DNA from: Candidatus Latescibacterota bacterium
GTDB lineage: Bacteria > Latescibacterota > UBA2968 > UBA8231
NCBI GenBank assembly: GCA_965208105.1
Contig: OZ242318.1
Location: forward strand, 192,001-256,000
Direction of reading: 5' to 3'
DNA length: 64,000 bases
The position numbers and the translations under genes are program-made. Within the stretch, counting starts at the first letter, position 1; each line of letters begins with the position of its first letter. The notes under the pieces were generated by a model. That model had not been told where the DNA came from and did no database searches. It saw only the letters and a list, made by a program, of their open reading frames with translations. Below are positions 1 through 64,000 of the stretch, one piece after another.

Positions 1-30
1 AAGGCGCCCGGGAATGTCAAGTGTGGACTC

Positions 31-930
31 CTAAAGGTCCATGGCGCAGCGGAATCCCTGTTTCTCGGTCTTGACGTGGGGTGCTCCGTAGAGGCGGGTG
101 GCTATGCGGACGTGGTATTTGTCGGAGCTGAAGGAGCCTCCCTTGATGACCTTGTTGCCGTTGCGGCCCGAGGCCGGACCCTGGGGATCCTGGGCGCCGT
201 CGCTGAGGCGGTAGTAGTTGACTCCCCACCAGTCGTGGACCCACTCCTCGGCGTTGCCGGCCATGTCCATGATGCCGAACGGGCTGACCCCGTCGGGAAA
301 GGAGCCCACCGGAGCTGTGAAGCGGTGGGAGTCGGCGGCCGGACCGGCATCGGGGCGGTAGTTTGCCCACCAGATTCCGTCTGCGTTCGGGTCTTCGTTC
401 CCCCAGGGGTACTTGCGGTAGATGCCGTCGCCGCCGCGGGCGGCGTATTCCCACTCCGCCTCGGTGGGCAGGCGCTTGCCGGCCCAGCGGCAATAGGCAT
501 AGGCGTCGAACCAGTTGAGTCCCACCGCCGGCTGGTCGTCCGCGTCGAGGTTTTCGTCCATGTATTTCTGCCGGTGGTCGAAGTTGGCCGGCTGGTCGGG
601 GTGGTCGAAACTGGTGTCCTTTCCGCCTCCGATGCCTTCGAGGAAGCGCCGGTAGAGGGCGTTGGTGACCTCGTGCTTGTCCATGTAGAAGGGGCTGATC
701 TTCACCCGGTGCAGGGGGTACTCGGCCTCGTAGTTGAGATAGCCGCTGCGGGGGCGGTCCTGGAGGTCCTCCCTCTTGCCGCCCATGTCGAATTCACCTG
801 CCGGGATGAAGAGCATTTCGGCGCCGTCCCCGGCTTTGATGATGGGGTCGGGGTCCAGGCTGCACTGGACCAGGGCGAGACTCGAGAGCAGCAGGGTGGC
901 GAGGGTTCCTGGGAACTGCTTGGGGGCCAT
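31..930 (-). CDS. FGE-sulfatase (SUMF1/EgtB/PvdO family) domain protein, probable lipoprotein
   Basis: IPAGEFDMG, HEVTN, RLPTEAEWEYAARG, DMAGNAEEW, GFRCA motifs; ATG at 930 with GGAGG upstream; hydrophobic N-terminus ending in Cys. Confidence 0.85.
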   Translation of the reverse strand: MAPKQFPGTLATLLLSSLALVQCSLDPDPIIKAGDGAEMLFIPAGEFDMGGKREDLQDRPRSGYLNYEAEYPLHRVKISPFYMDKHEVTNALYRRFLEGIGGGKDTSFDHPDQPANFDHRQKYMDENLDADDQPAVGLNWFDAYAYCRWAGKRLPTEAEWEYAARGGDGIYRKYPWGNEDPNADGIWWANYRPDAGPAADSHRFTAPVGSFPDGVSPFGIMDMAGNAEEWVHDWWGVNYYRLSDGAQDPQGPASGRNGNKVIKGGSFSSDKYHVRIATRLYGAPHVKTEKQGFRCAMDL

Positions 931-1081
931 TTGGAATGTTCCTCCTTCCGTGGATTGGGTATGGCCGGAATTTCCTTTTTCGGTCGGTCGATCGGAAGTA
1001 GCCCGTGTCAGGTGCCGCGGCTGGACCCGAACTCCCTCAGTTGAGTTTAACTTCCGCGACGGGAAAAAGTTCTGGGAAAGG

Positions 1082-2545
1082 TCAAGCCTTGTCAAAGAAG
1101 GTGATCCCCAGGCGGTTGGCGTAGGTGAGTTCCCTGCCTTCGTTGTCGGTCAGGGGGGTGGGCGGAGTCTTGCGGCGGGTGGCCAGGCTGACGAGGACCA
1201 GGGCCAGGGCGGCGAAGGGTACGGCCAGCAGGTCGGCGGGCAGGTCAGGTGTCAGAACCAGGAGGAATTGCCAGGCGGCGAATCCGGTGAAGATGGCGGC
1301 CAGGGCGCCGGGGCCGTTGCTGCGCGGCCACCAGATGCCCGCGGTGAGCGGGACGAAGAGAGTGGCGAGGAGGATGGACCAGGAGTCCACCATCAACTCG
1401 TAGACCGTGGTCTTGTGCAAGGCCAGGACCAGGGCGGCGAGGCCGAGGCCGATGACGGATAGACGAGCCAGGAGCAGGGAGCTTTTCTCGCTTGCCCGGG
1501 GGCGGAAGAACCGCAGCAGGTCCCACCCGACGACGCTGGCCGGCGCCAGCAGGGCGCTGTCGGCGCTGCTGAGCAGGGCCGACACCAGGGCGCCGAGGAA
1601 CAGGACCAGGGCGACCTCAGGCAGGTATTTCATGGCCAGCTCCATCATTACCAGGTCGGGGTCGGCCAGGTTGGGAAGTATGACGGCGCCCGCGATGCCC
1701 AGGAATACCGGCAGAAGGCCGATGGTCACGTAGAGCAGGCCGGCTAGGTAGGCGCTTCTGTAGGCTATGCGCTCGTTCCTGCTGGACAGGCTGCGCTGGA
1801 TCAGGTCCTGGCCGGCCAGGTTCCCCAGGCCGATGACCAGCCAGTCCCGGGCGTAGCTGAACCAGTCCGTGGCGGCGGCCGAGCGCGGAAAGAGGTGGAA
1901 ACGCTCGGCGGGAATTTGTGGCGCCAGGGCGCTCCAGCCGCCCATGTCGGCAAGAAGGAGGGGGGTGATGAAGAGGAGGCCGGCGATGAGGATGAGGACC
2001 TGGAAGAAGTCGGTGAGGGTAACCGCCCACATGCCTCCGGCAAAGGTGTAGAGAAGGACGATGAGGGCGGCGATACCGATCCCCGCAACCGGGTCCAGTC
2101 CGGTCACCGCCTGCAGGATGCGCCCGAAAGCCACCATCAGCGAGGCCACCCAGCCCACGTAGGCGGGGATGGTACAGAGGCTGGCCAGAAGACCCGCGTG
2201 GCGGTTGAAGCGCGCGGTAAAGAACGAGGCCACCGTCATCAGACCCATCCTGCGCATGATGCGGACGTAGAACAGCCCTGCCAGGAACAGACAGAGCGCC
2301 GCGCCGAAAGGGTCGGCGATGACGGCCAGAAAGCCTCCCTCGTAGGCGGCGCTGGCCGCGCCGATGCATATGCCCCCTCCGAACCAGGTCGCCGCCAAAG
2401 TGGCGGTACAGAAAACCAGGGAGAGGCGCTTGCCGGCCACGATGAAGTCCGCCGTGCCGCCGATGCGGCGGCTGGCGTAGAGACCGACGGCCAGGGTGAA
2501 CAGGCAGTAGATGCCCAGACCTGCCAGTACCAGCGGATGGGTCAT
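1082..2545 (-). CDS. Sodium:solute symporter family transporter
   Basis: Many TM segments; DFIVAGK, ATWFGG, YTFAGGMWAVTLTDFFQ, SSADSALLA motifs. Confidence 0.9.
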   Translation of the reverse strand: MTHPLVLAGLGIYCLFTLAVGLYASRRIGGTADFIVAGKRLSLVFCTATLAATWFGGGICIGAASAAYEGGFLAVIADPFGAALCLFLAGLFYVRIMRRMGLMTVASFFTARFNRHAGLLASLCTIPAYVGWVASLMVAFGRILQAVTGLDPVAGIGIAALIVLLYTFAGGMWAVTLTDFFQVLILIAGLLFITPLLLADMGGWSALAPQIPAERFHLFPRSAAATDWFSYARDWLVIGLGNLAGQDLIQRSLSSRNERIAYRSAYLAGLLYVTIGLLPVFLGIAGAVILPNLADPDLVMMELAMKYLPEVALVLFLGALVSALLSSADSALLAPASVVGWDLLRFFRPRASEKSSLLLARLSVIGLGLAALVLALHKTTVYELMVDSWSILLATLFVPLTAGIWWPRSNGPGALAAIFTGFAAWQFLLVLTPDLPADLLAVPFAALALVLVSLATRRKTPPTPLTDNEGRELTYANRLGITFFDKA

Positions 2546-2587
2546 TGGGGGGATTTTTCCCGGGAATGGCCTGCCATGACCTGGAAG

Positions 2588-2616
2588 AATATAGGTTTGC
2601 CCCGATGCGCGGACAA
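2588..2616 (-). promoter_or_regulatory. Putative sigma70 promoter for the symporter
   Basis: TTGTCC-17 bp-TATATT on the minus strand. Confidence 0.45.
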
Positions 2617-2639
2617 GTTCGAGGCGATTCGCGGAAAAA

Positions 2640-2676
2640 TGGCGAAATCCGCCAGTTGAAATGGCGCTTCAAGCCA
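2640..2676. promoter_or_regulatory. Two tandem palindromic sites, candidate enhancer (UAS) for the sigma54 activator
   Basis: TGGCG-aaatc-CGCCA (2640-2654) and TGGCG-cttca-AGCCA (2662-2676), 22 bp apart, about 90-130 bp upstream of the -24 box. Confidence 0.55.
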
Positions 2677-2766
2677 TAAGCGAAGTTTAAGGAAAAACTA
2701 ATGAATTTCCTATAAACAATTTGGGCACAATTATATACGAGTAATTTCCATCGCGTTTTTGAACTC

Positions 2767-2781
2767 TGGCACATATCTTGC
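2767..2781 (+). promoter_or_regulatory. sigma54 (-24/-12) promoter of the pspA operon
   Basis: TGGCAC-ATATC-TTGC with exact GG-N10-GC spacing, preceded by an AT-rich spacer. Confidence 0.8.
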
Positions 2782-2856
2782 GACTCCCGAAATGGAACTA
2801 TTGTCAAAATTTTAAAGTTTCCATATCATCCACAGGGAAAACAGGAGGGAAGCAGC

Positions 2857-3543
2857 ATGGCTAAAGGGACCTTTTCACGGATGACGGATATCCTCAAGGC
2901 CAACATCAACGAGGTGCTGGACCGCGCCGAAGATCCACAGAAGATGATCCGCCAGATGGTGCGGGAGATGGAGGATGCGGTGAACAAGGCAACCGCCTCG
3001 GTGGGCACGGCGGTGGCCAATCAGAAGCGCCTGGAACGACAGTTCACCGAAAGGATGAACCAGGTGCAGGATTGGCAGCGCAAGGCGGAGCGCGCGGTGG
3101 AGGCCGGGAACGACGAGCTGGGCCGGCGCGCCCTGGAGCGCAAATCCGCCTTTGCCAGGGCTGCGGCTGACCTGGAGCCGGTCCTCGAGGAGAGCCGGCA
3201 GTCCGCTGCCCAGCTCCGGGACCAGTTGCGCGAGCTCAAGACCAGGCTCGAGGAAGCGCGAGCGCGCCAGGGCACCCTGGTGGCCAGGCAGCGGGCTGCC
3301 GAGGCCAAGAAGAAGCTGTCCCAGAGCATATCGGGGCTTGGTACGGACGCCTTTTCCAGCTTTGAGCGCTTCGAGCAGAAGATCGAGGCCGCCGAGGCCG
3401 AAGCCGAGGCCCACGGCGAGATAGCCGGGGAAATGGCTTCGATCGAGAAGGAGGTTGGCCGGCTGGGCCGGGACAAGGAGGTCGAGGAGGAGTTGGCCGC
3501 TCTGAAATCCAGGCTGGGCAAAGGCGAACAGAGTGCGGAGTAG
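2857..3543 (+). CDS. pspA: PspA/IM30 family protein
   Basis: FSRMTDILKANINEVLDRAEDPQKMIRQ N-terminus, long coiled coil, FERFEQKI and VEEELAALK; GGAGG RBS. Confidence 0.95.
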   Translation: MAKGTFSRMTDILKANINEVLDRAEDPQKMIRQMVREMEDAVNKATASVGTAVANQKRLERQFTERMNQVQDWQRKAERAVEAGNDELGRRALERKSAFARAAADLEPVLEESRQSAAQLRDQLRELKTRLEEARARQGTLVARQRAAEAKKKLSQSISGLGTDAFSSFERFEQKIEAAEAEAEAHGEIAGEMASIEKEVGRLGRDKEVEEELAALKSRLGKGEQSAE

Positions 3544-3608
3544 CTGGGGGATAGTCGGGGCAGCCGGCGGGCATGCCGGGCAACCATGAATTCAGGTTGG
3601 GGGAACTT

Positions 3609-4070
3609 ATGGAAGGCGGTCTGAAGCGGCTCGGTGCTTTGTTCCTGAAAGCCTGGGCGGTGGCTCTCATACCCCTGGGGGTGGGAGTGATGCTCTACGG
3701 GTTCTTCAGGAAGCTGGCGCACAATCAGTGGGAAGATCCCCTGTCCATGGGCGTGGCCACGGTGGTCCTGGGAGCGATTCTGTGGGTTCTGGCCAAGAAA
3801 CTGGACGCCGCAGCGCAGCTCGTGCGCTATCGCCGCAGGCAGAACCGCGTCATTCGCCTGGCCAGGAAGTGCGGCGGGCGCCTGACCGCCACCGAGACGG
3901 CGGCGGAGGCGGGGTTGACGGTGGAGGAGGCCGAGGAGATTCTCAAGGGCCTGAGCGAAGGCGGCTACGTGGAGCTCGAGGTGGCGGAGGCGGGGATGAT
4001 GGTCTACAGTTTCCCCGAAGTGCTCTTTGCCCATGAGAAGCACGGCGGCCGGAGGGTCGATGAGGGCTGA
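3609..4070 (+). CDS. Two-TM membrane protein with C-terminal winged-helix-like domain
   Basis: Two hydrophobic helices, then GRLTATETAAEAGLTVEEAEEILKGL...ELEVAEAGMMVYSFP; start could also be 3573. Confidence 0.75.
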   Translation: MEGGLKRLGALFLKAWAVALIPLGVGVMLYGFFRKLAHNQWEDPLSMGVATVVLGAILWVLAKKLDAAAQLVRYRRRQNRVIRLARKCGGRLTATETAAEAGLTVEEAEEILKGLSEGGYVELEVAEAGMMVYSFPEVLFAHEKHGGRRVDEG

Positions 4071-4094
4071 GTCGCAACGAAAAGGAGGAAAATA

Positions 4095-4358
4095 GTGGAA
4101 AATGTGATCGTGCCACTGGCCTTTTTCGCCACCCTGGCCATAATCGTGCTGGGGCTCAGGGCCCTGAGGCTCACCGCAACTCTTCGCGGCGAGGCCCCGA
4201 AGGTTGAAGGAAAGGCCCCGAAGACTGAAGTAAATGCCCTGACGGAAGTCAGGACGAGGCTGGACGAAATCGAGCGGCGTCTAACCGATGTCCAGGACGT
4301 GATGATCTCTCTGAGCGAGAAGTTCGATCGCTGGGAGGAAGGAAGGGCCGCATCCTGA
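4095..4358 (+). CDS. Small single-TM plus coiled-coil protein (PspB-like architecture)
   Basis: AGGAGG RBS before GTG; N-terminal TM; C-terminal heptads VRTRLDEIERRLTDVQDVM. Confidence 0.75.
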   Translation: MENVIVPLAFFATLAIIVLGLRALRLTATLRGEAPKVEGKAPKTEVNALTEVRTRLDEIERRLTDVQDVMISLSEKFDRWEEGRAAS

Positions 4359-4409
4359 TGCGGGGTCGGAAAAGCCCGGCAACCCGGAAAAGCTGGAGGA
4401 GATAGAGAA

Positions 4410-4565
4410 ATGCTGGTCAAGATTCTGGGGGGACTGCTCCTGGTCGTGGGCATCGTGCTGGCCCTGCAGTATGTGTTTTCCCTGCTGATGACGGTCATCT
4501 CGGTGCTTTTCATAGGAGCGTTGATCTACGGGGGCTGGCGCCTCCTCAGCCGCGGGAACGACTGA
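4410..4565 (+). CDS. 51-aa two-TM membrane protein (not in ORF track)
   Basis: GGAGGAG RBS; MLVKILGGLLLVVGIVLALQYVFSLLMTVISVLFIGALIYGGWRLLSRGND*; fills the gap in the operon. Confidence 0.75.
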   Translation: MLVKILGGLLLVVGIVLALQYVFSLLMTVISVLFIGALIYGGWRLLSRGND

Positions 4566-4606
4566 GCGGGCCGCCTGCTTTTCCGGGGCCGGCGAGGGCC
4601 TAATAA

Positions 4607-5869
4607 TTGGTCGAAGACCGCATCGAAGATCTCGAGAAAGCCGCCGCCGCCGGCGAGCTGCAAGCCCATTTCCGCCTGGGATGGGTCTACGCCCGGCAGG
4701 CCAGGCAGAATCCTCCGGCGCGAAAATCGGCGGTCCGCCATTTCGAAGCCATTCTGGAGGCGGCCGCGTCGGGGCAGCCCTGGGATGGGCTGGACGTGGT
4801 CTGCTTCGCTCTCGGCGCCCTCCACGAGGAGGACCCCGAATCCCGTCCCCTGGCCATCGCCGCCTACCGCCGCGGCCTCTCCTTCAACCCTCTTTCAGCC
4901 AGCGGACACAACAGCCTGGGCCTGTTGCTCCTGAGCGGTGGTCAAACTCTGGGGGCATTGGGAGAATTCAAGCTGGCCATCCAGTTGGACCCGGCTCTCC
5001 CCGGTCCATATGCCAATCTGGCCCGGCTCTTCTCGGACCATCTCGAAACGGGGGACCTGGCGCGGGAGTTCCAGCACATCACCGCCGAGTTCGGAGCCAA
5101 CGCCGCGCAGGTCCTGGCGCGTCTCTCCCTCGAACTGGTCAGGGTGGGCAAGGAACAGGTGAGCGAGGGGTTCTACACCTGGGGGCATCGGCTCAAGAAC
5201 TCGGTGGGGATCGCCGGCAGCCGCCTGCGCACCCTGGCGCGCGACGCCGGGGACAGCGGTCCGGGCAGGGAAGAGCTGCTCGAACTGGCGGCTGACCAAG
5301 AGCGCCTCTTCGAGGAATGGGTGGGATATCTCGACGCCATGAAACCGGAGCAGGTCCGTCCGGCCATCGTCGACCCGGTAGCGCTGGTGCGCGGGGTGGT
5401 CGAGACCCTCGAGAGCCGCCCGGGTCGCTCGAGGATCCAGGTCCGGGTCCAGCAAGGGGTGCCTCAGATCGAGGGCGACGAGCGCATGCTGCGCGAGACC
5501 ATCCTCAACCTCTGTCTCAACGCCCTGGAAGCGGCTGGCAGGGCCAGGGGTGAAATCGTCCTCGGGGTGGGCTTCGATGAGGTTCGCAGAGTTCTGTTCA
5601 TCGAGGTCGAGGACGACGGGCCCGGAATTGACCAGGCCCATTTGGACCTGATTTTCGAGCCGGGGTTCACCACCAAGGAGCGCGGCAGCGGCTTCGGTCT
5701 CAGTATAGCGCGCCGCATCGCACATGCCCACGGCGGCGAGCTGCGGGTCAAGAGCCGCGTGGGTCACGGGGCGGTCTTCCGCCTGGATTTGCCGGTGAAT
5801 TTCGAGATTGAGGCCGCCGGAAGTCCCGGAGGCGATTTTCACGGGAGACAGGAGAAGTCCACGGGATGA
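4607..5869 (+). CDS. Soluble TPR-containing sensor histidine kinase
   Basis: N-terminal TPR-like repeats; H-box GHRLKN; N-box NLCLNALEA; DDGPGI, IFEPGFTTK, GSGFGL; no TM segment. Confidence 0.85.
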   Translation: MVEDRIEDLEKAAAAGELQAHFRLGWVYARQARQNPPARKSAVRHFEAILEAAASGQPWDGLDVVCFALGALHEEDPESRPLAIAAYRRGLSFNPLSASGHNSLGLLLLSGGQTLGALGEFKLAIQLDPALPGPYANLARLFSDHLETGDLAREFQHITAEFGANAAQVLARLSLELVRVGKEQVSEGFYTWGHRLKNSVGIAGSRLRTLARDAGDSGPGREELLELAADQERLFEEWVGYLDAMKPEQVRPAIVDPVALVRGVVETLESRPGRSRIQVRVQQGVPQIEGDERMLRETILNLCLNALEAAGRARGEIVLGVGFDEVRRVLFIEVEDDGPGIDQAHLDLIFEPGFTTKERGSGFGLSIARRIAHAHGGELRVKSRVGHGAVFRLDLPVNFEIEAAGSPGGDFHGRQEKSTG

Positions 5870-7293
5870 AGCAGGGCGGTGAAAAATATGTCCTCATTGC
5901 CGACGATCAGCGGGAAGTGCGCGAGCTTCTGGTCCGCAAACTGCGGGCGCGCGGCAAGGAAGTTCTCGACTTTCCCAGCGGTTCGGCCCTGTTGGAGCGC
6001 CTGGGGCAGGCACAGGGCGAGGTGGAGCTCGTGGTCCTCGACCTGGATTTCGGCGCCGGAGAGCCGGACGGGGTCGAGGTGCTCGCCCGGATCAAGGAGA
6101 CGCTTCCCGAGTTGCCGGTCATCATTCTCACCGGCAAGGGCAGCGTGGATACGGCGGTGAATGCGGTCCGGCATGGCGCCGCGGACTTCATAGAGAAGGA
6201 CTACTACGTCGAGGACAAGCTGGATATAAGCATGGAAAAGGTGGAGCGCATGCTCCAGGTCCTGCGCGAGAACGCCCGCCTGAAGGAGGAAAACGAGGCC
6301 CTGGGACGGGACAATGCTTTCTATCGCAGCGAGCTGGGGCGGCGCTACCGCATCGTCAGCGCCAGCCCGGGGATCGAAGCCCTGCTCGAGCAGATAGAGC
6401 GAATCGCTTCCATTCCGAGGCCGGTGCTGATCCGGGGGGAGCGGGGTACGGGAAAGGAGTTGATCGCGGCGGCGCTGCACTATGGCGGCGAGCGCCGCGG
6501 CCGTCCGTTCGTCAAGCTGAATTGTGCGGCTCTCTCGGATACCCTGCTGGAGTCGGAGCTCTTCGGCCACGAAAAGGGCGCGTTCACGGGGGCCGCGGAG
6601 ACGCGCCGGGGCCGCTTCGAGACCGCGGACGGAGGCACCTTGTTCCTCGACGAGGTCGGCAACACATCGGTGGAGTTCCAGAAAAACATTCTCCGGGTAA
6701 TCGAGTACCAGGAATTCGAGCGCATCGGCGGAAACCGCAACATCAGGGTGGATGTCCGGGTGGTGGCGGCAACCAACGCCGATTTGGAGCGGGAGATCGA
6801 AGCCGGCCGCTTCCGCGCCGATTTGTTCGACCGCCTGCGCTTTTCCGTCATCCACCTTCCGCCGCTGCGGGAGCGCCGGGAGGACCTCGGTCCCCTCATC
6901 GAGTATTTCACCACCGAGCTCTGCCGCGAAGTGGCCTCCATCGCCCCCCGGTCCATGAGCCCTGCCGCTCTCCGCTGCGTGCATGCCTATGGCTGGCCGG
7001 GAAACGTGCGCGAACTCAAGTTTGCGGTTGAGCGCGCCCTGTGCGTGGCCCGGGGAGGACGGATCGAGGTGGGCGATTTGCCGCCGGAGGTGCGGGGAGA
7101 TGGAGGCGCCGCCGCTCGGAGCGGAGGATTCGACGCAGAGGTCGGGGAGAAGGAACGGAACTTGCTGATCGGGGCCCTGAAATCGTCCGGAGGGAGCCAG
7201 AAGGATGCGGCACGAGGCCTGGGACTCACCTATGATCGGTTCCGCCACCTGCTGCGCAAGCACGGTTTGGTGGGTGGGCAGCCGGGCTGCTGA
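5866..7293 (+). CDS. sigma54-dependent response regulator (REC + PspF-like AAA+ + Fis-type HTH)
   Basis: REC motifs IADD, LDL, LTG, FIEK; GERGTGKE, GAFTGA, LFLDE, WPGNVREL; ATGA overlap with the kinase. Confidence 0.93.
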   Translation: MKQGGEKYVLIADDQREVRELLVRKLRARGKEVLDFPSGSALLERLGQAQGEVELVVLDLDFGAGEPDGVEVLARIKETLPELPVIILTGKGSVDTAVNAVRHGAADFIEKDYYVEDKLDISMEKVERMLQVLRENARLKEENEALGRDNAFYRSELGRRYRIVSASPGIEALLEQIERIASIPRPVLIRGERGTGKELIAAALHYGGERRGRPFVKLNCAALSDTLLESELFGHEKGAFTGAAETRRGRFETADGGTLFLDEVGNTSVEFQKNILRVIEYQEFERIGGNRNIRVDVRVVAATNADLEREIEAGRFRADLFDRLRFSVIHLPPLRERREDLGPLIEYFTTELCREVASIAPRSMSPAALRCVHAYGWPGNVRELKFAVERALCVARGGRIEVGDLPPEVRGDGGAAARSGGFDAEVGEKERNLLIGALKSSGGSQKDAARGLGLTYDRFRHLLRKHGLVGGQPGC

Positions 7294-7380
7294 AGCTGCG
7301 CTCTCCACCATCCTGACCAGGCCCTGGTTTTGGTTGGTAAAGCATTGTATAGAATGTAGTTCAAAGGAAACGGCGGCGGG

Positions 7381-7409
7381 TTGACAAGGCCCCGGGCCCC
7401 GCGTATATT
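7381..7409 (+). promoter_or_regulatory. sigma70 promoter for iscU-sod-prx
   Basis: TTGACA-17 bp-TATATT. Confidence 0.7.
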
Positions 7410-7470
7410 GTTGAAAATTGCAACCGGATTCAGGGGCATTTTCGACCTTTTCGAAAGGGCTGTGGCCGCC

Positions 7471-7848
7471 TTGGCTCTCTATAACGACATCGTCCTGGAC
7501 CACTACCAGAACCCGCGCAACGTGGGCATCCTCGAAGATGCCGACGCCGTGGCCACGGTGGAGAATTCGGCCTGTGGCGACGTGCTTCAGCTCTACCTCG
7601 AAATCGAGGCCGGGCGGGTTGTGCGCGCCGCCTTCAAGACCTTCGGTTGTGCGGCGGCCATCGCGGCCGGGTCCATGCTCACCGAGATGATCGAAGGGGC
7701 CACCCTGAAGGAGATCGAGAAGCTGCGCAAAGAGGACGTAGCCTCGGCCCTGGGAGGACTGCCGCCCATGAAGATGCATTGCTCGGTGCTGGCCGAAGAT
7801 GCCATTCAGGCAGCGCTGCAGCATTATCGTTCAAGGGCCGGGAGCTGA
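7471..7848 (+). CDS. iscU: Fe-S cluster scaffold protein IscU/NifU-N
   Basis: YNDIVLDHYQNPRNVG, ACGD, FKTFGC, LPPMKMHCSVLAEDA; TTG start inferred. Confidence 0.9.
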   Translation: MALYNDIVLDHYQNPRNVGILEDADAVATVENSACGDVLQLYLEIEAGRVVRAAFKTFGCAAAIAAGSMLTEMIEGATLKEIEKLRKEDVASALGGLPPMKMHCSVLAEDAIQAALQHYRSRAGS

Positions 7849-7904
7849 TCCCCGGGCGCGATTTCCCCTGACCATTCTCACTTCCAATCTGAAAGGATCT
7901 CAAG

Positions 7905-8513
7905 ATGGCTCACACTCTTCCCGATCTTCCCTATGGCTACGACGCGCTCGAACCTCACATCGACGCCCGTACCATGGAGATCCACCACGGCAAGCACCAC
8001 AATACCTACATCACCAACTTGAACGCCGCCCTGGAAGGGCATTCCGGCCTCGCGGCAAGGGGCATAGATGACCTCATCGCCGATCTGGATTCCGTCCCCG
8101 AAGATATCCGCACCGCGGTGCGCAACAACGGGGGCGGCCACGCCAATCACAGCCTGTTCTGGACCGTCATGAGCGGCAGCGGCGGGTCCCCGAGCGCGGA
8201 CCTCGCGGCCGCCATCGACAGCGACCTGGGCGGCATGGATTCCTTCAAGGAAAAATTCTCCACGGCCGGGACCACGCGCTTCGGCAGCGGCTGGGCCTGG
8301 CTGGTGGTCAAGGGAGGCAGCCTCGATGTGCTCAGCACTCCCAACCAGGACAACCCGGTCATGAGCGGAGACGGCACGCCCATCCTCGGCCTGGACGTCT
8401 GGGAGCACGCCTACTATTTGAACTACCAGAATCGCCGACCGGACTATATCGCGGCCTGGTGGAATGTGGTCAACTGGGACGAAGTGTCGTCGCGCTTCGC
8501 CGCCGCGAAATAG
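7905..8513 (+). CDS. sodA: Superoxide dismutase (probably Mn-type)
   Basis: [31 protein letters not shown]. Confidence 0.95.
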
Positions 8514-8528
8514 ATTAGGAGGCCATAA

Positions 8529-8996
8529 ATGACTCTGCAAGTGGGGGATAAAGCCCCTGATTTCACTCTCAAGAACACCGATATGGAAGATGTCAGCCTG
8601 AGTTCCTTCCAGGGTAGGAACGTGGTCCTGCTCTTCGTTCCGCTGGCCTTCACCGGCGTGTGCACCGAGGAGCTGTGCGAGGTGTCTCAGGGTCTCAACA
8701 CCTATGGCGAGCTGGGCGCCGAAGTCCTGGGAATTAGCGTGGACAGCCCCTTCAGTCTGCAGGCCTGGGCCGCCAAGGAGGGAATCTCCTTGACCCTGTT
8801 GAGCGATTTCAACAAGGAGGTTTCCGCGGCCTACGGGGCCCAGTACGAGGACCTTATCGGATTCAAGGGGGTGGCCAAGCGTTCCGCCTTCGTGGTCGAC
8901 CGGCAGGGGGTTGTGCGCTACGCCTCCATATCCGACGACCCCAAGGTTCTTCCCGACTTTCAGGCTGTCAAAGCCTGCCTTCAGTCATTGAACTGA
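8529..8996 (+). CDS. Peroxiredoxin (AhpC/TSA, AhpE-like)
   Basis: [44 protein letters not shown]. Confidence 0.9.
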
Positions 8997-9093
8997 TCGC
9001 AGGCAGGGCCTCTGATGGCCGGGGGGCTGCCGCTCCCCGGTTTCCGCTCCCCAGCAGATAATCGAAATCTACCCGGGACTGGTAAATTCAATC

Positions 9094-10485
9094 ATGTCCG
9101 AGCAGCGCGATTCGGTATCCACCTTGATCCCCGCCGCTCACAAACCGGTGGCGGACGAGGCCAGGTTGCGGCACAGGGAACTGCGCGACGACGAATACTG
9201 GCGACGCATTCCGACCTACGCCGACCTGAGTGCAGATGAGTTTCACGACCACCGCTTCCAGGCGCGCAACAGCATCACCAGCCTGACCAAGCTGCGGCGG
9301 GTGGTGGGCGACCTTGTCTCTCCTTCCTTCTACGACGATGTAGCCCTGGGCTTGCAGCGCTCGACCATGAGCCTGCGCCTGTCTCCCTATGTCGTCAGTC
9401 TCATCGATTGGGAGGACCCCTACGGCGACCCCCTGCGGATCCAGTTTCTCCCCGTGGCTTCCAGGTTCCTGCCCGATCATCCGGAGCTGGTATTCGATGC
9501 TCTCCACGAACAGATCGATTCACCCGTACCCGGGCTGACCCACCGCTATCTCGACAGGGCCCTCTTCCTCGCCCTGGACACCTGTCCGGTCTACTGCCGG
9601 TTCTGCACCCGGTCCTACGCCGTGGGGCTGGATACGGAAGACGTGGAGAAGGTTCACTTCGGAGCAAACCGGGAGCGCTGGGAGCAGGTATTCGCCTATG
9701 TAGCCAGCCGCCCGGAGTTGGAGGATATCGTCGTCAGCGGCGGCGATGTGGCCAATCTGAAGGCGGAGCACATGGAGTACATCGGCATGACCCTGCTGGA
9801 AATGGATCAGATCCGCAGGCTTCGTTTCGCCACGAAGGGGCCCGCCATCATGCCCCAGAAGCTGGTTACGGACGACGACTGGGTGGACGCCCTGTCCCGG
9901 GTGGTCGAAGCGGGACGGAAGCGATGCAAGGAGGTGGTTCTCCACACCCATTTCAATCATCCGAACGAAATAACCTGGATATCCTCCGTGGGGTTGAACC
10001 GGATGATGCGGCGCGGGATCACCATGCGCAACCAGACAGTTCTGCAGCGGGGTGTGAACGACTGCCCCGAGACCATGAGATTGCTGGTGCGTCGTCTCAG
10101 CTACGTCAATGTACAGCCCTACTATGTTTTCGTTCACGATATGGTAAAAGGCGTAGAAGACCTGCGCACTCCCCTGGCTACCGCCCTTACCCTCGAAAAG
10201 GAGGTGCGCGGCATCACCGCAGGATTCAACACTCCGACCTTCGTGCTTGACACCATGGGCGGCGGCGGCAAGCGCGACGTGCATTCCTTCGAACACTACG
10301 ACCGCGACAATGGGATTTCGGTGTTCACCAGTCCCGCAGTTCGTCCGGACGAGTTGTTCTTCTACTTCGACCCCATCAATTCCCTGGCCGCCGAAGCACA
10401 AGAGCGATGGCAGGACGCAGAACTGCGGGCTGCCATGCTTGAATCTGCACGTGCCGAGGCGGTCGCGAAGAGTCATCAGGGATAG
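9094..10485 (+). CDS. KamA-family radical SAM/PLP aminomutase
   Basis: LTHRY, CPVYCRFCTR, VSGGD, HFNHPNE, NQTVLQRGVND, GGGGK. Confidence 0.9.
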   Translation: MSEQRDSVSTLIPAAHKPVADEARLRHRELRDDEYWRRIPTYADLSADEFHDHRFQARNSITSLTKLRRVVGDLVSPSFYDDVALGLQRSTMSLRLSPYVVSLIDWEDPYGDPLRIQFLPVASRFLPDHPELVFDALHEQIDSPVPGLTHRYLDRALFLALDTCPVYCRFCTRSYAVGLDTEDVEKVHFGANRERWEQVFAYVASRPELEDIVVSGGDVANLKAEHMEYIGMTLLEMDQIRRLRFATKGPAIMPQKLVTDDDWVDALSRVVEAGRKRCKEVVLHTHFNHPNEITWISSVGLNRMMRRGITMRNQTVLQRGVNDCPETMRLLVRRLSYVNVQPYYVFVHDMVKGVEDLRTPLATALTLEKEVRGITAGFNTPTFVLDTMGGGGKRDVHSFEHYDRDNGISVFTSPAVRPDELFFYFDPINSLAAEAQERWQDAELRAAMLESARAEAVAKSHQG

Positions 10486-10643
10486 AGAAGAGAAAACCGG
10501 GCCGGCATGGGTCCGGGCATTTCTCTCCTGCATCTCCGAAGATTGGTTGACGTTGCCAGGATGTGTTCTCCGTCCGTTGGCGGAGGGCGGGGCGCGGTGT
10601 TCGATCAACCGCCTTTCCCGACGGCTTCCAGAGGTCAGAAGAC

Positions 10644-12296
10644 ATGGCATACAGCGATTTAACACTATGGGTGAGCGGTCTCGGCTTTGTGGTTCTGGGT
10701 CTCGCGCTTGGGTATTTCGTCAGCTTCTGGTTGCGCAAGAACAGTTTGGAGCAGCAGAAGAAGGACTCCGAAAAGGAGATTCTGCGGCGCCTGAGCGAAG
10801 AGGACCGGGTGCAGCGCCTGGGCTTTCTCGAGGAAAAGGACCGTTGGTACAAGCTCCAGTCGCAGCAGGAGAGGAAGCTGGAAAACAGGGAGCTTGACAT
10901 GAACCGGCGTGACAAGGTCCTGAACGGCCAGAGCCGGGAGGTACGCGACGAGCAGGAAGATGTGCGCAAGAGATGGGCTCGTCTCAAAGGGCAGGAGAAG
11001 CGGGTCGAAGCGCGTGAGAAGACTGTGCAGAAGGTCGACGAGGACCTGAAAAGGACTCTGGCGGCCTATCGCCAGCGCCTGGAGATGGTGGCCAACATGA
11101 CCGCCGAGGAGGCCAAGGGACAGCTGCTGGAACACCTGTCCGACGATGTGCGCGCCCGCTCTGCCGCCATGATCCGGGCCGAGCGTGCCCGGGCGAAGGA
11201 AGAGTCGGAGCAGGAGGCAAAGAAGATCATCTCGCAGGCCATCCAGCGCTGCGCCGTCGACGAGGCGGTTCAGGTGTCGACTTCCTCCGTGTCTCTTCCC
11301 AACGAAGGGATAAAGAGCCGCATCATCGGCAAGGAAGGCCGCAATGTGCGGGCTTTCGAATCGGCGACCGGGGTCAAGGTCGTGGTGGACGACTCGCCCG
11401 AAACGGTTCTGCTTTCCTCATTCGATCCAGCCAAGCGCGAGGTAGCGGCCATGGCCATGAAGCGCCTTATCGCCGCCGGAGGCTTCGCTCCCGGACGCAT
11501 CGAGGAAGTGGTGGCAGAGTGCAAGAATGCCATGGAAGAGGATATCGTCAAAGCGGGAAAGAAGGCCCTCGCCGAAGTCGGTGCCGCCGAAGTGCATCCC
11601 GAGCTGCCGCGCTATGTGGGCATGCTGAAGTACAGGGCCAGCCTGGGGCAGAACCTGCTGCAGCACTGCCTCGAAGTGGCCAAGCTCGCGGGGACCATGG
11701 CGGCCGAGATAGGTCTCGACGTGCCTCTCGCGCGGCGCGCGGGATTGCTTCACGATATCGGCAAGACCCTCAGCCGCGAGATGGAAGGTTCCCACGTGGA
11801 ACTGGGAATCGAGCTGTCGGATCGCTTCAACGAGCATCCGGTGGTCAAGGAGGTCATCGCCGAGCATCACGAAGACCTCGACAGCCAGTCCCCCATCTGC
11901 TTCGTCGTCAAGGCAGCCGACACCATATCATCCATCCGGCCGGGTGGCAGGCGCGAGGACCTGGAAGGGTACGCCCGGCGCATCATGCGCCTGGAGGAGA
12001 TCGCGCACTCCTTCGAGGGGGTGCGCGACGTGTACGCCATCAACGCCGGCCGCGAGATCCGCGTCATGGTGAAAGGCGACCACATAGGTGACGACGATTC
12101 CGAGATGCTGGCCTTCGACATAGCCGAGCGGGTCAAGAACGAACTGACCTTCGCCGGCCAGGTGAAGGTCATGGTGGTGCGGGAGACCCGGGCGGTGCGC
12201 TACAGCGGCCGCGGCCATCACCGGCGGGGACGCGGCTCGGGAGGAAGGCGCTCGCGTCCCTCGCGGCGCAACCGCAGCGCGGTCGCCCAGAATTGA
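10644..12296 (+). CDS. rny: Ribonuclease Y
   Basis: N-terminal TM, coiled coil, KH domain RIIGKEGRNVR, HD domain LLHDIGK, AADTISSIRPGGRRE, YAINAGREIRV. Confidence 0.93.
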   Translation: MAYSDLTLWVSGLGFVVLGLALGYFVSFWLRKNSLEQQKKDSEKEILRRLSEEDRVQRLGFLEEKDRWYKLQSQQERKLENRELDMNRRDKVLNGQSREVRDEQEDVRKRWARLKGQEKRVEAREKTVQKVDEDLKRTLAAYRQRLEMVANMTAEEAKGQLLEHLSDDVRARSAAMIRAERARAKEESEQEAKKIISQAIQRCAVDEAVQVSTSSVSLPNEGIKSRIIGKEGRNVRAFESATGVKVVVDDSPETVLLSSFDPAKREVAAMAMKRLIAAGGFAPGRIEEVVAECKNAMEEDIVKAGKKALAEVGAAEVHPELPRYVGMLKYRASLGQNLLQHCLEVAKLAGTMAAEIGLDVPLARRAGLLHDIGKTLSREMEGSHVELGIELSDRFNEHPVVKEVIAEHHEDLDSQSPICFVVKAADTISSIRPGGRREDLEGYARRIMRLEEIAHSFEGVRDVYAINAGREIRVMVKGDHIGDDDSEMLAFDIAERVKNELTFAGQVKVMVVRETRAVRYSGRGHHRRGRGSGGRRSRPSRRNRSAVAQN

Positions 12297-12387
12297 GGCG
12301 AACGGGAAAACCGCCTGGCACCATGCCAGCCTGGACGGACAGGTTCCGTTCCTGCTGCGATCTCAGGCGTTGAAGACTGGGAATACT

Positions 12388-13551
12388 GTGGCCAAAAAGA
12401 TCGTCATCCTCGGCTCCACGGGCTCGATCGGGGATACTGCCTTCAAGGTCCTGCGCGGGCTCGGCCCCGGGTATCGCGTCATCGGGCTGGGCGCGGGCAG
12501 GCAGGTGGAGAAGTTGCTGCGGCAGGTCGAGGTCTGGGGTCCTCGATGCGTGGGCGTGGCGGCAGGCGAGCAGGCGGACCTGGTTAGGCGGCGGATGCAG
12601 GGGCTCGAGGTCGTATCCGGTTCGCAGGGCTTGGTGGAGCTTGCCACCATGGATGAGGCGGATATTGTCCTCAACGCCCTGGTGGGCGCCGTGGGCCTGG
12701 AGCCCACGGTAGCCGCGCTCGAAGCCGGCAAGGTGGTGGCCATGGCCAACAAGGAGCCTCTGGTCATGGCCGGCGGTCTGATCCTGGAGAAGGCGCGGGC
12801 CTGCGGAGGGACTCTGCTGCCTGTCGACAGCGAGCCGAACGCCCTGTGGCAGTGCCTCAAGGGCGAGCGCAGCCGGGACGTGCAACGCCTGATCCTCACA
12901 GCTTCGGGCGGACCTTTCTTCGGCAGGACCCGGGTTCAGATGGCTGCGGTTACTCCGGAGCAGGCGCTGGAGCACCCCACCTGGAGGATGGGGCCGAAGA
13001 TCACGGTAGATTCGGCGACCCTGATGAACAAGGGGTTCGAGGCCATCGAGGCCGGTTGGCTGTTCGGAGTGAGTATCGACCAGGTCGAGGTGGTGGTCCA
13101 CCGCGAGTCGACGGTGCACTCCATGGTGGAGTTCGTCGACGGTTCCATACTCGCCCACCTGGGCAGGACGGACATGCAGCTGCCCATCCAGTACGCCCTG
13201 ACCCATCCCGAGCGCCGGTCCACCGCCCTGGAGAAGCTCGACCTGGTGGAACTGGGTAGGTTGAGTTTTGCGGCGCCCGACTGGGAAAATTTTCCCTGCC
13301 TGGAGTTGTGCTGCCGGGCCGGACGCGCCGGGGGAGTGGTGCCGGCCGCTCTCAACGCGGCCAATGAGGTCGCCGTGGACGCCTTCCTGTCGGGCAGGAT
13401 CGGCTTTCTGGATATCGCCGCCATCAACGAGCGCTTGGTCGAGGCTTGCGACCCGGCGCCGGCGGATTCCCTCGAGGCCGTATTCGAGGCGGACCGCTGG
13501 GCGCGGAGCCTCGCCCGCGAGTTGACGAGTCGGGCCGCCGTTAGCAATTGA
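12388..13551 (+). CDS. dxr: 1-deoxy-D-xylulose-5-phosphate reductoisomerase
   Basis: ILGSTGSIG, ANKE, PVDSE, LTASGGPF, HPTWRMGPKITVDSATLMNKG, NAANEVAV. Confidence 0.96.
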   Translation: MAKKIVILGSTGSIGDTAFKVLRGLGPGYRVIGLGAGRQVEKLLRQVEVWGPRCVGVAAGEQADLVRRRMQGLEVVSGSQGLVELATMDEADIVLNALVGAVGLEPTVAALEAGKVVAMANKEPLVMAGGLILEKARACGGTLLPVDSEPNALWQCLKGERSRDVQRLILTASGGPFFGRTRVQMAAVTPEQALEHPTWRMGPKITVDSATLMNKGFEAIEAGWLFGVSIDQVEVVVHRESTVHSMVEFVDGSILAHLGRTDMQLPIQYALTHPERRSTALEKLDLVELGRLSFAAPDWENFPCLELCCRAGRAGGVVPAALNAANEVAVDAFLSGRIGFLDIAAINERLVEACDPAPADSLEAVFEADRWARSLARELTSRAAVSN

Positions 13552-13573
13552 GAGGGGAACAGGTCTTCAGCCC

Positions 13574-13837
13574 ATGGAAAATCCGCAGAACGGCCAAAAG
13601 GACTACGAGAAAATCGCGGCGAATTGCCAGCGGGTACTGCGCCTGACCACGGGGTTGTTCCTGACAGCCTTCGTTCTGATCATTGCCATGACCTCATTTT
13701 CAACCGGGCTCTACGTGAGGCTCGCCGCCAAGGCGCTCTACTTCGTCATTCTGATTTCGGCACTGACTTCCATTGCAGTGTGGATCTATCGCAACAGGAC
13801 GGAGAAGCGCTGGCGCATTTCCTCCCGCATCATCTAG
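13574..13837 (+). CDS. Small hypothetical two-TM membrane protein
   Basis: GAGGGG upstream; two hydrophobic segments; stop coincides with the repeat end. Confidence 0.6.
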   Translation: MENPQNGQKDYEKIAANCQRVLRLTTGLFLTAFVLIIAMTSFSTGLYVRLAAKALYFVILISALTSIAVWIYRNRTEKRWRISSRII

Positions 13838-14000
13838 GTCCCGTCGCAGAAATATGTCGCCATTTTTCCACCGATCCATCCCGGCTCACGGCGTTGCCTT
13901 CGCTCGCCGTACACCACCGGTACGACTCGCTCAGGCGCCTTGTGAGCCTGGCGCCTCGGCGGCCCAATTGCGTCAACCTATCTCTGCGGCGGGACACTAG
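13834..14000 (+). mobile_element. MITE-like element, family A copy 1 (167 bp)
   Basis: Terminal IR CTAG-GTCCCGTCGCAGAAATA ... TATCTCTGCGGCGGGACAC-TAG; close copies at 17193 and 62026. Confidence 0.85.
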
Positions 14001-14003
14001 GTC

Positions 14004-14444
14004 ATGGAAACCATCGAGGCACATGGCAGGTTCCACGCCGCCCATCGCCAACTGGGATACGAGGGAAAGTGCGCCTTCGTCCACGGACATACCTGGCGCG
14101 GCACCTTCAAGGTCAGCGCCGAGTCCTTCCCACGCGACAAGGAGCTGGACATGTCGGTGGACTTCGGCGCCCTGAAGGATATCTTCAAGGGATTGGACCA
14201 CAAAATGCTGGTCTCGGAAAACGACGGGACCTTTCTGGACCCGGAACTCTTCGAGCCCGACGGGGTGGTCGTACTGCCCGGGGGCAATCCCAGCGTGGAG
14301 AATGTCGCGCTCTATTGTTTCACCAGGGCTGCTGAAGTCCTGAAGTCGCTGTTCCCGGAGCAGCGCATCGAGTACCATCTCGAGGTGACCATACAGGAGA
14401 CCGACAGCAATTTCTTTACGCTCAAGCGGTCCCTGCTCGTTTGA
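14004..14444 (+). CDS. queD: 6-carboxytetrahydropterin synthase (QueD/PTPS family)
   Basis: FHAAH, CAFVHGHTW, DFGALK, LDHK, NPSVENVA, ETDSN. Confidence 0.85.
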   Translation: METIEAHGRFHAAHRQLGYEGKCAFVHGHTWRGTFKVSAESFPRDKELDMSVDFGALKDIFKGLDHKMLVSENDGTFLDPELFEPDGVVVLPGGNPSVENVALYCFTRAAEVLKSLFPEQRIEYHLEVTIQETDSNFFTLKRSLLV

Positions 14445-14626
14445 ATCGCTTGGGAAGCCTCGAGGCCGGGTGGCTGATGGCGGGCAGATTCCGCATGTAG
14501 CTGGAAATCCGCGGCTCGATGGGCCTCCCCGTCGAGCCGGCCTTCCCATCATTCCCCTGGAACCCGGGCCCATGCGGCCTGGCGCATCCCGGCAGGAATG
14601 GAGTTAATCGAGAGAAGGCAGCTTCT

Positions 14627-14905
14627 ATGGCAAAAGAACGGTTGATGACCGCCGGGGAAGTGGCCTCCTACCTGCGCTGCTCCCTTTCCACCGTGCGCAG
14701 GATGGTGCGGCGCGACATGGTCCCCCACTATCGCCTCGGAAAACTGCTGCGCTTCCGCCGCAGCGAAATCGACGCCTGGCTCGCCTTTCACCACGGGGGA
14801 GAACAGCTTCCCGAAGCCAGGTCTTCCAGCGCCAATCCCAACCAGCTTTCCCTTTTCGGCTCCGAACAGAATCTTTCCTCAGACTCCCTGGCTGAAGGGC
14901 AGTAG
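14627..14905 (+). CDS. Excisionase/MerR-like HTH DNA-binding protein
   Basis: LMTAGEVASYLRCSLSTVRRMVRRDMVPHYRLGKLLRFRRSEIDAWL; C-terminal QLSLF. Confidence 0.85.
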   Translation: MAKERLMTAGEVASYLRCSLSTVRRMVRRDMVPHYRLGKLLRFRRSEIDAWLAFHHGGEQLPEARSSSANPNQLSLFGSEQNLSSDSLAEGQ

Positions 14906-14919
14906 CCGGGAGATCCCCC

Positions 14920-17196
14920 TTGTCCGCAGCGTTGAAAATCGAAAAGGCGGCGGTCCTGGGCGCGGGTGTCATGGGCAGCCAGATCTCCGCCCTGCTGGCC
15001 AACGCCGGTCTTCAGGTCGACCTCCTGGACGTGCCGCAGGACGGAGATGGCACCGGTCTGGCGCGGGCGGGCATCGAGCGCTCCCTTAAAGGGCGGCCGC
15101 CCGCTTTCTTCCTGCCGTCCATGGCGCGGCGGATCGTTCCCGGCAGCCTGGAAGACCTGGACGGCCTGGCTGAGGTGGATTGGGTCATCGAGGCCATCGT
15201 CGAAGATTTGCCTGCCAAGAAGGCTCTGCTCGCCAGGGTGGACGAGGTGGCCGGACCCGACCTCGTCATCAGCAGCAATACCTCGGGATTGTCCGTCAAC
15301 GCCCTGGTCGAGGACTGCTCCGCCAACCTGAGGAAACGTTTTCTGGGGACCCATTTCTTCAACCCTCCGCGCTACATGAAACTGGTCGAAATCGTCCCGG
15401 GGGCCGATACCGACCCGGGTATGCTCGAGGGAATGAAGCGGTTCCTGCGCGAGGAGTTGGGCAAGAGCGTTGTGGAAGCGCTGGATACCCCCAACTTCAT
15501 CGCCAACCGCCTGGGAATATTCACCCTCATGGAGGCCCTGCAGCGGATGGAGCGCGAGGGACTCGGGGTCGAGGAGGTGGATGCGGCCACCGGACCCCTG
15601 CTGGGAAGGCCTGCCAGCGCGACCCTGCGGCTGTGCGATATCATCGGGCTGGATACCCTGCTGCAGGTAGCCCGCACCGGCTACGAGAACCTGCCGGAAG
15701 ACAGTGGCAGGGAGGTCATGCAGGCTCCCGGTTTTGTGCGCGGCATGGTGCGCAGGGGGTTGCTGGGGGCAAAGGCCGGAGCCGGGTTCTATCGCAAGAC
15801 GAAATCCGGGATCGATGCCCTGGACCTGGAAACCTTAAGCTACCGGGCGATGAGACCGGCGGATCTGGGTGAGCTCCGGAAGGTGGGAAAGGGTGCGGAC
15901 CTGGGTTCGCGTCTGCAGGCGGTGTGGGACGACCAGGGGAAGCTGGGGGCCTATGGCCGCGCGAATCTCCTGCAGGTGCTGGCCTACGCCGCCGACCACG
16001 CCGCCGATATGGCCTCCGACATCCTCCAGGTGGACCGCGCCATGAGGTGGGGGTTCAACTGGGAGGCGGGACCATTCGAGCTGTGGGACCTGCTGGGGGT
16101 TGAAAGGGTGGCCTCCCGCATCGAGGCGGTGGCCGGCAGGACTCCCCACCTGGCGCATCTGCTCCAGGCTGCCGAAAAAGATCGGTTCTACCGGGAGAGC
16201 TCCGGCCGTCGCTGGTTCTTTGCTCCGGCCAGGGGGGAATACGCCGCGGTGAAAGAGAGTTCCGTGCTGCCGGGCAAGGCTCGGGTTCTACTGGAGAACG
16301 AGGGGGCCCGCCTGCTCGAGATGGAGGACGGCATAGGCCTCCTGGTTCTGCAGGGCAAGATGAACGCCGTGGGTCCTGCCACCCTGGACCTGCTGCGGCG
16401 CATCGGGGAGGAGCAGCCCTGTTCCGGGCTGGTGCTGAGCGGGACGGGAGGTTTGTTCTCGGTGGGAGCGGATCTCAAGTACCTTTTGGGCCTGATCGAC
16501 AACCTCGACTGGAATGGCATCGAGTCCTTCCTGCGCGCCTTTCAGGATGCCGTCACGGGGTTGCGCTACGCCCCCTTCCCGGTGGTGGCGGCCCCGCGGG
16601 GCATGGCCCTGGGCGGGGGATGCGAGTTCTGCATGGGGTCCGACGCCAGGGTCGCTGCGGCGGAGCTGCGCATGGGCCTGGTGGAGACCCGGGTGGGGTT
16701 GATCCCGGGGGCAGGCGGTTGCATGGAGGTGGTGAGAAGCTGGACAGATGACCCCGGATCGGGGTTCGACCTGGTTTTCTCCGGCAGGATCTCCGACAAC
16801 GCGCACCAGGCCAGGGACTGGCGATTGCTTCGCCGCGAAGACCCCGTTCTCATGAGCCCCGACCGACTGCTGCCGAGGGCGCTGGAGGAAATCAGGAAAC
16901 GGGCGGCTGGCTACGATCCCCCCGTTCGCGCTCTCCTGCCCGTTGCCGGCAGCGCCGGACTCCGGGAGCTCGAGGAGCGGATGGAGTCCCGGGCCGGGGA
17001 GCTCGCCCCCTACGACCGGGTCGTGGGACGCGCCCTCGCGCGCGTCCTGTGCGGGGGAGAGGGTCCGCCGAGGCGCGTGAAGGAGCAAGAGTTGCTGGAT
17101 CTGGAGCGCGAATCCTTCCTGCATCTGTGCGGCCAGGAACAGACGCGGGCGCGAATGGCGCACATGTTGAAAACGGGCAAACCCCTGAGGAATTAG
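14920..17196 (+). CDS. 3-hydroxyacyl-CoA dehydrogenase / enoyl-CoA hydratase family protein (FadN-like)
   Basis: VLGAGVMG, EAIVE, SNTSG, HFFNPPRYMKLVE, DTPNFIANR, ALGGGCE, C-terminal TGKPLRN. Confidence 0.92.
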   Translation: MSAALKIEKAAVLGAGVMGSQISALLANAGLQVDLLDVPQDGDGTGLARAGIERSLKGRPPAFFLPSMARRIVPGSLEDLDGLAEVDWVIEAIVEDLPAKKALLARVDEVAGPDLVISSNTSGLSVNALVEDCSANLRKRFLGTHFFNPPRYMKLVEIVPGADTDPGMLEGMKRFLREELGKSVVEALDTPNFIANRLGIFTLMEALQRMEREGLGVEEVDAATGPLLGRPASATLRLCDIIGLDTLLQVARTGYENLPEDSGREVMQAPGFVRGMVRRGLLGAKAGAGFYRKTKSGIDALDLETLSYRAMRPADLGELRKVGKGADLGSRLQAVWDDQGKLGAYGRANLLQVLAYAADHAADMASDILQVDRAMRWGFNWEAGPFELWDLLGVERVASRIEAVAGRTPHLAHLLQAAEKDRFYRESSGRRWFFAPARGEYAAVKESSVLPGKARVLLENEGARLLEMEDGIGLLVLQGKMNAVGPATLDLLRRIGEEQPCSGLVLSGTGGLFSVGADLKYLLGLIDNLDWNGIESFLRAFQDAVTGLRYAPFPVVAAPRGMALGGGCEFCMGSDARVAAAELRMGLVETRVGLIPGAGGCMEVVRSWTDDPGSGFDLVFSGRISDNAHQARDWRLLRREDPVLMSPDRLLPRALEEIRKRAAGYDPPVRALLPVAGSAGLRELEERMESRAGELAPYDRVVGRALARVLCGGEGPPRRVKEQELLDLERESFLHLCGQEQTRARMAHMLKTGKPLRN

Positions 17197-17361
17197 TGTC
17201 CCGTCGCAGAAATATGTCGCCATTATTGCGCCGATCCATCCCGGCTCACGGCGTTGCCTTCACTCGCCGTAGACCACGGGTTCGACTCGCTCAGGCGCCT
17301 TGTGAGCCGGGCGCCTCGGCGGCTCAATTTTCGACAACCTGTCTCTGCGACGGGACACCAG
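17193..17361 (+). mobile_element. MITE-like element, family A copy 2
   Basis: TTAGTGTCCCGTCGCAGAAATA ... TGTCTCTGCGACGGGACACCAG with the same core as copy 1. Confidence 0.85.
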
Positions 17362-17371
17362 GACGATATCC

Positions 17372-18811
17372 ATGGGCTTGAGGACAGCAACGGAATACAA
17401 GGAAGGCCTGCGCGACGGCCGCGTGGTTTACTCCCGGGGAGAGCAGGTGGAGGACGTGACCACCCATCCCGATCTGGGCATCGCGGTCGAGCACGCCGCG
17501 CTCGACTTCCACCTGGCCGAGGAACCCGCCCACCGATCCTTGATGACCTGGGAGGAAGAAGACGGAGGCGAGCTGTGCAGCCGCTACTTCAAGACCCCGA
17601 AAAATCCCGCGGACCTGCTCGACCGCCGGGAGATGATCGAGCGCTCGACCCGAGCCGGGGGCGGAGTGGTGCTGCTTATCAAGGAAATCGGCAGCGACGC
17701 CCTGTTCGCCCTGGATCTGATCAGTCACCGGATGGACCGCGAACTCGGCAGCGACTACAACTCCCGGGTCAAAGCCTATGGCCGCATGTGCAGGGAGCGG
17801 GACCTGAGCATGGCGGTCGCACAGACCGACGCCAAGGGCGACCGCAGCCTTTCTCCCTCGCAGCAGGAGCACCCGGACTACTACGTCCACATCGCCGCGG
17901 AGCGCCCGGACGGCATCGTGGTGCGCGGGGCCAAGGCGCACACCACCTGCGCCCCCTACGTCGACGAGTTGATCGTCCTGCCCACCCGCGCCGTAAAGGA
18001 GGAGGACGCTCCATGCGCGGTGGCCTTCGCCGTGCCGGTGAACAGTCCCGGAGTCAAGCTGATCGCCAGCCCGTTCGGATCGCCCCCCGCCAGCGCCTTT
18101 CACCACCCGGTGAGCTCGAAGCACCGCATGATCGATACGCTGACCGTCTTCGACGATGTATTCGTGCCCAGGGAGCGCGTCTTCCTGCAGGGGGAGTGGC
18201 CCTTCGCGGGACTGCTGGCCAACACCTTCGTGGAATTCCATCGCTTTACCGCGGTCTCCTACAAGCCTCCCCTTTGCGATTTGTTCATCGGCGCCGCATC
18301 GCTTCTGGCCGAATACAACGGCATCGACCGCGCCAGTCACGTGCGCGAGAAGCTCACGCAGCTGATCGCCTACTGCGAGACCGTGCGCGGGTTGAGCCTG
18401 GCCGCGGCGCACCAGTGCCGGGTCGCGGAGCCGGGAGTGGCCGTTCCCCATACCATTCTCACCAACCTGGCCAAGTACCACTTCGCCAGCAACTATCACC
18501 AGGCCGTAAGCCTGGTCCAGGACATCGCCGGCGGGCTTGTGGTGACCGGTCCCGCCGAGGAGGACTTGCAGAATCCGCAGACCCGGCCCTATATCGAGCG
18601 CTTTCTAGGGGGTAAAAAGGGGGTCGAAACAACCGACCGGCTCAAGGCCTTCAACCTGGTCAGGGACCTGACCGCCTCGGCCTTCGGCGGCTACAACGAG
18701 CTTCTGGCCATCCACGCCGAAGGGTCACTGGAGACCCAGAAGATCACCATCTTCAGGGACTACGACATCGAGCGCTGCAAGCAACTGGCCAGGGAGGCCA
18801 TCGGCCTTTAG
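17372..18811 (+). CDS. HpaB/AbfD-family flavoprotein (4-hydroxyphenylacetate 3-hydroxylase / 4-hydroxybutyryl-CoA dehydratase fold)
   Basis: EYKEGLRDGRVVY, QTDAKGDRS, GIVVRGAKAHTT, FDDVFVPRERVFL, QDIAGG. Confidence 0.85.
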   Translation: MGLRTATEYKEGLRDGRVVYSRGEQVEDVTTHPDLGIAVEHAALDFHLAEEPAHRSLMTWEEEDGGELCSRYFKTPKNPADLLDRREMIERSTRAGGGVVLLIKEIGSDALFALDLISHRMDRELGSDYNSRVKAYGRMCRERDLSMAVAQTDAKGDRSLSPSQQEHPDYYVHIAAERPDGIVVRGAKAHTTCAPYVDELIVLPTRAVKEEDAPCAVAFAVPVNSPGVKLIASPFGSPPASAFHHPVSSKHRMIDTLTVFDDVFVPRERVFLQGEWPFAGLLANTFVEFHRFTAVSYKPPLCDLFIGAASLLAEYNGIDRASHVREKLTQLIAYCETVRGLSLAAAHQCRVAEPGVAVPHTILTNLAKYHFASNYHQAVSLVQDIAGGLVVTGPAEEDLQNPQTRPYIERFLGGKKGVETTDRLKAFNLVRDLTASAFGGYNELLAIHAEGSLETQKITIFRDYDIERCKQLAREAIGL

Positions 18812-18936
18812 CAGCCCGATGATAAAGGTGCTCTGCAGGCGAGGCGAATCGAGGGGATTCGAGGAGGGAGCGCAACGCCGTATTCGACCGCCAGGGCCGG
18901 CCGCAGCCCGGATGGACTATTTCAACGGGCTGTTAA
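18808..18936 (-). mobile_element. MITE-like element, family B, internally deleted copy
   Basis: TTAGCAGCCCGATGATAAAG ... TATTTCAACGGGCTGTTAA; reverse complement of 43056-43223 lacking about 39 bp. Confidence 0.8.
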
Positions 18937-19700
18937 ATGCAGGTCCAGCCCCCGTCCACGAAGAGGGTGGACCCGGTTACGTAGCTGGCGGCTTCCGAGG
19001 CCAGGAAGACCACCGCCCAGGCCACTTCGTGGGGCTGGCCGAAGCGGCCCAGGGGTGTGCGGTCGACTACCTGCTTGCGCAGCAGCTCATTGCCGTGAAC
19101 CCCGGCGGTCATGGCGGTTTCGATGTAGGCGGGGGCCACGGCGTTCAGGCGCACTCCGAAGGGAGCCCACTCCACCGCCAGATCGCGGGTCAGCTGGCCG
19201 AGGGCGGCCTTGCCGGCGGAGTAAGGGGCAAGGCGGGGCAGGGCGCGCACCGCGCCGACCGAGGTGATATTGACGATGGACCCCCTGCGTCTTTGCACCA
19301 TTGCGCCGCCGATTTTGCGGAGAAGGCGGACGGCGGCGTTGAGATTGACCGCGAGGACCAGCTCCCACTCCTCCTTCTCGACTGCGGAGACGTTCTTGTA
19401 GATGGGGCTGATCGCCGCGTTGTTCACCAGGATGTCCAGTGGTTCGTCCCGCCGGGAAAGGTCCTCGAGAAGGCCGGCGGTGTCGTCGGGATCGCCTATA
19501 TCGCAGCGAAGGCCCCGGGCCTTGCCCCCCCGCGTGGCGATCGCCTCCACCACTTCCTCCAACTGCTCCTCGGTGCGGCTGGCCACCACCACTTCCGCGC
19601 CGGCCCGGGCAAGGGCCAGGGCGCAGGCGCGGCCGATGCCGCGGCCTCCCCCGGTTACGAGGGCGCGTTTGCCGCCGAGATCGAACGGGGTTGAATCCAT
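18933..19700 (-). CDS. Short-chain dehydrogenase/reductase
   Basis: TGGGRGIG, NNAA, YSAGK, NAVAP, DGG. Confidence 0.93.
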   Translation of the reverse strand: MDSTPFDLGGKRALVTGGGRGIGRACALALARAGAEVVVASRTEEQLEEVVEAIATRGGKARGLRCDIGDPDDTAGLLEDLSRRDEPLDILVNNAAISPIYKNVSAVEKEEWELVLAVNLNAAVRLLRKIGGAMVQRRRGSIVNITSVGAVRALPRLAPYSAGKAALGQLTRDLAVEWAPFGVRLNAVAPAYIETAMTAGVHGNELLRKQVVDRTPLGRFGQPHEVAWAVVFLASEAASYVTGSTLFVDGGWTCI

Positions 19701-19831
19701 AATGGGCCCTCCTTGAAATTCAGATTGCCGGCTGATCCGATTCCGGGTGCTGCTGATCCCCTGCGGCGCCGGGATCGCCTGCGCGGCGCATTCTAGCGCC
19801 CGGAAATTGCGGGAATTGCGGCGAAATAACG

Positions 19832-19960
19832 AAAAAAGGTTGAAAACTGTGAAAAAAGTACCGAAAAATCGAAAAAAGTGCTAAAAATGGTTGAATTATA
19901 AAGTTACATCATTTAGTTTTTATCCCCCTTTCATCCCCGGTTCATCCCCGAACCTCCCGA
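19832..19960. promoter_or_regulatory. Phased A-tracts followed by 11-bp-period ATCCCC direct repeats in a divergent promoter region
   Basis: A4-6 tracts at 19832, 19843, 19852, 19864, 19872 and 19883; ATCCCC at 19922, 19933 and 19944. Confidence 0.5.
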
Positions 19961-20159
19961 ACATCATCTCCCTAAAGCTATGTCGATTTAATTGGCATGC
20001 CCACGGCGCCGTGAATCGACTTGGTTAGACCTTCCCGTCCCGGCGGGAACGGCGCAGTTGCGTGTGTTTCGGAGAGTAATGGAATATGAATAATCGCCAA
20101 GGCCGTGAGTTTTCCCCTTCTTCCAGGCTGAGCGAGAACCAAGAGGAGGGCAGCAGGTT

Positions 20160-21005
20160 ATGACCGCGTTGCAGACCGATTCCCTGGTCGATCAGTACTT
20201 CCACGAAATCGAGGGATCGGTAGGACTCTCGTCCGAGGACGAGGTTCAGATAGCCAAGCAGATTCAGAAGGGGGATCATCGGGCGCTGTCCGATCTGGTC
20301 CGCGCCAATCTTCGCTTCGTCGTCAGCGTCGCCAAGCAGTATCAGAATCTGGGTTTGCCCCTTTCAGACCTGATCAATGAAGGCAACCTCGGGTTGATCA
20401 TCGCCGCGAAACGCTTCGACGGAACCAAGGGGTTCAAGTTCATTTCCTATGCGGTGTGGTGGATCCGCCAGTCCATACTACAGGCCCTGGCGGAACAATC
20501 CCGGATCGTGCGCCTCCCGCTCAACCGCATCGGAGAGCTGACCAGGGTGAACAAGGTACTCAACAAGTTGGAGCAGAGGCTGGGAAGGCCGCCCGAGGTG
20601 GAGGAGATCGCCACCGAGCTGGACCTGCAGGCCGGCGACATGGACCTGCTCTTGCGCCTGGCCCAGCGCCCGGTTTCGCTGGAGACGCCCTGCGACGACA
20701 GTGAGCCGGACCGTTGCCTGGGAGACCTCATCCCCGACGAGAGCAGGCCGTCCAGCGACGACGTGATCTCCGAGGACGAGCTGAAAGCCGAGATAAAGCG
20801 CGCCATGCACGCCCTCACCGAGGGCGAGGCCTGGATTCTGCGCATGTACTACGGGCTGGACGGGCACCAGGCCATGACCCTCGAGGAAATAGGCGTATAC
20901 GTGGGTCGGACCCGCGAGAGGGTGAGGCAGATCAAGGAGAAGGCCCTGCAGAAGCTGAGACACCCGGCGCGCAGCGAATCTCTCAAGGAACACTACGCCG
21001 ATTGA
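20160..21005 (+). CDS. RNA polymerase sigma factor, RpoD/SigA family (short form without region 1.1)
   Basis: ANLRFVVSVAKQY, DLINEGNLGL, GFKFISYAVWWIRQSILQAL, TLEEIG, TRERVRQI. Confidence 0.93.
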   Translation: MTALQTDSLVDQYFHEIEGSVGLSSEDEVQIAKQIQKGDHRALSDLVRANLRFVVSVAKQYQNLGLPLSDLINEGNLGLIIAAKRFDGTKGFKFISYAVWWIRQSILQALAEQSRIVRLPLNRIGELTRVNKVLNKLEQRLGRPPEVEEIATELDLQAGDMDLLLRLAQRPVSLETPCDDSEPDRCLGDLIPDESRPSSDDVISEDELKAEIKRAMHALTEGEAWILRMYYGLDGHQAMTLEEIGVYVGRTRERVRQIKEKALQKLRHPARSESLKEHYAD

Positions 21006-21028
21006 GCCGGAGGAGGCGCCCCGGCGTC

Positions 21029-21057
21029 TTGACATTTGCCGCCGGGGCGTCTATTTT
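21029..21057 (+). promoter_or_regulatory. sigma70 promoter for tRNA-Asn
   Basis: TTGACA-17 bp-TATTTT, 30 bp before the tRNA. Confidence 0.65.
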
Positions 21058-21086
21058 GGTTTGCTTGCGAGCGAAGGTGAGTTTCT

Positions 21087-21162
21087 TCCGGCGTAGCTCA
21101 GTTGGCAGAGCGGGTGGCTGTTAACCACCATGTCGTAGGTTCGAGCCCTACCGCCGGAGCCA
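21087..21162 (+). tRNA. tRNA-Asn (GTT)
   Basis: Acceptor stem TCCGGCG/CGCCGGA; D-arm TAGCTCAGTTGGCAGAGC; anticodon arm GGTGG-CTGTTAA-CCACC; T-loop GTTCGAG; encoded CCA. Confidence 0.97.
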
Positions 21163-21202
21163 GTTTCTCGACCGCCGATACAGGCGGCTCGACAGTTTTC
21201 AC

Positions 21203-21240
21203 GAGACCCCGCGGGGGAGACCCCGGCGGGGTCTTGTCGT
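21203..21240 (+). terminator. GC-rich hairpin after the tRNA
   Basis: GAGACCCCGCGGGG-gaga-CCCCGGCGGGGTCTT followed by a weak T-rich tail. Confidence 0.55.
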
Positions 21241-21300
21241 GTGCGGCGGTTGAGCAAATCCGCCTGATGCAGTAGTTTATTTGGTCAAAGGAGACCTCCC

Positions 21301-23076
21301 ATGCGCATGAGCCAGCTGTTCAGCCGCACCCTGCGCGAAAGTTCGGCGGACGCCGAGGTGGCGAGCCACCAGTTGCTGTTGCGCGCCGGCTTCATCCGCC
21401 AGCTGGCCAGCGGCATTTTCAGCTATCTGCCCCTGGCGCAGCGGTCGCTGAACAAGGTGGAGAACATCGTCCGCGCCGAGATGAACGCCATCGGCGGCCA
21501 GGAGATCACCATGCCCGTGGTTCACCCTGCCGATATCTGGAAGGAGACCGGGCGCTGGTACCAGGTGGGCGCGGAAATGGGGCGGTTCAAGGACAGGGCC
21601 GAGCGCGAAATGGTCCTCGCCTTGACCCACGAGGAGGTGGTGGGCGACCTGGTGCGCCGGGAGATCAGGTCCTACCGCCAGTTGCCGCGGCTGATTTACC
21701 ACATCCAGACCAAGTGGCGCGACGATCCGCGCCCGCGCGCCGGGCTCATCCGGGTGCGCGAGTTCACCATGAAGGACAGCTACAGCCTCGACGCCGACTG
21801 GGAGGGGCTCGAGGCCCAGTACCGGGCCCACTACCAGGCCTACTTCAACATTTTCAACCGCTGCGGCCTTCCCACCATAGCGGTCAGGTCCGACGTGGGC
21901 ATGATGGGGGGCAGCGCCGCCCACGAGTTCATCTACCTCACACCTGTCGGGGAGGACAGCCTGACCTTGTGCCCGGCCTGCGGTTATTCGGCCAACCGCC
22001 AGATCGCCCATTTCAGGAAGCCTCAGGTCGCCGAGGAGGAGATGGGCGCATTGGAGAAGGTCTCCACTCCGAGCGTTTCCACCATCGAAAGGCTGTCCGA
22101 GTTTCTCGATGTGCCCAAAAGCAGAACCGCCAAGGCGGTCTTCGCGGTCGCCACGGTTCTCGAAGGTCTCGAGGAGGCCGAAAAGTTCGTCATCGCGATT
22201 GTCAGGGGCGACATGGAAGTCAATGAGACCAAGTTGAACAACGCTCTGCAGGCCAAAGGAATACGTCCGGCACATGAGGATGAGATCAAGGCCGGAGGGG
22301 CGGTCCCCGGATACGGTTCCGCCCTGGGGGTAAGCGGGGCGCTGGTGGTGGTGGACGATGCCATCCCCGTCTCTCCGAACCTGGTGGCCGGCGCCAACGA
22401 GGAGGGCTTCCACCTCAAGAACGTCAACTACGGGCGCGACTACAAGGCTGACCTGGTCTGCGACATTGCCGCCGCACAGGAGGGCGATCCCTGTCCCGAG
22501 TGCGGCGAGCCGATGGATTTGTCGCGCGGTGTGGAGGTGGGAAATATCTTCCAGCTGGGTACGCGCTACAGCGATTCCCTCGGCTGCGTCTTCCTCGATG
22601 CCGACGGCGTCGCCAAGCCCGTGGTCATGGGTTCATACGGGATAGGCATGGGCCGGCTCCTGGCCTGCATCGCAGAAGAGCACCACGACGAGCAGGGATT
22701 GGTCTGGCCCCTGTCGGTGGCCCCCTTCCAGGTCCACATCGTGTCCTTGGCCAAGGACGGGGGGACGGTGGCCGAGGCGAGCGCCGAGCTCTACCGGCAG
22801 TTCGCCGAGGCCGGCATCGAAGCCATTCTCGACGACCGCCCCGAGAACGCCGGGGTCAAGTTCAACGACGCGGACCTGATCGGAGTCCCGGTGCGTCTGA
22901 CCGTCGGCCAGCGCTCGCTGAAGCAGGGCAGGGTGGAGATGAAGCTGCGCCGCGGGGAGGACCGCGTCGAGGTGGCCCTGGAGGAGGTCGTTTCGAGGGT
23001 CAGATCCGAGCTGGACGACCTTCAGGGGGAGCTGGACGCCGGCGTGGTGGAGGTCGAGTACGGAAACGGCGAGTAG
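21301..23076 (+). CDS. proS: Proline--tRNA ligase (with editing insertion domain)
   Basis: SHQLLLRAGFIRQ, THEE, PRAGLIRVREFTMKDSYS, GVEVGNIFQLG, MGSYGIG, GVKFNDADLIG. Confidence 0.97.
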   Translation: MRMSQLFSRTLRESSADAEVASHQLLLRAGFIRQLASGIFSYLPLAQRSLNKVENIVRAEMNAIGGQEITMPVVHPADIWKETGRWYQVGAEMGRFKDRAEREMVLALTHEEVVGDLVRREIRSYRQLPRLIYHIQTKWRDDPRPRAGLIRVREFTMKDSYSLDADWEGLEAQYRAHYQAYFNIFNRCGLPTIAVRSDVGMMGGSAAHEFIYLTPVGEDSLTLCPACGYSANRQIAHFRKPQVAEEEMGALEKVSTPSVSTIERLSEFLDVPKSRTAKAVFAVATVLEGLEEAEKFVIAIVRGDMEVNETKLNNALQAKGIRPAHEDEIKAGGAVPGYGSALGVSGALVVVDDAIPVSPNLVAGANEEGFHLKNVNYGRDYKADLVCDIAAAQEGDPCPECGEPMDLSRGVEVGNIFQLGTRYSDSLGCVFLDADGVAKPVVMGSYGIGMGRLLACIAEEHHDEQGLVWPLSVAPFQVHIVSLAKDGGTVAEASAELYRQFAEAGIEAILDDRPENAGVKFNDADLIGVPVRLTVGQRSLKQGRVEMKLRRGEDRVEVALEEVVSRVRSELDDLQGELDAGVVEVEYGNGE

Positions 23077-23141
23077 CGGGTCCATGCCCCGGCCGGCCGC
23101 CGGGAGGCCGGGCCTGTCCCCAAGACGAAAGGATACCGACG

Positions 23142-24221
23142 GTGAAGTTAGGTACCTTCATGATGCCCCTGCATCCACCAGAGAAATCGCGCACCGAGTG
23201 CTTCGAGGAGGACATCGAGTTCGTGGTCCGCGCCGACGAGCTCGGATTCAGCGAAGCCTGGATCGGACAGCACCACACCGTTGCCTGGGAGCCCATACCC
23301 GCCAACGACGTGTTCATCTCCAACGTGCTGCCGCGCACCACCAACATCCGCCTGGGACCCGGGGTGTCCATCGTGCCCCAGCATCATCCCGCCAACATCG
23401 CCGTGCGCATGGCCTACCTGGACCACCTCTCCCGCGGGCGCCTGAACTGCGGCTTCGGACAGGGAGGGGTAACCACCGACTGGGGCCTGTTCGAGCTTCC
23501 CGACCCGCGGACGCAGGGGTTGATGACCCTGGAGGGGATCGACATGATCCTCAAGCTGTGGCAGACCGATCCCCCCTTCGAGTTCAAGGGAGATTTCTGG
23601 AACATCAAGCTCGAGACCCCCGATCCGGAGCGCGGAATCGGCACCCTGCTCAGGCCCTACCAGCAGCCCCACCCTCCCATTGCCATGAGCATGGTGAAGG
23701 AATATTCCATGGCGGCGCGCACCGCCGGACAGCGCGGCTACATCCCCATGAGCACCAATCTGCTGCGCAGCAGCAAGCTCGCGCCCCAGTGGCAGACCTA
23801 CTGCCAGGGCGCGGAGGAGGCGGGACTGCCTCCTCCCGACCGCTCCACCTGGCGCATCTCGCGCTCCATCTTCATCGGCGAGACCAGCGCGGAGGCGCGC
23901 AAATACGCCCTCGACAGCGCCTTTTCGCGCGCCTACGACTACATGGTCCAGATGCTCAAGGCGGGACAGGTCCTCGACATAGCCAAGAACGACCCGGAGA
24001 TGCCCGACGCCGCGGTGACCCCCGAGTTCATCGTCGAATCCGGCCTGGCCATCGTCGGCGACGCCGACGAGTGCACCCGCCAGCTCCGGGAGCTGTGGGA
24101 GGAGACCGGCGGCTTCGGCACCCTCCTCCTGATCTCCCACGACTGGGACGACAGGGAGCAGTGGCTCCGCACCATGGAGCTGCTGGCCAAAGAGATCGTG
24201 CCTCGCCTGCCGACGGTGTGA
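23142..24221 (+). CDS. LLM-class (luciferase-like) flavin-dependent monooxygenase
   Basis: MKLGTFMMPLHPP, ADELGFSEAWIGQHH, LDHLSRGR, PYQQPHPPI, GGFGTLL; GTG start after AAGGA. Confidence 0.9.
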   Translation: MKLGTFMMPLHPPEKSRTECFEEDIEFVVRADELGFSEAWIGQHHTVAWEPIPANDVFISNVLPRTTNIRLGPGVSIVPQHHPANIAVRMAYLDHLSRGRLNCGFGQGGVTTDWGLFELPDPRTQGLMTLEGIDMILKLWQTDPPFEFKGDFWNIKLETPDPERGIGTLLRPYQQPHPPIAMSMVKEYSMAARTAGQRGYIPMSTNLLRSSKLAPQWQTYCQGAEEAGLPPPDRSTWRISRSIFIGETSAEARKYALDSAFSRAYDYMVQMLKAGQVLDIAKNDPEMPDAAVTPEFIVESGLAIVGDADECTRQLRELWEETGGFGTLLLISHDWDDREQWLRTMELLAKEIVPRLPTV

Positions 24222-24240
24222 GTTTCAGGGGAGAGGGCTG

Positions 24241-24732
24241 ATGGCATTCGATTCCGAAATGCAGCGGCGCATCATGGGCCTTTTCGCCACCGGTGTCACC
24301 GTGGTGACCACCCGCAGCGGCGAGGAGATCAACGGCATGACCGCCAACGCGGTGTTGTCCCTCTCGCTGGACCCGCCCCTGCTCCTGGTGGCGGTGGACC
24401 GACAGGGCTCCATGTACCAGTCCATGAAGGGCAGCGACTGCTTCGCGGTGAGTATTCTGACCCGGAACCAGGAGCACCTGTCGCGGCGCTTCGCCGAGGC
24501 GGGCCCCAAGGATTTCTCCGGGCTGGAGCTGAACGTGGCGGCCACCGGGGCGCCCATCCTAGCCGGCGCCCTCGCCTTTGCCGACTGCCGCCTGGTGGAG
24601 GTCCTCGTCGGCGGCGACCACGACATGTTCATCGGGGAGCTCGTCGCCGGGGAGCTGGGATCGGGAGATCCCCTCATCTTCTACGGCGGGGAGTACGCCC
24701 GCCTGGCCAGGCAGCGGGGCGGGGGTTCGTGA
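24241..24732 (+). CDS. Flavin reductase-like protein
   Basis: FATGVTVVT, GMTAN, SLSLDPPL, GDH. Confidence 0.93.
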   Translation: MAFDSEMQRRIMGLFATGVTVVTTRSGEEINGMTANAVLSLSLDPPLLLVAVDRQGSMYQSMKGSDCFAVSILTRNQEHLSRRFAEAGPKDFSGLELNVAATGAPILAGALAFADCRLVEVLVGGDHDMFIGELVAGELGSGDPLIFYGGEYARLARQRGGGS

Positions 24733-24778
24733 CCGCCCGCGCCCGTACCCACACGAGAGAAGAAACGGAGGCTCAATC

Positions 24779-25882
24779 ATGACCAGCGCGCCTGCAGCCA
24801 TTGCCTCGACCGCGGAGGACGTCGCCGCCGGGGCCGCCCTCATCGACTGCGACGTCCACAACTACCCCGATTCCATCGACGCTCTCCTGCCCTACCTCTC
24901 GCAGCACTGGCGCTCCTATATCGCCCAGTCGGGCTTCAAGGGGCCGCCCGGGCCGCGCTACCCCAAGGGTTTCGAGTTCGCCGCCCGCCGAGACGCCTGG
25001 CCTCCCGGCGGCGGCAAGCCGGGAAGCGACCCCCAGTTCAGCCGCAGCCAGTTGCTCGATACCTGGGAGATGGACTACGCCGTTCTCAACCCCCTCTACT
25101 CCCTGTCGCTGGTGCCCAACATCGACTTCGGCAACGCCCTCGCCTCTGCTCTCAACGACTGGACCGCCGAATCCTGGCTGGATTCCGATCCGCGCTGGCG
25201 CGGCTCCATCGTCGTCAACGTGCAGGACGCCTCCGGCGCCGCCGATGAGATCCGCCGCAAGGCCGATGACCCGCGTTTCGTCCAGGTCCTGCTGCTGGTG
25301 CGCTCCCACGCCCCCTACGGGCGCCGGGAATTCCGCCCCATCTTCGCGGCGGCCTGCGAGGCGGACCTGCCCGTCGGCATCCATTTCGGCGGCAGCGGGT
25401 CCCCCATCACCCCCTGCGGATGGCCTTCCTACTACATCGAGGACCACACCGCCATGTCCCAGGCCTTCCAGGCCCAGGTGACCAGCATGGTGTGCGAAGG
25501 GGTATTCGAGGAATTTCCCCGGGCAAAGGTGGCCATAATCGAGGGGGGATTCGCCTGGCTGCCTCCCCTGATGTGGCGCCTGGACAAGAACTACAAGGGC
25601 CTGCGCCGGGAGGTGCCCTGGCTCACCCGGCTGCCCAGCGAGTACATCGTGGAGCATTTCCGCGCCACCACCCAACCCATGGAGGAGCCGGCCAACCCCA
25701 GGCACCTGATGGAAATCGTGGAGATGATCGGCTGCGACGACTTCCTCATGTTCGCCACCGACTATCCCCACTGGGACTTCGATGCTCCCGACCGCGCCCT
25801 GCCTGCGGTGGTTCCCCAAGACCTCAGGCGCCGCATCCTTGTGGACAATGCGGCGGAGTTCTATGCCTTCCAGCGTTCGTGA
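24779..25882 (+). CDS. Amidohydrolase_2 family TIM-barrel metalloenzyme
   Basis: IDCDVH, GIHFGG, IEGGFAW, TTQPMEEP, FATDYPHWDFD; GGAGG RBS. Confidence 0.88.
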   Translation: MTSAPAAIASTAEDVAAGAALIDCDVHNYPDSIDALLPYLSQHWRSYIAQSGFKGPPGPRYPKGFEFAARRDAWPPGGGKPGSDPQFSRSQLLDTWEMDYAVLNPLYSLSLVPNIDFGNALASALNDWTAESWLDSDPRWRGSIVVNVQDASGAADEIRRKADDPRFVQVLLLVRSHAPYGRREFRPIFAAACEADLPVGIHFGGSGSPITPCGWPSYYIEDHTAMSQAFQAQVTSMVCEGVFEEFPRAKVAIIEGGFAWLPPLMWRLDKNYKGLRREVPWLTRLPSEYIVEHFRATTQPMEEPANPRHLMEIVEMIGCDDFLMFATDYPHWDFDAPDRALPAVVPQDLRRRILVDNAAEFYAFQRS

Positions 25883-26228
25883 CCTCGGCGCCGCTTCGGT
25901 TTTCGAGGAGGGCAGGCCCTACCGCGTCGAGCTCGACGGCAAGGCCCTGGTGCTGGTGCGCCGGGGGGACCGGTTTTTCGCCCTGCGCGACACCTGCCCG
26001 CACCAGGGAGCCCGGTTGTCGGACGGCCGCGTGGGGGGGACCGCGCTCGAGTGCATGCCCGGAGACGGCATTCCCTACGGCCGCGACGGGGAGATCCTGA
26101 CCTGTCCCTGGCACGGCTGGGAGTTCGAGCTTGGCAGCGGCAAGTGCCTTGTCAATCCGCAGCGGGTGCGGGTGCGGTCCTATCGCGCCTGGGTCGAGGC
26201 GGACCGGGTGCTGGTCGACCTGGGTTAG
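25863..26228 (+). CDS. Rieske [2Fe-2S] ferredoxin
   Basis: CPHQG ... CPWHGWEF; overlaps the amidohydrolase 3' end. Confidence 0.92.
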   Translation: MPSSVRDLGAASVFEEGRPYRVELDGKALVLVRRGDRFFALRDTCPHQGARLSDGRVGGTALECMPGDGIPYGRDGEILTCPWHGWEFELGSGKCLVNPQRVRVRSYRAWVEADRVLVDLG

Positions 26229-26277
26229 TGTCCCGCCGCAAAAGACAGGTAGACAGAGCTGGGCGGACGGGGCACCC
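26225..26277 (-). repeat. Truncated family A element (right end only)
   Basis: TTAGTGTCCCGCCGCA..AGGT.GAC...TGGGC matches the reverse complement of the copy 1 right end. Confidence 0.65.
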
Positions 26278-26280
26278 CAC

Positions 26281-29200
26281 TCACCAGGCGGCGCCCGGCT
26301 CCTGCCGGCGCGCCTGCCACCACAATCCCCCAACGACGAGGACGGTCACGGCCAGCAGGACGACGCCATGGGCCTGGTAGGTCGCCGCCGGCTGATCCAG
26401 CAGTGCCAGGGCGCGGGTCAGGGCGGAGGACAAGAAGCCGGTGAGGATGTAGGCGGCGATATTGTCGCGCAGAAGGCCGGCCACCACGGCGAGGAAGAAG
26501 GCGGCCTTCAGCAGGAAGAGTCCGAGCCCGAGGTAGAATTCTCCGGCGTTGAGGGCGCCGGACCCCGAGAACAGGGACCCCAGCCCCACTACCGCGAGGA
26601 CGACGTAGAGCGGCCTGCGCAAAACCCGGCGCAGGTAGTAGATGCCGGCGCCGAGGACGACAGGCAGCGCCACGGCCTGCCCCAGGGAAGTGCCGAGGCC
26701 GCTCCAGAACGGCAGCCATGCGTCCAGACCGGCAGCCGCCGCGAGGGCAGGGGCGGTGACATAGGGAGCGAAATGGTCCTGCAGCAGCAGGGTGAGGCGC
26801 TCCAGGGCGCGCTGCCCCGCGAAGATCAGCGCGGCGGCCAGCAAGGCGTCCCGCAGGCAGGCGCTGCCCCACTGCCACCGGAGTTTTTCCCTCCAGTCGG
26901 GATAGAGGCTGGTGGCCATGGCCAGGGCGGCCACCACCAGCAGGCCGATGGCGATTGTCTGCACCGCCGCCAGGGAGATCTTCTCGACCAGGAAGACGGC
27001 GGTTGAGTACTCGGTGGGGTAGCCCCGATAGAAGGTGGGCAGGCCGTTCAGCCACCCGATCAAGGTGACGGCGCAGGCGATGCCGCCGATCCTGAGCAGG
27101 GGGGCCCAGGCCAGGCCGGGTCCGCGCACCCGGCGGACCAGCAGCCACAGGAGGTGAAGGACGAGTCCCGTGACCACCGCGATTCCGGTCCCCTCGAGAA
27201 CTGCGCGCAGGGTGGTGCTCTCCCTCCTGGCGCGGACCCAGCTTTCCGGAAGCTTGGCGTAGCGCTTCAGCTTCGCCGGCTGGTCCCCGGCCACGGTAAC
27301 CTCGCAGCGGTATTTGAGCTCACCCACGTTGCGCGGGTCTCCTTCCCGAGCCTCCCAGATGAAGCGGTGGTCGCGGCGCGCCTCGAGCTTCTCGGCGGAT
27401 GCCTCCTTCAGATCGAATTCTTCCGCGCTCAGGCCGTGGTCCTCCAGGTGGGCGGCGGCGACGGCGCGCGCCTCCTCCTCTCCCAGGTCGGCTCCGGGCG
27501 CCTCCTCCTCCAGGTGGTGGCGGACCGCGTACACGGAGCCGTCGCCCGGGTCCACGTCCACCTGGAATTCCTCCTTGTGCAGCGGCCGGAAGAAGCGCAC
27601 CCGCCAGACCCCAGGCAGCAGGTGGTCCGGATAGAGCCGGTTTACGCCCGGCACCCCCTCGTGCTCCAGGACGTACTTGATCGCCCGGGAGTCGTGCTGC
27701 CGGACGTGATAGGCGACCACCTTGTATTCACCCGTTTCGATTCCCCTGCCGCCGAGATGGGCGGCTGCGATCTCCCGGGCGCGGTGGCGGTCGATGGCCA
27801 CGGCGGCGGAGTCCAGCGGCCGTTCCACCGGGGCCAGATAGACGCCCAGGGAGGCGAGCACGAGGACCGCGGCGATGACCACGTGGCGGCGGGACAGGGG
27901 GGAGTAGATTCCCCGGCCACCTCCGGCCGGCTCCGCCCCGACCGGGGGCTCGGCATCGGAGGGGGCCTGCTGCTCTGCCGGGGCCGGCGATTGCACGGCA
28001 TCGAGCTCGCGGTTGAGCAGGGGAGCCGGGTCGGCGAAGGAGCGGTGGCGCAGGTAGAGCAGCAGGGCGAGGAGAAGGGGAAGGAGCATGATGCCCACCG
28101 AGATGGCGGCGGAGACGACGAAGTAGGGATTGCTGGAGCGCAGCAGGATGAGGGCGGTGTATAGCGCGTCCACCGTGTAGTGCCAGACCAGGGCGGGCAG
28201 GATGCCCCAGCGAATCATCACCAGGCCGACGACGACGCCGGCGATGCCCACCTCCAGGCCCCGGATGAAGAATGGCTGCTGCGGGTAACCGGCGTGGGCG
28301 AATCCCCAGATCGCGGCGGCGATGACGATGGCGGCCCAGCGCGACCTGAGGTACTTGTGCAGGAAGGGGATCGAGAAGGCCCTCGAGATGAACTCCTCGG
28401 AGACGGCGGGCATGAAGCCGATGAGCAGCACCACGGTCCAGGGGAAGTAGGTGTTGACCATCTCGCTGTAGGGGATGTCGGCGGGACTCCAGGCGCCGAA
28501 CTTCTCGGCGACGAGATAGAAGACGGTCTGGTAGGCGAGGAAGAAGGCGGTCATGGCGAGGCCGATGACGGTCCCCAGCAAGAAGCGCTTGGTGCGCAGG
28601 CCGCGCAGCACGAACTGCCGGCCGATGCCTATCTGGTTGCCGTATGCGCGCCGGTAGACCGGTTCGGCCGCCGCGGTCAGAAAGAAGATGAAAATCCCGG
28701 CGGAAAGGGCGCTCGCCAGGCTGCCCACGAGCTGCCCGGTCAGAAAGCTGCCGAAGGTCTCTGTGGTGTCGTAGCCGTAGGCTGTAAGCGGTAGAACGTT
28801 GAGATTGGCCAGAAGGGTGAGGACGGCGGCCACGGCGCCGAAGATTGTGGCGGTCCTCCAGCGTACGTCGCGCTTGCGGATGGCGCCGAACAGCACGACC
28901 AGCATGGCGATCATGGTGAGCGCCAGGAGGATCTGGGCGACGATGCCGGTGGCCTCGTTGTGGGAGCGCAGCTGGCGGTACTCCCGTTCCCAGGCCTCGG
29001 GTATCTTGAGGTACTCCTTGAAGCTGCCTACCTGGTCTCCGAGGATTCCCAGGCGCAGCCGGTAGGTTGCGCCGTTCACCTCGAAGTCCGCCAGCTTGTA
29101 GGTGAAGGAGTGGTCGGTGCGGTTCCTGCGCTCGATGCTCTCGGCTTCGACGAACTCAAGCTTGTCGAGGCTGCGCCCGAGGGTGCGGGAAAGATACCCC

Positions 29201-29661
29201 TCCGCCAGCTTTCGGGCCTCGCCCTGGCTCAGCCGCGCTCCCTCGCCGTCCTCCTCGACCAGGTGGTCGAAGCCGACGAGTTCGCCGGTGGTGGTGATGC
29301 GCACGCGGAACTCCTCCTTCTGCAGCTCCCGCACCCAGCGGTTGCTCCAGGTCCACAGGCGCACGGGATCCCCGATCAGGCCGCTGGCGCCTTCGAGCCC
29401 AAGCTCGCGCTCCAGAAAGGTCTTGGCCGCCGAGTCGTAGCTGAAGATCGCGCTGTGGCGAAAGCCCTCCATGTCCAGGCCGCGTTCCTGGAGAAAGCCG
29501 AGTGCCTGGTCGCGCGCCTGCTCCCGGGTGATCTTGAAGTCTATGGATGCTTCGGGGAAGGCGCGGTAGAAATAGTGGCTGCCCACCGCCAGGGACAGGG
29601 CGGCGACGAGGCCGCAGGCGAGGACCAGGAGAAGATCCTTTTTCTGAAAATACCGTTCCAT
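26281..29661 (-). CDS. Large CPBP (CAAX/Abi) intramembrane glutamic protease with duplicated flanking modules
   Basis: SEEFISR, WGFAH and WHYTVD motifs in the centre; homologous N- and C-terminal modules. Confidence 0.85.
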   Translation of the reverse strand: MERYFQKKDLLLVLACGLVAALSLAVGSHYFYRAFPEASIDFKITREQARDQALGFLQERGLDMEGFRHSAIFSYDSAAKTFLERELGLEGASGLIGDPVRLWTWSNRWVRELQKEEFRVRITTTGELVGFDHLVEEDGEGARLSQGEARKLAEGYLSRTLGRSLDKLEFVEAESIERRNRTDHSFTYKLADFEVNGATYRLRLGILGDQVGSFKEYLKIPEAWEREYRQLRSHNEATGIVAQILLALTMIAMLVVLFGAIRKRDVRWRTATIFGAVAAVLTLLANLNVLPLTAYGYDTTETFGSFLTGQLVGSLASALSAGIFIFFLTAAAEPVYRRAYGNQIGIGRQFVLRGLRTKRFLLGTVIGLAMTAFFLAYQTVFYLVAEKFGAWSPADIPYSEMVNTYFPWTVVLLIGFMPAVSEEFISRAFSIPFLHKYLRSRWAAIVIAAAIWGFAHAGYPQQPFFIRGLEVGIAGVVVGLVMIRWGILPALVWHYTVDALYTALILLRSSNPYFVVSAAISVGIMLLPLLLALLLYLRHRSFADPAPLLNRELDAVQSPAPAEQQAPSDAEPPVGAEPAGGGRGIYSPLSRRHVVIAAVLVLASLGVYLAPVERPLDSAAVAIDRHRAREIAAAHLGGRGIETGEYKVVAYHVRQHDSRAIKYVLEHEGVPGVNRLYPDHLLPGVWRVRFFRPLHKEEFQVDVDPGDGSVYAVRHHLEEEAPGADLGEEEARAVAAAHLEDHGLSAEEFDLKEASAEKLEARRDHRFIWEAREGDPRNVGELKYRCEVTVAGDQPAKLKRYAKLPESWVRARRESTTLRAVLEGTGIAVVTGLVLHLLWLLVRRVRGPGLAWAPLLRIGGIACAVTLIGWLNGLPTFYRGYPTEYSTAVFLVEKISLAAVQTIAIGLLVVAALAMATSLYPDWREKLRWQWGSACLRDALLAAALIFAGQRALERLTLLLQDHFAPYVTAPALAAAAGLDAWLPFWSGLGTSLGQAVALPVVLGAGIYYLRRVLRRPLYVVLAVVGLGSLFSGSGALNAGEFYLGLGLFLLKAAFFLAVVAGLLRDNIAAYILTGFLSSALTRALALLDQPAATYQAHGVVLLAVTVLVVGGLWWQARRQEPGAAW

Positions 29662-29734
29662 TTCAATCTCCGCGGCGAATTCGGGCGGCCGGTGTGCCCG
29701 CGCCGCCTGTCCGGGCGGCAGCCGCCCGGTCCCT

Positions 29735-30631
29735 TCAGGAGCTGCAGGTCGAGAACAACATGCTCAGGTCCAGGGCCGGGGCCGAGTGGGTGAGGGCGCC
29801 GATGGAAATCAGGTCCACCCCGGTCTGGGCGACCTGGCGCACGTTGTCCAGGGTGACGTTGCCGGTGGCCTCGATCTCCATACCCGGATGGGCTCGGCGG
29901 ATGAGGAGGACCGCGCGGCGCATCAGCTCGATCGACATATTGTCGAGCAGGATGCGGTCCGGGCGCAGCGGCAGCAGGCTCTCGACCTCCCGGAGGTCGC
30001 GGGCTTCTACGAAGAGTTCCACCCCTTCCTTCCGGTTTTCGCGCGCCGCCGCGCGCGCCAGGCGCAGGGCGGCGTCCACGCCGCCGGCGGAGACCGCGTG
30101 GTTCTCCTTGATCAGGACCGCGTCGAACAGCCCCATCCGGTGGCTGACTCCGCCGCCCAGGCGGACCGCGTGTTTCTCCAGCAGGCGCAGGCCGGGCAGG
30201 GTCTTGCGGGTGTCGGTTATCCGCGCCCGGGTGCCGGCCACCGCCTCCACGAAAGCCCGGGTCAGGGTGGCCACCCCGCAGAGGTGCTGGAGCAGGTTGA
30301 GGGCGCTGCGCTCGCCGGTTAGAAGAGGCCTTGCCGGGCCTTCCAGGCGGGCGATCACGGCATGGGCGCATACCTGGCCTCCCTCCTCTTCCACGGCTTC
30401 GAAGGAGATGTCGGCGTCCAGTCGGTTAAATACGGCGGCGGCGGCCCCGAGGCCGGCGACGACCCCGGGGGCCTTGGCCAGGATGGTGGCGACGGCGCGG
30501 TGTCGAGGGGAGACGGTCCATGACGTGGTGAGGTCGGCGGATGCCTCGACCGCCCCGGGTCCGAGGTCTTCGGCCAGGGCCATCTCCGCGACAGCGGCGA
30601 GCTCGGCGGAGGTGGGAGAGTTCGAGGTCAT
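29735..30631 (-). CDS. nadC: Nicotinate-nucleotide pyrophosphorylase (carboxylating)
   Basis: ERSALNLL, DTRKTLPGLR, HRMGLFDAVLIKENH, LLDN, SIGALTHSA. Confidence 0.95.
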   Translation of the reverse strand: MTSNSPTSAELAAVAEMALAEDLGPGAVEASADLTTSWTVSPRHRAVATILAKAPGVVAGLGAAAAVFNRLDADISFEAVEEEGGQVCAHAVIARLEGPARPLLTGERSALNLLQHLCGVATLTRAFVEAVAGTRARITDTRKTLPGLRLLEKHAVRLGGGVSHRMGLFDAVLIKENHAVSAGGVDAALRLARAAARENRKEGVELFVEARDLREVESLLPLRPDRILLDNMSIELMRRAVLLIRRAHPGMEIEATGNVTLDNVRQVAQTGVDLISIGALTHSAPALDLSMLFSTCSS

Positions 30632-30690
30632 GGCTCGAGTTGGTTTCCCGTTGTCGGAATTGGGAAGAGGTGGAGGATGGGTCGGGGTGA

Positions 30691-30719
30691 ATGGTAAGAG
30701 AGCCGCCACCCCCTGTCAA
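30691..30719 (-). promoter_or_regulatory. sigma70 promoter for nadC
   Basis: TTGACA-17 bp-TACCAT on the minus strand. Confidence 0.65.
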
Positions 30720-30780
30720 ACGGATGGAGGGCGGTGGAGCCGGATGACAAATGGAATACTGAGAATTATATTCTGAAACG

Positions 30781-32046
30781 ATGTGGACGACCGTATGGAC
30801 GCGGAGAGAAACTCGAGGAATCGGACGCCATACCGCGGACTCCCGCGGACCTGGGTCCTGCCTTACGGCGGGGCTGCAGGCGTCGGGTCGAGAGGCACCC
30901 GGACCCGGTCTCGGGTGCCCGCACCGGTTTCGCCAAGGCCTGTCGATTCCCGCATGGGTGTGTTTGACCCTCGCCGCGTCCGCGCTCTGGCTGCAGGCTT
31001 GCATGCCCTGGAGAGGGGCCCCGTCCCGGGAGCCCGAGCCGCAGCAGGCCGCGGCGGAGCTGGCAAGGCTGGTCGCCCCGGCACCCGAAAGCGGAGAGAT
31101 CGCCGTCCTTGGACTGCTCGACGAGGCGGGCAGGCAGACGGCCGCCACCAGGCTCGTGGACGAGTACCTGCGGGAAGCACTGGAGGAGGCTGGCGCCGCC
31201 CTGGTGACGGACGTGGAAGGGGACCCGTGGGATGAGGTGGAGGCGGTTCCGGCAGCTCGGTGGGAGGATCTGGGAGCTTCCCTGGTAATAGGGGGAAGGT
31301 TGCACTCGGGCACCACCTGGTCCTATCTGCGCCTCCTCGCCATCGACGGGGCGAGCGGCCGGGTAGTCGCCAGGGGAACCAGAAGGCTGGACCAGCGCCG
31401 GCTAACCGCCGAGGTGGACCGGCGCGGAAGGCGGCAGGGCAGCTCTCCCGCCAGGGGAGAGCTGCAGGTGGATCTCCACCTTCTCGGCCTGCGCAGCGAA
31501 GGCGGCTGGGCCCAGCCCGCGGCCATCGCCGAAGGTGGTTTGCTGCAGTTGGGTGACCGCGTGCAAATTCGCTTCAAAACGGCCGCGGACTGCGAGGTTT
31601 ACGCCTTTCTCTACAGTTCACAGGCCGAGGTGGAGGAGGTTTTCGCGCCCCGGTTCGTCTACGCCGGGAGGATGCACTACGGTCCGGGTGAGAACGTCTG
31701 GATAACGCTGAATCGTCCCGACCGAGCCTACACCCTCTACTTCATCGCCGCCGAGCGCCTCAACGAGGACAGGGAGAGGTTGTTCGAAGCCATGGCCGAG
31801 CTCGTCGAGCAGGGACAGGCGGGAGGCCGGGCGGGAATGGAGAGGCTGGACCGGGTTCTGGTGGAAATCCTGCAGCGCGAGGTCGAGGGTGATGAGGAGA
31901 TCGAGGTCCTGCGCGGTCTGGACGCTGTCGAGAGGGGAGAGACGGTGGATTTCATCCTCGCCGACGGAACCCCTCTTGAAAGCCGCCCTGAAAAGCTGAT
32001 GGCGGATCCGGTCCTGGTCCGCGCCTATACCTTCCTGGTGCCCTGA
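30781..32046 (+). CDS. Putative lipoprotein with FlgO/CsgG-like N-terminal region and DUF4384-like domain
   Basis: Lipobox-like LWLQAC; LQLGDRVQIRF...CEVYAF; true start may lie downstream (GTG at 30958). Confidence 0.55.
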   Translation: MWTTVWTRRETRGIGRHTADSRGPGSCLTAGLQASGREAPGPGLGCPHRFRQGLSIPAWVCLTLAASALWLQACMPWRGAPSREPEPQQAAAELARLVAPAPESGEIAVLGLLDEAGRQTAATRLVDEYLREALEEAGAALVTDVEGDPWDEVEAVPAARWEDLGASLVIGGRLHSGTTWSYLRLLAIDGASGRVVARGTRRLDQRRLTAEVDRRGRRQGSSPARGELQVDLHLLGLRSEGGWAQPAAIAEGGLLQLGDRVQIRFKTAADCEVYAFLYSSQAEVEEVFAPRFVYAGRMHYGPGENVWITLNRPDRAYTLYFIAAERLNEDRERLFEAMAELVEQGQAGGRAGMERLDRVLVEILQREVEGDEEIEVLRGLDAVERGETVDFILADGTPLESRPEKLMADPVLVRAYTFLVP

Positions 32047-32061
32047 CGGAAAGGGAATTCT

Positions 32062-33216
32062 GTGCCCCGGATCTACTTCGACCACAATGCGACCACGCCC
32101 CTGCGCCCCCAGGTGCTGGAGGCCATGATGCCCTACCTGACAGGGGCGGTGGGCAACGCTTCCAGCATTCACGGCTTCGGGCGCGAGGCGCGGGATGCGG
32201 TCGAAGCGGCGCGGGATATTCTCGCCCGGTCCCTGGGCTGCAGCTCCGGCGAGGTCTACTTCACCAGCGGCGGAACCGAGGCCGACAACTGGGCCATCGA
32301 GGGCATGGCTTGCTCTCGCCGGCGGCCCCGGCGCAGGATCGTCACCTCCGCCGTCGAGCATCACGCCGTTCTGCATACCTGCCGGCATCTGGAGCAGCGC
32401 GGGTTCGAGGTGATCTACGTCCCGGTGGACGAATACGGAGTGGTGGACCTGAACGCGGTGGAGTCCGCCCTCGACGACAACACCGCCCTGGTCTCGATCA
32501 TGCACGCCAACAACGAGACCGGCACCATCCAGCCGCTGGCCGAGATCGGCCGCCTCGCCCGCGCCAGGGGCGTCCCTCTGCACGTGGACGCGGTGCAGAG
32601 CTTCGGCAAGCTGGACTTCCGGGTGGACGATCTAAGCGCCGACCTGGTTTCCGTTTCGGCGCACAAGATCAACGGCCCCAAGGGCACCGGGGCGCTCTAC
32701 GTGCGCAGCGGCCTGGAGATCGAACCCTGGTGCCGGGGCGGCGGCCAGGAGAGGGGTCTGCGCACGGGAACCGAGAACGTGGCCGGCATCGTCGGCCTGG
32801 GCCGCGCGGTGGAGCTTCGGGCGGCTGAAGGCCGGGACCTGGAGGTGGAGGCCGGAGTGCTGCGGGACCGGCTGCAGCAGGGGCTGCTGCGGAGGGTGGA
32901 GGACCTCCATGTGAACGGACATCCGCAACGCCGGCTGGCCAACACCCTGAATCTTTCATTCCAGAGGGTGGAGGCGGAGGCGGTCCTTCTCGATCTGGAT
33001 CTCAAGGGCGTGGCCGCTTCCAGCGGCTCGGCCTGCGCCGAGGGCGAGCCCGAGCCTTCCCATGTGCTGCTGGCCATGGGGTTGGCGCCGAGGACGGCAT
33101 CCGGGTCGGTGCGCTTCAGCCTGGGTTGGGGGAACACGGTGGATGAGGTGGATTACGTCGTCGAGATCGTGCCTGGCATGGTTCAGCGCCTGCGCGAAAT
33201 GTCGGTTTTTTCCTGA
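32062..33216 (+). CDS. iscS: Cysteine desulfurase (IscS/NifS group I)
   Basis: YFDHNATTP, GNASSIH, FTSGGTEADN, ANNETG, SAHKINGPKG, SSGSAC, PSHVL. Confidence 0.93.
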   Translation: MPRIYFDHNATTPLRPQVLEAMMPYLTGAVGNASSIHGFGREARDAVEAARDILARSLGCSSGEVYFTSGGTEADNWAIEGMACSRRRPRRRIVTSAVEHHAVLHTCRHLEQRGFEVIYVPVDEYGVVDLNAVESALDDNTALVSIMHANNETGTIQPLAEIGRLARARGVPLHVDAVQSFGKLDFRVDDLSADLVSVSAHKINGPKGTGALYVRSGLEIEPWCRGGGQERGLRTGTENVAGIVGLGRAVELRAAEGRDLEVEAGVLRDRLQQGLLRRVEDLHVNGHPQRRLANTLNLSFQRVEAEAVLLDLDLKGVAASSGSACAEGEPEPSHVLLAMGLAPRTASGSVRFSLGWGNTVDEVDYVVEIVPGMVQRLREMSVFS

Positions 33217-33227
33217 GGAAAAGGTCC

Positions 33228-34223
33228 ATGCGCATCGAGCCCCCCTATCTTCTGTTTCTGGGCGACGCCCCCGACCGCCTGGCGGTCAAGACCGCCGACG
33301 GGCTCGCCCATTGGCGCCCCCGGTGGTGCCTGGGACAGTTGCGCCTGCCAGAGTGCAAGGTGGATTTGGGTTTGCCGGAAATGACCCTCGAGCAGGGGAG
33401 GGAGGCCGGGGCGAAAACCCTGATCGTCGGGGCGGCAAACCGCGGCGGGGTCATTTCCCCTCCGTGGATTCACACCTTGCTCGGGGCGCTGGATCTGGGT
33501 TTCGACATCGCCAGTGGTCTGCACCAGCGCTTGAGCGCAATTCCCGCTCTCGGCGACAAGGCGGCCGCCCGGGGATCGCAGCTGTTCGACGTGCGCCATC
33601 CATCAGGCGAGTTCCCCATCGCCAACGGCGGCCGGAGGACGGGCAAACGACTGTTGACCGTCGGTACGGACTGCTCCATCGGCAAGATGTTCACCGCCCT
33701 CGCCCTGGAGAGGGAGATGCAGGTCAGGGGCATGAAGGCGGATTTCAGGGCCACCGGACAGACGGGCATATTCATCGCCGGAGAAGGCGTATCCGTGGAT
33801 GCGGTGGTCGCCGATTTCGTCGCCGGAGCGGTCGAGAAGCTCACTCCCGCGGCCGAACCCGATCACTGGGACCTGATAGAGGGCCAGGGTTCCCTGTTCC
33901 ATCCTTCCTATGCCGGCGTTTCCCTTGGGCTCTTGCACGGAGCCCAGGCAGATCGTCTCGTCATGTGCCACGATCTCCAGCGCCGGCACATGCGCGGTCT
34001 GCCGGCCTACCCCCTGCCTCCCCTGCAGGAGTGCATCCGCCGCAACGAAGAGGCGGGCAGGCTGACCAACGAGGATTGCCGGGTGGCCGGGGTTGCGGTG
34101 ATCACCGCGCACCTGGGTACCGGGGAGGCCTCCGAGTTGCTCGAAAATATCGAAGCGGAGACGGGGCTTCCCGCGGTGGACCCCTGCCGCGGCGGTGTGG
34201 GGCGGCTGGTCGATGCCCTCTGA
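33228..34223 (+). CDS. dgcN: DUF1611 protein / D-glutamate N-acetyltransferase
   Basis: SGLH, LLTVGTDCSIGKM, ATGQTG, DAVVADF, IEGQGSLFHPSYAGV; adjacent to a dgcA-like gene. Confidence 0.85.
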   Translation: MRIEPPYLLFLGDAPDRLAVKTADGLAHWRPRWCLGQLRLPECKVDLGLPEMTLEQGREAGAKTLIVGAANRGGVISPPWIHTLLGALDLGFDIASGLHQRLSAIPALGDKAAARGSQLFDVRHPSGEFPIANGGRRTGKRLLTVGTDCSIGKMFTALALEREMQVRGMKADFRATGQTGIFIAGEGVSVDAVVADFVAGAVEKLTPAAEPDHWDLIEGQGSLFHPSYAGVSLGLLHGAQADRLVMCHDLQRRHMRGLPAYPLPPLQECIRRNEEAGRLTNEDCRVAGVAVITAHLGTGEASELLENIEAETGLPAVDPCRGGVGRLVDAL

Positions 34224-35205
34224 AGCCACACGGCTCAAGGTTGTCCGCGAAAGCTGGCCCCTGTCGCGCACCTTCACCATCTCCCGGGGCAGCAAGACCA
34301 GCGCCGAGGTCGTGGTGGTGGAGCTGTATCGCGCCGGGGTCCGCGGGCGCGGAGAATGCGTTCCCTATTCCCACTACGGCGAGACCCCCGAAACCACGGT
34401 GGCGGAACTGCTGGCGCTGGAACGCGAGGTGGAATCCGGGATCGAGCGCCGGGATTTGCAGGACATCCTGCCGGCCGGCGCCGCGCGCAACGGGCTCGAC
34501 TGCGCTCTCTGGGACCTGGAGGCCAAGACGGGCAATGGGGTGCTGCATCAATGCACCGAACTGGACGTTCTGGATCCCGTGACCACGGCCTACACCCTCA
34601 GCCTCGACACCCCGGAGCGCATGGCCCGGTCCGCCCGCGAAAACAGGCACCGCCCCCTGCTGAAGATGAAGCTGGGAAGCGAGGGCGACCTGGAGAGGGT
34701 GGCCGCGGTGCGTGAGAACGCTCCCGCTGCCCGTCTGATCGTGGACGCCAACGAAGGATGGTCGGAGGAAATGGTCGAACCGCTGTGCGCCGGGCTGGCG
34801 GGATTCGGGGTCGCTTTGATCGAGCAGCCCCTACCGGCGGGCAAGGACGGGATGCTTGCCAGGGTGGACCATCCCGTGCCCCTCTGCGCCGACGAATCCT
34901 GCCACACCGCCGAAGAGGTGGAATCGCTCGCCCCGGCATATGATTTCGTCAACATAAAACTGGACAAGGCAGGGGGCCTGACCGCCGCCTTCGACCTTGC
35001 CCGAAAAGCCCGGGACTGCGGCCTCGGAATCATGGTGGGATGCATGGTGGGCACCTCGCTGGCCATGGCGCCTGCGGTCCTGCTGGCCCAGAAGGCGGAG
35101 TTCGTCGACCTGGACGGTCCCCTCCTGCTGGCGGCGGACCGCGAAGGCGGACTGGTCTTCGAGGGCAGTCTGCTGCATCCGCCTCGACCCGAGCTGTGGG
35201 GCTAG
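34213..35205 (+). CDS. dgcA: N-acetyl-D-Glu racemase / dipeptide epimerase (enolase superfamily)
   Basis: FTISRGSK, GECVPY, KMKLG, VDANEGW, EQPL, ADES, NIKLDK, DLDGPLLL. Confidence 0.85.
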   Translation: MPSEATRLKVVRESWPLSRTFTISRGSKTSAEVVVVELYRAGVRGRGECVPYSHYGETPETTVAELLALEREVESGIERRDLQDILPAGAARNGLDCALWDLEAKTGNGVLHQCTELDVLDPVTTAYTLSLDTPERMARSARENRHRPLLKMKLGSEGDLERVAAVRENAPAARLIVDANEGWSEEMVEPLCAGLAGFGVALIEQPLPAGKDGMLARVDHPVPLCADESCHTAEEVESLAPAYDFVNIKLDKAGGLTAAFDLARKARDCGLGIMVGCMVGTSLAMAPAVLLAQKAEFVDLDGPLLLAADREGGLVFEGSLLHPPRPELWG

Positions 35206-35242
35206 CGCCGCTCGGGACAGCGGAAATTCCTTTGGAGGTCTC

Positions 35243-36415
<1,173 letters not shown>

Positions 36416-36602
36416 TGCTATTGGGCACGGCTGTGGTTCTTTCCGGATGCGGTACACCTCGATTCTTTGCCTTTCACCCGGTGATCTGTTGGTCCCGGTT
36501 CGACGGCAGAAGCTTCTCATCACTGTTCTCCGGTCGCGGCCATTACTTCATCGGCCTGCCTTTCTGAGCAGCGAGGAGAAGATTGACGACCTTGCAGCCA
36601 CC

Positions 36603-37592
36603 GTGAGCAACCTGAGCGGACATCGATTGACGGGGCTGGCCCTTGCCTCGGTCGCCCTGCTGTTGTGGGGCGGCCTCCCGGTGGTCCTCAAGCTCCTGTT
36701 GCAATGGCTGGACCCGTTTACGGTCACCTGGTACCGCCTTCTGGTTGCGGGAGCCATGCTTGTCCCGCTGGTCCACTTCCGCCATGGCCTCGCCTCCCCC
36801 TTCAGGATACGCGGCGCGGCCCTGGCTCTGGCGCTGGTGTGCGTCCTCGTCCTCGGCGGCAACTATCTGACCTATCAGATGGGGTTGAGCCGCATTTCCC
36901 CCGCTTCCGCCCAGATCGTGATGCAGCTGACCCCGGTTATCGTGCTGATGGGCGGGCTCATCCTCTTCAATGAATTCTTCAGCCGCCTGCAGTGGATCGG
37001 CCTGGCGGTGCTGATCCTGGGACTGGGGCTCTTCTTCAACCAGCGCTTCGCCGAGCTGGTCTCGGCGGCGGGAAACTATGGCCGGGGCGTCTGGCTCGTG
37101 GTTGCTTCGGCGGTTCTATGGGGTATCTTCATGCTGGCGCAGAAGCGACTTCTCCGGCATCTCCCGTCCACTTCCATTCTGGCATTGGTCTATTGGTCCG
37201 GCATGATCCTCTTTCTGCCCCTGGCCCGGCCAAAGGACATTCTGGAGCTTGCGCCGATTCCTTTGTCGCTGCTGGCGTTCTCGGCGGTGTTCACCCTGGT
37301 CTCCTACCTCAGCTTCGCTGAAGCCCTCAAAAGGCTGGAGGCATCGCGCATTGGCGCCCTTGTTTCTCTGACACCCCTCATCACCATGGCCGTGATGGGC
37401 CTGCTCGGCCTTTTCGACCCCGACCTTGTGCCCATGGAACCCCTCAACCAACCGGCGATGGCCGGCGCCCTGATTGTGGTAGCCGGATCCACCTGCTGCA
37501 ACCTGGGAAGAATCCCCCGCGGACTCTCCGGGGACGCAGGTAAGAAAAGGCGGTTCGCGGCAAAGGTCAGTCACCGCGTGGAACAGAAATGA
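36603..37592 (+). CDS. DMT/EamA family transporter
   Basis: About 10 TM segments; LLWG, TWYR, FAEAL motifs; start inferred. Confidence 0.85.
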   Translation: MSNLSGHRLTGLALASVALLLWGGLPVVLKLLLQWLDPFTVTWYRLLVAGAMLVPLVHFRHGLASPFRIRGAALALALVCVLVLGGNYLTYQMGLSRISPASAQIVMQLTPVIVLMGGLILFNEFFSRLQWIGLAVLILGLGLFFNQRFAELVSAAGNYGRGVWLVVASAVLWGIFMLAQKRLLRHLPSTSILALVYWSGMILFLPLARPKDILELAPIPLSLLAFSAVFTLVSYLSFAEALKRLEASRIGALVSLTPLITMAVMGLLGLFDPDLVPMEPLNQPAMAGALIVVAGSTCCNLGRIPRGLSGDAGKKRRFAAKVSHRVEQK

Positions 37593-38347
37593 TCCGTTCA
37601 GAGTACGAGTTTTTTCGCCTCCATGGCTACCTTCGCCTGGGCCAGATATTTTCCGACAGGGAGGCCGCCCGCCTGCGCCGGGGCTTCGATCAGGACCGCG
37701 AGGTATGGGGCCGTCCCTTCTGGCGCCCCCTGGAGGACGCCTACCAGACGGTCAACTGCGATCCGCTGATCACCTGGCCCTCCGTCGAGGAGATCATCCG
37801 CCACCCGCAGATTCTCGATCGGGTGGAGGCCCTTCTGGGCGGGCCCATCTGCCTCTCCGAAGCCTGCCTGCGCCACATGGCCCCCTACGAGGGCGAGGGC
37901 TGGCGCAGCTGGCACCGCGACAGTCCGCACTGGCGTCAGCACCCCCTGCGCACCCAGTACATCCACGTTCTGGTCTACCTGGCCGACGTCGACGAGACCA
38001 CCCACTGCTTCTCCCTCTCGCCCGAAGCAGCCGACGCGCCCATCCTGGAGAAGGAGGAACAGCTCGCCCGCGGCGGCGTCGAGGACCTTCACGGCCCCGC
38101 CGGCACCGTAGTGCTGTTCAATCTCTCGGTGCTGCACACGGCGACCATTCGTCCGACCAGGGAGGAGCGCAAGACAGTGCAGATCTACTACGGCCGCCGC
38201 GACCAGCCCCATTTGAGCAACTACACGACATTGCCGGCCAGGCTCTGGCGCGACCATCCCGACCCGGAGGTCCGCGCCTTCTACTCCGTACTCAATCCCA
38301 AGTCGCGGGCATTTGCAGCGGCCTTCGGGGCATTGGCGCCCGAGTGA
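37589..38347 (+). CDS. Phytanoyl-CoA dioxygenase (PhyH) family Fe/2OG enzyme
   Basis: FFRLHGYL, WHRD, YLADV, AGTVVLFN..LH. Confidence 0.85.
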   Translation: MIRSEYEFFRLHGYLRLGQIFSDREAARLRRGFDQDREVWGRPFWRPLEDAYQTVNCDPLITWPSVEEIIRHPQILDRVEALLGGPICLSEACLRHMAPYEGEGWRSWHRDSPHWRQHPLRTQYIHVLVYLADVDETTHCFSLSPEAADAPILEKEEQLARGGVEDLHGPAGTVVLFNLSVLHTATIRPTREERKTVQIYYGRRDQPHLSNYTTLPARLWRDHPDPEVRAFYSVLNPKSRAFAAAFGALAPE

Positions 38348-38501
38348 TAGGTGAGTGTCACATTGCCACCGGCAGGGAAGTGCGGATTACCGGGCAGATC
38401 CGTTCCTTCCTCGCGATCCGTCTTTGTAGATTTCCCGCCCGGCAGCATATTATCCAAGGCGGCTGGTGGACAATTTCACGAGGATGAAGGAGGCCTGATC
38501 C

Positions 38502-39266
38502 ATGGCCGGGGTACTCTTTTCCGCCCGCGACGGCGTCGGCCTGCTGGAGCTCGATCGCCCGGCGGTGCTCAACGCCCTGAACCGTCCCATGTACGAGTCG
38601 CTGCAGGCGCGCCTGGTCGCCGCGGCGGGGGATGGAGAGGTGCGCGTTCTGATCGTCGCCGGAAGGGGGCGCTCCTTCTGCGCCGGCACCGACCTCGGCG
38701 AGCTGGCGGGCGCCGGCCGCGAGAGCACCCGCGCCCTGGGGCTGCTCGAAAACCGGGTGTGCAGCCGGCTGGAGGACTTTCCAAGGCCCACCATCGCGGC
38801 CATCCACGGCCACGCTCTCGGCGCCGGCTGCGAGCTCGCCCTTGCCTGCGACCTGCGGCTGGCCGCTGACGACGCCGTGCTGGGACAGCCCGAGATCGAC
38901 ATGGGCTGGCTGCCGGCGGCTGGGGCCACCTTTCGCCTGCCCGCGCTGTTGGGACCGGCGCGGGCGCGGCAGCTGATCTTTACGGGACGCCGCGTCAGCG
39001 CCGTCGAGGCCCTGGACATGGGCCTGGTCGACCGGGTGGTACCCGCCGCCAGGCTGGTATCGGAGGCAGGGCGGCTTGCCCGGGACCTGAGCTCCAAGGA
39101 CGCGGAGGTGCTTCTGCGCGCCAGGGAAGTGCTGAAGCCGCCGGCCCGCGCCGAGGCGATGAGGCGTGAAGCGGAGGACCTGGCCGCCCTGGCCACCCGT
39201 CCGGCGGCGCAGCGCCGCATCGCCGAATTTCTGCGGGGCAAGGCGGGTCCCGCCCAGGATCCTTGA
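38502..39266 (+). CDS. Enoyl-CoA hydratase/isomerase family protein
   Basis: LNAL, FCAGTDL, ALGAGCELALACD, GQPE. Confidence 0.92.
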   Translation: MAGVLFSARDGVGLLELDRPAVLNALNRPMYESLQARLVAAAGDGEVRVLIVAGRGRSFCAGTDLGELAGAGRESTRALGLLENRVCSRLEDFPRPTIAAIHGHALGAGCELALACDLRLAADDAVLGQPEIDMGWLPAAGATFRLPALLGPARARQLIFTGRRVSAVEALDMGLVDRVVPAARLVSEAGRLARDLSSKDAEVLLRAREVLKPPARAEAMRREAEDLAALATRPAAQRRIAEFLRGKAGPAQDP

Positions 39267-39273
39267 GCCAACC

Positions 39274-41448
39274 TCAGCCAGGCAATTCCACCTCAATCAC
39301 CTCGTGCAGCTCCACCCTGGGAACCACCACCGCTGGCGGATCTCCCTTCACCTCCAGGGGCAGGTTCTGCAGCGGCAGGCTGGCCGATTCGACCTTCAGG
39401 TCGTTGAACTGCACCCGGACGTCGCGCACCGGCTCGAGCTCCTGGAGGTAGAAGAAGGTGGTCACCTGCGGTTCCGCGCCGGGCTGCGGCGGCAGCATGG
39501 GGGTGGGATTGTTGAGGAGATGGATCAGCAGCCGGTGGTCGCCGCGCCGCACGGCCGCCACTTCAATGGCCTGGGGCGCTTCGACTTCGATGGGAGGCGG
39601 GGTCCGGCGCAGCAGGTGGTCGATGAAGCGCCGCAGCGGCGGGTAGGGGTTTTCCAGGAAGCCGCGGCCCACGTCGCTGCTCAGGTAGATTGCCCGGCCC
39701 CTGCCGTAGTGGTTGAGGGTTGCCGCGGGCTCTCCGGAGTCGTACTCCAGGCGCGGGTCGAAATGGTCCAGGGGAGCCCCGCCTCCCAGGCTGCTGCGGG
39801 TGCACAGCGCCCGGACCCGGGCGCCGGGCCGGAGGCCGACCTCCGCCTGGCATCCCGGAAAGCAGATGAGGTGGCCGAAGCGGCGCGCCAGATCCTCGTC
39901 CCGCGGAACGTAGACCACCCCCTCGAGGCCGCCGCTGCCGCCGGGTCCGCGGTAGTCCACCCCCAGCACCTCGGCCAGGGCGAAGTTGTCGCGCCGGTCC
40001 CCGAATTCGTCCAGGAGCGAGGTCTGGTGGGTGGCCACCAGAGTGCCGCCGGTTTCGACGAAGCGGCGCACCGCGTCGCACTGTGCCGCGGACAGGCAGC
40101 TGTCGGCCAGGAAGAGGACGCGGTAGCCGGAAAGGTGCTCCACCGTGAGCTGGTCGTCCAACACCACGTCCACCAGCAGGTGCGAGCGGTTGAGGATCTC
40201 GTAGGTGCCGTTGACGTTGCCCTGGGAGATGGCGGCGTAGTCCTCTTCGCCCATGTTCTTGGCCATTTCCGAGGGACGGAAGTCGCGGCTCTGCTGCGAG
40301 TAGTGCAGGGCAGCGTACTTGAGGGTCTCGCCCTCCATGTAGGGGACGCGCTTCTTGAGCTCGGAGAAAACCGTCTTCATGGTGTCCCGGTGCAGCTCCA
40401 CCGGGCCGCCGAACGAGCCGTAGATGGAGCTGCCTCCGTTGATGAGGGCCTCGAGGCCGTGGAGCAGGGGAGAGTAGGGCTCCTGGTAGGGAGCGTAGCT
40501 CGAGGTGCACTGGGGCAGTTCCTGGATCTGGTTGCGCCAGACGCAGAATGGAGGTCCCAGGGCGCGGGCGACCCTGGAGATGAAGCCGGTCTCGCGCACG
40601 GTGCGGTGGGCTTCGATGAAGAAGTGGTCGCCGGCGGCCCCGAAGGGCAGGGGGTTGAGCTGATGGCCGTCGGCCCAGTCGGTTGTGGGGCGGGCGTAGT
40701 AGTGATGGTCGAGAATGACGTGGGGGTATTTCTCCCGCACCCGGCGCCCCAGGTGGAGGATGAAGTCGACGAACTTGCGGTAGCGCCAGTTGACGAACAG
40801 GCGGAAGTCCGGGTCGGCGAAATCCACCTTGCGCGGAATGGGCCGGCCGCAGTCTTTGCGGAAGAGTTCCTCGCAGTATCTGCAGATGCACGAAGGGTAG
40901 AAGGGACGGCCGGCGTGGGAGCCCCAGTTGGTATCGTCGAAGTAGAACCCGTCCAGGTCCAGGTTGTCCATCCACTCGATGAGGTAGTCGGGGAGCCAGT
41001 CCCGGTGCGGCGAGTTGAAGCAGAACCAGCCCTGGTTCTCGGGCGGCGGACGGCCGAAGTCGATGAACTCCATGAGCCACTCCGGGTGGAGGGCCTTGAG
41101 CGGCTTGTTGAAGATCATGGCGTAGTAGCAGAGGACGACGATGTCCTTCTCGTGGGCCAGCTCCAGGAAGCGCGGAAGGCGCTCCTGGTCCACGTGGGGA
41201 TGGGCGGGGAGCATCCTGGAGGGGAAGCGGGCGTAGCCTCTGTCCACCTCGGTGACGATCTGCACCTCCACCCCCACGTCCGCGATGAACTCCGCGTACT
41301 CTTCGACGGACGGCCCGCTGAAGCTGGGGTCCGGCGACAGGCAGGAGGGGTACTGCTCGACCCGGCAAACCCGTTTCTCGTAGGGCAGCTTCTGCAGGCG
41401 CCGGGAGGTGGAGCCCACCCGCTTCAACTCGACCGATTCACTGCTCAT
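39274..41448 (-). CDS. Putative glycoside hydrolase (TIM barrel) with beta-galactosidase trimerisation/GATase-like domain
   Basis: LDGFYFD, CICRYCEELF, FVETGGTLVAT.QTSL.DE.G, YGRGRAIYL; GAAGGAG RBS. Confidence 0.7.
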   Translation of the reverse strand: MSSESVELKRVGSTSRRLQKLPYEKRVCRVEQYPSCLSPDPSFSGPSVEEYAEFIADVGVEVQIVTEVDRGYARFPSRMLPAHPHVDQERLPRFLELAHEKDIVVLCYYAMIFNKPLKALHPEWLMEFIDFGRPPPENQGWFCFNSPHRDWLPDYLIEWMDNLDLDGFYFDDTNWGSHAGRPFYPSCICRYCEELFRKDCGRPIPRKVDFADPDFRLFVNWRYRKFVDFILHLGRRVREKYPHVILDHHYYARPTTDWADGHQLNPLPFGAAGDHFFIEAHRTVRETGFISRVARALGPPFCVWRNQIQELPQCTSSYAPYQEPYSPLLHGLEALINGGSSIYGSFGGPVELHRDTMKTVFSELKKRVPYMEGETLKYAALHYSQQSRDFRPSEMAKNMGEEDYAAISQGNVNGTYEILNRSHLLVDVVLDDQLTVEHLSGYRVLFLADSCLSAAQCDAVRRFVETGGTLVATHQTSLLDEFGDRRDNFALAEVLGVDYRGPGGSGGLEGVVYVPRDEDLARRFGHLICFPGCQAEVGLRPGARVRALCTRSSLGGGAPLDHFDPRLEYDSGEPAATLNHYGRGRAIYLSSDVGRGFLENPYPPLRRFIDHLLRRTPPPIEVEAPQAIEVAAVRRGDHRLLIHLLNNPTPMLPPQPGAEPQVTTFFYLQELEPVRDVRVQFNDLKVESASLPLQNLPLEVKGDPPAVVVPRVELHEVIEVELPG

Positions 41449-43039
41449 TGCCTTCTCCTTTCGAGGGTGCCTCCCCGGCCGGGTTGCCCGGGCGTCCGCG
41501 CCGCAGAACGCGCTTGAGCACCTTTCCCGAGGGATTGCGCGGGATCTCGCCCACGAAGCCGATGGCCCGCGGCCGCTTGAAGCTGGAGAGCCGATCGCGG
41601 CAGAACGCCAGGAGTTCCTCGGCGCTTGCCCGGCTTCCTTCCCTGAGCGCGACCACGGCCTCCACCGTCTCGCCCCATTCCGGGTGGGGGACCCCGATGA
41701 CGGCGCATTCGAAAACGGCAGGATGGGTGTAGAGCACCTCTTCAACCTCGCGGGGAAAGACGTTGAAGCCTCCGCTGATGATCATGTCCTTCTTGCGGTC
41801 TCCGAGAAAGACGAACCCTTCTTCGTCCCTGTAGCCCAGGTCGCCGCTGTGGAACCAGCCGCCGCGCATGGCCTCGGCGGTGAGCTCGGGCATCTCCCAG
41901 TAGCCGCGCATGACCGTGGCGCCGCGGATCGCCACTTCGCCCATCTCCCCCTCATCTACCTCCTCTCCGGCTTCGTCGACGATGCGTACCTCGACCCCTT
42001 CGACGGGCCGCCCGCAGGAGCGCAGGCGCCCGGCCCCGGGGCCGCGCAGGACGTGCTCCTCGGGGCGCAGGCAGGTGGCCATGGCGCAGGTCTCGGTGAG
42101 CCCGTACATCTGCGCCAGCACCGGTCCCAGGACCTCGATGGCGCGGCGCAGGCAGGCGAGGGGCATGGGCGCCGAGCCGTAGCCCAGGATCTCCAGGCTG
42201 CCGGTGTCGTATTGTCCCAGGTCCTCGGACGCCAGCAGGCGCACCAGCAGGGTGGGCACCACCTGCGCGTGGGTGATGCGCTCGCCTTCCACCGCCTGCA
42301 GGAAGGCGCGCGGGGTGAAACGCGGCAGAACGACGACGGTGCCGCCCCGGGACAGGCAGGGAAAGGCGATGCCGTTCAGGGCCGCTCCAACGAAGTAGGG
42401 CAGCACGACGAGACCCCGGCTGCGGGGAGCGATGCGGTAGTCGCGCACCATGTGGCGGGCGTGGGCGGTGATGTTGGCGTGGGTCAGCATCACCCCCTTG
42501 GGCAGGCCGGTGGTGCCGCTGGTGTACATGAGCCCGAAGAGGTCCTCCGGGCCCACTCCGGGACCGGGTCCGGGCACCTCCGCACCCTGCCGCAGCAAGC
42601 TGGCGTAGGAGGCGGTGGCCCCCTCCACCTCTCCCACCCCGACGAGGTGCTCGACGCAATCCAGTTGTGCCAGGACAGGACGCAGGACAGGGTGGAGATC
42701 GGGTTCGGTGACCACGGCGCGCACTCCGGCGTGGGCGATAATGGCGGCCAGCTCCCGCGAGTTGAGCATGTAGTTGAGGGGGACGAAGACCAGCCCGGCG
42801 CGCCCAAGGGCGAGCACGAGCTCCATGGCCACCTGGGAGTTGTGCAGGAGAAGGCCGACGCGGTCGCCCGGGGCCAGGCCCAGAAGGCGCAGTCCGGCGC
42901 CAAGGCGGTCCGCCACGTCGAGGAGGCCGGCGTAGGTCAGGCGCGCGTCGCCGCAGACCAGCGCTTCGGCAGCGGGCGAGCGTTGCGCGCTCCGCTCCAG
43001 CAGGTCTCCGACCGTCACCGCCTGGCCACCCTGGTGCAT
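41438..43039 (-). CDS. Long-chain acyl-CoA ligase (AMP-binding)
   Basis: YTSGTTGLPKG, YGLTET, GWFHSGDLG, DRKKDMIISGG, PRNPSGK. Confidence 0.93.
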   Translation of the reverse strand: MHQGGQAVTVGDLLERSAQRSPAAEALVCGDARLTYAGLLDVADRLGAGLRLLGLAPGDRVGLLLHNSQVAMELVLALGRAGLVFVPLNYMLNSRELAAIIAHAGVRAVVTEPDLHPVLRPVLAQLDCVEHLVGVGEVEGATASYASLLRQGAEVPGPGPGVGPEDLFGLMYTSGTTGLPKGVMLTHANITAHARHMVRDYRIAPRSRGLVVLPYFVGAALNGIAFPCLSRGGTVVVLPRFTPRAFLQAVEGERITHAQVVPTLLVRLLASEDLGQYDTGSLEILGYGSAPMPLACLRRAIEVLGPVLAQMYGLTETCAMATCLRPEEHVLRGPGAGRLRSCGRPVEGVEVRIVDEAGEEVDEGEMGEVAIRGATVMRGYWEMPELTAEAMRGGWFHSGDLGYRDEEGFVFLGDRKKDMIISGGFNVFPREVEEVLYTHPAVFECAVIGVPHPEWGETVEAVVALREGSRASAEELLAFCRDRLSSFKRPRAIGFVGEIPRNPSGKVLKRVLRRGRPGNPAGEAPSKGEGNEQ

Positions 43040-43055
43040 GCGCGCGGGCGCAGCA

Positions 43056-43223
43056 CTCGCAGCCCGTTGAAAAAGTCCATCCGGGCGGCGGCCGGCCCTG
43101 GCGTTCGAATACGGCGTTGCGCTCCCTCCCCGAATTCACTCGATTCGCCTCGGTCGCACGCCTTGCCTTCGACCGCCATGCCTCGGCCTCGCCTGCAGAG
43201 CAACTTTATCAACGGGCTGCTAG
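43056..43223 (+). mobile_element. MITE-like element, family B full-length copy (168 bp)
   Basis: Terminal IR GCAGCCCGTTGAAAAAG ... CTTTATCAACGGGCTGC-TAG; core GGCGTTG...CGCCTTG shared with family A. Confidence 0.8.
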
Positions 43224-44257
43224 CCCTCCAGCTCGCGGCGCACGATCCGCACGCCTTGGACCATGTTCTCGATCTTCTGGTAGGAGAGCCAGCGCGGCAG
43301 CTGGAAAAAGCCGCAGTCGGGGGTGATCCAGAGTTTCTCCGGCGGCACGAAGTCGAGGGTCCGGCGCACGCGCTCGGCCACGTCCTCGGGAGACTCCAGG
43401 TAGAAGGACTTCACGTCCACGAGCCCGGCGGCCACCTCGAACTTCTCGGCGACAATGCGGCAGAGGTCCAGCTCGGACAGTTCGCGGTTGGCGAACTCCA
43501 GGGCGATCTGCCCGGCGTTGGCGTTCATGATCGGGTCGATCAGGGCGGCGTAGCTGCGCTTCCCCCGGGGGCGGCTGCCCAGGTTGCCGAAGCAGATGTG
43601 CAGTCCGATCTTGGCGTCGACTCCCTCCACCGCGTGGTTGAAGAGATCGATCCAGTCGTGGCCGCCGCCGGGAATCACCGAGTAGGAAGGTTCGTCGAGG
43701 AAGATGAAGTCGGCCCCGGCGGCCACCAGCGCCTTGAGCTCCCTGTTGACCACGCCGGCGAACTCGTAGGCCAGCTCGATGCGGTCCTTGTATATCTTGT
43801 CGTCGCGCAGCTGGATGTGAATGGTCAGGGTCAGGGGGCCCGGGCAGGTGGCCTTGAGGGGACGGTTTGCATATTTGCTGGCATACTCGAACTCCTCCAC
43901 GATTCCCAGCCCGTCGGGTACCTGGATGCGTTCGGTGGGCCGCCAGCGCGGCACCGAGTCGTAGCCGTAGAGCCCGGTCCTGCGCAGGACGGGCCGCTCC
44001 TGCAGCCCCGAGAAGCGCTGGTAGAAACTCTGGACGAAGTACCAGCGCCGCATCTCGCCGTCGGAGATCACGTCGACGCCGGCGCGCTCCTGGTCGAGCA
44101 TGGCCAGACTCACGGCGTCGTCGAAGACCTCCCTGACGTCGGTGGGTCCGTAGCGGTCCTGGTCCATCTCCTCGGTGGCGCTCCAGAACCAGCCCGGCAG
44201 GGCGTAGCTGCCGATCACGCTGGTGGGAAGCAAAGGCAGGCTTTCACTCATCTTCAT
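43220..44257 (-). CDS. Cobalamin-independent methionine synthase II family (catalytic core only)
   Basis: TSVIGSY, DVISDGEMRR, PGPLTL, DEP, GLHICFGN, PDCG. Confidence 0.88.
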   Translation of the reverse strand: MKMSESLPLLPTSVIGSYALPGWFWSATEEMDQDRYGPTDVREVFDDAVSLAMLDQERAGVDVISDGEMRRWYFVQSFYQRFSGLQERPVLRRTGLYGYDSVPRWRPTERIQVPDGLGIVEEFEYASKYANRPLKATCPGPLTLTIHIQLRDDKIYKDRIELAYEFAGVVNRELKALVAAGADFIFLDEPSYSVIPGGGHDWIDLFNHAVEGVDAKIGLHICFGNLGSRPRGKRSYAALIDPIMNANAGQIALEFANRELSELDLCRIVAEKFEVAAGLVDVKSFYLESPEDVAERVRRTLDFVPPEKLWITPDCGFFQLPRWLSYQKIENMVQGVRIVRRELEG

Positions 44258-44459
44258 CTCCTGTTGCGGTCCGCGCGGGTCGAAAGAAAGGGACCATAAT
44301 ACGGCATTTCGGCCACCGGATCAACCTTCTCTCCGGGATGCCTGCAATGGGCTTGCCCGCTCGCCCCGCCGATTGTGGGGCGGGGGAGTTCTGGCTTAAT
44401 TACACCCTCGAAGAGTCAACGGATCGAAGTGAAGAGCTGCGCTCCGAAACCAGGATGCC

Positions 44460-46283
44460 ATGAAGGCGATTGCACTGCAGGCCGGGCGCGCGGAGTCCAT
44501 CCCCGATTGGGCCCTGCGCCAGCGCCATCTCATCGCGGCCATGAACGAGGCCGCCCCCCTGTTCCAGCGGCGCTACACCCGCGCCGACGGGAGCTTTGTC
44601 TGGAGGGAGGAATTCCCCGGCATGGACGGCTCCGACGACGGCTACGAGAGCTACCACAACTGGCCTCTGTTCTACGCCCTCGGCGCCGCCGCCGACCTGC
44701 ACGAGCGCAGCCGCTTCCTCTGGGAGGCGGTCACCCGCCAGTTCACCGCCTACGGCCAGGTTCACCGCGAGTTCGACGCCGGCTACGACTGGATGCACCA
44801 CGGCGAGTCCTCCGTCTACCTCTACTACTTCGGCCTGGCCGACCCCGGGCGCCGCAGGGACCGCGACCGGGCGCTGCGCTTTGCGGGGCTCTACATGGGA
44901 GACGACCCGGATGCCCCCAACTGGGACCCGGAGAAGCGCATGATCCGCTCTCCCATCAACGGCAGCAAGGGACCCAGGCCGGCATACACCTGGGAGGACT
45001 GGTCCACCATCCGCGACGTGCTCTCGAACTATCCCCTTCCCTTCGAGGACCTGGACGTTCCCACCCGCCTCATCGACTGGGAGGGAGAGTCGGTGCGCGG
45101 CGCCGACTGGTGCGACGACGAGGTCTACGCAAGGATCCTCGCCGCCCTCAACAGCCGCCAGATGGGCGCCGACGTGCCCCTCAACCTGGCCGCCACCAGC
45201 CTCGCGGCCAACGCCTTCCTCTACACCGGGGATGGGCGCTACAGGACCTGGGTCCTGGACTACCTGCAGGCCTGGGCGGAACGCATGGAGGCCAACGGCG
45301 GAATCTGTCCCGACAACGTGGGACCCGGCGGACTCATCGGCGAGAACATGGGAGGGAAGTGGTGGGGCGGATACTACGGCTGGGCATGGCCCCATGGATT
45401 GAGGACGGTCATCGAGCCCCTGTCCATCGCCGCCATGAACGCGGCGCTGCTGAGCGGCGACCTCGGCTACCTGGACATCGTCCGCAGCCAGCTGCGCCGG
45501 ATTCTGGACCTGGGTCGGGTCGAGGACGGACGCTACCTGGTACCCTGCCGTCACACGGATACGGGCTGGACCTCCTTCCGGCCCCCGGAACCTCATTACC
45601 TCGGGCAGCTCTGGTACATGTCCCAGGCCCGGGAGGACCGCCTTCTGATCGAGCAGCTGCCCCAGGCCCACACCTCGTGGCGGCGCATCGAGCCGGGACG
45701 GGGCAAGGGAGACGACATCCACTTCGCGCCCTGGTTCTGCTACCTGGAGGGCCGCCTCGACGACTATCCCGCGCGCATTCTCGAGGCCCAGTACGCCGAG
45801 GTGGCGAGGCGCATGGATCTGATGCGCGGCGACGGAGGCGATCCCTCCCACTGGGACGTGCACCACTGGCAGGAAATAAACCCGGTGCACACCGAGGCAC
45901 TGGTGCAATTGACTTGCGGGGGGCCGCAGATTATCTACCATGGTGGATTGTTGCACGTGCGCCTGCGCTTCTACGACGCCGCGGAGCGGCGTCCGGGGCT
46001 GCCGCCGCACACCGCCGCCCTGGTTTCGGCGCTCGATGCGGACAGCACCACCCTGCACCTGGTCAACCTCAGCCCGCTGCACCGGCAGGACCTGGTGCTG
46101 CAGGCCGGTGCCTTCGGCGAGCACAGCTTCACCGAGGTGGTCGAGGAAGGGGTACGGGGAGCGCAGCCTCAGGCAGTGGAGGGCAAGTGGCTGAGGCTCA
46201 ACCTGGCGCCGGGGTGCGCCGCGACCCTCCGCCTGGGAATGAGGCGCTATTGCCGTACCCCCAGCTACGACCAGCCCTGGTGA
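44460..46283 (+). CDS. Conserved-looking hypothetical protein (Trp/Tyr-rich)
   Basis: 607-aa ORF with typical codon bias; DGSDDGYESY, YDWMHHGE, KWWGGYYGWAWPHG motifs; AGGA RBS. Confidence 0.75.
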   Translation: MKAIALQAGRAESIPDWALRQRHLIAAMNEAAPLFQRRYTRADGSFVWREEFPGMDGSDDGYESYHNWPLFYALGAAADLHERSRFLWEAVTRQFTAYGQVHREFDAGYDWMHHGESSVYLYYFGLADPGRRRDRDRALRFAGLYMGDDPDAPNWDPEKRMIRSPINGSKGPRPAYTWEDWSTIRDVLSNYPLPFEDLDVPTRLIDWEGESVRGADWCDDEVYARILAALNSRQMGADVPLNLAATSLAANAFLYTGDGRYRTWVLDYLQAWAERMEANGGICPDNVGPGGLIGENMGGKWWGGYYGWAWPHGLRTVIEPLSIAAMNAALLSGDLGYLDIVRSQLRRILDLGRVEDGRYLVPCRHTDTGWTSFRPPEPHYLGQLWYMSQAREDRLLIEQLPQAHTSWRRIEPGRGKGDDIHFAPWFCYLEGRLDDYPARILEAQYAEVARRMDLMRGDGGDPSHWDVHHWQEINPVHTEALVQLTCGGPQIIYHGGLLHVRLRFYDAAERRPGLPPHTAALVSALDADSTTLHLVNLSPLHRQDLVLQAGAFGEHSFTEVVEEGVRGAQPQAVEGKWLRLNLAPGCAATLRLGMRRYCRTPSYDQPW

Positions 46284-46328
46284 GGAGGGAAGGACGGCAG
46301 CGGGTCCATGCGTCACGAAAGGCAGGCA

Positions 46329-47168
46329 ATGCCCCAGGCCAGGGCTTTTGCGCCCGGTAGTATTTCATGTGTCTTCAAGATTATCCCGCACCACGACCCG
46401 GCCAGGATGCATTCCCTCGGCATGAGTTTTACGGTATGCGACGGGGTGGAAGTGTGCGCCCGCGGGCACGGCCGCACCGCGGTGCGGTTCAACGGGCGCG
46501 AGATTCCCTTTCCCACCGTGCACTCGGTGGTGGAGAAGCTCACCGCCGCCAAGCTGCGCATCGACATCGAATCGCCGCTGGCCTTGAGCAGCGGGTTCGG
46601 CTTGAGCGGCGCGTCGGCGCTGGCCTCGGCTTACGCCGTCGACGCCCTGCTGGGTCTGGGCAGGCCGGAGGAGGAGCTGGCGATGGCCGCCCACGTGGCC
46701 GAGGTCGAGAACCTCACCGGCCTGGGGGACGTGTGCGCCCAGTTCCGCGGCGGCTGCCTGGTCAAGCTGAAGCCCGGATTCCCGCTCCTGGCGGATCCGC
46801 TGCCGGTTCCGGAGCAACCGGTCTACTATCGACTCTTCAGCCCCATCCGCACCCCCGAGATCATCGGCGACCGCAACAGGCGGGCCCGCATCAACCAGGC
46901 GGCGGACGAAGCCCTGGCGCGGCTCGAGACCATGGTGAGCGAGGAGGAGGTCGACTTCGACGCCTGCGTCGGGGTGGCCAGGCAGTTCTCCCAGGGCAGC
47001 GGCCTGCTGCAGGACAGGGAGGTTCGCGAAACCATCGCCCGCATCGAGGCCGCCGGAGGTGCCGCCTCGATGATCATGCTGGGCAACGCGGTGTTCAGCA
47101 CCAGCCCCTTCCCGGGTGCCGCGCAGAGCATGCTGTCCATGCGGAAAGCCAGGGTCCTGGATGAATGA
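46329..47168 (+). CDS. pok: Archaeal-type pantoate kinase (GHMP family)
   Basis: ARAFAPGSISCVF, PLALSSGFGLSGASAL, AHVAEVENLTGLGDV, SMIMLGNAVF; overlaps the pps start. Confidence 0.85.
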   Translation: MPQARAFAPGSISCVFKIIPHHDPARMHSLGMSFTVCDGVEVCARGHGRTAVRFNGREIPFPTVHSVVEKLTAAKLRIDIESPLALSSGFGLSGASALASAYAVDALLGLGRPEEELAMAAHVAEVENLTGLGDVCAQFRGGCLVKLKPGFPLLADPLPVPEQPVYYRLFSPIRTPEIIGDRNRRARINQAADEALARLETMVSEEEVDFDACVGVARQFSQGSGLLQDREVRETIARIEAAGGAASMIMLGNAVFSTSPFPGAAQSMLSMRKARVLDE

Positions 47169-47904
47169 CCTGCAGCCGGACCATCCCCGCTACGTCTCGC
47201 TGAAGCTGCGCAACGCCGTCGCCGCCGGGGTGGAGCAGGGCATCACCTCGATCCACGGCCTGGTAGCCCACGGGCGCGGAGAAGCTTTCGACTACCTCAT
47301 CGGAGAGAGGACCCGCATCTTCGCGCGCCGCGCCGCGCGCGCCGCGGCGGCCATGCTGCGCCTGGCGGAATACCCGGTGATATCGGTCAACGGCAATGCC
47401 GCGGCGCTGGTTCCGGAGGGGCTCGCCCGGCTGGGCGAACTGCTCGGCGCTCCCCTGGAGGTGAACCTCTTCCACCCCTCCAGGGCGCGGGAGCGGGCCA
47501 TCCGCAGCCACCTGGAAAAGAGCGGCGCCGCCAGGGTGCTGCTGTCCACCAGGAGGGCGGAGCTGGACTTCATCGCCTCCAACCGCCGCTTCGTCCATCC
47601 GCAGGGGATCCTCATGGCGGACGTGATTTTCGTTCCCCTGGAAGACGGCGACCGCTGTGAAGCCCTGCGCCGGATGGGCAAGAAGGTGATCGCGGTGGAC
47701 CTGAACCCGCTCTCCCGCTCGGCCAGGAAGGCCAGCGTGACGCTGGTGGACAACGTTGCCCGGGCAGTGCCCCTGCTGCTGGAGGAGGTCGGCCGGCTGG
47801 AGGACAAACCCAGAGCGGCACTGCAGCGCATGGTTGACGGCTACAGCAACAGGGACCAGCTCCGGGCGGCTCTGCGCTGCATCCGCGGAGGCCGCCAAAG
47901 CTGA
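47161..47904 (+). CDS. pps: Archaeal-type 4-phosphopantoate--beta-alanine ligase (phosphopantothenate synthetase)
   Basis: HPRYVSL, GLVAHGRGEAFDYLIGERT, PVISVNGNAAAL, EVNLF, VPLEDGDRCEAL, VDLNPLSRSA. Confidence 0.92.
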   Translation: MNDLQPDHPRYVSLKLRNAVAAGVEQGITSIHGLVAHGRGEAFDYLIGERTRIFARRAARAAAAMLRLAEYPVISVNGNAAALVPEGLARLGELLGAPLEVNLFHPSRARERAIRSHLEKSGAARVLLSTRRAELDFIASNRRFVHPQGILMADVIFVPLEDGDRCEALRRMGKKVIAVDLNPLSRSARKASVTLVDNVARAVPLLLEEVGRLEDKPRAALQRMVDGYSNRDQLRAALRCIRGGRQS

Positions 47905-47927
47905 TCTGGGGAGGGGGAGCGGAGGAT

Positions 47928-48905
47928 ATGGAGATAACCTATCTCGAGGTCGAGGAGGCCGGGTCCCTGGCGCCGTTCTACAACGCCGAGTTTGCCCACC
48001 TGCCCTACCGCTATCCTGTGGCGGAGTCGGAGTTCTGCGCCGGGGTGCGCTTCCGTGCGGATGGGGACGAGCCCTACCCCAACCTTTCCCAGGAGAGGTT
48101 CATCGTTGCCCGGGAGGGTGTCGAGGTGGTGGGATTCGCCCACGTTGCCTTGTGGAGCAAGGAATCCGACGACCTCATCTGGATCGGCCTTCACCTGGTC
48201 GAAGAAATCCTCGACGACCGCGTCGGATTGATCCGCTTCTTTCACTACCGCGGCGGGCAGCGGCGCGCCGGACAGGCCATCCTGGAGGCGGCGGAGAACT
48301 ACTTTCGCCAATGGGGATTGAAGCAGGTCCGGGTCTTCAGCTACTACGCCTACCCCTTCTGTCTGTTCGACCGCACCTTTCTCTTCGACTCCATGGCCCA
48401 CGTGCACGCCCTCCTGCGCGCCAACGGCTACAGGATAACCCGCGGCAACGCCCTTCTGGACCAGCGCGGCCGTCTACCAGCCAGGCCCTCCCCCCCTGTG
48501 GGCGGCCTCGAGGTGAGCATCGAAGCGGTGGAGGGCCGCGGCGACCTGCCCAACGTCACTCTCCGCCTGATGCGCGGGAGCGAGGAGGTCGGATCTAGCT
48601 CCGCCGTCTCCCACGGACACTACTGCAGCGCCGGGCAGGCCCAGACCTCCTATTACGTGGGATGGTTCGGCACAGCGGGCCCGGAGCAGGGAAAGGGACT
48701 GGGAAGATATCTGCTGCAGGTGCTCCTTTGGGAAATGCAGGGAATCGGCTATGAAAACGCCACCCTCTACGTCGCCCTGGACAACCCCGTAGCCCAACTG
48801 CTCTACACCAACGGGGGTTTCCGCCTCGTGGACAACATGTACGTGCTGTTCAAGGACATGGAGAGGGAGCTGCCGCTCCCCGTTTTCAAAGGCGTAGGGT
48901 TCTGA
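47928..48905 (+). CDS. GNAT family N-acetyltransferase (tandem domains)
   Basis: QGKGLGRYLL, NPVAQLLYTNGGF; GGAGG RBS. Confidence 0.8.
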   Translation: MEITYLEVEEAGSLAPFYNAEFAHLPYRYPVAESEFCAGVRFRADGDEPYPNLSQERFIVAREGVEVVGFAHVALWSKESDDLIWIGLHLVEEILDDRVGLIRFFHYRGGQRRAGQAILEAAENYFRQWGLKQVRVFSYYAYPFCLFDRTFLFDSMAHVHALLRANGYRITRGNALLDQRGRLPARPSPPVGGLEVSIEAVEGRGDLPNVTLRLMRGSEEVGSSSAVSHGHYCSAGQAQTSYYVGWFGTAGPEQGKGLGRYLLQVLLWEMQGIGYENATLYVALDNPVAQLLYTNGGFRLVDNMYVLFKDMERELPLPVFKGVGF

Positions 48906-48928
48906 GCGGGCCGCTGCGGCCGGATGCC

Positions 48929-48957
48929 TTGATAGCCTCCGGAGGCGAAGGTATATT
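48929..48957 (+). promoter_or_regulatory. Putative sigma70 promoter
   Basis: TTGATA-17 bp-TATATT. Confidence 0.55.
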
Positions 48958-49028
48958 GTCGCCGGAATCGGCGTTGCCATGCAGCGGCGGCAACCGCCCC
49001 TCAGGCCGAAGAACCGGAAGGAAGACCC

Positions 49029-51533
49029 ATGCCCGAAGCATTTCTGCCCCTGGATCTGAGTAGATACCTGAACGCCGGCAGCGCAAACCTCAAGGTCGGG
49101 GATGGATGGTTGTGGCCGGCCTCCTCCGAAGGTGGAGAGACTGCGGCCTTGGATGGCATGCCGGCCGGGGAATGCCGGTTCTGGGGCGTTCCCTTTTCCC
49201 TGGCACCGGCTGAAGCGGCCAGGCGCTTCGTCGTCGTTGCCCGCGATGCAGGAGAGTCGCTGCCTGCATCGGCGACCATTACACTGGGAATGAAGGCCCC
49301 CCGGCTCCTCTTCGCCCATGTCTGCGCCCCTGTGCGGGGCGAGAGCAGCACCCTGGAAGGAGCAGGCGAGGCCATCGGCTCCTACCGCATGGTGTTCGCC
49401 GACGGCAGCGCGGAGGAGCAGCCTCTGCGGCGGCGCTTCGAGATTCACGACCTCGCCATTCCCTGGGGCCACCATCCCTTCCTGTGCCGCAACTGCCGCG
49501 AGTACCATCCCTATGCCATCGACGATTTGAGCGGTCCCCACGGCAGGGTGCAGACCGGGGTGCGGACCGACTACGGCGACGATCTGGGGGGATGGTGGCT
49601 GTTCGACTGGGAAAATCCGCGGCCGCGGCAGACCATCGAGGCCGTGGAAGTGACCGCCGCGGGCGATACCCCCATGGCCCTGGGCGCGGTGACTCTCTGC
49701 AGGGAGGAAGACGATCCCCTGGCCTGGTTGCCGCGCCGGGAAATAGCGGTGAGCGTGGAGAGCGGCCGGGAGGGAGACCCGGGCATCGAGGTGGAGATGG
49801 AGCGCGGCGTGGTGGCCCGCCAGGATTCCCTCTTTGTTCCCGGGGCGGACTTTCTCAGCGTGGACGAAAGCGGCTGGGGGCGCGGCGGGCAGACCGTGGA
49901 GGAGGGGGGCTACGTCGAGATTCACGGCTCTCCCAGGGGGCGGTTGCAGGTGCGGGCGGGAGGAGAGGTGGCCGAGACCGTGAGCTGGGGCGAGGTGGTG
50001 AGAAAGGGAGGGGAGCGGCGCGGCAGGGTGCGGGTGGAGGTCGTCGCCCCCAGGGGCAAGCAGTGGGTGCACGTGCGGGTGGAGGATGGATCTACGGGAC
50101 GGCCGGTAGGAGCCCGGGTCCACTTTCGCACCCCCCATGGGGCCTACCTCGCTCCCCACGGACACCAGGCCGAGGTCAACGAGGCCTGGTTCGAGGACCT
50201 GGGGGGCGACTGCAAGGTGCGCGGCACTCCCTACGCCTACATCGACGGAACCTGCCAGATCGACCTGCCGGTGGGCCCGGTGCTGGTGGAGGTTGTGCGC
50301 GGGTTCGAGTACGCACCTCTGCGGCGCCGGGTGGAGATCAAGCCCGGGCAGCGCCACCTGACCCTGGAGATCAACCGCGCCTTCGACATGAAGGAGCGCG
50401 GCTTCTATTCGGGCGATACCCACGTCCACTTCCTCTCGTCCCAGTCGAGCCACCTGGAGGCGGCGGGTGAGGACCTCAACGTGGTCAACCTGCTGGCCAG
50501 CCAATGGGGCAGGCTCTTCACCTCATGGGAGGAGTTCAGCGGCGGGCTGTCGCCCACCAGCAGCGCCGATCACCTCATCTGGGTGAGCCAGGAGAACCGC
50601 CAGCACGTGCTCGGCCACATCAGCCTCCTGGGCCTGAAGGAGATGGTCGCGCCCATGTGCACCGGCGGGGCCAACGAGGACTGGATCGGGGGCGAGGTCG
50701 AGGCGCTGATGGCGGACTGGGCCGAGGCCTGCCGCAGTCAGGGAGGGCTGGTGATCATGCCCCACATGCCGGTGCCCGACTTCGAGAACGCCGCCAATAT
50801 CGTCCTCGGACACGCGGACGCCGCCGAGATGTGCTGGGTCTGGCTCGGGGAGGAGATCGGCCAGGGCGAGCGGGGCTACTACCGCTGGCTCAACGTGGGC
50901 CAGAAGCTGCCCATAGTGGGAGGCACCGACAAGATGTCCAACGGCCGCGTCCTGGGCGGGTCGCGCACCTACGCCAGGCTGCGGCCCGGCGAGGAATTCA
51001 CCTTCGAGAACTGGTGCAGGGCGGTGCGCCGCGGCACCACCTTCGCCAGCACCGGGGCCATGATCGACCTGAGGGCCGAGGGCCGCCTCATGGGCGAGGA
51101 GATCGCCCTGCCGGGAAACGGCGGCGAGGTGGAGGTGGAGGCCGTTGCCGAGAGCGTGTGGCCGCTGAGCGCGGTGGAGCTCGTCGTCGGCGGGCGTCCG
51201 GTGGCGCGCCGCGATGCCGGCGGCGCCAGGCGGGTGGTATTGCGCCACAAGCTGAAGGCCGGGCAGTCCTGCTGGGTGGCGGCGCGCTGCTGGGGACCAT
51301 ACCTGACCGACGCCGGACCGGTGATGGCCCATTCCTCGCCAATCTACATCGACGTGGGCGGGCGCTGCGCCTTCGAGCCCGCGGCCGGGAACTATCTCCT
51401 GACCCAGATGGAGGGCGGCATCTCCTGGGCCGAGCGCCTAGGGGTATTCCGCGATGAAGAGGTGCGCTCCCGCCTGATCGCCCTGTTCCAGGAGGCCAGG
51501 CAGGTACTGGGCCGCCGCCGGTGCGGAGGATGA
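49029..51533 (+). CDS. CehA/McbA-family (PHP-like) metallohydrolase
   Basis: YSGDTHVH, QENRQHVLGH, MPH, YRWLNVG, GGTD, RTYA, AHSSPIY. Confidence 0.8.
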   Translation: MPEAFLPLDLSRYLNAGSANLKVGDGWLWPASSEGGETAALDGMPAGECRFWGVPFSLAPAEAARRFVVVARDAGESLPASATITLGMKAPRLLFAHVCAPVRGESSTLEGAGEAIGSYRMVFADGSAEEQPLRRRFEIHDLAIPWGHHPFLCRNCREYHPYAIDDLSGPHGRVQTGVRTDYGDDLGGWWLFDWENPRPRQTIEAVEVTAAGDTPMALGAVTLCREEDDPLAWLPRREIAVSVESGREGDPGIEVEMERGVVARQDSLFVPGADFLSVDESGWGRGGQTVEEGGYVEIHGSPRGRLQVRAGGEVAETVSWGEVVRKGGERRGRVRVEVVAPRGKQWVHVRVEDGSTGRPVGARVHFRTPHGAYLAPHGHQAEVNEAWFEDLGGDCKVRGTPYAYIDGTCQIDLPVGPVLVEVVRGFEYAPLRRRVEIKPGQRHLTLEINRAFDMKERGFYSGDTHVHFLSSQSSHLEAAGEDLNVVNLLASQWGRLFTSWEEFSGGLSPTSSADHLIWVSQENRQHVLGHISLLGLKEMVAPMCTGGANEDWIGGEVEALMADWAEACRSQGGLVIMPHMPVPDFENAANIVLGHADAAEMCWVWLGEEIGQGERGYYRWLNVGQKLPIVGGTDKMSNGRVLGGSRTYARLRPGEEFTFENWCRAVRRGTTFASTGAMIDLRAEGRLMGEEIALPGNGGEVEVEAVAESVWPLSAVELVVGGRPVARRDAGGARRVVLRHKLKAGQSCWVAARCWGPYLTDAGPVMAHSSPIYIDVGGRCAFEPAAGNYLLTQMEGGISWAERLGVFRDEEVRSRLIALFQEARQVLGRRRCGG

Positions 51534-51542
51534 GCGACGGGA

Positions 51543-52919
51543 ATGCAACTTCTGCGCCAGCTCGAAACAGTCGCCGAGCCTGACGTCCTGGTGGTGGGGG
51601 CGGGGTGCGCCGGCACCACCGCGGCCATTGCCGCGGCGCGGCGCGGGGCGCGCACCATGGTGGTGGAGCGCTGCGGCTTCGCGGGGGGCTACATAACCGC
51701 GGTGGTGGGACCCGCCCTGGACGGATTCGTCGACCTGCGCTCCGGTCTTCCGGTGGTGGGCGGCCTGGTCCTGGAGCTGGCGCGGAAGGCGGCCCGCACC
51801 AGCGCCGCCGGAGACCTCGCCGGTACCCGCTTCCACTTCAACGTCGAAATCGGCCAGATGCGCGGGGCGGAGCACAGGGTCCCCATCCGCTTCGACGTCG
51901 AGCGCTTCAAGCTCGAGGCCGACCGCGCGCTGCGCGCCGCCGGGGTGCGGGTGCTCTACCACACGGTGGTCGCCGACGTGGAGCGCAGGGGCGACCGCGT
52001 AACCGCGGTTGTCCTGGCCAACAAGAAGGGACTCACCGCGGTAAAGCCCCGCTGCGTTGTGGACGCCAGTGGAGACGCCGACGTGGCGGCCTTTGCCGGA
52101 GCCCCCTTCGATCTGGGCCCCGATCCGCTGCAGCCCATGAGCCTGCATTTTCGCGCAGGTCCCCTGGTCCCAAGCACGGACTTGCGCCGGCGCTGTGGAG
52201 AGGTGCTGGAAGAGGCCCACCGGGAAGGGCGGCTGGGCCTCTACGCCGGACCCTGGATGTCCGAGGTGGAGGCGGACAATCTCTACTTCAACGCCACCCG
52301 CATCAGCGGCAATCCCCTCGATCCCGACGATCTGAGCAGAGCCGAGATGCAGGGGCGCGAAGACGCGCGGCTGATGTTCGAGCTTTTCAAGGAGAAGATA
52401 CCCCAGTTCAAGGACGCCTGCTTCACCGCCAGCGGCCCCATGGTGGGGGTGCGCGAGTCGCGCCGCATCCGCGCCGCCGCGACCCTGAGGCTGGCGGACA
52501 TCGAGCGGCAGCGCGGCTGCGACGACGTTGTATGCCTGGGCGCCTGGTGGCTGGACCGCCATCCGCAGGACAGCTCCGGCTACCATGCCCACACCATGGT
52601 GCGGCCCTACGACATCTCCTATGGTACCCTGGTGCCGCGGGAGCTGGCCAACGTCTGGGTGGCGGGGCGCTGCCACGGCGCCGAGCCTGCCGCCCTGGCC
52701 TCGAGCCGGGTCACCGTAACCTGCATGGGCATGGGACAGGCGGCTGGAACGGCGGCTGCCCTTGCCGTTGCCGCCGGCTGCGACGCCCCGGAGGTGGATA
52801 CAGGACGGCTGCAGGCGAACCTGGTTGCCGATGGGGCGATCATCCTGGAACGCGCCGACGCCGTGCGCAAGGTGGGGGACGAGCTCGCCGTGGAGGAGAG
52901 CGGCTGGGCGTCGCGTTGA
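51543..52919 (+). CDS. FAD-dependent oxidoreductase
   Basis: DVLVVGAGCAG, VDASGDADVA, GVRESRRI, NVWVAGRC, CMGMGQAAG. Confidence 0.9.
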   Translation: MQLLRQLETVAEPDVLVVGAGCAGTTAAIAAARRGARTMVVERCGFAGGYITAVVGPALDGFVDLRSGLPVVGGLVLELARKAARTSAAGDLAGTRFHFNVEIGQMRGAEHRVPIRFDVERFKLEADRALRAAGVRVLYHTVVADVERRGDRVTAVVLANKKGLTAVKPRCVVDASGDADVAAFAGAPFDLGPDPLQPMSLHFRAGPLVPSTDLRRRCGEVLEEAHREGRLGLYAGPWMSEVEADNLYFNATRISGNPLDPDDLSRAEMQGREDARLMFELFKEKIPQFKDACFTASGPMVGVRESRRIRAAATLRLADIERQRGCDDVVCLGAWWLDRHPQDSSGYHAHTMVRPYDISYGTLVPRELANVWVAGRCHGAEPAALASSRVTVTCMGMGQAAGTAAALAVAAGCDAPEVDTGRLQANLVADGAIILERADAVRKVGDELAVEESGWASR

Positions 52920-53034
52920 ATTCGACCGGCAGCGGTGTTGCCGGCGCGCCGCGAATGTTGCCTTTCGGCCCGCTCCCGGCGGCCGCCCGGGCCCCGGGGT
53001 TCGACCGGAATGAACAGTTTATGAGGAGACCGGG

Positions 53035-53925
53035 ATGTTGACCGAGCAGCAAGTGGAGGAGTTCAACCGCAATGGCTTTCTCAACGGCGGCCGCGTCCTC
53101 GGAGACGGAGAGGTGGAGGAGCTGGCCGCCGAGCTGGACCGGATTTTGAAGATCGGGGATGGCGGATTCGCCGAGGACGAGCCCCGGCCCGTTCTGCTGC
53201 GCGACCTGAACGAGGGTCTGCGGGAATCCGGGTCCCGGCCGGTCTGGCAGGTGGTCAACATCTGGGAGGCCTCGCCGGCCTTCGAACGGCTCCTCTACAA
53301 CCGAGCCATCGTCAGGGCGGTCAGCCAGCTGACCGCGGAGCCTGACCTGCTCATCTGGCACGACCAGATCCAGTACAAGCCCGCCTTCAGCGGCGGGGCT
53401 ACCCGCTGGCACCAGGACGCCCCCCTCTGGCCCAGCATCCGTCCCATGACCCCGGTGTCGGCGTGGATCCCCCTCGACGACGCCGATACCGGCAACGGCT
53501 GCATGTGGATGGTTCCAGGGAGCCACGCGTGGGGCAACCAGATCGAGTTTCTCAACACCCAGGGGAACCTCAGGGAGCTTGGAGAATTGGCCGCAATCAG
53601 CGGGTTCTCGCCTCCGCCCGGTGCCGAAATCGACGACGTCCGGCCCCGGCCCTGGCCGGTGGCGCGAGGCGAGGTCTCGTTCCACCACTCGCTCACCTGG
53701 CACAGCTCCCCCCCCAACGTCTCCGGGCGCCCGCGGCGGGCCATCGCCATCCACTACATGACCGGCAAGGCCCGGTTCGTGGCCGCAGGCGGCCATCTCA
53801 TGAGCAAGTTCGTGGACCTGGAGGACGGGGAGCTCATGTCCGCCGCCGGCGAGCATTTCCCCATGGTATGCAAAGGCGGCAAGCCAACCGGACCGCCGCG
53901 AAGGCTCAAGAGCGCGGCGCGCTGA
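53035..53925 (+). CDS. Phytanoyl-CoA dioxygenase (PhyH) family enzyme
   Basis: FNRNGF, WHQD, NGCMWMVPGSH, FHHSLTWHSS, RRAIAIHY. Confidence 0.9.
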   Translation: MLTEQQVEEFNRNGFLNGGRVLGDGEVEELAAELDRILKIGDGGFAEDEPRPVLLRDLNEGLRESGSRPVWQVVNIWEASPAFERLLYNRAIVRAVSQLTAEPDLLIWHDQIQYKPAFSGGATRWHQDAPLWPSIRPMTPVSAWIPLDDADTGNGCMWMVPGSHAWGNQIEFLNTQGNLRELGELAAISGFSPPPGAEIDDVRPRPWPVARGEVSFHHSLTWHSSPPNVSGRPRRAIAIHYMTGKARFVAAGGHLMSKFVDLEDGELMSAAGEHFPMVCKGGKPTGPPRRLKSAAR

Positions 53926-53944
53926 TTACTCAAGGAAAGGGCAC

Positions 53945-55102
53945 ATGGAAAAGGTAAAAATCGGGATCATCGGCATGGGCGGCATGGGCACGAACCACGC
54001 GGAGTACCTGTCCGCCGGAGAGATCGAGGAAGCGGAGCTGACGGCGGTCTGCGACGTCAGGGAAGCGCGGCTGGAGTGGGCGCGGCAGAACCTGGGCCCC
54101 GGGGTCCAGGTCTTCGACAGCGCCGACGCCCTCCTGGCCGCCGGGGCGGCCGACGCCGTCCTCATCGCCACCCCCCACTATTTCCACCCGCCGCTGGCCA
54201 TCCAGGCCCTGGAGTCCGGCCTCCACGTGATGTCCGAGAAACCGGCGGGTGTCTACACCCGGCAGGTGCGGGAAATGAACGAGGCCGCGGCCAGAAGCGG
54301 CAAGGTCTTCGGAGTGATGTTCAACCAGCGCAACCGCGGGGAGCATCAGAAGCTGAAAGAGCTGGTGGACTCGGGAGAGCTGGGCGAAATCGTGCGCACG
54401 AACTATCTCATCACCGACTGGTTCCGCGCCCAGAGCTACTACGACGGCGGCGGCTGGCGCGCCACCTGGGCGGGGGAAGGCGGCGGTGTCCTGGTCAACC
54501 AGTGTCCCCACAATCTCGATCTATGGCAGTGGATCTGCGGAATGCCCGAACGGGTGCGCGCCTTCGTGGGGATGGGCAAGTACCACGACATCGAGGTGGA
54601 CGACGACGTGACCGCCTACGTGGAGTACGAAAACGGGGCAACCGGGGTCTTCATCACCACCACCGGGGAGGCGCCGGGGACCAATCGCCTGGAGATTTCC
54701 GGCGACCGGGGCAAGCTCCTGCTGGAGGACGGCAACATCACCTTCTGGCGCACGGTGGTTCCGGTCAGCCGCTTCCGCCGGGAGTGGAAGGGGGGATTCG
54801 GATCCCCCGAGGTGTGGAAGTGCGCGATTCCCGCGCCGGCCAGCGACCAGGAGCACCGGGGAATAACCAGGAACTGGGTGGAGGCCATCCTCCACGGCAC
54901 CCCGCTGCTGGCGCGGGGGGAGGAAGGCATCAACGGGGTGGAGCTGGCCAATGCCATGCTGCTTTCGAGCTGGACCGACGACTGGGTTTCCATTCCGGTG
55001 GATGAGGACCTGTTCTACCGAATGCTGCAGGAGAAGATCGAGTCGTCTACCGTTTCCAAGGAGGACCGGGACACCCTCATGGAGGTGGAAGGGACCTTCT
55101 GA
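53945..55102 (+). CDS. Gfo/Idh/MocA family oxidoreductase
   Basis: IGIIGMGGMG, ATPHYFH, SEKP, GGGVLVNQCPHNLD. Confidence 0.93.
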   Translation: MEKVKIGIIGMGGMGTNHAEYLSAGEIEEAELTAVCDVREARLEWARQNLGPGVQVFDSADALLAAGAADAVLIATPHYFHPPLAIQALESGLHVMSEKPAGVYTRQVREMNEAAARSGKVFGVMFNQRNRGEHQKLKELVDSGELGEIVRTNYLITDWFRAQSYYDGGGWRATWAGEGGGVLVNQCPHNLDLWQWICGMPERVRAFVGMGKYHDIEVDDDVTAYVEYENGATGVFITTTGEAPGTNRLEISGDRGKLLLEDGNITFWRTVVPVSRFRREWKGGFGSPEVWKCAIPAPASDQEHRGITRNWVEAILHGTPLLARGEEGINGVELANAMLLSSWTDDWVSIPVDEDLFYRMLQEKIESSTVSKEDRDTLMEVEGTF

Positions 55103-55151
55103 GAGTTCGGCTGCATGGAAGCGCAGGTGCCGGGCGGCGAGGCCGCTCCTC

Positions 55152-56732
55152 TCAGTGCGGAGGCGGTTCGGGGCTCTCCTCGAACCAGTAGGAGAAGAAG
55201 GATCCGCCCTTCAAGGTGAATCGAAGCTGCACGAACCGGTTCTTGAGGGAGTCGAGTTCGCCCTCTGCCCACTGCAATGGATAGCGGGAATGGTCACCGC
55301 TCAGGGTCTGAGAGCGGGCGACTGATTTGCCGCTGGCGTCCAGGACCTCGGCCTGGAACGAGCCCGCGTCCACGTTGGCGAAGAGCCACGGACTCCGGAG
55401 CAGGAAGGGCTCGGTGAGCAATGTTCCACCTTCGTCGTCGGCGTCGAGGGAGACGAAGCCGTCGCGGCGCAGGGTGGCCAGGCAGATGGCGCTGGTTACG
55501 GGGTCGGGGTCCGGCGGCGCCGACCTGTACTTGGCTCCCATGTAGTAAAGCCGCAGTTGGTCGCCGGCCGCAACCGGTCGCGTCGGCGGCATGATCTGGG
55601 TCAGATCGTAGGCGCCCGAATCCACCCGCGATGGGCCGATGAAAGGGCGGCGCTCGCCCAGGCGCTCCCAGTGGCGCAGGTCGCGGCTGCAGGTCAGCTG
55701 AACGAGGTGGAAGCCGTCGGAGTTCTCGTCGACGTCGCCGGTGTGGTGGAAGAAGGCGGCCATTCCCAGGTAGAGCCCCTCGTAGCGGAACACGCTCATG
55801 TTGTAGACGTCCACGAAGTACTCTTCGGGCACGTTGTGCTGGGGCTGGATCAGACCCGGGTCGGCAAGGCGGGCGGCGATTGCCTGGCGCGCCAGCTCCT
55901 GGTCCTGCTCGTCGGCGTGAAAGACGAGCTCGGGACTGGTCCAATGGTCGAAGTCCTTGCTGGTGGCCAGGGATATGGAGCGGCCGCGGGGGCTCATCTC
56001 CCCTTCCTTGAGGGTGGCGATGTAGGTTCCGGTCACCTCGTCATAGCTGAAGTTGCCCTCATCGCCGGTGGGCAGCCCGGGGCGGTCCAGCCTTCGCCAG
56101 TTGATGCCGTCGGGGCTGACCACCAGGTCGCGGGTCTGGAAGGAGCCCCGGCCCTCGTAGCGCTCTCCCGGATCGGCGCCGGGGCGCTCCTTGACGTGAA
56201 TCACCCAGCTCAACTGGTAGACGGATGGGTCGTTGAGGACGTGTCTCTCGGGGTAGGCCAGGCGCCAGGGATTGTGGACCAGCTTCCAGTTGGCGCGGCT
56301 GGGACTGACCACGCGCTCGCCGGCGCCGCGAAGCCGCAGGCCCTTGTAGCGCCGCGAGGGGTCCGGGTCGGCGGGATCGTAGATTACGTGTTCGCCGCAG
56401 GGTCCGGCGACCAGGCTGTTCTCGAGGGAGCCCTTGTGCTCGCGGCAGCGCAGGATGGGCCTGGTCCAGGCCAGGCCGTCGCCGCTCTCGGCGTAGGACA
56501 TCCCACCCTCGGTCATGATCCACAGCTTGTAGCGGCGCTCCTCCGGCACCCAGGCCGGCATGCAGCGGCTTTGTATGGCGGTCTCGCGGGGATATTCCGG
56601 CTCGATGACGGCTCCCTGCTTCTGGGGCTGATGCATGGTGCGGGTCAGGTTCTCGACGGCGGCCACCCCGTGGTCGTCGACGAAGAGCTGGCGCTGTCCC
56701 GAGGGAATGTCGAAAGGCATTGCGGCGGTCAA
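55152..56732 (-). CDS. Hypothetical protein, probable beta-propeller glycoside hydrolase-like
   Basis: QLFVDD; Asp-box-like YAESGDGLAW, SPDGINW, TSKDFDHW, SRDLRHW; LRRDGFVSL; AAGGAG RBS before TTG at 56732. Confidence 0.65.
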   Translation of the reverse strand: MTAAMPFDIPSGQRQLFVDDHGVAAVENLTRTMHQPQKQGAVIEPEYPRETAIQSRCMPAWVPEERRYKLWIMTEGGMSYAESGDGLAWTRPILRCREHKGSLENSLVAGPCGEHVIYDPADPDPSRRYKGLRLRGAGERVVSPSRANWKLVHNPWRLAYPERHVLNDPSVYQLSWVIHVKERPGADPGERYEGRGSFQTRDLVVSPDGINWRRLDRPGLPTGDEGNFSYDEVTGTYIATLKEGEMSPRGRSISLATSKDFDHWTSPELVFHADEQDQELARQAIAARLADPGLIQPQHNVPEEYFVDVYNMSVFRYEGLYLGMAAFFHHTGDVDENSDGFHLVQLTCSRDLRHWERLGERRPFIGPSRVDSGAYDLTQIMPPTRPVAAGDQLRLYYMGAKYRSAPPDPDPVTSAICLATLRRDGFVSLDADDEGGTLLTEPFLLRSPWLFANVDAGSFQAEVLDASGKSVARSQTLSGDHSRYPLQWAEGELDSLKNRFVQLRFTLKGGSFFSYWFEESPEPPPH

Positions 56733-56781
56733 TGGGATTCTCCTTTTCAATCCATGAGAGGGCGGATTCGAGGCGGGTCGG

Positions 56782-57801
56782 ATGAGAGATAAGCAAAGGG
56801 ATATGGGCTGTCAAGACAGCCGGCGGGACCGTGACGGGAAGGGCACCTGCTCACCGGACGAAGACTACGAGCCGCCGTTTCCACTGTTCAACGGCCACTT
56901 GCAGACCATCGTCCCCGGTATCCTGCGGCGGGTCCGGGGGGTGAGGTTCCGGCGCGAGAGGATAATCACCGGGGACGACGACTTCCTGGACCTGGACTGG
57001 TCCCGGACCGGGGCGGGGAAGCTCGCGGTCGTCTCCCACGGCATGGAGGGCAACAGCCGCAGGCCCTACGTCCTGGGCATGGTAAAGGCCCTCAACGCGG
57101 CAGGCTGGGACGCCCTGGCCTGGAACCTGCGCGGCTGCAGCGGCGAACCCAACAGACAGCTGCGTTTCTACCATGCGGGGGCCACCGACGATCTCGCGGC
57201 GGTGATCAGCCACGCCCTCTCCCGCGGGACCTACGGGGCCGTCGTCCTGGTGGGATTCAGCCTGGGTGGAAACCTGGTGCTGAAGTACCTCGGGGAGCGC
57301 CGCGATCAGCTGCCGCCGCCGATCCGGAAGGCCGCGGTCTTCTCCGTGCCCTGCGATCTGCGCTCCGGGGCCGTGGAGCTGGACAAGTGGCAGAACGGCA
57401 TCTACCGGAGGCGGTTTCTTCGCACCCTCAAGCACAAGGTGCGGGAGAAGGCCGCCTCGATGCCGGGCCTGCTCAGCGCCGCGGGGCTGGACGAGGTCCG
57501 CACCCTGCGCCACTTCGACGAGCGCTACACCGCCCCCCTCCACGGCTTCGGCAGCGCGGAGGACTACTGGCGCCGCAGCAGTTCCCTGCACTTCCTCGAG
57601 GGGATCCGGGTGCCGGCCCTGATCGTCAACGCGCGCAACGATCCCCTGCTGGGAGAGGGCTGCTATCCGGTGGAGGAAGTGAAGGACCAGCCCTTCCTGC
57701 GGCTGAAGATGCCCTTGCAGGGGGGGCACGTGGGGTTTCCCGGCGGCGGGTTGTTGTGGTCGGAGAGACTGGCGGTTTCGTTCTTCACCGGCGGCGGGTA
57801 G
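56782..57801 (+). CDS. Alpha/beta hydrolase, YheT family
   Basis: GHLQTI, DFLDLDW, HGMEG, RGCSGEPN, GFSLGGN, GGHVGF. Confidence 0.9.
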   Translation: MRDKQRDMGCQDSRRDRDGKGTCSPDEDYEPPFPLFNGHLQTIVPGILRRVRGVRFRRERIITGDDDFLDLDWSRTGAGKLAVVSHGMEGNSRRPYVLGMVKALNAAGWDALAWNLRGCSGEPNRQLRFYHAGATDDLAAVISHALSRGTYGAVVLVGFSLGGNLVLKYLGERRDQLPPPIRKAAVFSVPCDLRSGAVELDKWQNGIYRRRFLRTLKHKVREKAASMPGLLSAAGLDEVRTLRHFDERYTAPLHGFGSAEDYWRRSSSLHFLEGIRVPALIVNARNDPLLGEGCYPVEEVKDQPFLRLKMPLQGGHVGFPGGGLLWSERLAVSFFTGGG

Positions 57802-57849
57802 AGGCGCCGCAGGCGGGAGCCGGGTGGCGCAGGTCCTCGGCCTAACCGC

Positions 57850-58932
57850 TCAAGGCAGCCACTTCTCGTAGAATCTCTGCCAGTTGCGGTACATGACGTT
57901 CGCGGCGTCGTCCTCGCTGTAGCCGCGGTCCAGCAGAATGGGGGCCACCTTCTGGTAGTCCGCCACCGTGTCCACCTCCCAGGGCGCGCCCTCGACACCC
58001 CCCTGCCCGTCGGTGTCGCCGCCGATGGCGGCGTGGAGCGAGTTTCCGGCCAGCTGGCAGACGTGGTCGATGTGATCGGCGAGATGGCCCAGGGTGACGT
58101 CCTCGCGCCGGAAGTGATCGCGCCGCGAAAATCCGCCGGAATTCGACCAGTCGAGCACACCACCGGGATGGATCATCCAGGTATCCATGGAGGCCCCGAT
58201 GACCCCGCCGCGCTCGATGACGGCGCCGAGCTGCTCGTCGCTGAACTGGCGCACTCCGGGGGCCAGCGCGCGGCAGTTCTGATGGCTCGCCAGCACCGGT
58301 CCGGAGTAGATCTCCAGGGCTTCCCAGAAGCTCTCGTCGGAGGCGTGGGTCAGGTCGAGCAGCATGCCGCAGCTTTCCATCTCCTTGAGCAGGCCGGCGG
58401 CCGGTTCCTTCAGTCCGCCTTCGGTGCCGGTGCCCCAGGCGTAGGTGCTGGGTCCGTAGTGGGTCAGGCTGACCACCCGCACCCCGTCGTCCCACCACTC
58501 GTGCACCTGATCCGGCCAGAGAATGGGGTCTGCGCCCTCCATCCCGAGGATGAAGCCCACGGGCAGGGCTTCGGCGTCGTTTTCCCCTTCCCACCGGTCC
58601 ATGTGCCGGGACAGGTCCTGCCCGGTCGTCAGGATGGCGGCTTCCCCGCGCCGCGCCAGCACGTGGTAGTAGGCCACCTGCCCCTTGGCCGCCCCGTAGG
58701 CGGCCTCGCCGCCGCGGTACCCGGAGGCGACACTGTCCCGGCGCAGTCGGCGCACGGTGAATTTCACCAGCGCCGCGGCGATCCGGGCGCGGCGCAGCTC
58801 GGGCAGGGAGGCCATGGCAACCACCTCGGCATCCCCCCCGGCGGCGCGCACCTTCTCCAGGGGCAAGGTGAGGTCGCGGTTGATCTCCATGGCGCCGAAG
58901 GCCATGGGATAGTCGCCGTCGAAAATGAGCAT
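57850..58932 (-). CDS. Membrane dipeptidase (peptidase M19) family protein
   Basis: MEGAD, LDLTHASD, ASHQNCRAL, RQFSDEQL, DHIDHVCQLAG, IGGDTDG. Confidence 0.88.
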   Translation of the reverse strand: MLIFDGDYPMAFGAMEINRDLTLPLEKVRAAGGDAEVVAMASLPELRRARIAAALVKFTVRRLRRDSVASGYRGGEAAYGAAKGQVAYYHVLARRGEAAILTTGQDLSRHMDRWEGENDAEALPVGFILGMEGADPILWPDQVHEWWDDGVRVVSLTHYGPSTYAWGTGTEGGLKEPAAGLLKEMESCGMLLDLTHASDESFWEALEIYSGPVLASHQNCRALAPGVRQFSDEQLGAVIERGGVIGASMDTWMIHPGGVLDWSNSGGFSRRDHFRREDVTLGHLADHIDHVCQLAGNSLHAAIGGDTDGQGGVEGAPWEVDTVADYQKVAPILLDRGYSEDDAANVMYRNWQRFYEKWLP

Positions 58933-58962
58933 GATGGTCAGTCCTTTCTCTCCGCCGCTAAC

Positions 58963-60471
58963 TTACCAGTACTGCTGTGCCCAGTGGGTCATGCGCTGGT
59001 CCTCGTGGCGCATGCGCCAGCGCAGCAGTTTCTGGCAGTAGCGCGCCACGGTGGCGGCATATTCAGGTTTGCCGGCCAGATCATCGAATTCCCCCGGGTC
59101 GGCGCGGAGGTCGAAGAGCAGGGGCGCCATGGTGGGGTCGGCGAACTGCACGTACTTGAAGCACCGGTCCCGCACCACCCAGAGCAGGTGCTCGTCAGGG
59201 TCGGTCTCCCCGGGCCGGCGCAGGGCTTTCTGGCGATAGTCGAACTCGTGGAAAACCTCGGGCTTGGGCACGTAGCCGGGATCGCCCCGCAGCAGTCCCA
59301 GCAGACTGCGGCCCTGGAAGCGGTCGGGAATGTCGACCCCTAGCCAATCCAGGATCGTGGGGGCCGAATCGATGGATTCGACGAAATGGTCCAGGCGCTG
59401 TCCGCGCGTGCCTTCAGCCTCGGCGAGAGGATCGCGCACGATGCAGGGAATTCGCAGGGCCCCGTCGTAGAAATGGCCCTTTCCGAAAAGGTAGTGATCT
59501 CCAAGGTACTCGCCGTGGTCGGAGGTGAAGATTATCAGGGTGTTGTCCCACTGCTCCGTCTCCCGCAGCGCCTGGAAAAGGAGCCCGATGTTGTCGTCCA
59601 CCTCGCTGATCATGCCGTAGTAGATGGCCGCCATCTCGCGCCGATGCTTCTCGTTCTGCAGCTGCGGTTGGTCGCCTTTCTCCCATTGCCGCTGCCAGTA
59701 GGGATGAGAGGGATCGAGCTCCTGGGGCCTGCGGGTGGCGGCGGGCAGGGAGGCCGGGTCGTAGAGGCGGTGGTATGGGGGGCAGCAGATATGCGGCGAG
59801 TGGGGCTTGATGTAGTTGAGGCTCAGTACCCAGCCTCTGCCTCCTTGTCCCCCCCTTTCCGCCTCGATGTACTCGATGGCCCTCTCGGTCAGGAAACGGC
59901 ACTCGCTGTCCTCCCTGGGGTATTTGGCGGGGTAGTAAATCTCCAGATGGTCTCCCGGTCCGTCGGCGGGGACGTCGGGGGAGTGAATGGCGTCGAATTT
60001 GAGGAGCTCTTCGTCGTAGCCCTTCTGCCGCAGCGACTCGAAGTACTCCTCGCTGTCGTACTCGTGGTAGAGAACGCGCTCGAATCCCGGCAGCACGTTG
60101 GCGTAGTGAAGGGAAGTCTTGCGCGGGTCTCCGGGGGCGAGAAGGGCAGGGTCCACGGCGTAGTCGTTGTAGCCGATCAGGCCGGGACGGTAGCCTTCCC
60201 GGCTCAGGGCGAAGCCGAAGTTGTCCTCGGCGTCTAGCAGGGGGGTGCAGTTTTGCGGGGAGCGGGTGGAGCACATGTAGCGCCCGGTGTAGATGCACAT
60301 GCGGCTGGGGCCGCAGGGAGCGGACTGGTTGAAGCATGAGGTGAAGGTGGTCCCGGAGGCCGCCAGCCGGTCCAGGTTGGGGGTCTTGATCACCTCGTTG
60401 CCGTTGCAGCCGAGGCAGTCGGCGCGAAACTGGTCGGCGATGATGAACAGCACGTTCAACGGTTTTGCCAT
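58963..60471 (-). CDS. Sulfatase family (phosphonate monoester hydrolase-like)
   Basis: NVLFIIADQFR, TPNLD, CGPSR (CxPxR), KPHSP, TSDHGE. Confidence 0.9.
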   Translation of the reverse strand: MAKPLNVLFIIADQFRADCLGCNGNEVIKTPNLDRLAASGTTFTSCFNQSAPCGPSRMCIYTGRYMCSTRSPQNCTPLLDAEDNFGFALSREGYRPGLIGYNDYAVDPALLAPGDPRKTSLHYANVLPGFERVLYHEYDSEEYFESLRQKGYDEELLKFDAIHSPDVPADGPGDHLEIYYPAKYPREDSECRFLTERAIEYIEAERGGQGGRGWVLSLNYIKPHSPHICCPPYHRLYDPASLPAATRRPQELDPSHPYWQRQWEKGDQPQLQNEKHRREMAAIYYGMISEVDDNIGLLFQALRETEQWDNTLIIFTSDHGEYLGDHYLFGKGHFYDGALRIPCIVRDPLAEAEGTRGQRLDHFVESIDSAPTILDWLGVDIPDRFQGRSLLGLLRGDPGYVPKPEVFHEFDYRQKALRRPGETDPDEHLLWVVRDRCFKYVQFADPTMAPLLFDLRADPGEFDDLAGKPEYAATVARYCQKLLRWRMRHEDQRMTHWAQQYW

Positions 60472-60492
60472 GGGAACAGCTCCGTCCGGTCC

Positions 60493-61260
60493 TTATTCCT
60501 GTGACTTGCGCCAGAAGCTCTCCAGCCGGTGCCGGGGATTCCAGCCCAGCAGGCGCCTGGTCTTCTCGTTGGAGAATTTGCGGTGGGGAATATCGGTCGA
60601 GACGTTGAATGCTTCGCACCGGGAGGGCAGGGTTTCGAGGTCGACCTCCAGGGCGCAGCGGATCGCCTCGGCCGCGTCCGACCAGGTGACCATGAACGGA
60701 GCATAGTCCTCCGGGTGGTCCCCCGGATCGAAGAAATTATAGAACAGCAGCCAGATGAGATAGACGTCGTGGTGTTCGGTGAATACGCGGCTCAGCTCCA
60801 GCCCCAGCGCCTTGGTGAAGGGATACATCTCGATGCCCGGATGGGGCGGCAGGTCGGGATGGATGTCGTAGTCGAAGCGCTCGTAGTCGCGGCCCTGGAC
60901 GGTGAAATGGGGGCCGCTGCCGATGACCCTGCGGATACCGTGCTCCACCGCCGCCGCCATGATGTTGTGGGAGCCCAGGACGTTGACGTCGAAGGACTTT
61001 CTGCGGTGGTCGCGCAGCACCGAAAGATTGACGATGGCGTCCATCCCCTCGGCGGCGGCCATGACCTGCCCCGGGACGCTCACGTCCACCTCGTGGTACT
61101 GGTGGCGGTCCTGGGTCTGGTCCGGGCGGAAACCGGTCCGGTGGCCGAAAATCCCCTTGGGCCCGGCTATGTCGGCGAGTTTGAGCTCGTAGTGGCCCTC
61201 CAGGGCCCTGAGGGCGTGGGGCCCCAGCATGCCGTTGGCTCCCAGGATCAGCACCTTCAT
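60493..61260 (-). CDS. NAD-dependent epimerase/dehydratase family oxidoreductase
   Basis: GANGMLG, YPFTK. Confidence 0.85.
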   Translation of the reverse strand: MKVLILGANGMLGPHALRALEGHYELKLADIAGPKGIFGHRTGFRPDQTQDRHQYHEVDVSVPGQVMAAAEGMDAIVNLSVLRDHRRKSFDVNVLGSHNIMAAAVEHGIRRVIGSGPHFTVQGRDYERFDYDIHPDLPPHPGIEMYPFTKALGLELSRVFTEHHDVYLIWLLFYNFFDPGDHPEDYAPFMVTWSDAAEAIRCALEVDLETLPSRCEAFNVSTDIPHRKFSNEKTRRLLGWNPRHRLESFWRKSQE

Positions 61261-61982
61261 GGCGTTCGTCCGCCTCTGCCGGCGGGTTTGTAGCCCAGCT
61301 TCTTCCGCGCCGCGCGAATGGGAAAGCGGGCGCCGGGCAGGGCCGACTGGACGTGGAACAGGCCCCAGCTCGCCGAAGCCGGGGAAGATCCGCCTTTAGT
61401 TGCCTGGCCCCAGGTGTCCAGGTCGAGGGCTGCTTCCACCGCCTGCAGGGCGTCCTCCAGGTGCAGGGAGGAGGAGCTTGCCGGGGTCTGGCCGGGGCGG
61501 ACCAGATCACCCAGGCGCAGGCATGCGACCGCGATGCGTCCTTCCCGGGCGAACTCCCTGCAAACCAGTTCGCCCAGGTGGCAGCAGAGCACCTCGGGCT
61601 CGGTGCTGGGACAAGGTCTCCAGTGCTCGGTGACCTTCAGGTCTTCTCCGTACTGCGCCATCAGGGCCAGGGAGCTCAGGTATACCAGCAGGGGCACCTT
61701 TTCCTCGCTGGCGGCGTGGAGCAGGTTGTAGGTGCAGCGGGTGTGATAGTCAATCTGGCCGGCGGGGCTGGCGCCGGGGACCAGGCGGCCCCCGTGGATC
61801 AGCGCATCCATGCCGCGGACGAGATCCCTGGTGCCGCTGCCGTGGTCCAGGTCGCTGCGGACGAATTCAAGCTCGGTGGAAACGGGGGCGCGGTCGGTGA
61901 GGCGGACCTGGTGGCTGTCCTTCAAGGAATCGGCCAAGTCCTGGGAAAGGTCGAGGCAGGCGCCCGTGATCAGAATGTTCAA
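61257..61982 (-). CDS. Epimerase/dehydratase-fold protein with degenerate cofactor and catalytic motifs
   Basis: MNILITGACLDL, GMDALIH, TYNLL, VYLSS, ARKKLGYKP; ATGA overlap with the next gene. Confidence 0.7.
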   Translation of the reverse strand: MNILITGACLDLSQDLADSLKDSHQVRLTDRAPVSTELEFVRSDLDHGSGTRDLVRGMDALIHGGRLVPGASPAGQIDYHTRCTYNLLHAASEEKVPLLVYLSSLALMAQYGEDLKVTEHWRPCPSTEPEVLCCHLGELVCREFAREGRIAVACLRLGDLVRPGQTPASSSSLHLEDALQAVEAALDLDTWGQATKGGSSPASASWGLFHVQSALPGARFPIRAARKKLGYKPAGRGGRTP

Positions 61983-62025
61983 ATGTCAGGTCTCCCGCGG
62001 TTTCCTCTCCGGAGGCTGCTCGAAG

Positions 62026-62192
62026 CCAGTGTCCCGTCGCAGAAACAGGTCGCCATTTTCCACCGATCCATCCCGGCTGACGGCGTTGCCTTCACTCTCC
62101 GTGCACGGCGGGTACGACTTGCTCAGGCGCCTTGTGAGCCTGGCGCCTCGGCGGCCCAATTGCGTCAACCTTTCGCTGCGACGGGACACCAG
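62026..62192 (+). mobile_element. MITE-like element, family A copy 3
   Basis: CCAGTGTCCCGTCGCAGAAA ... TTTCGCTGCGACGGGACACCAG with the same core. Confidence 0.85.
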
Positions 62193-62355
62193 GCGGCCAC
62201 AATATAGATTGCGGCAGGGTGCCCTGCAAGGCGGCAGGGGCCCATTGGCGCGGAATCCCCGGGCGGGAATCGTTTCTATTCTTTGCCGAGGCCGTGCCAA
62301 GGCGTATATTTGTCGTTTCGTCCAGACCGGAAACAGCCTTGGGGAGTAAATACAG

Positions 62356-63294
62356 ATGTCCACACGAGTGGTTTATTTCAACGGCGAGTTCGTACCCGAG
62401 CGCGATGCGCGCATATCGATCTTCGATTGCGCCCTGCTGTTCGGCGACATGGTCTTCGAGATGACCCGTACCTTCCGCCACAAGCCCTTTCGCCTGCGCC
62501 AGCATCTCGACCGGCTCTACGGGTCGCTGCGCTACGCCCGCATCGATTGCGGTCTCGACATCGATGCGATGGAGGCGGCGACCTTCGAGACGGTGGAGCG
62601 CAATCTGCCCGTTCTGGGCGATCTGGACTTTCTGATCATGCACAACGTCACCCGCGGGGCCCTGCACTACTATGACGGCCTGGTGCGCGAGGGCGTGGCG
62701 CCGGTGGTCACCATCAACATCTTTCCCCTGGTTCGGCATCTCGGAGCGGTGGCAGCGAGGTACGCCGAGGGCGCCCATTGTGTCGTCACTCCACAGCAGT
62801 CGGTGCCTTCCCGTTTCATCGACCCCAAGGCCAAGAACCGCAGCCGCATCTTCTATAAGCTCGCCGACCTGCAGGCCGAGCAGATGGAGCCGGGAGCCAT
62901 GCCGCTGTTGACCGACGAGCACGGCTTCCTCACCGAGGGGTCGGGCAACAACTTCTTCATGGTGAGGGACGGGGAAATAGTCACCCCCAAGGGGCACAAT
63001 ATTCTGCGTGGAGTCTCGCGGTCCGCCTGCATGGACCTGGCCGAAAAGCTGGGCCTGCCGCTGCGCGAGGCCGATATAGAGCCCTACGACGTGCGCGCCG
63101 CCGACGAGGCCTGGTGCACCAGCACCATCGTCTCCATGATCCCCGTATGCCGCTTCAACTTCCAGGAGGTGGGGAACGGAAGACCGGGTCCCGTCTACCG
63201 CCGCCTGCTCGGCGCCTGGTGCGAGGAGGTGGGGGTGGATATCCCGTCCCAGGCACTCCAGTACGCCTCCTGCATGGATAGCTGGACCCCCTGA
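62356..63294 (+). CDS. PLP-dependent aminotransferase class IV (IlvE/Dat-like)
   Basis: VYFNGEFV, GDMVFE, HLDRL, catalytic Lys in KAKNRSR, EGSGNN, ILRGVSR, ADEAW. Confidence 0.9.
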   Translation: MSTRVVYFNGEFVPERDARISIFDCALLFGDMVFEMTRTFRHKPFRLRQHLDRLYGSLRYARIDCGLDIDAMEAATFETVERNLPVLGDLDFLIMHNVTRGALHYYDGLVREGVAPVVTINIFPLVRHLGAVAARYAEGAHCVVTPQQSVPSRFIDPKAKNRSRIFYKLADLQAEQMEPGAMPLLTDEHGFLTEGSGNNFFMVRDGEIVTPKGHNILRGVSRSACMDLAEKLGLPLREADIEPYDVRAADEAWCTSTIVSMIPVCRFNFQEVGNGRPGPVYRRLLGAWCEEVGVDIPSQALQYASCMDSWTP

Positions 63295-63420
63295 GCAATG
63301 CCCGCCCGAGGCAGCCCAGGTTCCCCGCGGTCCTCTCCGGACAACCTGGCCGTCTATCCTGCCAGGGCGGTGGAAGGGAGCCTTGCGCCCTTCCGGCGCC
63401 AGGAGAAATTCCCCTGGATC

Positions 63421-63454
63421 CAAGCAGGTCGTTGAAAAAGTCCATCCGGGCTGC
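63421..63454 (+). repeat. Left-end fragment of family B element
   Basis: GCAGGTCGTTGAAAAAGTCCATCCGGGCTGC matches 43059-43090; ends where the next element begins. Confidence 0.75.
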
Positions 63455-63620
63455 TAGTGCCTGCTTGCGCAATTCCGCGTGAATTCGGCCGCCGCTGCAT
63501 CCCGGCTCGCGGCGTTGCCCTCCCTCGCCGTACACTCTAGGTACGACTCGCTCAGGCGCCTTGCGAGCCGGGCGCTTCTGCGCCCTCGTTCGTACGCATA
63601 ATTACGCAAGCAGGCACTAG
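63454..63620 (+). mobile_element. MITE-like element, family C (family A core with different terminal IRs, 167 bp)
   Basis: CTAGTGCCTGCTTGCG.AATT ... AATT.CGCAAGCAGGCACTAG; core CCCGGCTCGCGGCGTTGCC...GTAC..GTACGACTCGCTCAGGCGCCTTGCGAGCCGGGCGC. Confidence 0.85.
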
Positions 63621-64000
63621 TGGGCGTAGTGGTTCTTGGGGTCGATCTCGCCGCAGCGTTCCCTGACGATTTCCTTGGTGTGGTTGTAGGGCGCCAGCTC
63701 GATCATTTCCAGGGTTTCGGGAGAGAGGCGGGCGCGGAGCTCACCTGAGAAGGGGGTGAGCGAGCTGGTCACCGCGTGCTGCACGTTGTAGCGCATGATG
63801 AGGAAGCGGCGGTCCCGGTCCCTCGGTTTCCAGTTGAGCACCCCGTGGATGAGGCGCTCGGAGATGATGATCACGTCGCCGGCGCGGGCGGGGAAGTTCT
63901 GCACGCCAAGGGGCACGAAGTCGGCCATGTAGCCCTCGTTGTCGTAGGTGCTCTGGTAGTACATGTCCTTGGGCAGCACGAAGTTGCTCTTGTGCGAGCC
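63617..64000 (-). CDS. PhyH-family dioxygenase, 3' part (runs off the window)
   Basis: GSHKSNF, AGDVIIISERLIHG, RDRRFLIMRY. Confidence 0.75.
   Translation of the reverse strand, partial: GSHKSNFVLPKDMYYQSTYDNEGYMADFVPLGVQNFPARAGDVIIISERLIHGVLNWKPRDRDRRFLIMRYNVQHAVTSSLTPFSGELRARLSPETLEMIELAPYNHTKEIVRERCGEIDPKNHYAH

What the first reader, a model, noticed from the sequence alone, without database searches (positions are those of the whole stretch)
2640..7293. Non-canonical phage-shock (Psp/ESCRT-III-like) operon apparently controlled by a two-component system
Seen: a sigma54 promoter with paired palindromes, then six co-oriented genes: pspA, a 2TM+winged-helix protein, a TM+coiled-coil protein, a 51-aa 2TM protein, a soluble TPR kinase and a REC-PspF. 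No pspC is recognisable. Known: in enterobacteria PspF is divergent, has no receiver domain and is inhibited by PspA; in Firmicutes LiaH is controlled by LiaFSR without sigma54. Inference: this is a hybrid in which a sigma54/PspF output is gated by phosphorylation, with its own set of membrane partners. It is the best candidate for an undescribed system here.
Basis: partly seen in the sequence, partly recalled or inferred. Interest (0 to 1): 0.82.

Follow-up and report, generated by a model that had tools for sequence, protein, structure and literature searches.

The report
Two-component, sigma-54 controlled PspA stress operon
A sponge-associated Latescibacterota bacterium carries a membrane-stress (PspA) gene cluster that seems to be switched on by a soluble sensor kinase and a phosphorylation-dependent sigma-54 activator, a wiring not described for the well-studied phage-shock systems.

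Summary
At 2640-7293 there are two TGGC-N7-GCCA dyads, an AT-rich spacer, a perfect sigma-54 promoter (2767-2781), then pspA, three small membrane proteins without a family (p165, p87, p51), a TM-less TPR histidine kinase and a REC-AAA+-HTH_8 activator.

Comparative evidence ties them together:
- The kinase, p165 and the p87 module share one phyletic profile: 99, 101 and 101 of 168 genomes of the phylum, in the same three families.
- The cluster stays together where the flanking genes differ.
- The sigma-54 element lies upstream of pspA in 55 of 55 regions. Paired TGGY-N7-RCCA dyads occur in 41 of 55, against 0 of 11,000 shuffles.
- In this genome, only the pspA promoter among 24 strict sigma-54 promoters has such a pair.

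The genome has rpoN but no PspB or PspC domain. The PspA-contact tryptophan of E. coli PspF is an arginine here.

Best reading: an autoregulated Psp-type envelope-stress operon in which phosphorylation replaces, or adds to, PspA-PspF antagonism. How the kinase senses stress is inferred, not shown. I found no description in print. It is a new variant of a known kind.

The parts
2640..2654 (.). Distal enhancer dyad TGGCGAAATCCGCCA (TGGC-N7-GCCA)
   Evidence: The dyad type TGGY-N7-RCCA is conserved upstream of pspA in relatives while the 7-nt spacers vary.
2662..2676 (.). Proximal enhancer dyad TGGCGCTTCAAGCCA, 22 bp from the distal one and 105 nt upstream of the promoter element
   Evidence: Dyad pairs spaced 20-23 bp occur in 41 of 55 upstream regions and in 0 of 11,000 shuffles. 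This is one of only 2 such pairs in the whole genome, and the only one upstream of a strict sigma-54 promoter.
2677..2766 (.). AT-rich spacer (31% G+C), presumed bending region between enhancer and promoter
   Evidence: No strict IHF consensus was found in it, so the bending role is inferred.
2767..2781 (+). Sigma-54 promoter (-24/-12) TGGCACatatcTTGC
   Evidence: the only perfect match in the window. A GGCAY-N5-TTGC element lies upstream of pspA in 55 of 55 regions. rpoN is present in the genome.
2801..2829 (+). Sigma-70-like promoter match TTGTCA-17-TATCAT, a candidate source of basal transcription
   Evidence: Consensus scan only (10 of 12 positions). Conservation was not examined. Unverified.
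2857..3543 (+). pspA (228 aa), PspA/IM30 (bacterial ESCRT-III) family
   Evidence: PF04012, E 1.5e-48 over 5-221. TIGR02977 scores 168 bits, below its equivalog cut-off. 35% identical to E. coli PspA. 67-85% identical among 16 relatives.
3573..4070 (+). p165: two-TM membrane protein with a cytoplasmic winged-helix-like C-terminal domain. The true start is probably the ATG at 3600, as in the closest relatives.
   Evidence: Hydrophobic segments at about 20-38 and 55-73. Sub-threshold wHTH families hit in 11-16 of 23 members. PDB profile hit to the wHTH protein 1sfx at E 0.041. 129 homologues, all unnamed or 'hypothetical'. Start.
4095..4358 (+). p87: single-pass membrane protein with the conserved cytoplasmic C-terminal motif RL-x2-IE-x-RLTDVQDVMIALSEK-x-DR
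   Evidence: No Pfam family. Homology to PspB is not shown. The module recurs beside other PspA genes and fused to CBM9-like exodomains.
4410..4565 (+). p51: 51-aa two-TM hairpin protein
   Evidence: 13 distinct orthologues in related f1 loci and tblastn hits in 9 of 10 f3/f4 loci. No family.
4607..5869 (+). Soluble histidine kinase: N-terminal TPR-like sensor, DHp with His194 (GH-x-LKN), HATPase_c
   Evidence: 624 homologues. Present in 99 of 168 genomes of the phylum.
5866..7293 (+). Response regulator and sigma-54 activator: REC (Asp59) - helical linker - AAA+ (GAFTGA) - HTH_8. Its start overlaps the kinase stop by 4 nt.

Best explanation
This is a dedicated, probably self-amplifying envelope/membrane-stress module of the Psp kind.

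Proposed mechanism:
1. The NtrC-type response regulator (5866-7293) binds as dimers to the two TGGC-N7-GCCA dyads about 100 nt upstream of the sigma-54 promoter.
2. When its receiver Asp59 is phosphorylated by the adjacent soluble TPR kinase, it assembles into the active AAA+ ring and opens the promoter.
3. That drives pspA, the three membrane-protein genes and, in this genus, the kinase and regulator genes themselves.
4. PspA is the effector. p165, p87 and p51 are its lineage-specific membrane partners, playing the roles that PspB/PspC, LiaI or PspM play elsewhere.
5. Because the kinase has no membrane segment, it must read membrane state indirectly. I think the most likely route is its TPR domain binding either free PspA or the conserved cytoplasmic parts of p165/p87.

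Shown from sequence: the domain content, the promoter and dyads, and their conservation and co-occurrence.
Inferred: that this regulator acts at this promoter, the direction of control, and above all the sensing step.
For: Anatomy.

Functional residues are kept:
- Kinase: His194 and the N, G1, F and G2 boxes are invariant in 24 sequences.
- Regulator: Asp13, Asp14, Asp59, Thr89 and Lys111 are invariant, or nearly so, in 39 sequences. GAFTGA and the Walker motifs are present.
- rpoN is present.

Linkage:
- In 48 kinase-bearing loci of the window's family, pspA lies upstream in 44; the 4 misses are contig ends. The regulator lies downstream in 47; the 1 miss is a contig end.
- 10 of 10 sampled loci from two other families keep pspA-p165-p87-p51 and kinase-regulator together within 7 kb, although their flanking genes are different (LysM amidase and SpoIIE phosphatase instead of SSS, NifU and SOD).

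Phyletic profile: kinase 99/168, p165 101/168, p87 101/168. All are confined to families f1, f3 and f4, with 0 of 39 in the 11 other families.

Cis elements:
- Sigma-54 element in 55/55 upstream regions. Dyad pair in 41/55, a single dyad in 10/55, none in 4/55 (one of those regions is only 133 nt long). Shuffles: 0 of 11,000.
- The proximal dyad lies 90-105 nt from the promoter. The half-sites are kept while the spacers vary.

Specificity in this genome: 24 strict sigma-54 promoters and 12 strong bEBPs. Only the pspA promoter has a dyad pair upstream. This regulator is the best match to E. coli PspF and aligns through the HTH.

Stress theme: in f3/f4 an ECF sigma factor and an SPFH/Band-7 protein are inserted in the cluster. 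The p87 module also sits beside other PspA paralogues together with a Toastrack/LiaF-like protein.
Against: - No experiment and no usable expression data. The one RNA library holds only short low-depth contigs over parts of p165, the kinase and the regulator. They cannot show a transcript, and DNA carry-over is possible.
- Many of the 55 upstream regions come from closely related genomes (one genus supplies about 29), so the counts overstate independence.
- 14 of 55 regions lack a clean dyad pair under my pattern.
- In family f1 the unrelated neighbours (SSS, NifU, SOD) are conserved too. Synteny there is weak evidence on its own.
- The kinase-regulator pair could have its own promoter and further targets. 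In f3/f4 it is separated from pspA by 1-5 kb of other genes.
- G157 carries p87-module proteins without the kinase or p165. The p87 module therefore does not depend on this kinase.
- Pfam does not detect a HisKA domain. The phospho-accepting His is assigned from motif and spacing only.
- The sensing mechanism has no direct support.
Confidence: 0.7

Rival explanations
1. Dual control: phosphorylation of REC is one input, but PspA still binds and inhibits the AAA+ domain as in E. coli. On this reading the system is canonical PspA-PspF feedback with a kinase added on top.
For: - The AAA+/HTH core is the most PspF-like of the genome's 12 bEBPs. It scores 355 bits on the PspF model and 255 bits on PspF structures.
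- pspA is the first gene downstream of the promoter, as in E. coli.
Against: - The residue aligned with E. coli PspF Trp56 is Arg (HYLSSRWQGPF vs HYGGERRGRPF). That Trp56 is needed for PspA binding is recalled from the literature; I did not read it here.
- Below the PspF equivalog cut-off.
- NifA scores as high.
- A different interface cannot be excluded.
Confidence: 0.2
2. The kinase and regulator are only neighbours. The pspA sigma-54 promoter is served by another of the genome's bEBPs, and the adjacent pair controls something else.
For: - The genome has 12 strong bEBPs and 24 strict sigma-54 promoters.
- In f3/f4 the pair is separated from pspA by other genes.
- Family f1 shows general synteny conservation.
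Against: - Linkage survives a complete change of flanking genes.
- The kinase, p165 and p87 have near-identical phyletic profiles.
- No second dyad pair lies upstream of any other strict sigma-54 promoter in this genome.
- It is the most PspF-like bEBP.
Confidence: 0.08
3. p165 is the real transcription factor. It would be a membrane-tethered winged-helix DNA-binding protein that regulates the cluster, with the two-component system secondary.
For: The C-terminal domain gives repeated weak hits to DNA-binding wHTH families: HTH_IclR 14/23, TrmB 14/23, MarR_2 11/23. The domain is highly conserved.
Against: - All hits are below the Pfam cut-offs.
- A sigma-54 promoter needs an AAA+ activator, which p165 is not.
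- The dyads sit at a classical enhancer distance.
- Winged helices also serve as protein-binding modules (general knowledge).
- No second conserved operator was looked for.
Confidence: 0.07

Closest known systems
Enterobacterial Psp system (pspF || pspABCDE, pspG) of E. coli / Yersinia
   Same: - A PspA/IM30 effector is the first gene behind a sigma-54 promoter, with upstream activator sites and an AT-rich spacer.
- The activator has an AAA+ core with GAFTGA and a Fis-type HTH.
- Small membrane proteins are encoded directly downstream of pspA.
(system description from passages of PMC9239133 and PMC11237479)
   Different: - The activator carries an N-terminal receiver domain and a cognate kinase, and lies co-oriented at the 3' end rather than divergent.
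- Trp56 of PspF is Arg.
- No PspB, PspC, PspD or PspE domain in the cluster, and no PspB/PspC in the genome.
- p87 shares only PspB's architecture (hhalign probability 24%).
LiaIH-LiaGFSR of Bacillus subtilis and relatives
   Same: A PspA homologue plus a small membrane anchor, under a two-component system encoded in the same locus (passages of PMC9239133 and PMC11237479).
   Different: LiaR is a sigma-70-type REC-HTH regulator, LiaS is a membrane kinase, and LiaF is a Toastrack inhibitor. Here the regulator is a sigma-54 bEBP, the kinase has no TM segment and carries TPR repeats, and no Toastrack/LiaF domain is in this cluster. A Toastrack protein does occur in the other PspA/p87-module cluster of G157.
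ZraPSR of E. coli / Salmonella (sigma-54 two-component envelope stress response)
   Same: An envelope-stress output driven by a kinase and a REC-AAA+-HTH sigma-54 activator. ZraR and ZraS are among the best named matches.
   Different: The Zra effector is the periplasmic ZraP rather than PspA, and ZraS is a membrane kinase (recalled, not read here). All matches are far below the equivalog cut-offs.
Desulfovibrio vulgaris DVU2989 (PspF) - DVU2988-2986
   Same: A sigma-54-dependent phage-shock regulon outside Gammaproteobacteria, assigned by co-localisation and motif discovery (PMC4641369 passages).
   Different: DVU2989 is a single-component EBP without an N-terminal domain and is transcribed divergently.

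Membership tests
Psp response, enterobacterial type (PspF-PspABC) | PspA/IM30 family effector | tested here: met
   PF04012, E 1.5e-48, 165.7 bits vs a cut-off of 33.9.
Psp response, enterobacterial type (PspF-PspABC) | Sigma-54 promoter with upstream activator sites in front of pspA, and rpoN in the genome | tested here: met
   (sequence level only).
Psp response, enterobacterial type (PspF-PspABC) | Activator PspF: AAA+ plus HTH with no regulatory N-terminal domain | tested here: not met
   Response_reg domain at residues 9-114. TIGR02974 scores 355.4 bits, below its cut-off of 443.55.
Psp response, enterobacterial type (PspF-PspABC) | PspA-contact residue Trp56 of PspF (its role is recalled from the literature) | tested here: not met
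   The aligned residue is Arg (alignment to 2vii/2bjw).
Psp response, enterobacterial type (PspF-PspABC) | PspB and PspC membrane sensors | tested here: not met
   PF06667 and PF04024 are absent from the whole genome, while the E. coli control rings. p87 vs E. coli PspB: hhalign probability 23.9%. 1 of 22 p87 members hits PspB, at E 0.043.
LiaFSR-LiaIH type PspA regulation | PspA homologue with a two-component system in the same locus | tested here: met
LiaFSR-LiaIH type PspA regulation | Membrane-embedded kinase, LiaF/Toastrack inhibitor, NarL-type REC-HTH regulator | tested here: not met
   The kinase has no hydrophobic segment. No DUF4097/LiaF domain in the six proteins. The regulator is a sigma-54 AAA+ protein.
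NtrC-family two-component sigma-54 activators | REC with conserved Asp/Thr/Lys, AAA+ with GAFTGA, HTH_8, adjacent cognate kinase | tested here: met
   The kinase and regulator genes overlap by 4 nt.
Histidine kinases (HisKA/HATPase_c class) | Phospho-accepting His in a DHp helix plus the N, G1, F and G2 boxes | tested here: inconclusive
   HATPase_c, E 1.3e-23. Invariant His194 in GH-x-LKN lies about 107-111 residues before the N box. No Pfam HisKA hit. No fold was available.
Winged-helix (wHTH) domains (p165 C-terminus) | Recognisable wHTH sequence or fold | tested here: inconclusive
   Only sub-threshold hits, though repeated: DUF7343 16/23, HTH_IclR 14/23, TrmB 14/23. 1sfx at E 0.041.

The most novel reading that the evidence does not exclude
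The cluster may define a new PspA (bacterial ESCRT-III) partner set and a new sensing logic.
- The single-pass 'TM + RLTDxQDVMIALSEKxDR' module (p87) is sometimes fused to extracytoplasmic CBM9-like domains.
- The membrane-anchored winged-helix protein p165 could work like the winged-helix ESCRT-II subunits that nucleate ESCRT-III.
- These two would be membrane adaptors for PspA.
- The soluble TPR kinase would dock on their cytoplasmic tails or on free PspA. Recruitment of PspA to damaged membrane would then be converted by partner switching into phosphorylation of a PspF-like activator.
Probability: 0.25. Interest if true: 0.72.

Novelty: new variant of a known kind. Interest (0 to 1): 0.55.

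Why it matters
How PspA/IM30 proteins are regulated is known in detail for only three model wirings: PspF-PspA antagonism, LiaFSR and ClgR.

This cluster shows a fourth wiring. It is conserved across three families of an uncultured phylum. It combines the sigma-54 output of the proteobacterial system with the two-component logic of the Firmicutes system, and it uses a cytoplasmic TPR kinase.

It also yields three unnamed PspA-linked membrane protein families. One of them, the p87 module, has 257 representative clusters and recurs beside other PspA genes.

All parts are small and the promoter is sigma-54 dependent, so the circuit should be reconstitutable in E. coli. That would make the question 'what does a soluble kinase read in a membrane-stress response?' directly testable.

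Tried and rejected
- p87 as a divergent PspB: not supported. hhalign probability is 23.9% and aligns only the linker. 1 of 22 members hits the PspB model, at E 0.043. Only the architecture is alike.
- PspC or PspB elsewhere in the genome: none. The genome is 93.9% complete.
- A wider regulon: no other strict sigma-54 promoter in the genome has a dyad pair upstream. The only other pair, at 1,096,518, is not near one. The second PspA paralogue has no such promoter within my pattern.
- A defence-system reading: PADLOC gives only generic bEBP homology (RtcR_PspF models) and weak coiled-coil hits.
- IHF site: no match to WATCAR-N4-TTR, or to a looser form, in 2546-2856.
- Intrinsic terminators: none called inside the operon on the + strand, except a weak one within the p51 coding sequence. 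A short hairpin plus T-run right after the regulator stop (about 7317-7331, read) is too weak for the scan.
- Expression: one metatranscriptome run (X20, share 0.07) holds contigs of 140-230 nt over parts of p165, the kinase, the regulator and the regulator-nifU spacer, at depth 2-4. This shows neither a transcript nor co-transcription. Uncovered parts prove nothing.
- BetP hits of the p165 profile (E about 0.001): they cover the two TM segments and the following basic helix. I regard them as composition-driven.
- Protein Atlas: the exact p165 sequence was not held. The stored homologue P0182 gave only unnamed clusters, plus MarR/IclR and PCI leads at 0.87. Leads only.
- The listing of cluster members gave no names for the p87-module proteins.
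- Orthology of the regulator with PspF by a tree: not attempted, because I held no reference set of named bEBPs beyond E. coli PspF.

Literature:
- Searches.
- Passages read by 'find' in PMC9239133, PMC11237479, PMC4641369, PMC3162934, PMC12316311 and PMC3041696. Section 8 of PMC9239133 was read whole.
- None describes a REC-bearing PspF-like activator with a TPR kinase beside pspA.
- 'Latescibacteria' + 'PspA' returned 0 papers.
- Supplements were closed. Data_S7 of PMC9239133 and Table S3 or the web app of PMC11237479 could list such neighbourhoods. I could not see them.

Rows dropped before counts:
- L029, L038, L039 and L046: the contig ends before pspA.
- L049-L054: weak TPR or kinase-only hits at 30-39% identity, not orthologues.
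- L055-L058 and L069-L071: fetched for other questions.

Full report
**What is there**

The window is G000:C1:192001-256000 of a single-contig 4.85-Mb genome (61.6% G+C, 93.9% complete, 8.1% contamination). Related loci carry mostly 'Candidatus Latescibacterota' MAG titles. The DNA is held mainly by sponge-metagenome runs.

Between a divergent sodium:solute symporter gene (1082-2545, minus strand) and a NifU/IscU-like gene (7381-7848) lie, in order:
- two dyads TGGC-N7-GCCA (2640-2654, 2662-2676);
- a 90-nt spacer of 31% G+C;
- a perfect sigma-54 -24/-12 element (2767-2781);
- a sigma-70-like match (2801-2829);
- six co-oriented genes with gaps of 29, 24, 51, 41 and -4 nt.

The six products:
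- PspA: PF04012, E 1.5e-48.
- p165: two hydrophobic segments plus a conserved C-terminal domain.
- p87: one N-terminal hydrophobic segment plus a conserved C-terminal motif.
- p51: two hydrophobic segments.
- A 420-aa kinase with TPR repeats and HATPase_c and no hydrophobic segment.
- A 475-aa Response_reg - Sigma54_activat - AAA_lid_14 - HTH_8 protein.

**Are the proteins functional-looking?**

- Kinase. In an alignment of 24 kinases, His194 (GH-x-LKN) and the N, G1, F and G2 boxes are invariant. So is a block in the TPR part (NPLS-x-GHN-x-LG ... FK-x-A-x-QLDP). Pfam finds no HisKA domain, so the DHp assignment rests on motif and spacing.
- Regulator. In 39 regulators, Asp13, Asp14, Asp59, Thr89 and Lys111 of the receiver are conserved. 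GAFTGA and the Walker motifs are present.
- Sigma factor. The genome encodes one sigma-54.

**Is the association more than neighbourhood?**

A motif-guided scan of one genome per prokaryotic species returned 54 loci. 48 of them hold an orthologue-level kinase (49-75% identity).
- The regulator follows the kinase in 47 of 48. L045 ends inside the kinase.
- pspA and p165 precede it in 44 of 48. L029, L038, L039 and L046 begin too late on their contigs. L048 has an odd structure, see below.
- In this family the unrelated flanks (SSS, NifU, SOD) are conserved as well, so synteny alone says little.

I therefore surveyed the phylum.
- The kinase is found in 99 of 168 genomes: families f1 49/75, f3 21/22, f4 28/31, and 0 of 39 in eleven other families.
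- In 10 of 10 sampled f3/f4 loci, the 43-47% identical kinase and its regulator still lie within 7 kb of pspA-p165-p87(x1-4)-p51.
- There the flanks are different (a LysM amidase, a SpoIIE phosphatase). An ECF sigma factor, an unnamed 230-aa protein and an SPFH/Band-7 protein are inserted between the two halves.
- p165 (101/168) and the p87 module (101/168) have the same family-level distribution.
- Comparing the handle lists: 98 genomes have both kinase and p165. One (G149) has the kinase only, at a contig edge. Three fragmented assemblies (G063, G075, G163) have p165 only.
- Several complete single-contig genomes of f1 (for example G099, G103) lack all three.

**Cis elements**

- A GGCAY-N5-TTGC element lies 60-140 nt upstream of pspA in 55 of 55 upstream regions (the window, 44 f1-type loci and 10 f3/f4 loci).
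- Two dyads of the generalised form TGGY-N7-RCCA, 20-23 bp apart, occur in 41 of 55. One dyad occurs in 10 and none in 4. One of those 4, L002, has only 133 nt of upstream sequence.
- The proximal dyad sits 90-105 nt from the promoter element.
- None of 11,000 mononucleotide shuffles has such a pair.
- Half-sites are kept while the 7-nt spacers differ between lineages. That is the pattern of a protein-binding site.
- Many regions are near-identical, because one genus contributes about 29 genomes. The effective number of independent observations is far smaller than 55.
- In this genome there are 263 single dyads, 2 pairs and 24 strict sigma-54 promoters. Only the pspA promoter has a pair upstream. 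The regulon thus looks like this one operon.

**Relation to PspF**

- The genome has 12 strong bEBPs. E. coli PspF, taken from the annotated K-12 record, matches the window's regulator best: 255 bits, 46% identity over residues 18-325 including the HTH, against 228 bits for the next.
- The NCBIfam PspF model scores 355 bits on the AAA+ part, about as much as the NtrC model scores on the whole protein. That is below the PspF cut-off of 443.55.
- Among solved structures, NifA (265 bits) scores slightly above PspF (256) and ZraR (239) on the AAA+ core.
- In the PspF alignment, the position of Trp56 is Arg (HYLSSRWQGPF against HYGGERRGRPF). From memory, not read here, Trp56 is required for inhibition by PspA.
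- So the core is PspF-like but not a demonstrable PspF orthologue, and the known PspA docking residue is gone.
- The receiver is joined to the AAA+ domain by a roughly 45-residue linker. The best full-length structural relatives are Aquifex NtrC-family proteins (4l4u, 1ny5). By recalled analogy with NtrC1/DctD, the unphosphorylated receiver may hold the AAA+ domain inactive. This is inference.

**The membrane partners**

None of the three has a Pfam or NCBIfam family.

p165:
- It has 129 homologues, all unnamed or 'hypothetical'.
- Its C-terminal 70 residues give repeated sub-threshold hits to winged-helix families: DUF7343 16/23, HTH_IclR 14/23, TrmB 14/23, SelB-wing 13/23, MarR_2 11/23. They also give a weak PDB profile hit to the wHTH protein 1sfx.

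p87:
- It is present in one to four copies per cluster.
- Its motif RL-x2-IE-x-RLTDVQDVMIALSEK-x-DR is the conserved part.
- It has the architecture of PspB but no demonstrable homology to it.
- A profile search of 1.84 billion representatives found 257 clusters at E <= 0.001.
- Of the 10 long hits I scanned, 8 carry a CBM9-like domain. In the two I read, the order is signal peptide, CBM9-like domain, coiled region, TM, then the p87 motif at the very C-terminus. This fixes the motif on the cytoplasmic side.
- In G157, which lacks the kinase and p165, two such CBM9 proteins (one with the C-terminal p87 motif located, L070 5952-6173) lie directly downstream of another PspA paralogue and upstream of a Toastrack/LiaF-like protein. 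In G161, a p87-motif protein and a CBM9-like protein follow a 415-aa PspA-domain protein.
- The p87 module is therefore a recurrent PspA neighbour in two different cluster types. This is independent support for calling it a PspA partner. It also shows that the module does not require this kinase.

**How it most likely works**

Shown: the parts, their conservation and their co-occurrence.

Inferred:
1. The regulator binds the dyads and, once phosphorylated at Asp59 by the kinase, activates the sigma-54 promoter. I put this step at about 0.7.
2. In this genus, read-through into the kinase and regulator genes gives positive autoregulation. Basal expression may come from the sigma-70-like match at 2801-2829.
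3. The kinase senses membrane state indirectly through its TPR domain. It would bind either PspA, as a titration feedback analogous to PspA-PspF, or the cytoplasmic winged-helix of p165 or the tail of p87. I give each of these about 0.25-0.3. None is supported directly.

**Comparison with what is known**

Closest known systems:
- Enterobacterial PspF-PspABC: same output logic, different control and partners.
- LiaIH-LiaGFSR: same idea of two-component control of a PspA homologue, but a different regulator class, a different kinase and LiaF.
- ZraPSR: a sigma-54 two-component envelope response with a different effector.

What the literature passages say:
- In the D. vulgaris passages I read, the PspF-type activator (DVU2989) is listed without an N-terminal domain.
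- The Psp survey of PMC11237479 mentions NtrC-like variants with ACT and PAS domains. [quoted passage not shown]
- PMC9239133 notes histidine kinases in actinobacterial pspA operons and regards PspF outside Enterobacteriaceae as hard to assign.
- I found no description of a receiver-bearing PspF-like activator with a TPR kinase. Supplements were closed and may contain such neighbourhoods.

**Verdict**

It is a new variant of a known kind. Three unnamed PspA-linked protein families are a by-product. I score interest at 0.55: clearly worth a bench test, but it extends rather than overturns what is known about Psp regulation.

Noticed in passing
G000:C1:356755-357441 (outside the window; locus L057 1495-2202): A second PspA paralogue in the same genome lies in a different context: a DnaJ-domain protein, a CesT_Tir_1/YbjN-like protein, PspA, then a flavin amine oxidase. 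CesT_Tir is one of the PspA neighbourhood themes named in PMC11237479 (passage). No strict sigma-54 promoter with dyads lies near it.
   Followed up: partly
L060 4857-7748, L062 6884-7567 (families f3/f4): In the more distant families, an ECF sigma factor, an unnamed 230-aa protein (possibly its anti-sigma) and an SPFH/Band-7 protein are inserted between the pspA-membrane genes and the kinase-regulator pair. This makes a larger envelope-stress island.
   Followed up: partly
L070 3466-8801 (G157), L071 2275-6321 (G161): A second type of PspA cluster: a PspA paralogue followed by proteins with a CBM9-like exodomain and the C-terminal p87 motif, plus a Toastrack/LiaF-like protein in G157. G157 has no TPR kinase or p165 at my thresholds.
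   Followed up: partly
L048 6931-8889: In one 9-kb contig, pspA (only 44% identical over its length) runs directly into the last 75 residues of the kinase and then the regulator. p165, p87 and most of the kinase are missing. This is either a deletion variant or an assembly artefact.
   Followed up: no
window 7381-8996: Directly downstream lie a NifU/IscU-like scaffold gene, a 202-aa ORF (7905-8513) and a 155-aa ORF (8529-8996). I labelled the latter two superoxide dismutase and peroxiredoxin from their sequences without scanning them. A strong sigma-70-like match (TTGACA-17-TATATT, 7381-7409) overlaps the listed start of the NifU-like ORF. NifU and the SOD-like gene keep this position in most f1 loci.
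   Followed up: no
window 15048-15062 (+) and 51545-51559 (-): Two further one-mismatch matches to the sigma-54 pattern. Within chance expectation and not examined.
   Followed up: no
window 4607 (kinase start): The kinase of this genus is the shortest form (420 aa, TTG start just after two stop codons). Most relatives are 450-530 aa with a longer N-terminal TPR array.
   Followed up: no
window 2600-7400: The stretch is held at half or more of its sampled words by 9 runs. Holders listed as sponge metagenomes span several studies, which points to a sponge-associated lineage. A DNA run (X5) shows a 21-nt deletion at 4215 in the p87 linker of a related strain.
   Followed up: no

Follow-up and report, generated by a model that had tools for sequence, protein, structure and literature searches.

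The enterobacterial repeat ERIC, also named IRU or RU-1, appears as MITEEc1_IS630 in an ISfinder comparison (bioRxiv 10.1101/2024.01.18.576219), and a review table lists it for Enterobacteriaceae only (PMC3184786). Its effects on mRNA stability depend on orientation (PMC2229807), and the functions reviewed include a role of the processing, stability or protein-binding type reported in Yersinia (PMC2229807, PMC3184786). Correia/NEMIS, RUP and Nezha-type MITEs resemble the elements described below in being small, with terminal inverted repeats, TA duplications and long RNA hairpins, and the ends of RUP resemble those of IS630-Spn1 (PMC2229807). In bcr1 of the Bacillus cereus group, a repeat that has compensatory changes in common with the present elements, these changes keep a structure at the RNA level (PMC3184786), and REP sequences have been described with GTAG/CGTC tags (PMC3733652). 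A survey of prokaryotic MITEs found 97.4% of the clusters confined to one genus (10.1101/2024.01.18.576219).

Palindromic elements of the window and their ends

The window, a stretch of 64,000 nucleotides from a Candidatus Latescibacterota bacterium, contains six copies and two remnants of palindromic elements: three copies of family A, two of family B and one of family C, all six at the positions given in the initial annotation. They are non-autonomous transposons (MITEs), imperfect palindromes over their full length, with terminal inverted repeats that reach up to a flanking TA or NTAN, and with target duplications. The length of 167-169 bp previously assigned to them includes the duplications; with boundaries drawn without target duplications, as here, they measure 160-163 bp, and the second B copy, which is not full length, only 121 bp. 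The whole elements each fold as one long hairpin, with z-scores of -5.5 to -6.8 against dinucleotide shuffles. A covariance model of the core, applied to the entire window without filters, returned the six copies and nothing else below E = 0.03; a weak match at 57684-57733 was rejected, as it lies inside a GC3-called ORF (56758-57801). The only ORFs of at least 100 aa over the elements are long high-GC frames, judged spurious by GC3.

A copy 1 (A1; 13837-13997, 161 bp, plus strand), with its core at 13873-13958 (a covariance-model match of 90.9 bits), lies between dxr and a PTPS-family gene, its end 6 nt upstream of the ATG of the latter. It is flanked by TA (TCTA / TAGG), and its left tip, one base shorter, reads GGTCCC instead of GTGTCCC. 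A copy 2 (A2; 17196-17358, 163 bp, plus strand; core 17233-17318, 84.6 bits; MFE -83.3, z -6.34) is located between fadB-like and HpaB-like genes with flanks ATTA / CAGG, the TAG stop of the fadB-like gene overlapping the left TA. A copy 3 (A3; 62029-62189, 161 bp, plus strand; core 62065-62150, 77.3 bits) separates the divergent genes of an epimerase (minus strand) and a class IV aminotransferase (plus strand); its flanks, GCCA / CAGG, have CA on both sides in place of TA. The TA-flanked C copy (63457-63617, 161 bp, plus strand; core 63494-63579, 85.2 bits; MFE -81.9, z -5.51) has its right TA in the stop codon of a minus-strand ORF at 63617-64000. B copy 1 (B1; 43060-43219, 160 bp, plus strand; core 43096-43181, 62.9 bits; MFE -80.1, z -6.79) is placed between two minus-strand genes, for an AMP-binding enzyme and a MetE-like protein, within a 4-bp duplication with one mismatch (CTCG / CTAG). 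B copy 2 (B2; 18812-18932, 121 bp, minus strand; 29.6 bits) matches B1 over 93 nt at 94% and 37 nt at 95%; a deletion between two direct repeats of GCCTCG has removed the 3' half of its core, and its flanks, TTAG / TTAA, both overlap stop codons of convergent genes.

Two remnants had been overlooked before. A solo B-type end of 30 nt (63425-63454, plus strand; a 30-nt match at 90%, and 22/22 identical to B1) directly abuts the TA at which the C copy sits; what it is left over from is either a B element or a nested insertion. A stretch of 48 nt at 26228-26275 (minus strand), which resembles A ends over 15-16 nt (E 0.008-0.46), is probably an A-type remnant, with two degenerate A-type ends, no core and a TA before it; its right half was read by eye.

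IS630 elements target CTAG and duplicate TA, and the IS5 group makes 4-bp duplications of YTAR-like targets. The A end-pairs (n = 26) are mostly flanked as CTA|...|TAG; in some copies the TA is replaced by CA or TG, A3 having CA/CA and A2 TA/CA. Identical 4-nt flanks were found for 30/60 B end-pairs, each element being entered in both orientations, and all of these are NTAN (TTAG 8, CTAA 7, TTAA 4, and others); as the first base of the flank, and likewise the fourth, is the same on both sides of the element, a plain TA duplication is ruled out for B. Judged by these sequences, A and C fit insertion of the IS630/Tc1-mariner type, at TA, usually within CTAG and often at the TA of a stop codon, and B fits IS5-type insertion with a 4-bp NTAN duplication. 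There are thus two integration signatures around one core, in agreement with the proposal that several end types carry it.

The three end sets had, however, been called unrelated, which is true of B but not of A and C. Both of these start with TA|GTG..., and their left arms are weakly similar (27/41 positions alike, a value reached by 7/500 shuffles), unlike their right arms (26/44, reached by 74/500 shuffles). A and C look like diverged relatives in one TA-type superfamily, and only B like another type.

No transposase was found among the 46 ORFs of the window and no autonomous partner in 1.46 Mb of flanks, so that both transposase assignments are drawn from the ends and duplications only. 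Pairs of TA plus 18-nt inverted repeats spaced 0.7-2.6 kb apart in the loci found elsewhere (see below) revealed no A/C-type transposase element, and end-pair scans for autonomous partners returned only neighbouring MITEs or chance pairs; the proteins encoded by one candidate partner (L060) look ordinary, and none was recognised by eye as a transposase. Plasmid and phage collections gave no match to A1, A2, B1 or the related element of Guyparkeria.

The central module, its folding strand and its spread

A central module of about 60-85 nt is common to A, B and C. As initially described, it reads CGGCGTTGC..TC.CTC..CG-hairpin-..CTCG.TC...CGCCTTG, and we found its 5' half in 6/6 copies and its 3' half in 5/6. 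The compensatory pairs described with it are also present, in the apical stem (CGTAC/GTACG in A1 and C, CGAAT/ATTCG in B1 and B2) as well as in the basal stem (GGCTCAC/GTGAGCC in A, GGCTCGC/GCGAGCC in C); the apical stem is partly broken in A2 and kept through G.T in A3. The 78-nt centre of C is identical to that of A2 at 68/78 positions (0/500 shuffles reach this), while the arms of C are near background. Within the window, the similarity of A and C to B is weak, a 17-nt BLAST match with E about 0.1. The core always occupies the hairpin tip, at the centre of the palindrome, and never another place in an arm.

In 87 sequences, 85.5% of the cells of the stems are paired, compared to 28-46% with slid partners, and the covariation score is 0.416, compared to at most 0.108 in controls, with 0/500 shuffles reaching it. 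With one sequence per family (n = 34), the values are 79.9% (29-40% when slid) and 0.431 (at most 0.112). The stems covary well above both slid and shuffled controls, which supports the claim of selection for pairing. In most sequences 23 core positions were fixed by our own search pattern, so their invariance is circular; the cross-family HMM matches are circular too and carry no weight.

The folding strand is not the one drawn in the initial annotation, but its reverse complement. On the reverse strand, what had been drawn as an internal loop closes into a helix in which two tandem G.A pairs are conserved, the four columns being G.A in 80/87, A.G in 79/87, G.A in 79/87 and A.G in 80/87 sequences (their 3' side was not fixed by the search pattern); the pair between the tandems is G-C in 34, C-G in 26 and G.U in 12 of 87. 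G.U outnumbers A.C on this strand by 59 to 21 (p 2.5e-5), and does so in 22/34 families, with 4 reversed and 8 tied. The reverse strand also folds more stably in 111/121 copies, by a mean of 13 kcal/mol, 121 being the covariance-model matches in the window and the searched loci together. Strand asymmetry in the outer arms is weak (65 vs 43, p 0.04; 98 vs 70, p 0.04; by family 12 vs 5, p 0.14). From the base upwards, the reverse-strand module consists of a variable basal stem, a C, an AA bulge, GGC, then GC and two covarying pairs. Next comes a helix in which two tandem G.A/A.G pairs enclose one C-G pair and one covarying pair; the apical stem-loop above it is variable, and on the return there are an AAC bulge and GCC-G.

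A scan for the core pattern in one genome per species found at least 89 loci under seven phylum-level labels. Among the matches listed, 80 loci are titled, including Latescibacterota (40), Gammaproteobacteria/Pseudomonadota (13), Gemmatimonadota (8), 'Deltaproteobacteria' (8), Actinomycetota (6), Planctomycetota (2) and Thermoanaerobaculia (1); two further Streptomyces matches among those listed fall, by eye, in apparent coding sequence. At least 12 different kinds of ends occur in these loci. The conserved block has no fixed edge: it runs on into CATCC/CTCG flanks in the Latescibacterota and delta-labelled families, and in Nocardioides and Guyparkeria it is reduced to the bulged helix. Guyparkeria and Ectothiorhodospiraceae elements contain two cores, head to head, and there are hybrids, such as L024 with a C-type left and an A-type right end. 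A candidate conserved small ORF in the gammaproteobacterial elements was discarded, as its frame differs between two loci (L029 and L030). Empty-site comparison of the window with the loci yielded only three shared stretches, at 69-72% identity, none of them at an element. The loci also contain eight copies of a small palindrome, CCTGYCTGCG...CGCAGGCAGG, some of them within A and B copies.

Comparison with ERIC and other known systems

Like the TA-type elements of the window, ERIC is flanked by TA and forms, as an entire element, one imperfect hairpin. We compared the two using the printed ERIC consensus and six real copies. The signature of the bulges, C-AA-GGC / GCC-AAC-G, is common to ERIC and the window module, and both have loops rich in purines and a flanking TA. 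Both also differ between their strands, the reverse strand of ERIC being more stable in 6/6 copies. The parts of the ERIC centre follow one another as in the window module: a stem, a C, (N)GC and a GTT bulge come first, then a G/C helix of 3 bp, a loop rich in pyrimidines (TTCGCTCA / ATTCACTCA) and a hairpin, and the return side has GCC, a TT bulge and a G. In the 3-bp helix the middle pair is changed from C:G to G:C relative to the window families, with pairing kept. ERIC differs in its length of 127 bp (160-163 bp for the window elements), in its ends (TATACCCGTCATA...), in having 4-5 more bases per side between the loop and the bulged helix, and in a longer apical stem.

A descriptor of the bulges, written post hoc after ERIC had been seen, gave 95 matches within known copies and 13 elsewhere in 3.39 Mb, of which three are ERIC and about five background; it is found in 3/6 of the fetched ERIC copies, and the strict window form CGGCGTT...GCCTTG is present in one of them (in L097). 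Profile comparisons were not significant. The covariance model of the module scored 8.8, 4.6 and 4.1 bits on 3/6 ERIC copies (E 0.1-1.8) and nothing on the others. Three 50-kb stretches of E. coli contain a single, partial ERIC copy (in L091), matched neither by this model nor by nhmmer. Local alignments of module and ERIC gave z 0 to 2.0, with 12-106 of 200 shuffles as high. The elements are not linked to ERIC by sequence similarity to its 127-bp consensus, but they share with it the central bulged-helix signature, the TA flanks and the better-folding strand. The initial annotation had held that a core matching a described family would speak against its interpretation; this is the case for the signature of the ERIC centre, but not for the profile searches. 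We regard the elements as structured MITEs of an ERIC-like variant that is new and occurs widely.

As for Rfam, a check proposed at the outset, no family matches the elements. At the gathering threshold, the only one at which A1, A3, C and B1 were searched, the whole window yields tRNA only, and with Rfam 15 at E up to 1-10 nothing was found on the elements in L016, L029, L081-L089 and window positions 17100-19000. All six ERIC copies match RF02818 on the reverse strand, all below the gathering score; this family, V_AS5, is typed by Rfam as an antisense RNA gene, and unlike ERIC, neither A2, B2 nor the elements in L016, L029 and L081-L089 match it at E up to 1-10.

Other systems share less. 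We know of no Correia/NEMIS, RUP or Nezha-type MITE with this core, and the module crosses phylum labels, in contrast to the single-genus distribution of 97.4% of MITE clusters. The bcr1 repeats differ in their 5-bp duplications, in sequence and in being confined to one genus group. REPs are 20-40 nt long and lack terminal inverted repeats and target duplications. Like the module, REP/REPIN sequences are GC-rich bulged hairpins used on one strand, and they form head-to-head doublets as the gammaproteobacterial elements do; the lower part of the module (stem, GGC...GCC, TT bulge, stem) is aligned by the model to a REP in L097, but weakly and without significance (7.7 bits). The present elements, however, have terminal repeats and duplications, and no RAYT or other Y1 transposase is among the 46 window ORFs. 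Integron attC sites have paired RYYYAAC / GTTRRRY boxes at the hairpin foot; here, by eye, GTT and AAC are bulged and not paired together, and the basal stem varies freely. An origin from 5S rRNA was rejected (local score 21, shuffle 95th percentile 20, maximum 23-24), as were SRP RNA, a sigma-54 promoter, a K-turn, attC, an oriT-like site and a ribozyme, for which there are no defining motifs by eye and no Rfam match. Literature searches with the core octamers returned primer lists only, and searches on shared interiors, chimeric MITEs and ERIC outside Enterobacteriaceae returned no description of the module.

Possible roles of the module

We consider it probable that the elements are MITEs with IS630- and IS5-type ends that contain an old, widespread hairpin module with the ERIC signature, likely acting at the RNA level and kept while the ends change. 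The module would have been retained as arms and ends diverged or were replaced. In B, the stretch CCATCCGGGCT-ACGGC resembles CCATCCCGGCTCACGGC of A, and B looks like an ERIC-like interior between foreign ends; such an interior may have come between IS5-type ends. The module would work in single-stranded form, most probably within the RNA of a transcribed element, and could be a processing, stability or protein-binding signal, such as is reported for ERIC in Yersinia. An RNA-level role is the one we favour. DNA hairpins also tolerate G.T and tandem G.A pairs, which therefore do not prove RNA. A role in host mRNAs is expected to bias the orientation of the elements, and their unbiased orientation relative to flanking genes (34 sense, 25 antisense, 18 convergent, 15 divergent and 25 at locus edges, with genes called crudely by GC3) counts against an RNA-level role. 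The elements show no preferred orientation with respect to local GC skew either (60 vs 46, not significant), and a replication-strand bias was rejected on these counts.

This lack of bias would be expected if the core did not depend on host transcription but worked as DNA in transposition, as a hairpin or cruciform or as a site for a DNA-bending or structure-binding host protein, helping to bring the ends together. Such a core would serve any transposase, so elements with different ends would keep it, and both its constant position at the palindrome centre and its retention across two integration types agree with this. Correia elements set a precedent with their central IHF site. A DNA motif is also listed for Correia in a review table (PMC2229807). 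We nevertheless regard a DNA-level role as unlikely: a duplex binding site needs neither pairing on one strand only nor tolerance of G.U and G.A, no IHF-like consensus is seen in the core by eye, and the carrier phyla differ in their nucleoid proteins. In addition, we know of no single-strand step in DDE cut-and-paste transposition.

The shared core might also have no function, the three families descending from one element in which the core drifts most slowly or is homogenised by recombination between families. The weak likeness of the A and C left arms would suit such a descent, and hybrids such as L024 indicate that the shared core does mediate exchange. Against it stand the identity of the A2 and C cores with arms near background, the occurrence of the module with unrelated arms under seven phylum labels, the compensatory changes that keep the stems, and the different duplication length of B, which together make it very improbable. 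Not supported, and likewise very improbable, is the initial suggestion of a separately mobile core, taken here as a small REP-like hairpin that a tyrosine HUH transposase or a similar enzyme brought into the centres of unrelated MITEs: other small palindromes (such as CCTGYCTGCG...CGCAGGCAGG) do insert here, double cores occur head to head, and the REP in L097 is aligned, if not significantly, but the block has no constant edges and occurs only at the hairpin tip, no core without palindromic arms was noticed in an unsystematic look, no family was seen in which some members have the core and others, across a clean junction, lack it (B2 and the A remnant that has no core look like products of deletion), and Y1 transposases are absent from the window ORFs.

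To return to the reading we prefer, that of an old ERIC-signature module in MITEs with changing ends, MITEs are usually defined by their ends and their interiors treated as junk, while in these elements it is the interior that stays constant; it shows covariation, prefers one strand and crosses phylum labels and transposase types. For annotation of GC-rich genomes, the elements matter because they lie on stop codons and beside start codons (6 nt before an ATG for A1) and contain long spurious ORFs. If the link with ERIC holds, a much deeper alignment becomes available for that repeat, making its structure and binding partner testable. More tentatively, and with some doubt, the ERIC-type centre, an irregular helix read on one strand, in which two bulges are rich in A and two tandem G.A pairs occur, may be an autonomous functional module, far older and wider than ERIC itself, that has repeatedly been re-packaged by unrelated transposase systems. 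The re-packaging would then have occurred because the module has an action of its own, perhaps in signalling processing or stability, or in binding a protein that bacterial phyla have in common. ERIC, unexplained since 1990-91, would in that case form one branch, that of the enterobacteria, in a family found across bacteria, and comparative analysis could be brought to bear on its function.

Elements in the window and their integration

All six miniature elements named in the initial annotation were found in the window. Without target duplications, A1 (13837-13997), A3 (62029-62189) and C (63457-63617) are 161 bp long, A2 (17196-17358) 163 bp and B1 (43060-43219) 160 bp. The inverted copy B2 (18812-18932) is 121 bp long, lacking the 3' half of the central hairpin common to the three families (the core) through a deletion between two GCCTCG repeats. 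Two pieces had been overlooked: a solo B end of 30 nt (63425-63454), adjoining the TA where C sits, and a 48-nt A-type remnant (26228-26275). Every full element folds into a single long imperfect hairpin (MFE -80 to -83 kcal/mol, z -5.5 to -6.8).

The window has a G+C content of 65.8%, and 40 of its 46 ORFs, chosen by GC3, match ordinary chromosomal Pfam families, such as RNase Y, Dxr, ProRS and a sigma factor; no transposase was found by Pfam among these 46 ORFs, and neither the window nor 1.46 Mb of flanks yielded an autonomous partner element. The sole Rfam match in the window at the gathering threshold is a tRNA gene (21087-21159, 67 bits). The end of A1 lies 6 nt upstream of the ATG of a PTPS-family gene (13998-14006), so the ribosome-binding region of that gene is now inside the A1 end. 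A3 gives rise to a long spurious minus-strand ORF terminating within it (62092-63423).

The A and C copies are flanked by TA, except A3, which has CA on both sides, and the target context of A-type copies is mostly CTA|...|TAG. The B copies have 4-bp flanks, CTCG/CTAG and TTAG/TTAA. Identical 4-nt flanks, all NTAN, were present in 30 of 60 B end-pairs, a count that enters each element twice, once per orientation, owing to its symmetric ends. Across the element, bases one and four agree; the duplication therefore spans 4 bp and is not a TA duplication. For four of the six window copies, at least one flank belongs to the stop codon of a neighbouring gene, as would be expected where GC-richness makes TA-containing targets scarce. 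This integration behaviour fits an IS630 type for A and C, whose target pattern we take to be characteristic of that family, and an IS5 type for B, to which we presume the 4-bp duplication belongs.

Distribution and relationships of the families

A search pattern with 23 specified bases, derived from features common to the window copies and run against one genome per species, matched no fewer than 89 loci (L-numbers below). Of the matches listed, 80 have a record title and comprise 40 from Latescibacterota MAGs, 13 from Gammaproteobacteria/Pseudomonadota (Guyparkeria, Halothiobacillaceae, Arhodomonas, Ectothiorhodospiraceae), eight each from Gemmatimonadota and "Deltaproteobacteria", six from Actinomycetota (Nocardioides, one Streptomyces, one MAG), two from Planctomycetota and one from Thermoanaerobaculia. 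The remaining two, Streptomyces matches judged by eye to lie within apparent coding sequence, were taken as chance; one of them nonetheless scored 30.5 bits with the covariance model described below. The plasmid and phage collections contained no match to A1, A2, B1 or the Guyparkeria element.

Latescibacterota MAGs contain all three families, and it is with Latescibacterota loci that the window has a few stretches in common, at 69-72% identity; this phylum is therefore the probable source of the window. In the scan matches printed with their flanks, at least 12 different ends surround the same core, in palindromic and mostly TA-flanked elements. The Guyparkeria element measures about 270 bp, has terminal repeats of 31-35 nt and carries a further core unit in inverted orientation; pairs of core units, head to head and about 20 nt apart, were seen within TA-flanked gammaproteobacterial elements of about 270 bp (L063:5038-5229, L029:9985-10177, L037:3838-4026, L007:3-194).

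The initial annotation described three unrelated sets of ends around the core. B does stand apart by its 4-bp duplication, but A and C are diverged relatives, judging from sequence comparison: A2 and C are identical at 68 of 78 positions in the core block (attained by 0/500 shuffles), 27 of 41 in the left arm (7/500) and 26 of 44 in the right arm (74/500). One hybrid copy (L024) combines a left end of C type with a right end of A type. Inside its ends, B retains a CCATCCGGGCT-ACGGC stretch resembling CCATCCCGGCTCACGGC of A; from this and its different duplication, we read B as an interior of ERIC-like kind enclosed by ends of IS5 type. The proposal of a separately mobile core finds no support: the edges of the conserved block differ from family to family, a pattern that favours descent under unequal constraint over a discrete mobile unit.

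Nested composites, with an A-like TA element inside B, occur in L008, L021, L034/L078, L050, L054 and L087 (around position 10000; 250-540 in L087). By eye they are near-identical between records labelled Latescibacterota and Gemmatimonadota; the explanation must be horizontal transfer, dissemination of the whole composite together, or wrongly labelled bins. In L087 a TPP riboswitch (RF00059, 71.4 bits, above gathering; L087:38-127) lies upstream of the composite at a distance of about 100 nt.

Other small hairpins accompany the elements. A second palindromic repeat, CCTGYCTGCG...CGCAGGCAGG, of about 30-60 nt (mostly 28-35), is present in Latescibacterota loci (L004:3627, L004:3879, L013:3435, L013:3495, L013:16705, L015:9950, L019:14773, L041:7948) and looks like a REP-like mobile hairpin. 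Several copies are insertions within elements of A or B type; in one case the insertion directly follows CGGCGTTG in a core. The left arm of some A and B copies is replaced or interrupted by further short hairpins, for example GGGAACGGCTTTGCCGTTCCC or GAACGCTCG.AAGAGCGT (L068:~10070-10170, L044:12323-12408, L038, L082).

Structure and strand asymmetry of the core

The structural model, derived from 87 non-identical pattern matches and tested a second time on 34 family representatives, consists of a basal stem, a C:G pair, a TT bulge, GGC:GCC, a GTT bulge, GC plus two variable pairs, an internal loop and an apical stem. Paired cells amount to 85.5% in the 87 sequences and 79.9% in the 34 families, against 28-46% and 29-40% with the partners slid. 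That pairing is kept by compensatory changes, as initially proposed, is supported by covariation scores of 0.416 and 0.431, compared with at most 0.108 and 0.112 for slid partners; none of 500 shuffles attained the score in either set, in tests that related copies inflate. The count of double-change pairs is non-discriminating, being attained by 393/500 and 69/500 shuffles, respectively. The 23 core positions set by the search pattern are uninformative in their invariance, and the stems themselves lie outside it. A covariance model made from the core alignment, applied to the window with filters off, recovered the six copies and no others. Over the window and searched loci together it gave 121 matches, of which 27 fall outside the pattern yet retain GCGTTGC and GCGCCTTG.

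On the reverse-complement strand, what was drawn as an internal loop forms a helix. Its six pairs are G.A (80 of the 87 sequences), A.G (79), a covarying pair (G-C 34, C-G 26, G.U 12), C-G (84), G.A (79) and A.G (80), with 3' partners that were free in the search pattern. Over 25 pairs in the 34 family representatives, G.U outnumbers A.C by 59 to 21 (p 2.5e-5), and by 37 to 7 in the securely aligned part. The reverse strand is the stabler in 111 of 121 copies, by a mean of 13 kcal/mol; it is favoured 95 to 21 for the core alone (119 copies) and 108 to 11 for the arms taken together with the core flanks. The bias is weak in the outer arms by themselves: 65 versus 43 for transitions (p 0.04), 12 versus 5 by family (p 0.14) and 98 versus 70 for purine-purine mismatches (p 0.04). 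Orientation is unbiased with respect to flanking genes (34 sense, 25 antisense, 18 convergent, 15 divergent, 25 at locus edges) and to GC skew (60 versus 46), making the asymmetry a property of the element and not of its genomic setting.

Comparison with Rfam and ERIC

An Rfam search, called for in the initial annotation, found no family matching the elements, either in the window at the gathering threshold or among the tested elements of the window and loci. The enterobacterial repeat ERIC (consensus in Table 1a of PMC2759123) has a centre in the same order as the core: stem, C, (N)GC, GTT bulge, 3-bp helix, TTCGCTCA / ATTCACTCA loops, GCC, TT bulge and G. The central pair of its 3-bp helix is reversed. 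ERIC primers located a partial copy between metR and metE of E. coli MG1655 (L091); with this as query, 118 plasmid-collection records were retrieved, and six ERIC copies (L094-L099) were taken for comparison. The covariance model placed three of the six correctly, strand included, with low scores of 8.8, 4.6 and 4.1 bits, and had no match in L091; nhmmer did not detect the L091 copy, and local alignment of core and ERIC was no better than shuffles. A bulged-helix descriptor, composed after ERIC had been inspected, gave 95 matches inside known copies and 13 elsewhere in the 3.39 Mb searched: three ERIC copies, five additional units or duplicates belonging to known copies, and roughly five background matches. 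One ERIC copy (L097) contains the strict window form of the bulged helix. The model also aligned a Salmonella REP (L097:271-313) non-significantly (7.7 bits, E 0.2); its layout of stem, GGC...GCC, TT bulge and stem equals the foot of the core.

In all six ERIC copies the reverse strand is again the stabler, and this minus strand matches RF02818 (V_AS5, Vibrio RNA AS5), typed in Rfam as an antisense RNA gene, at scores that fall short of gathering (E 1.7e-7 to 0.056). Weaker ERIC matches were to Ysr49, isrH and CssrA; these sRNA families, like V_AS5, seem to be built on ERIC-type repeats. Reviews assign ERIC to Enterobacteriaceae (PMC3184786) and report that, depending on its orientation, it affects mRNA stability via an RNase E site (PMC2229807, PMC3184786). 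The main rival explanation is that the core acts at the DNA level in transposition. By analogy with ERIC, we favour a role for the core as a single strand, probably RNA.
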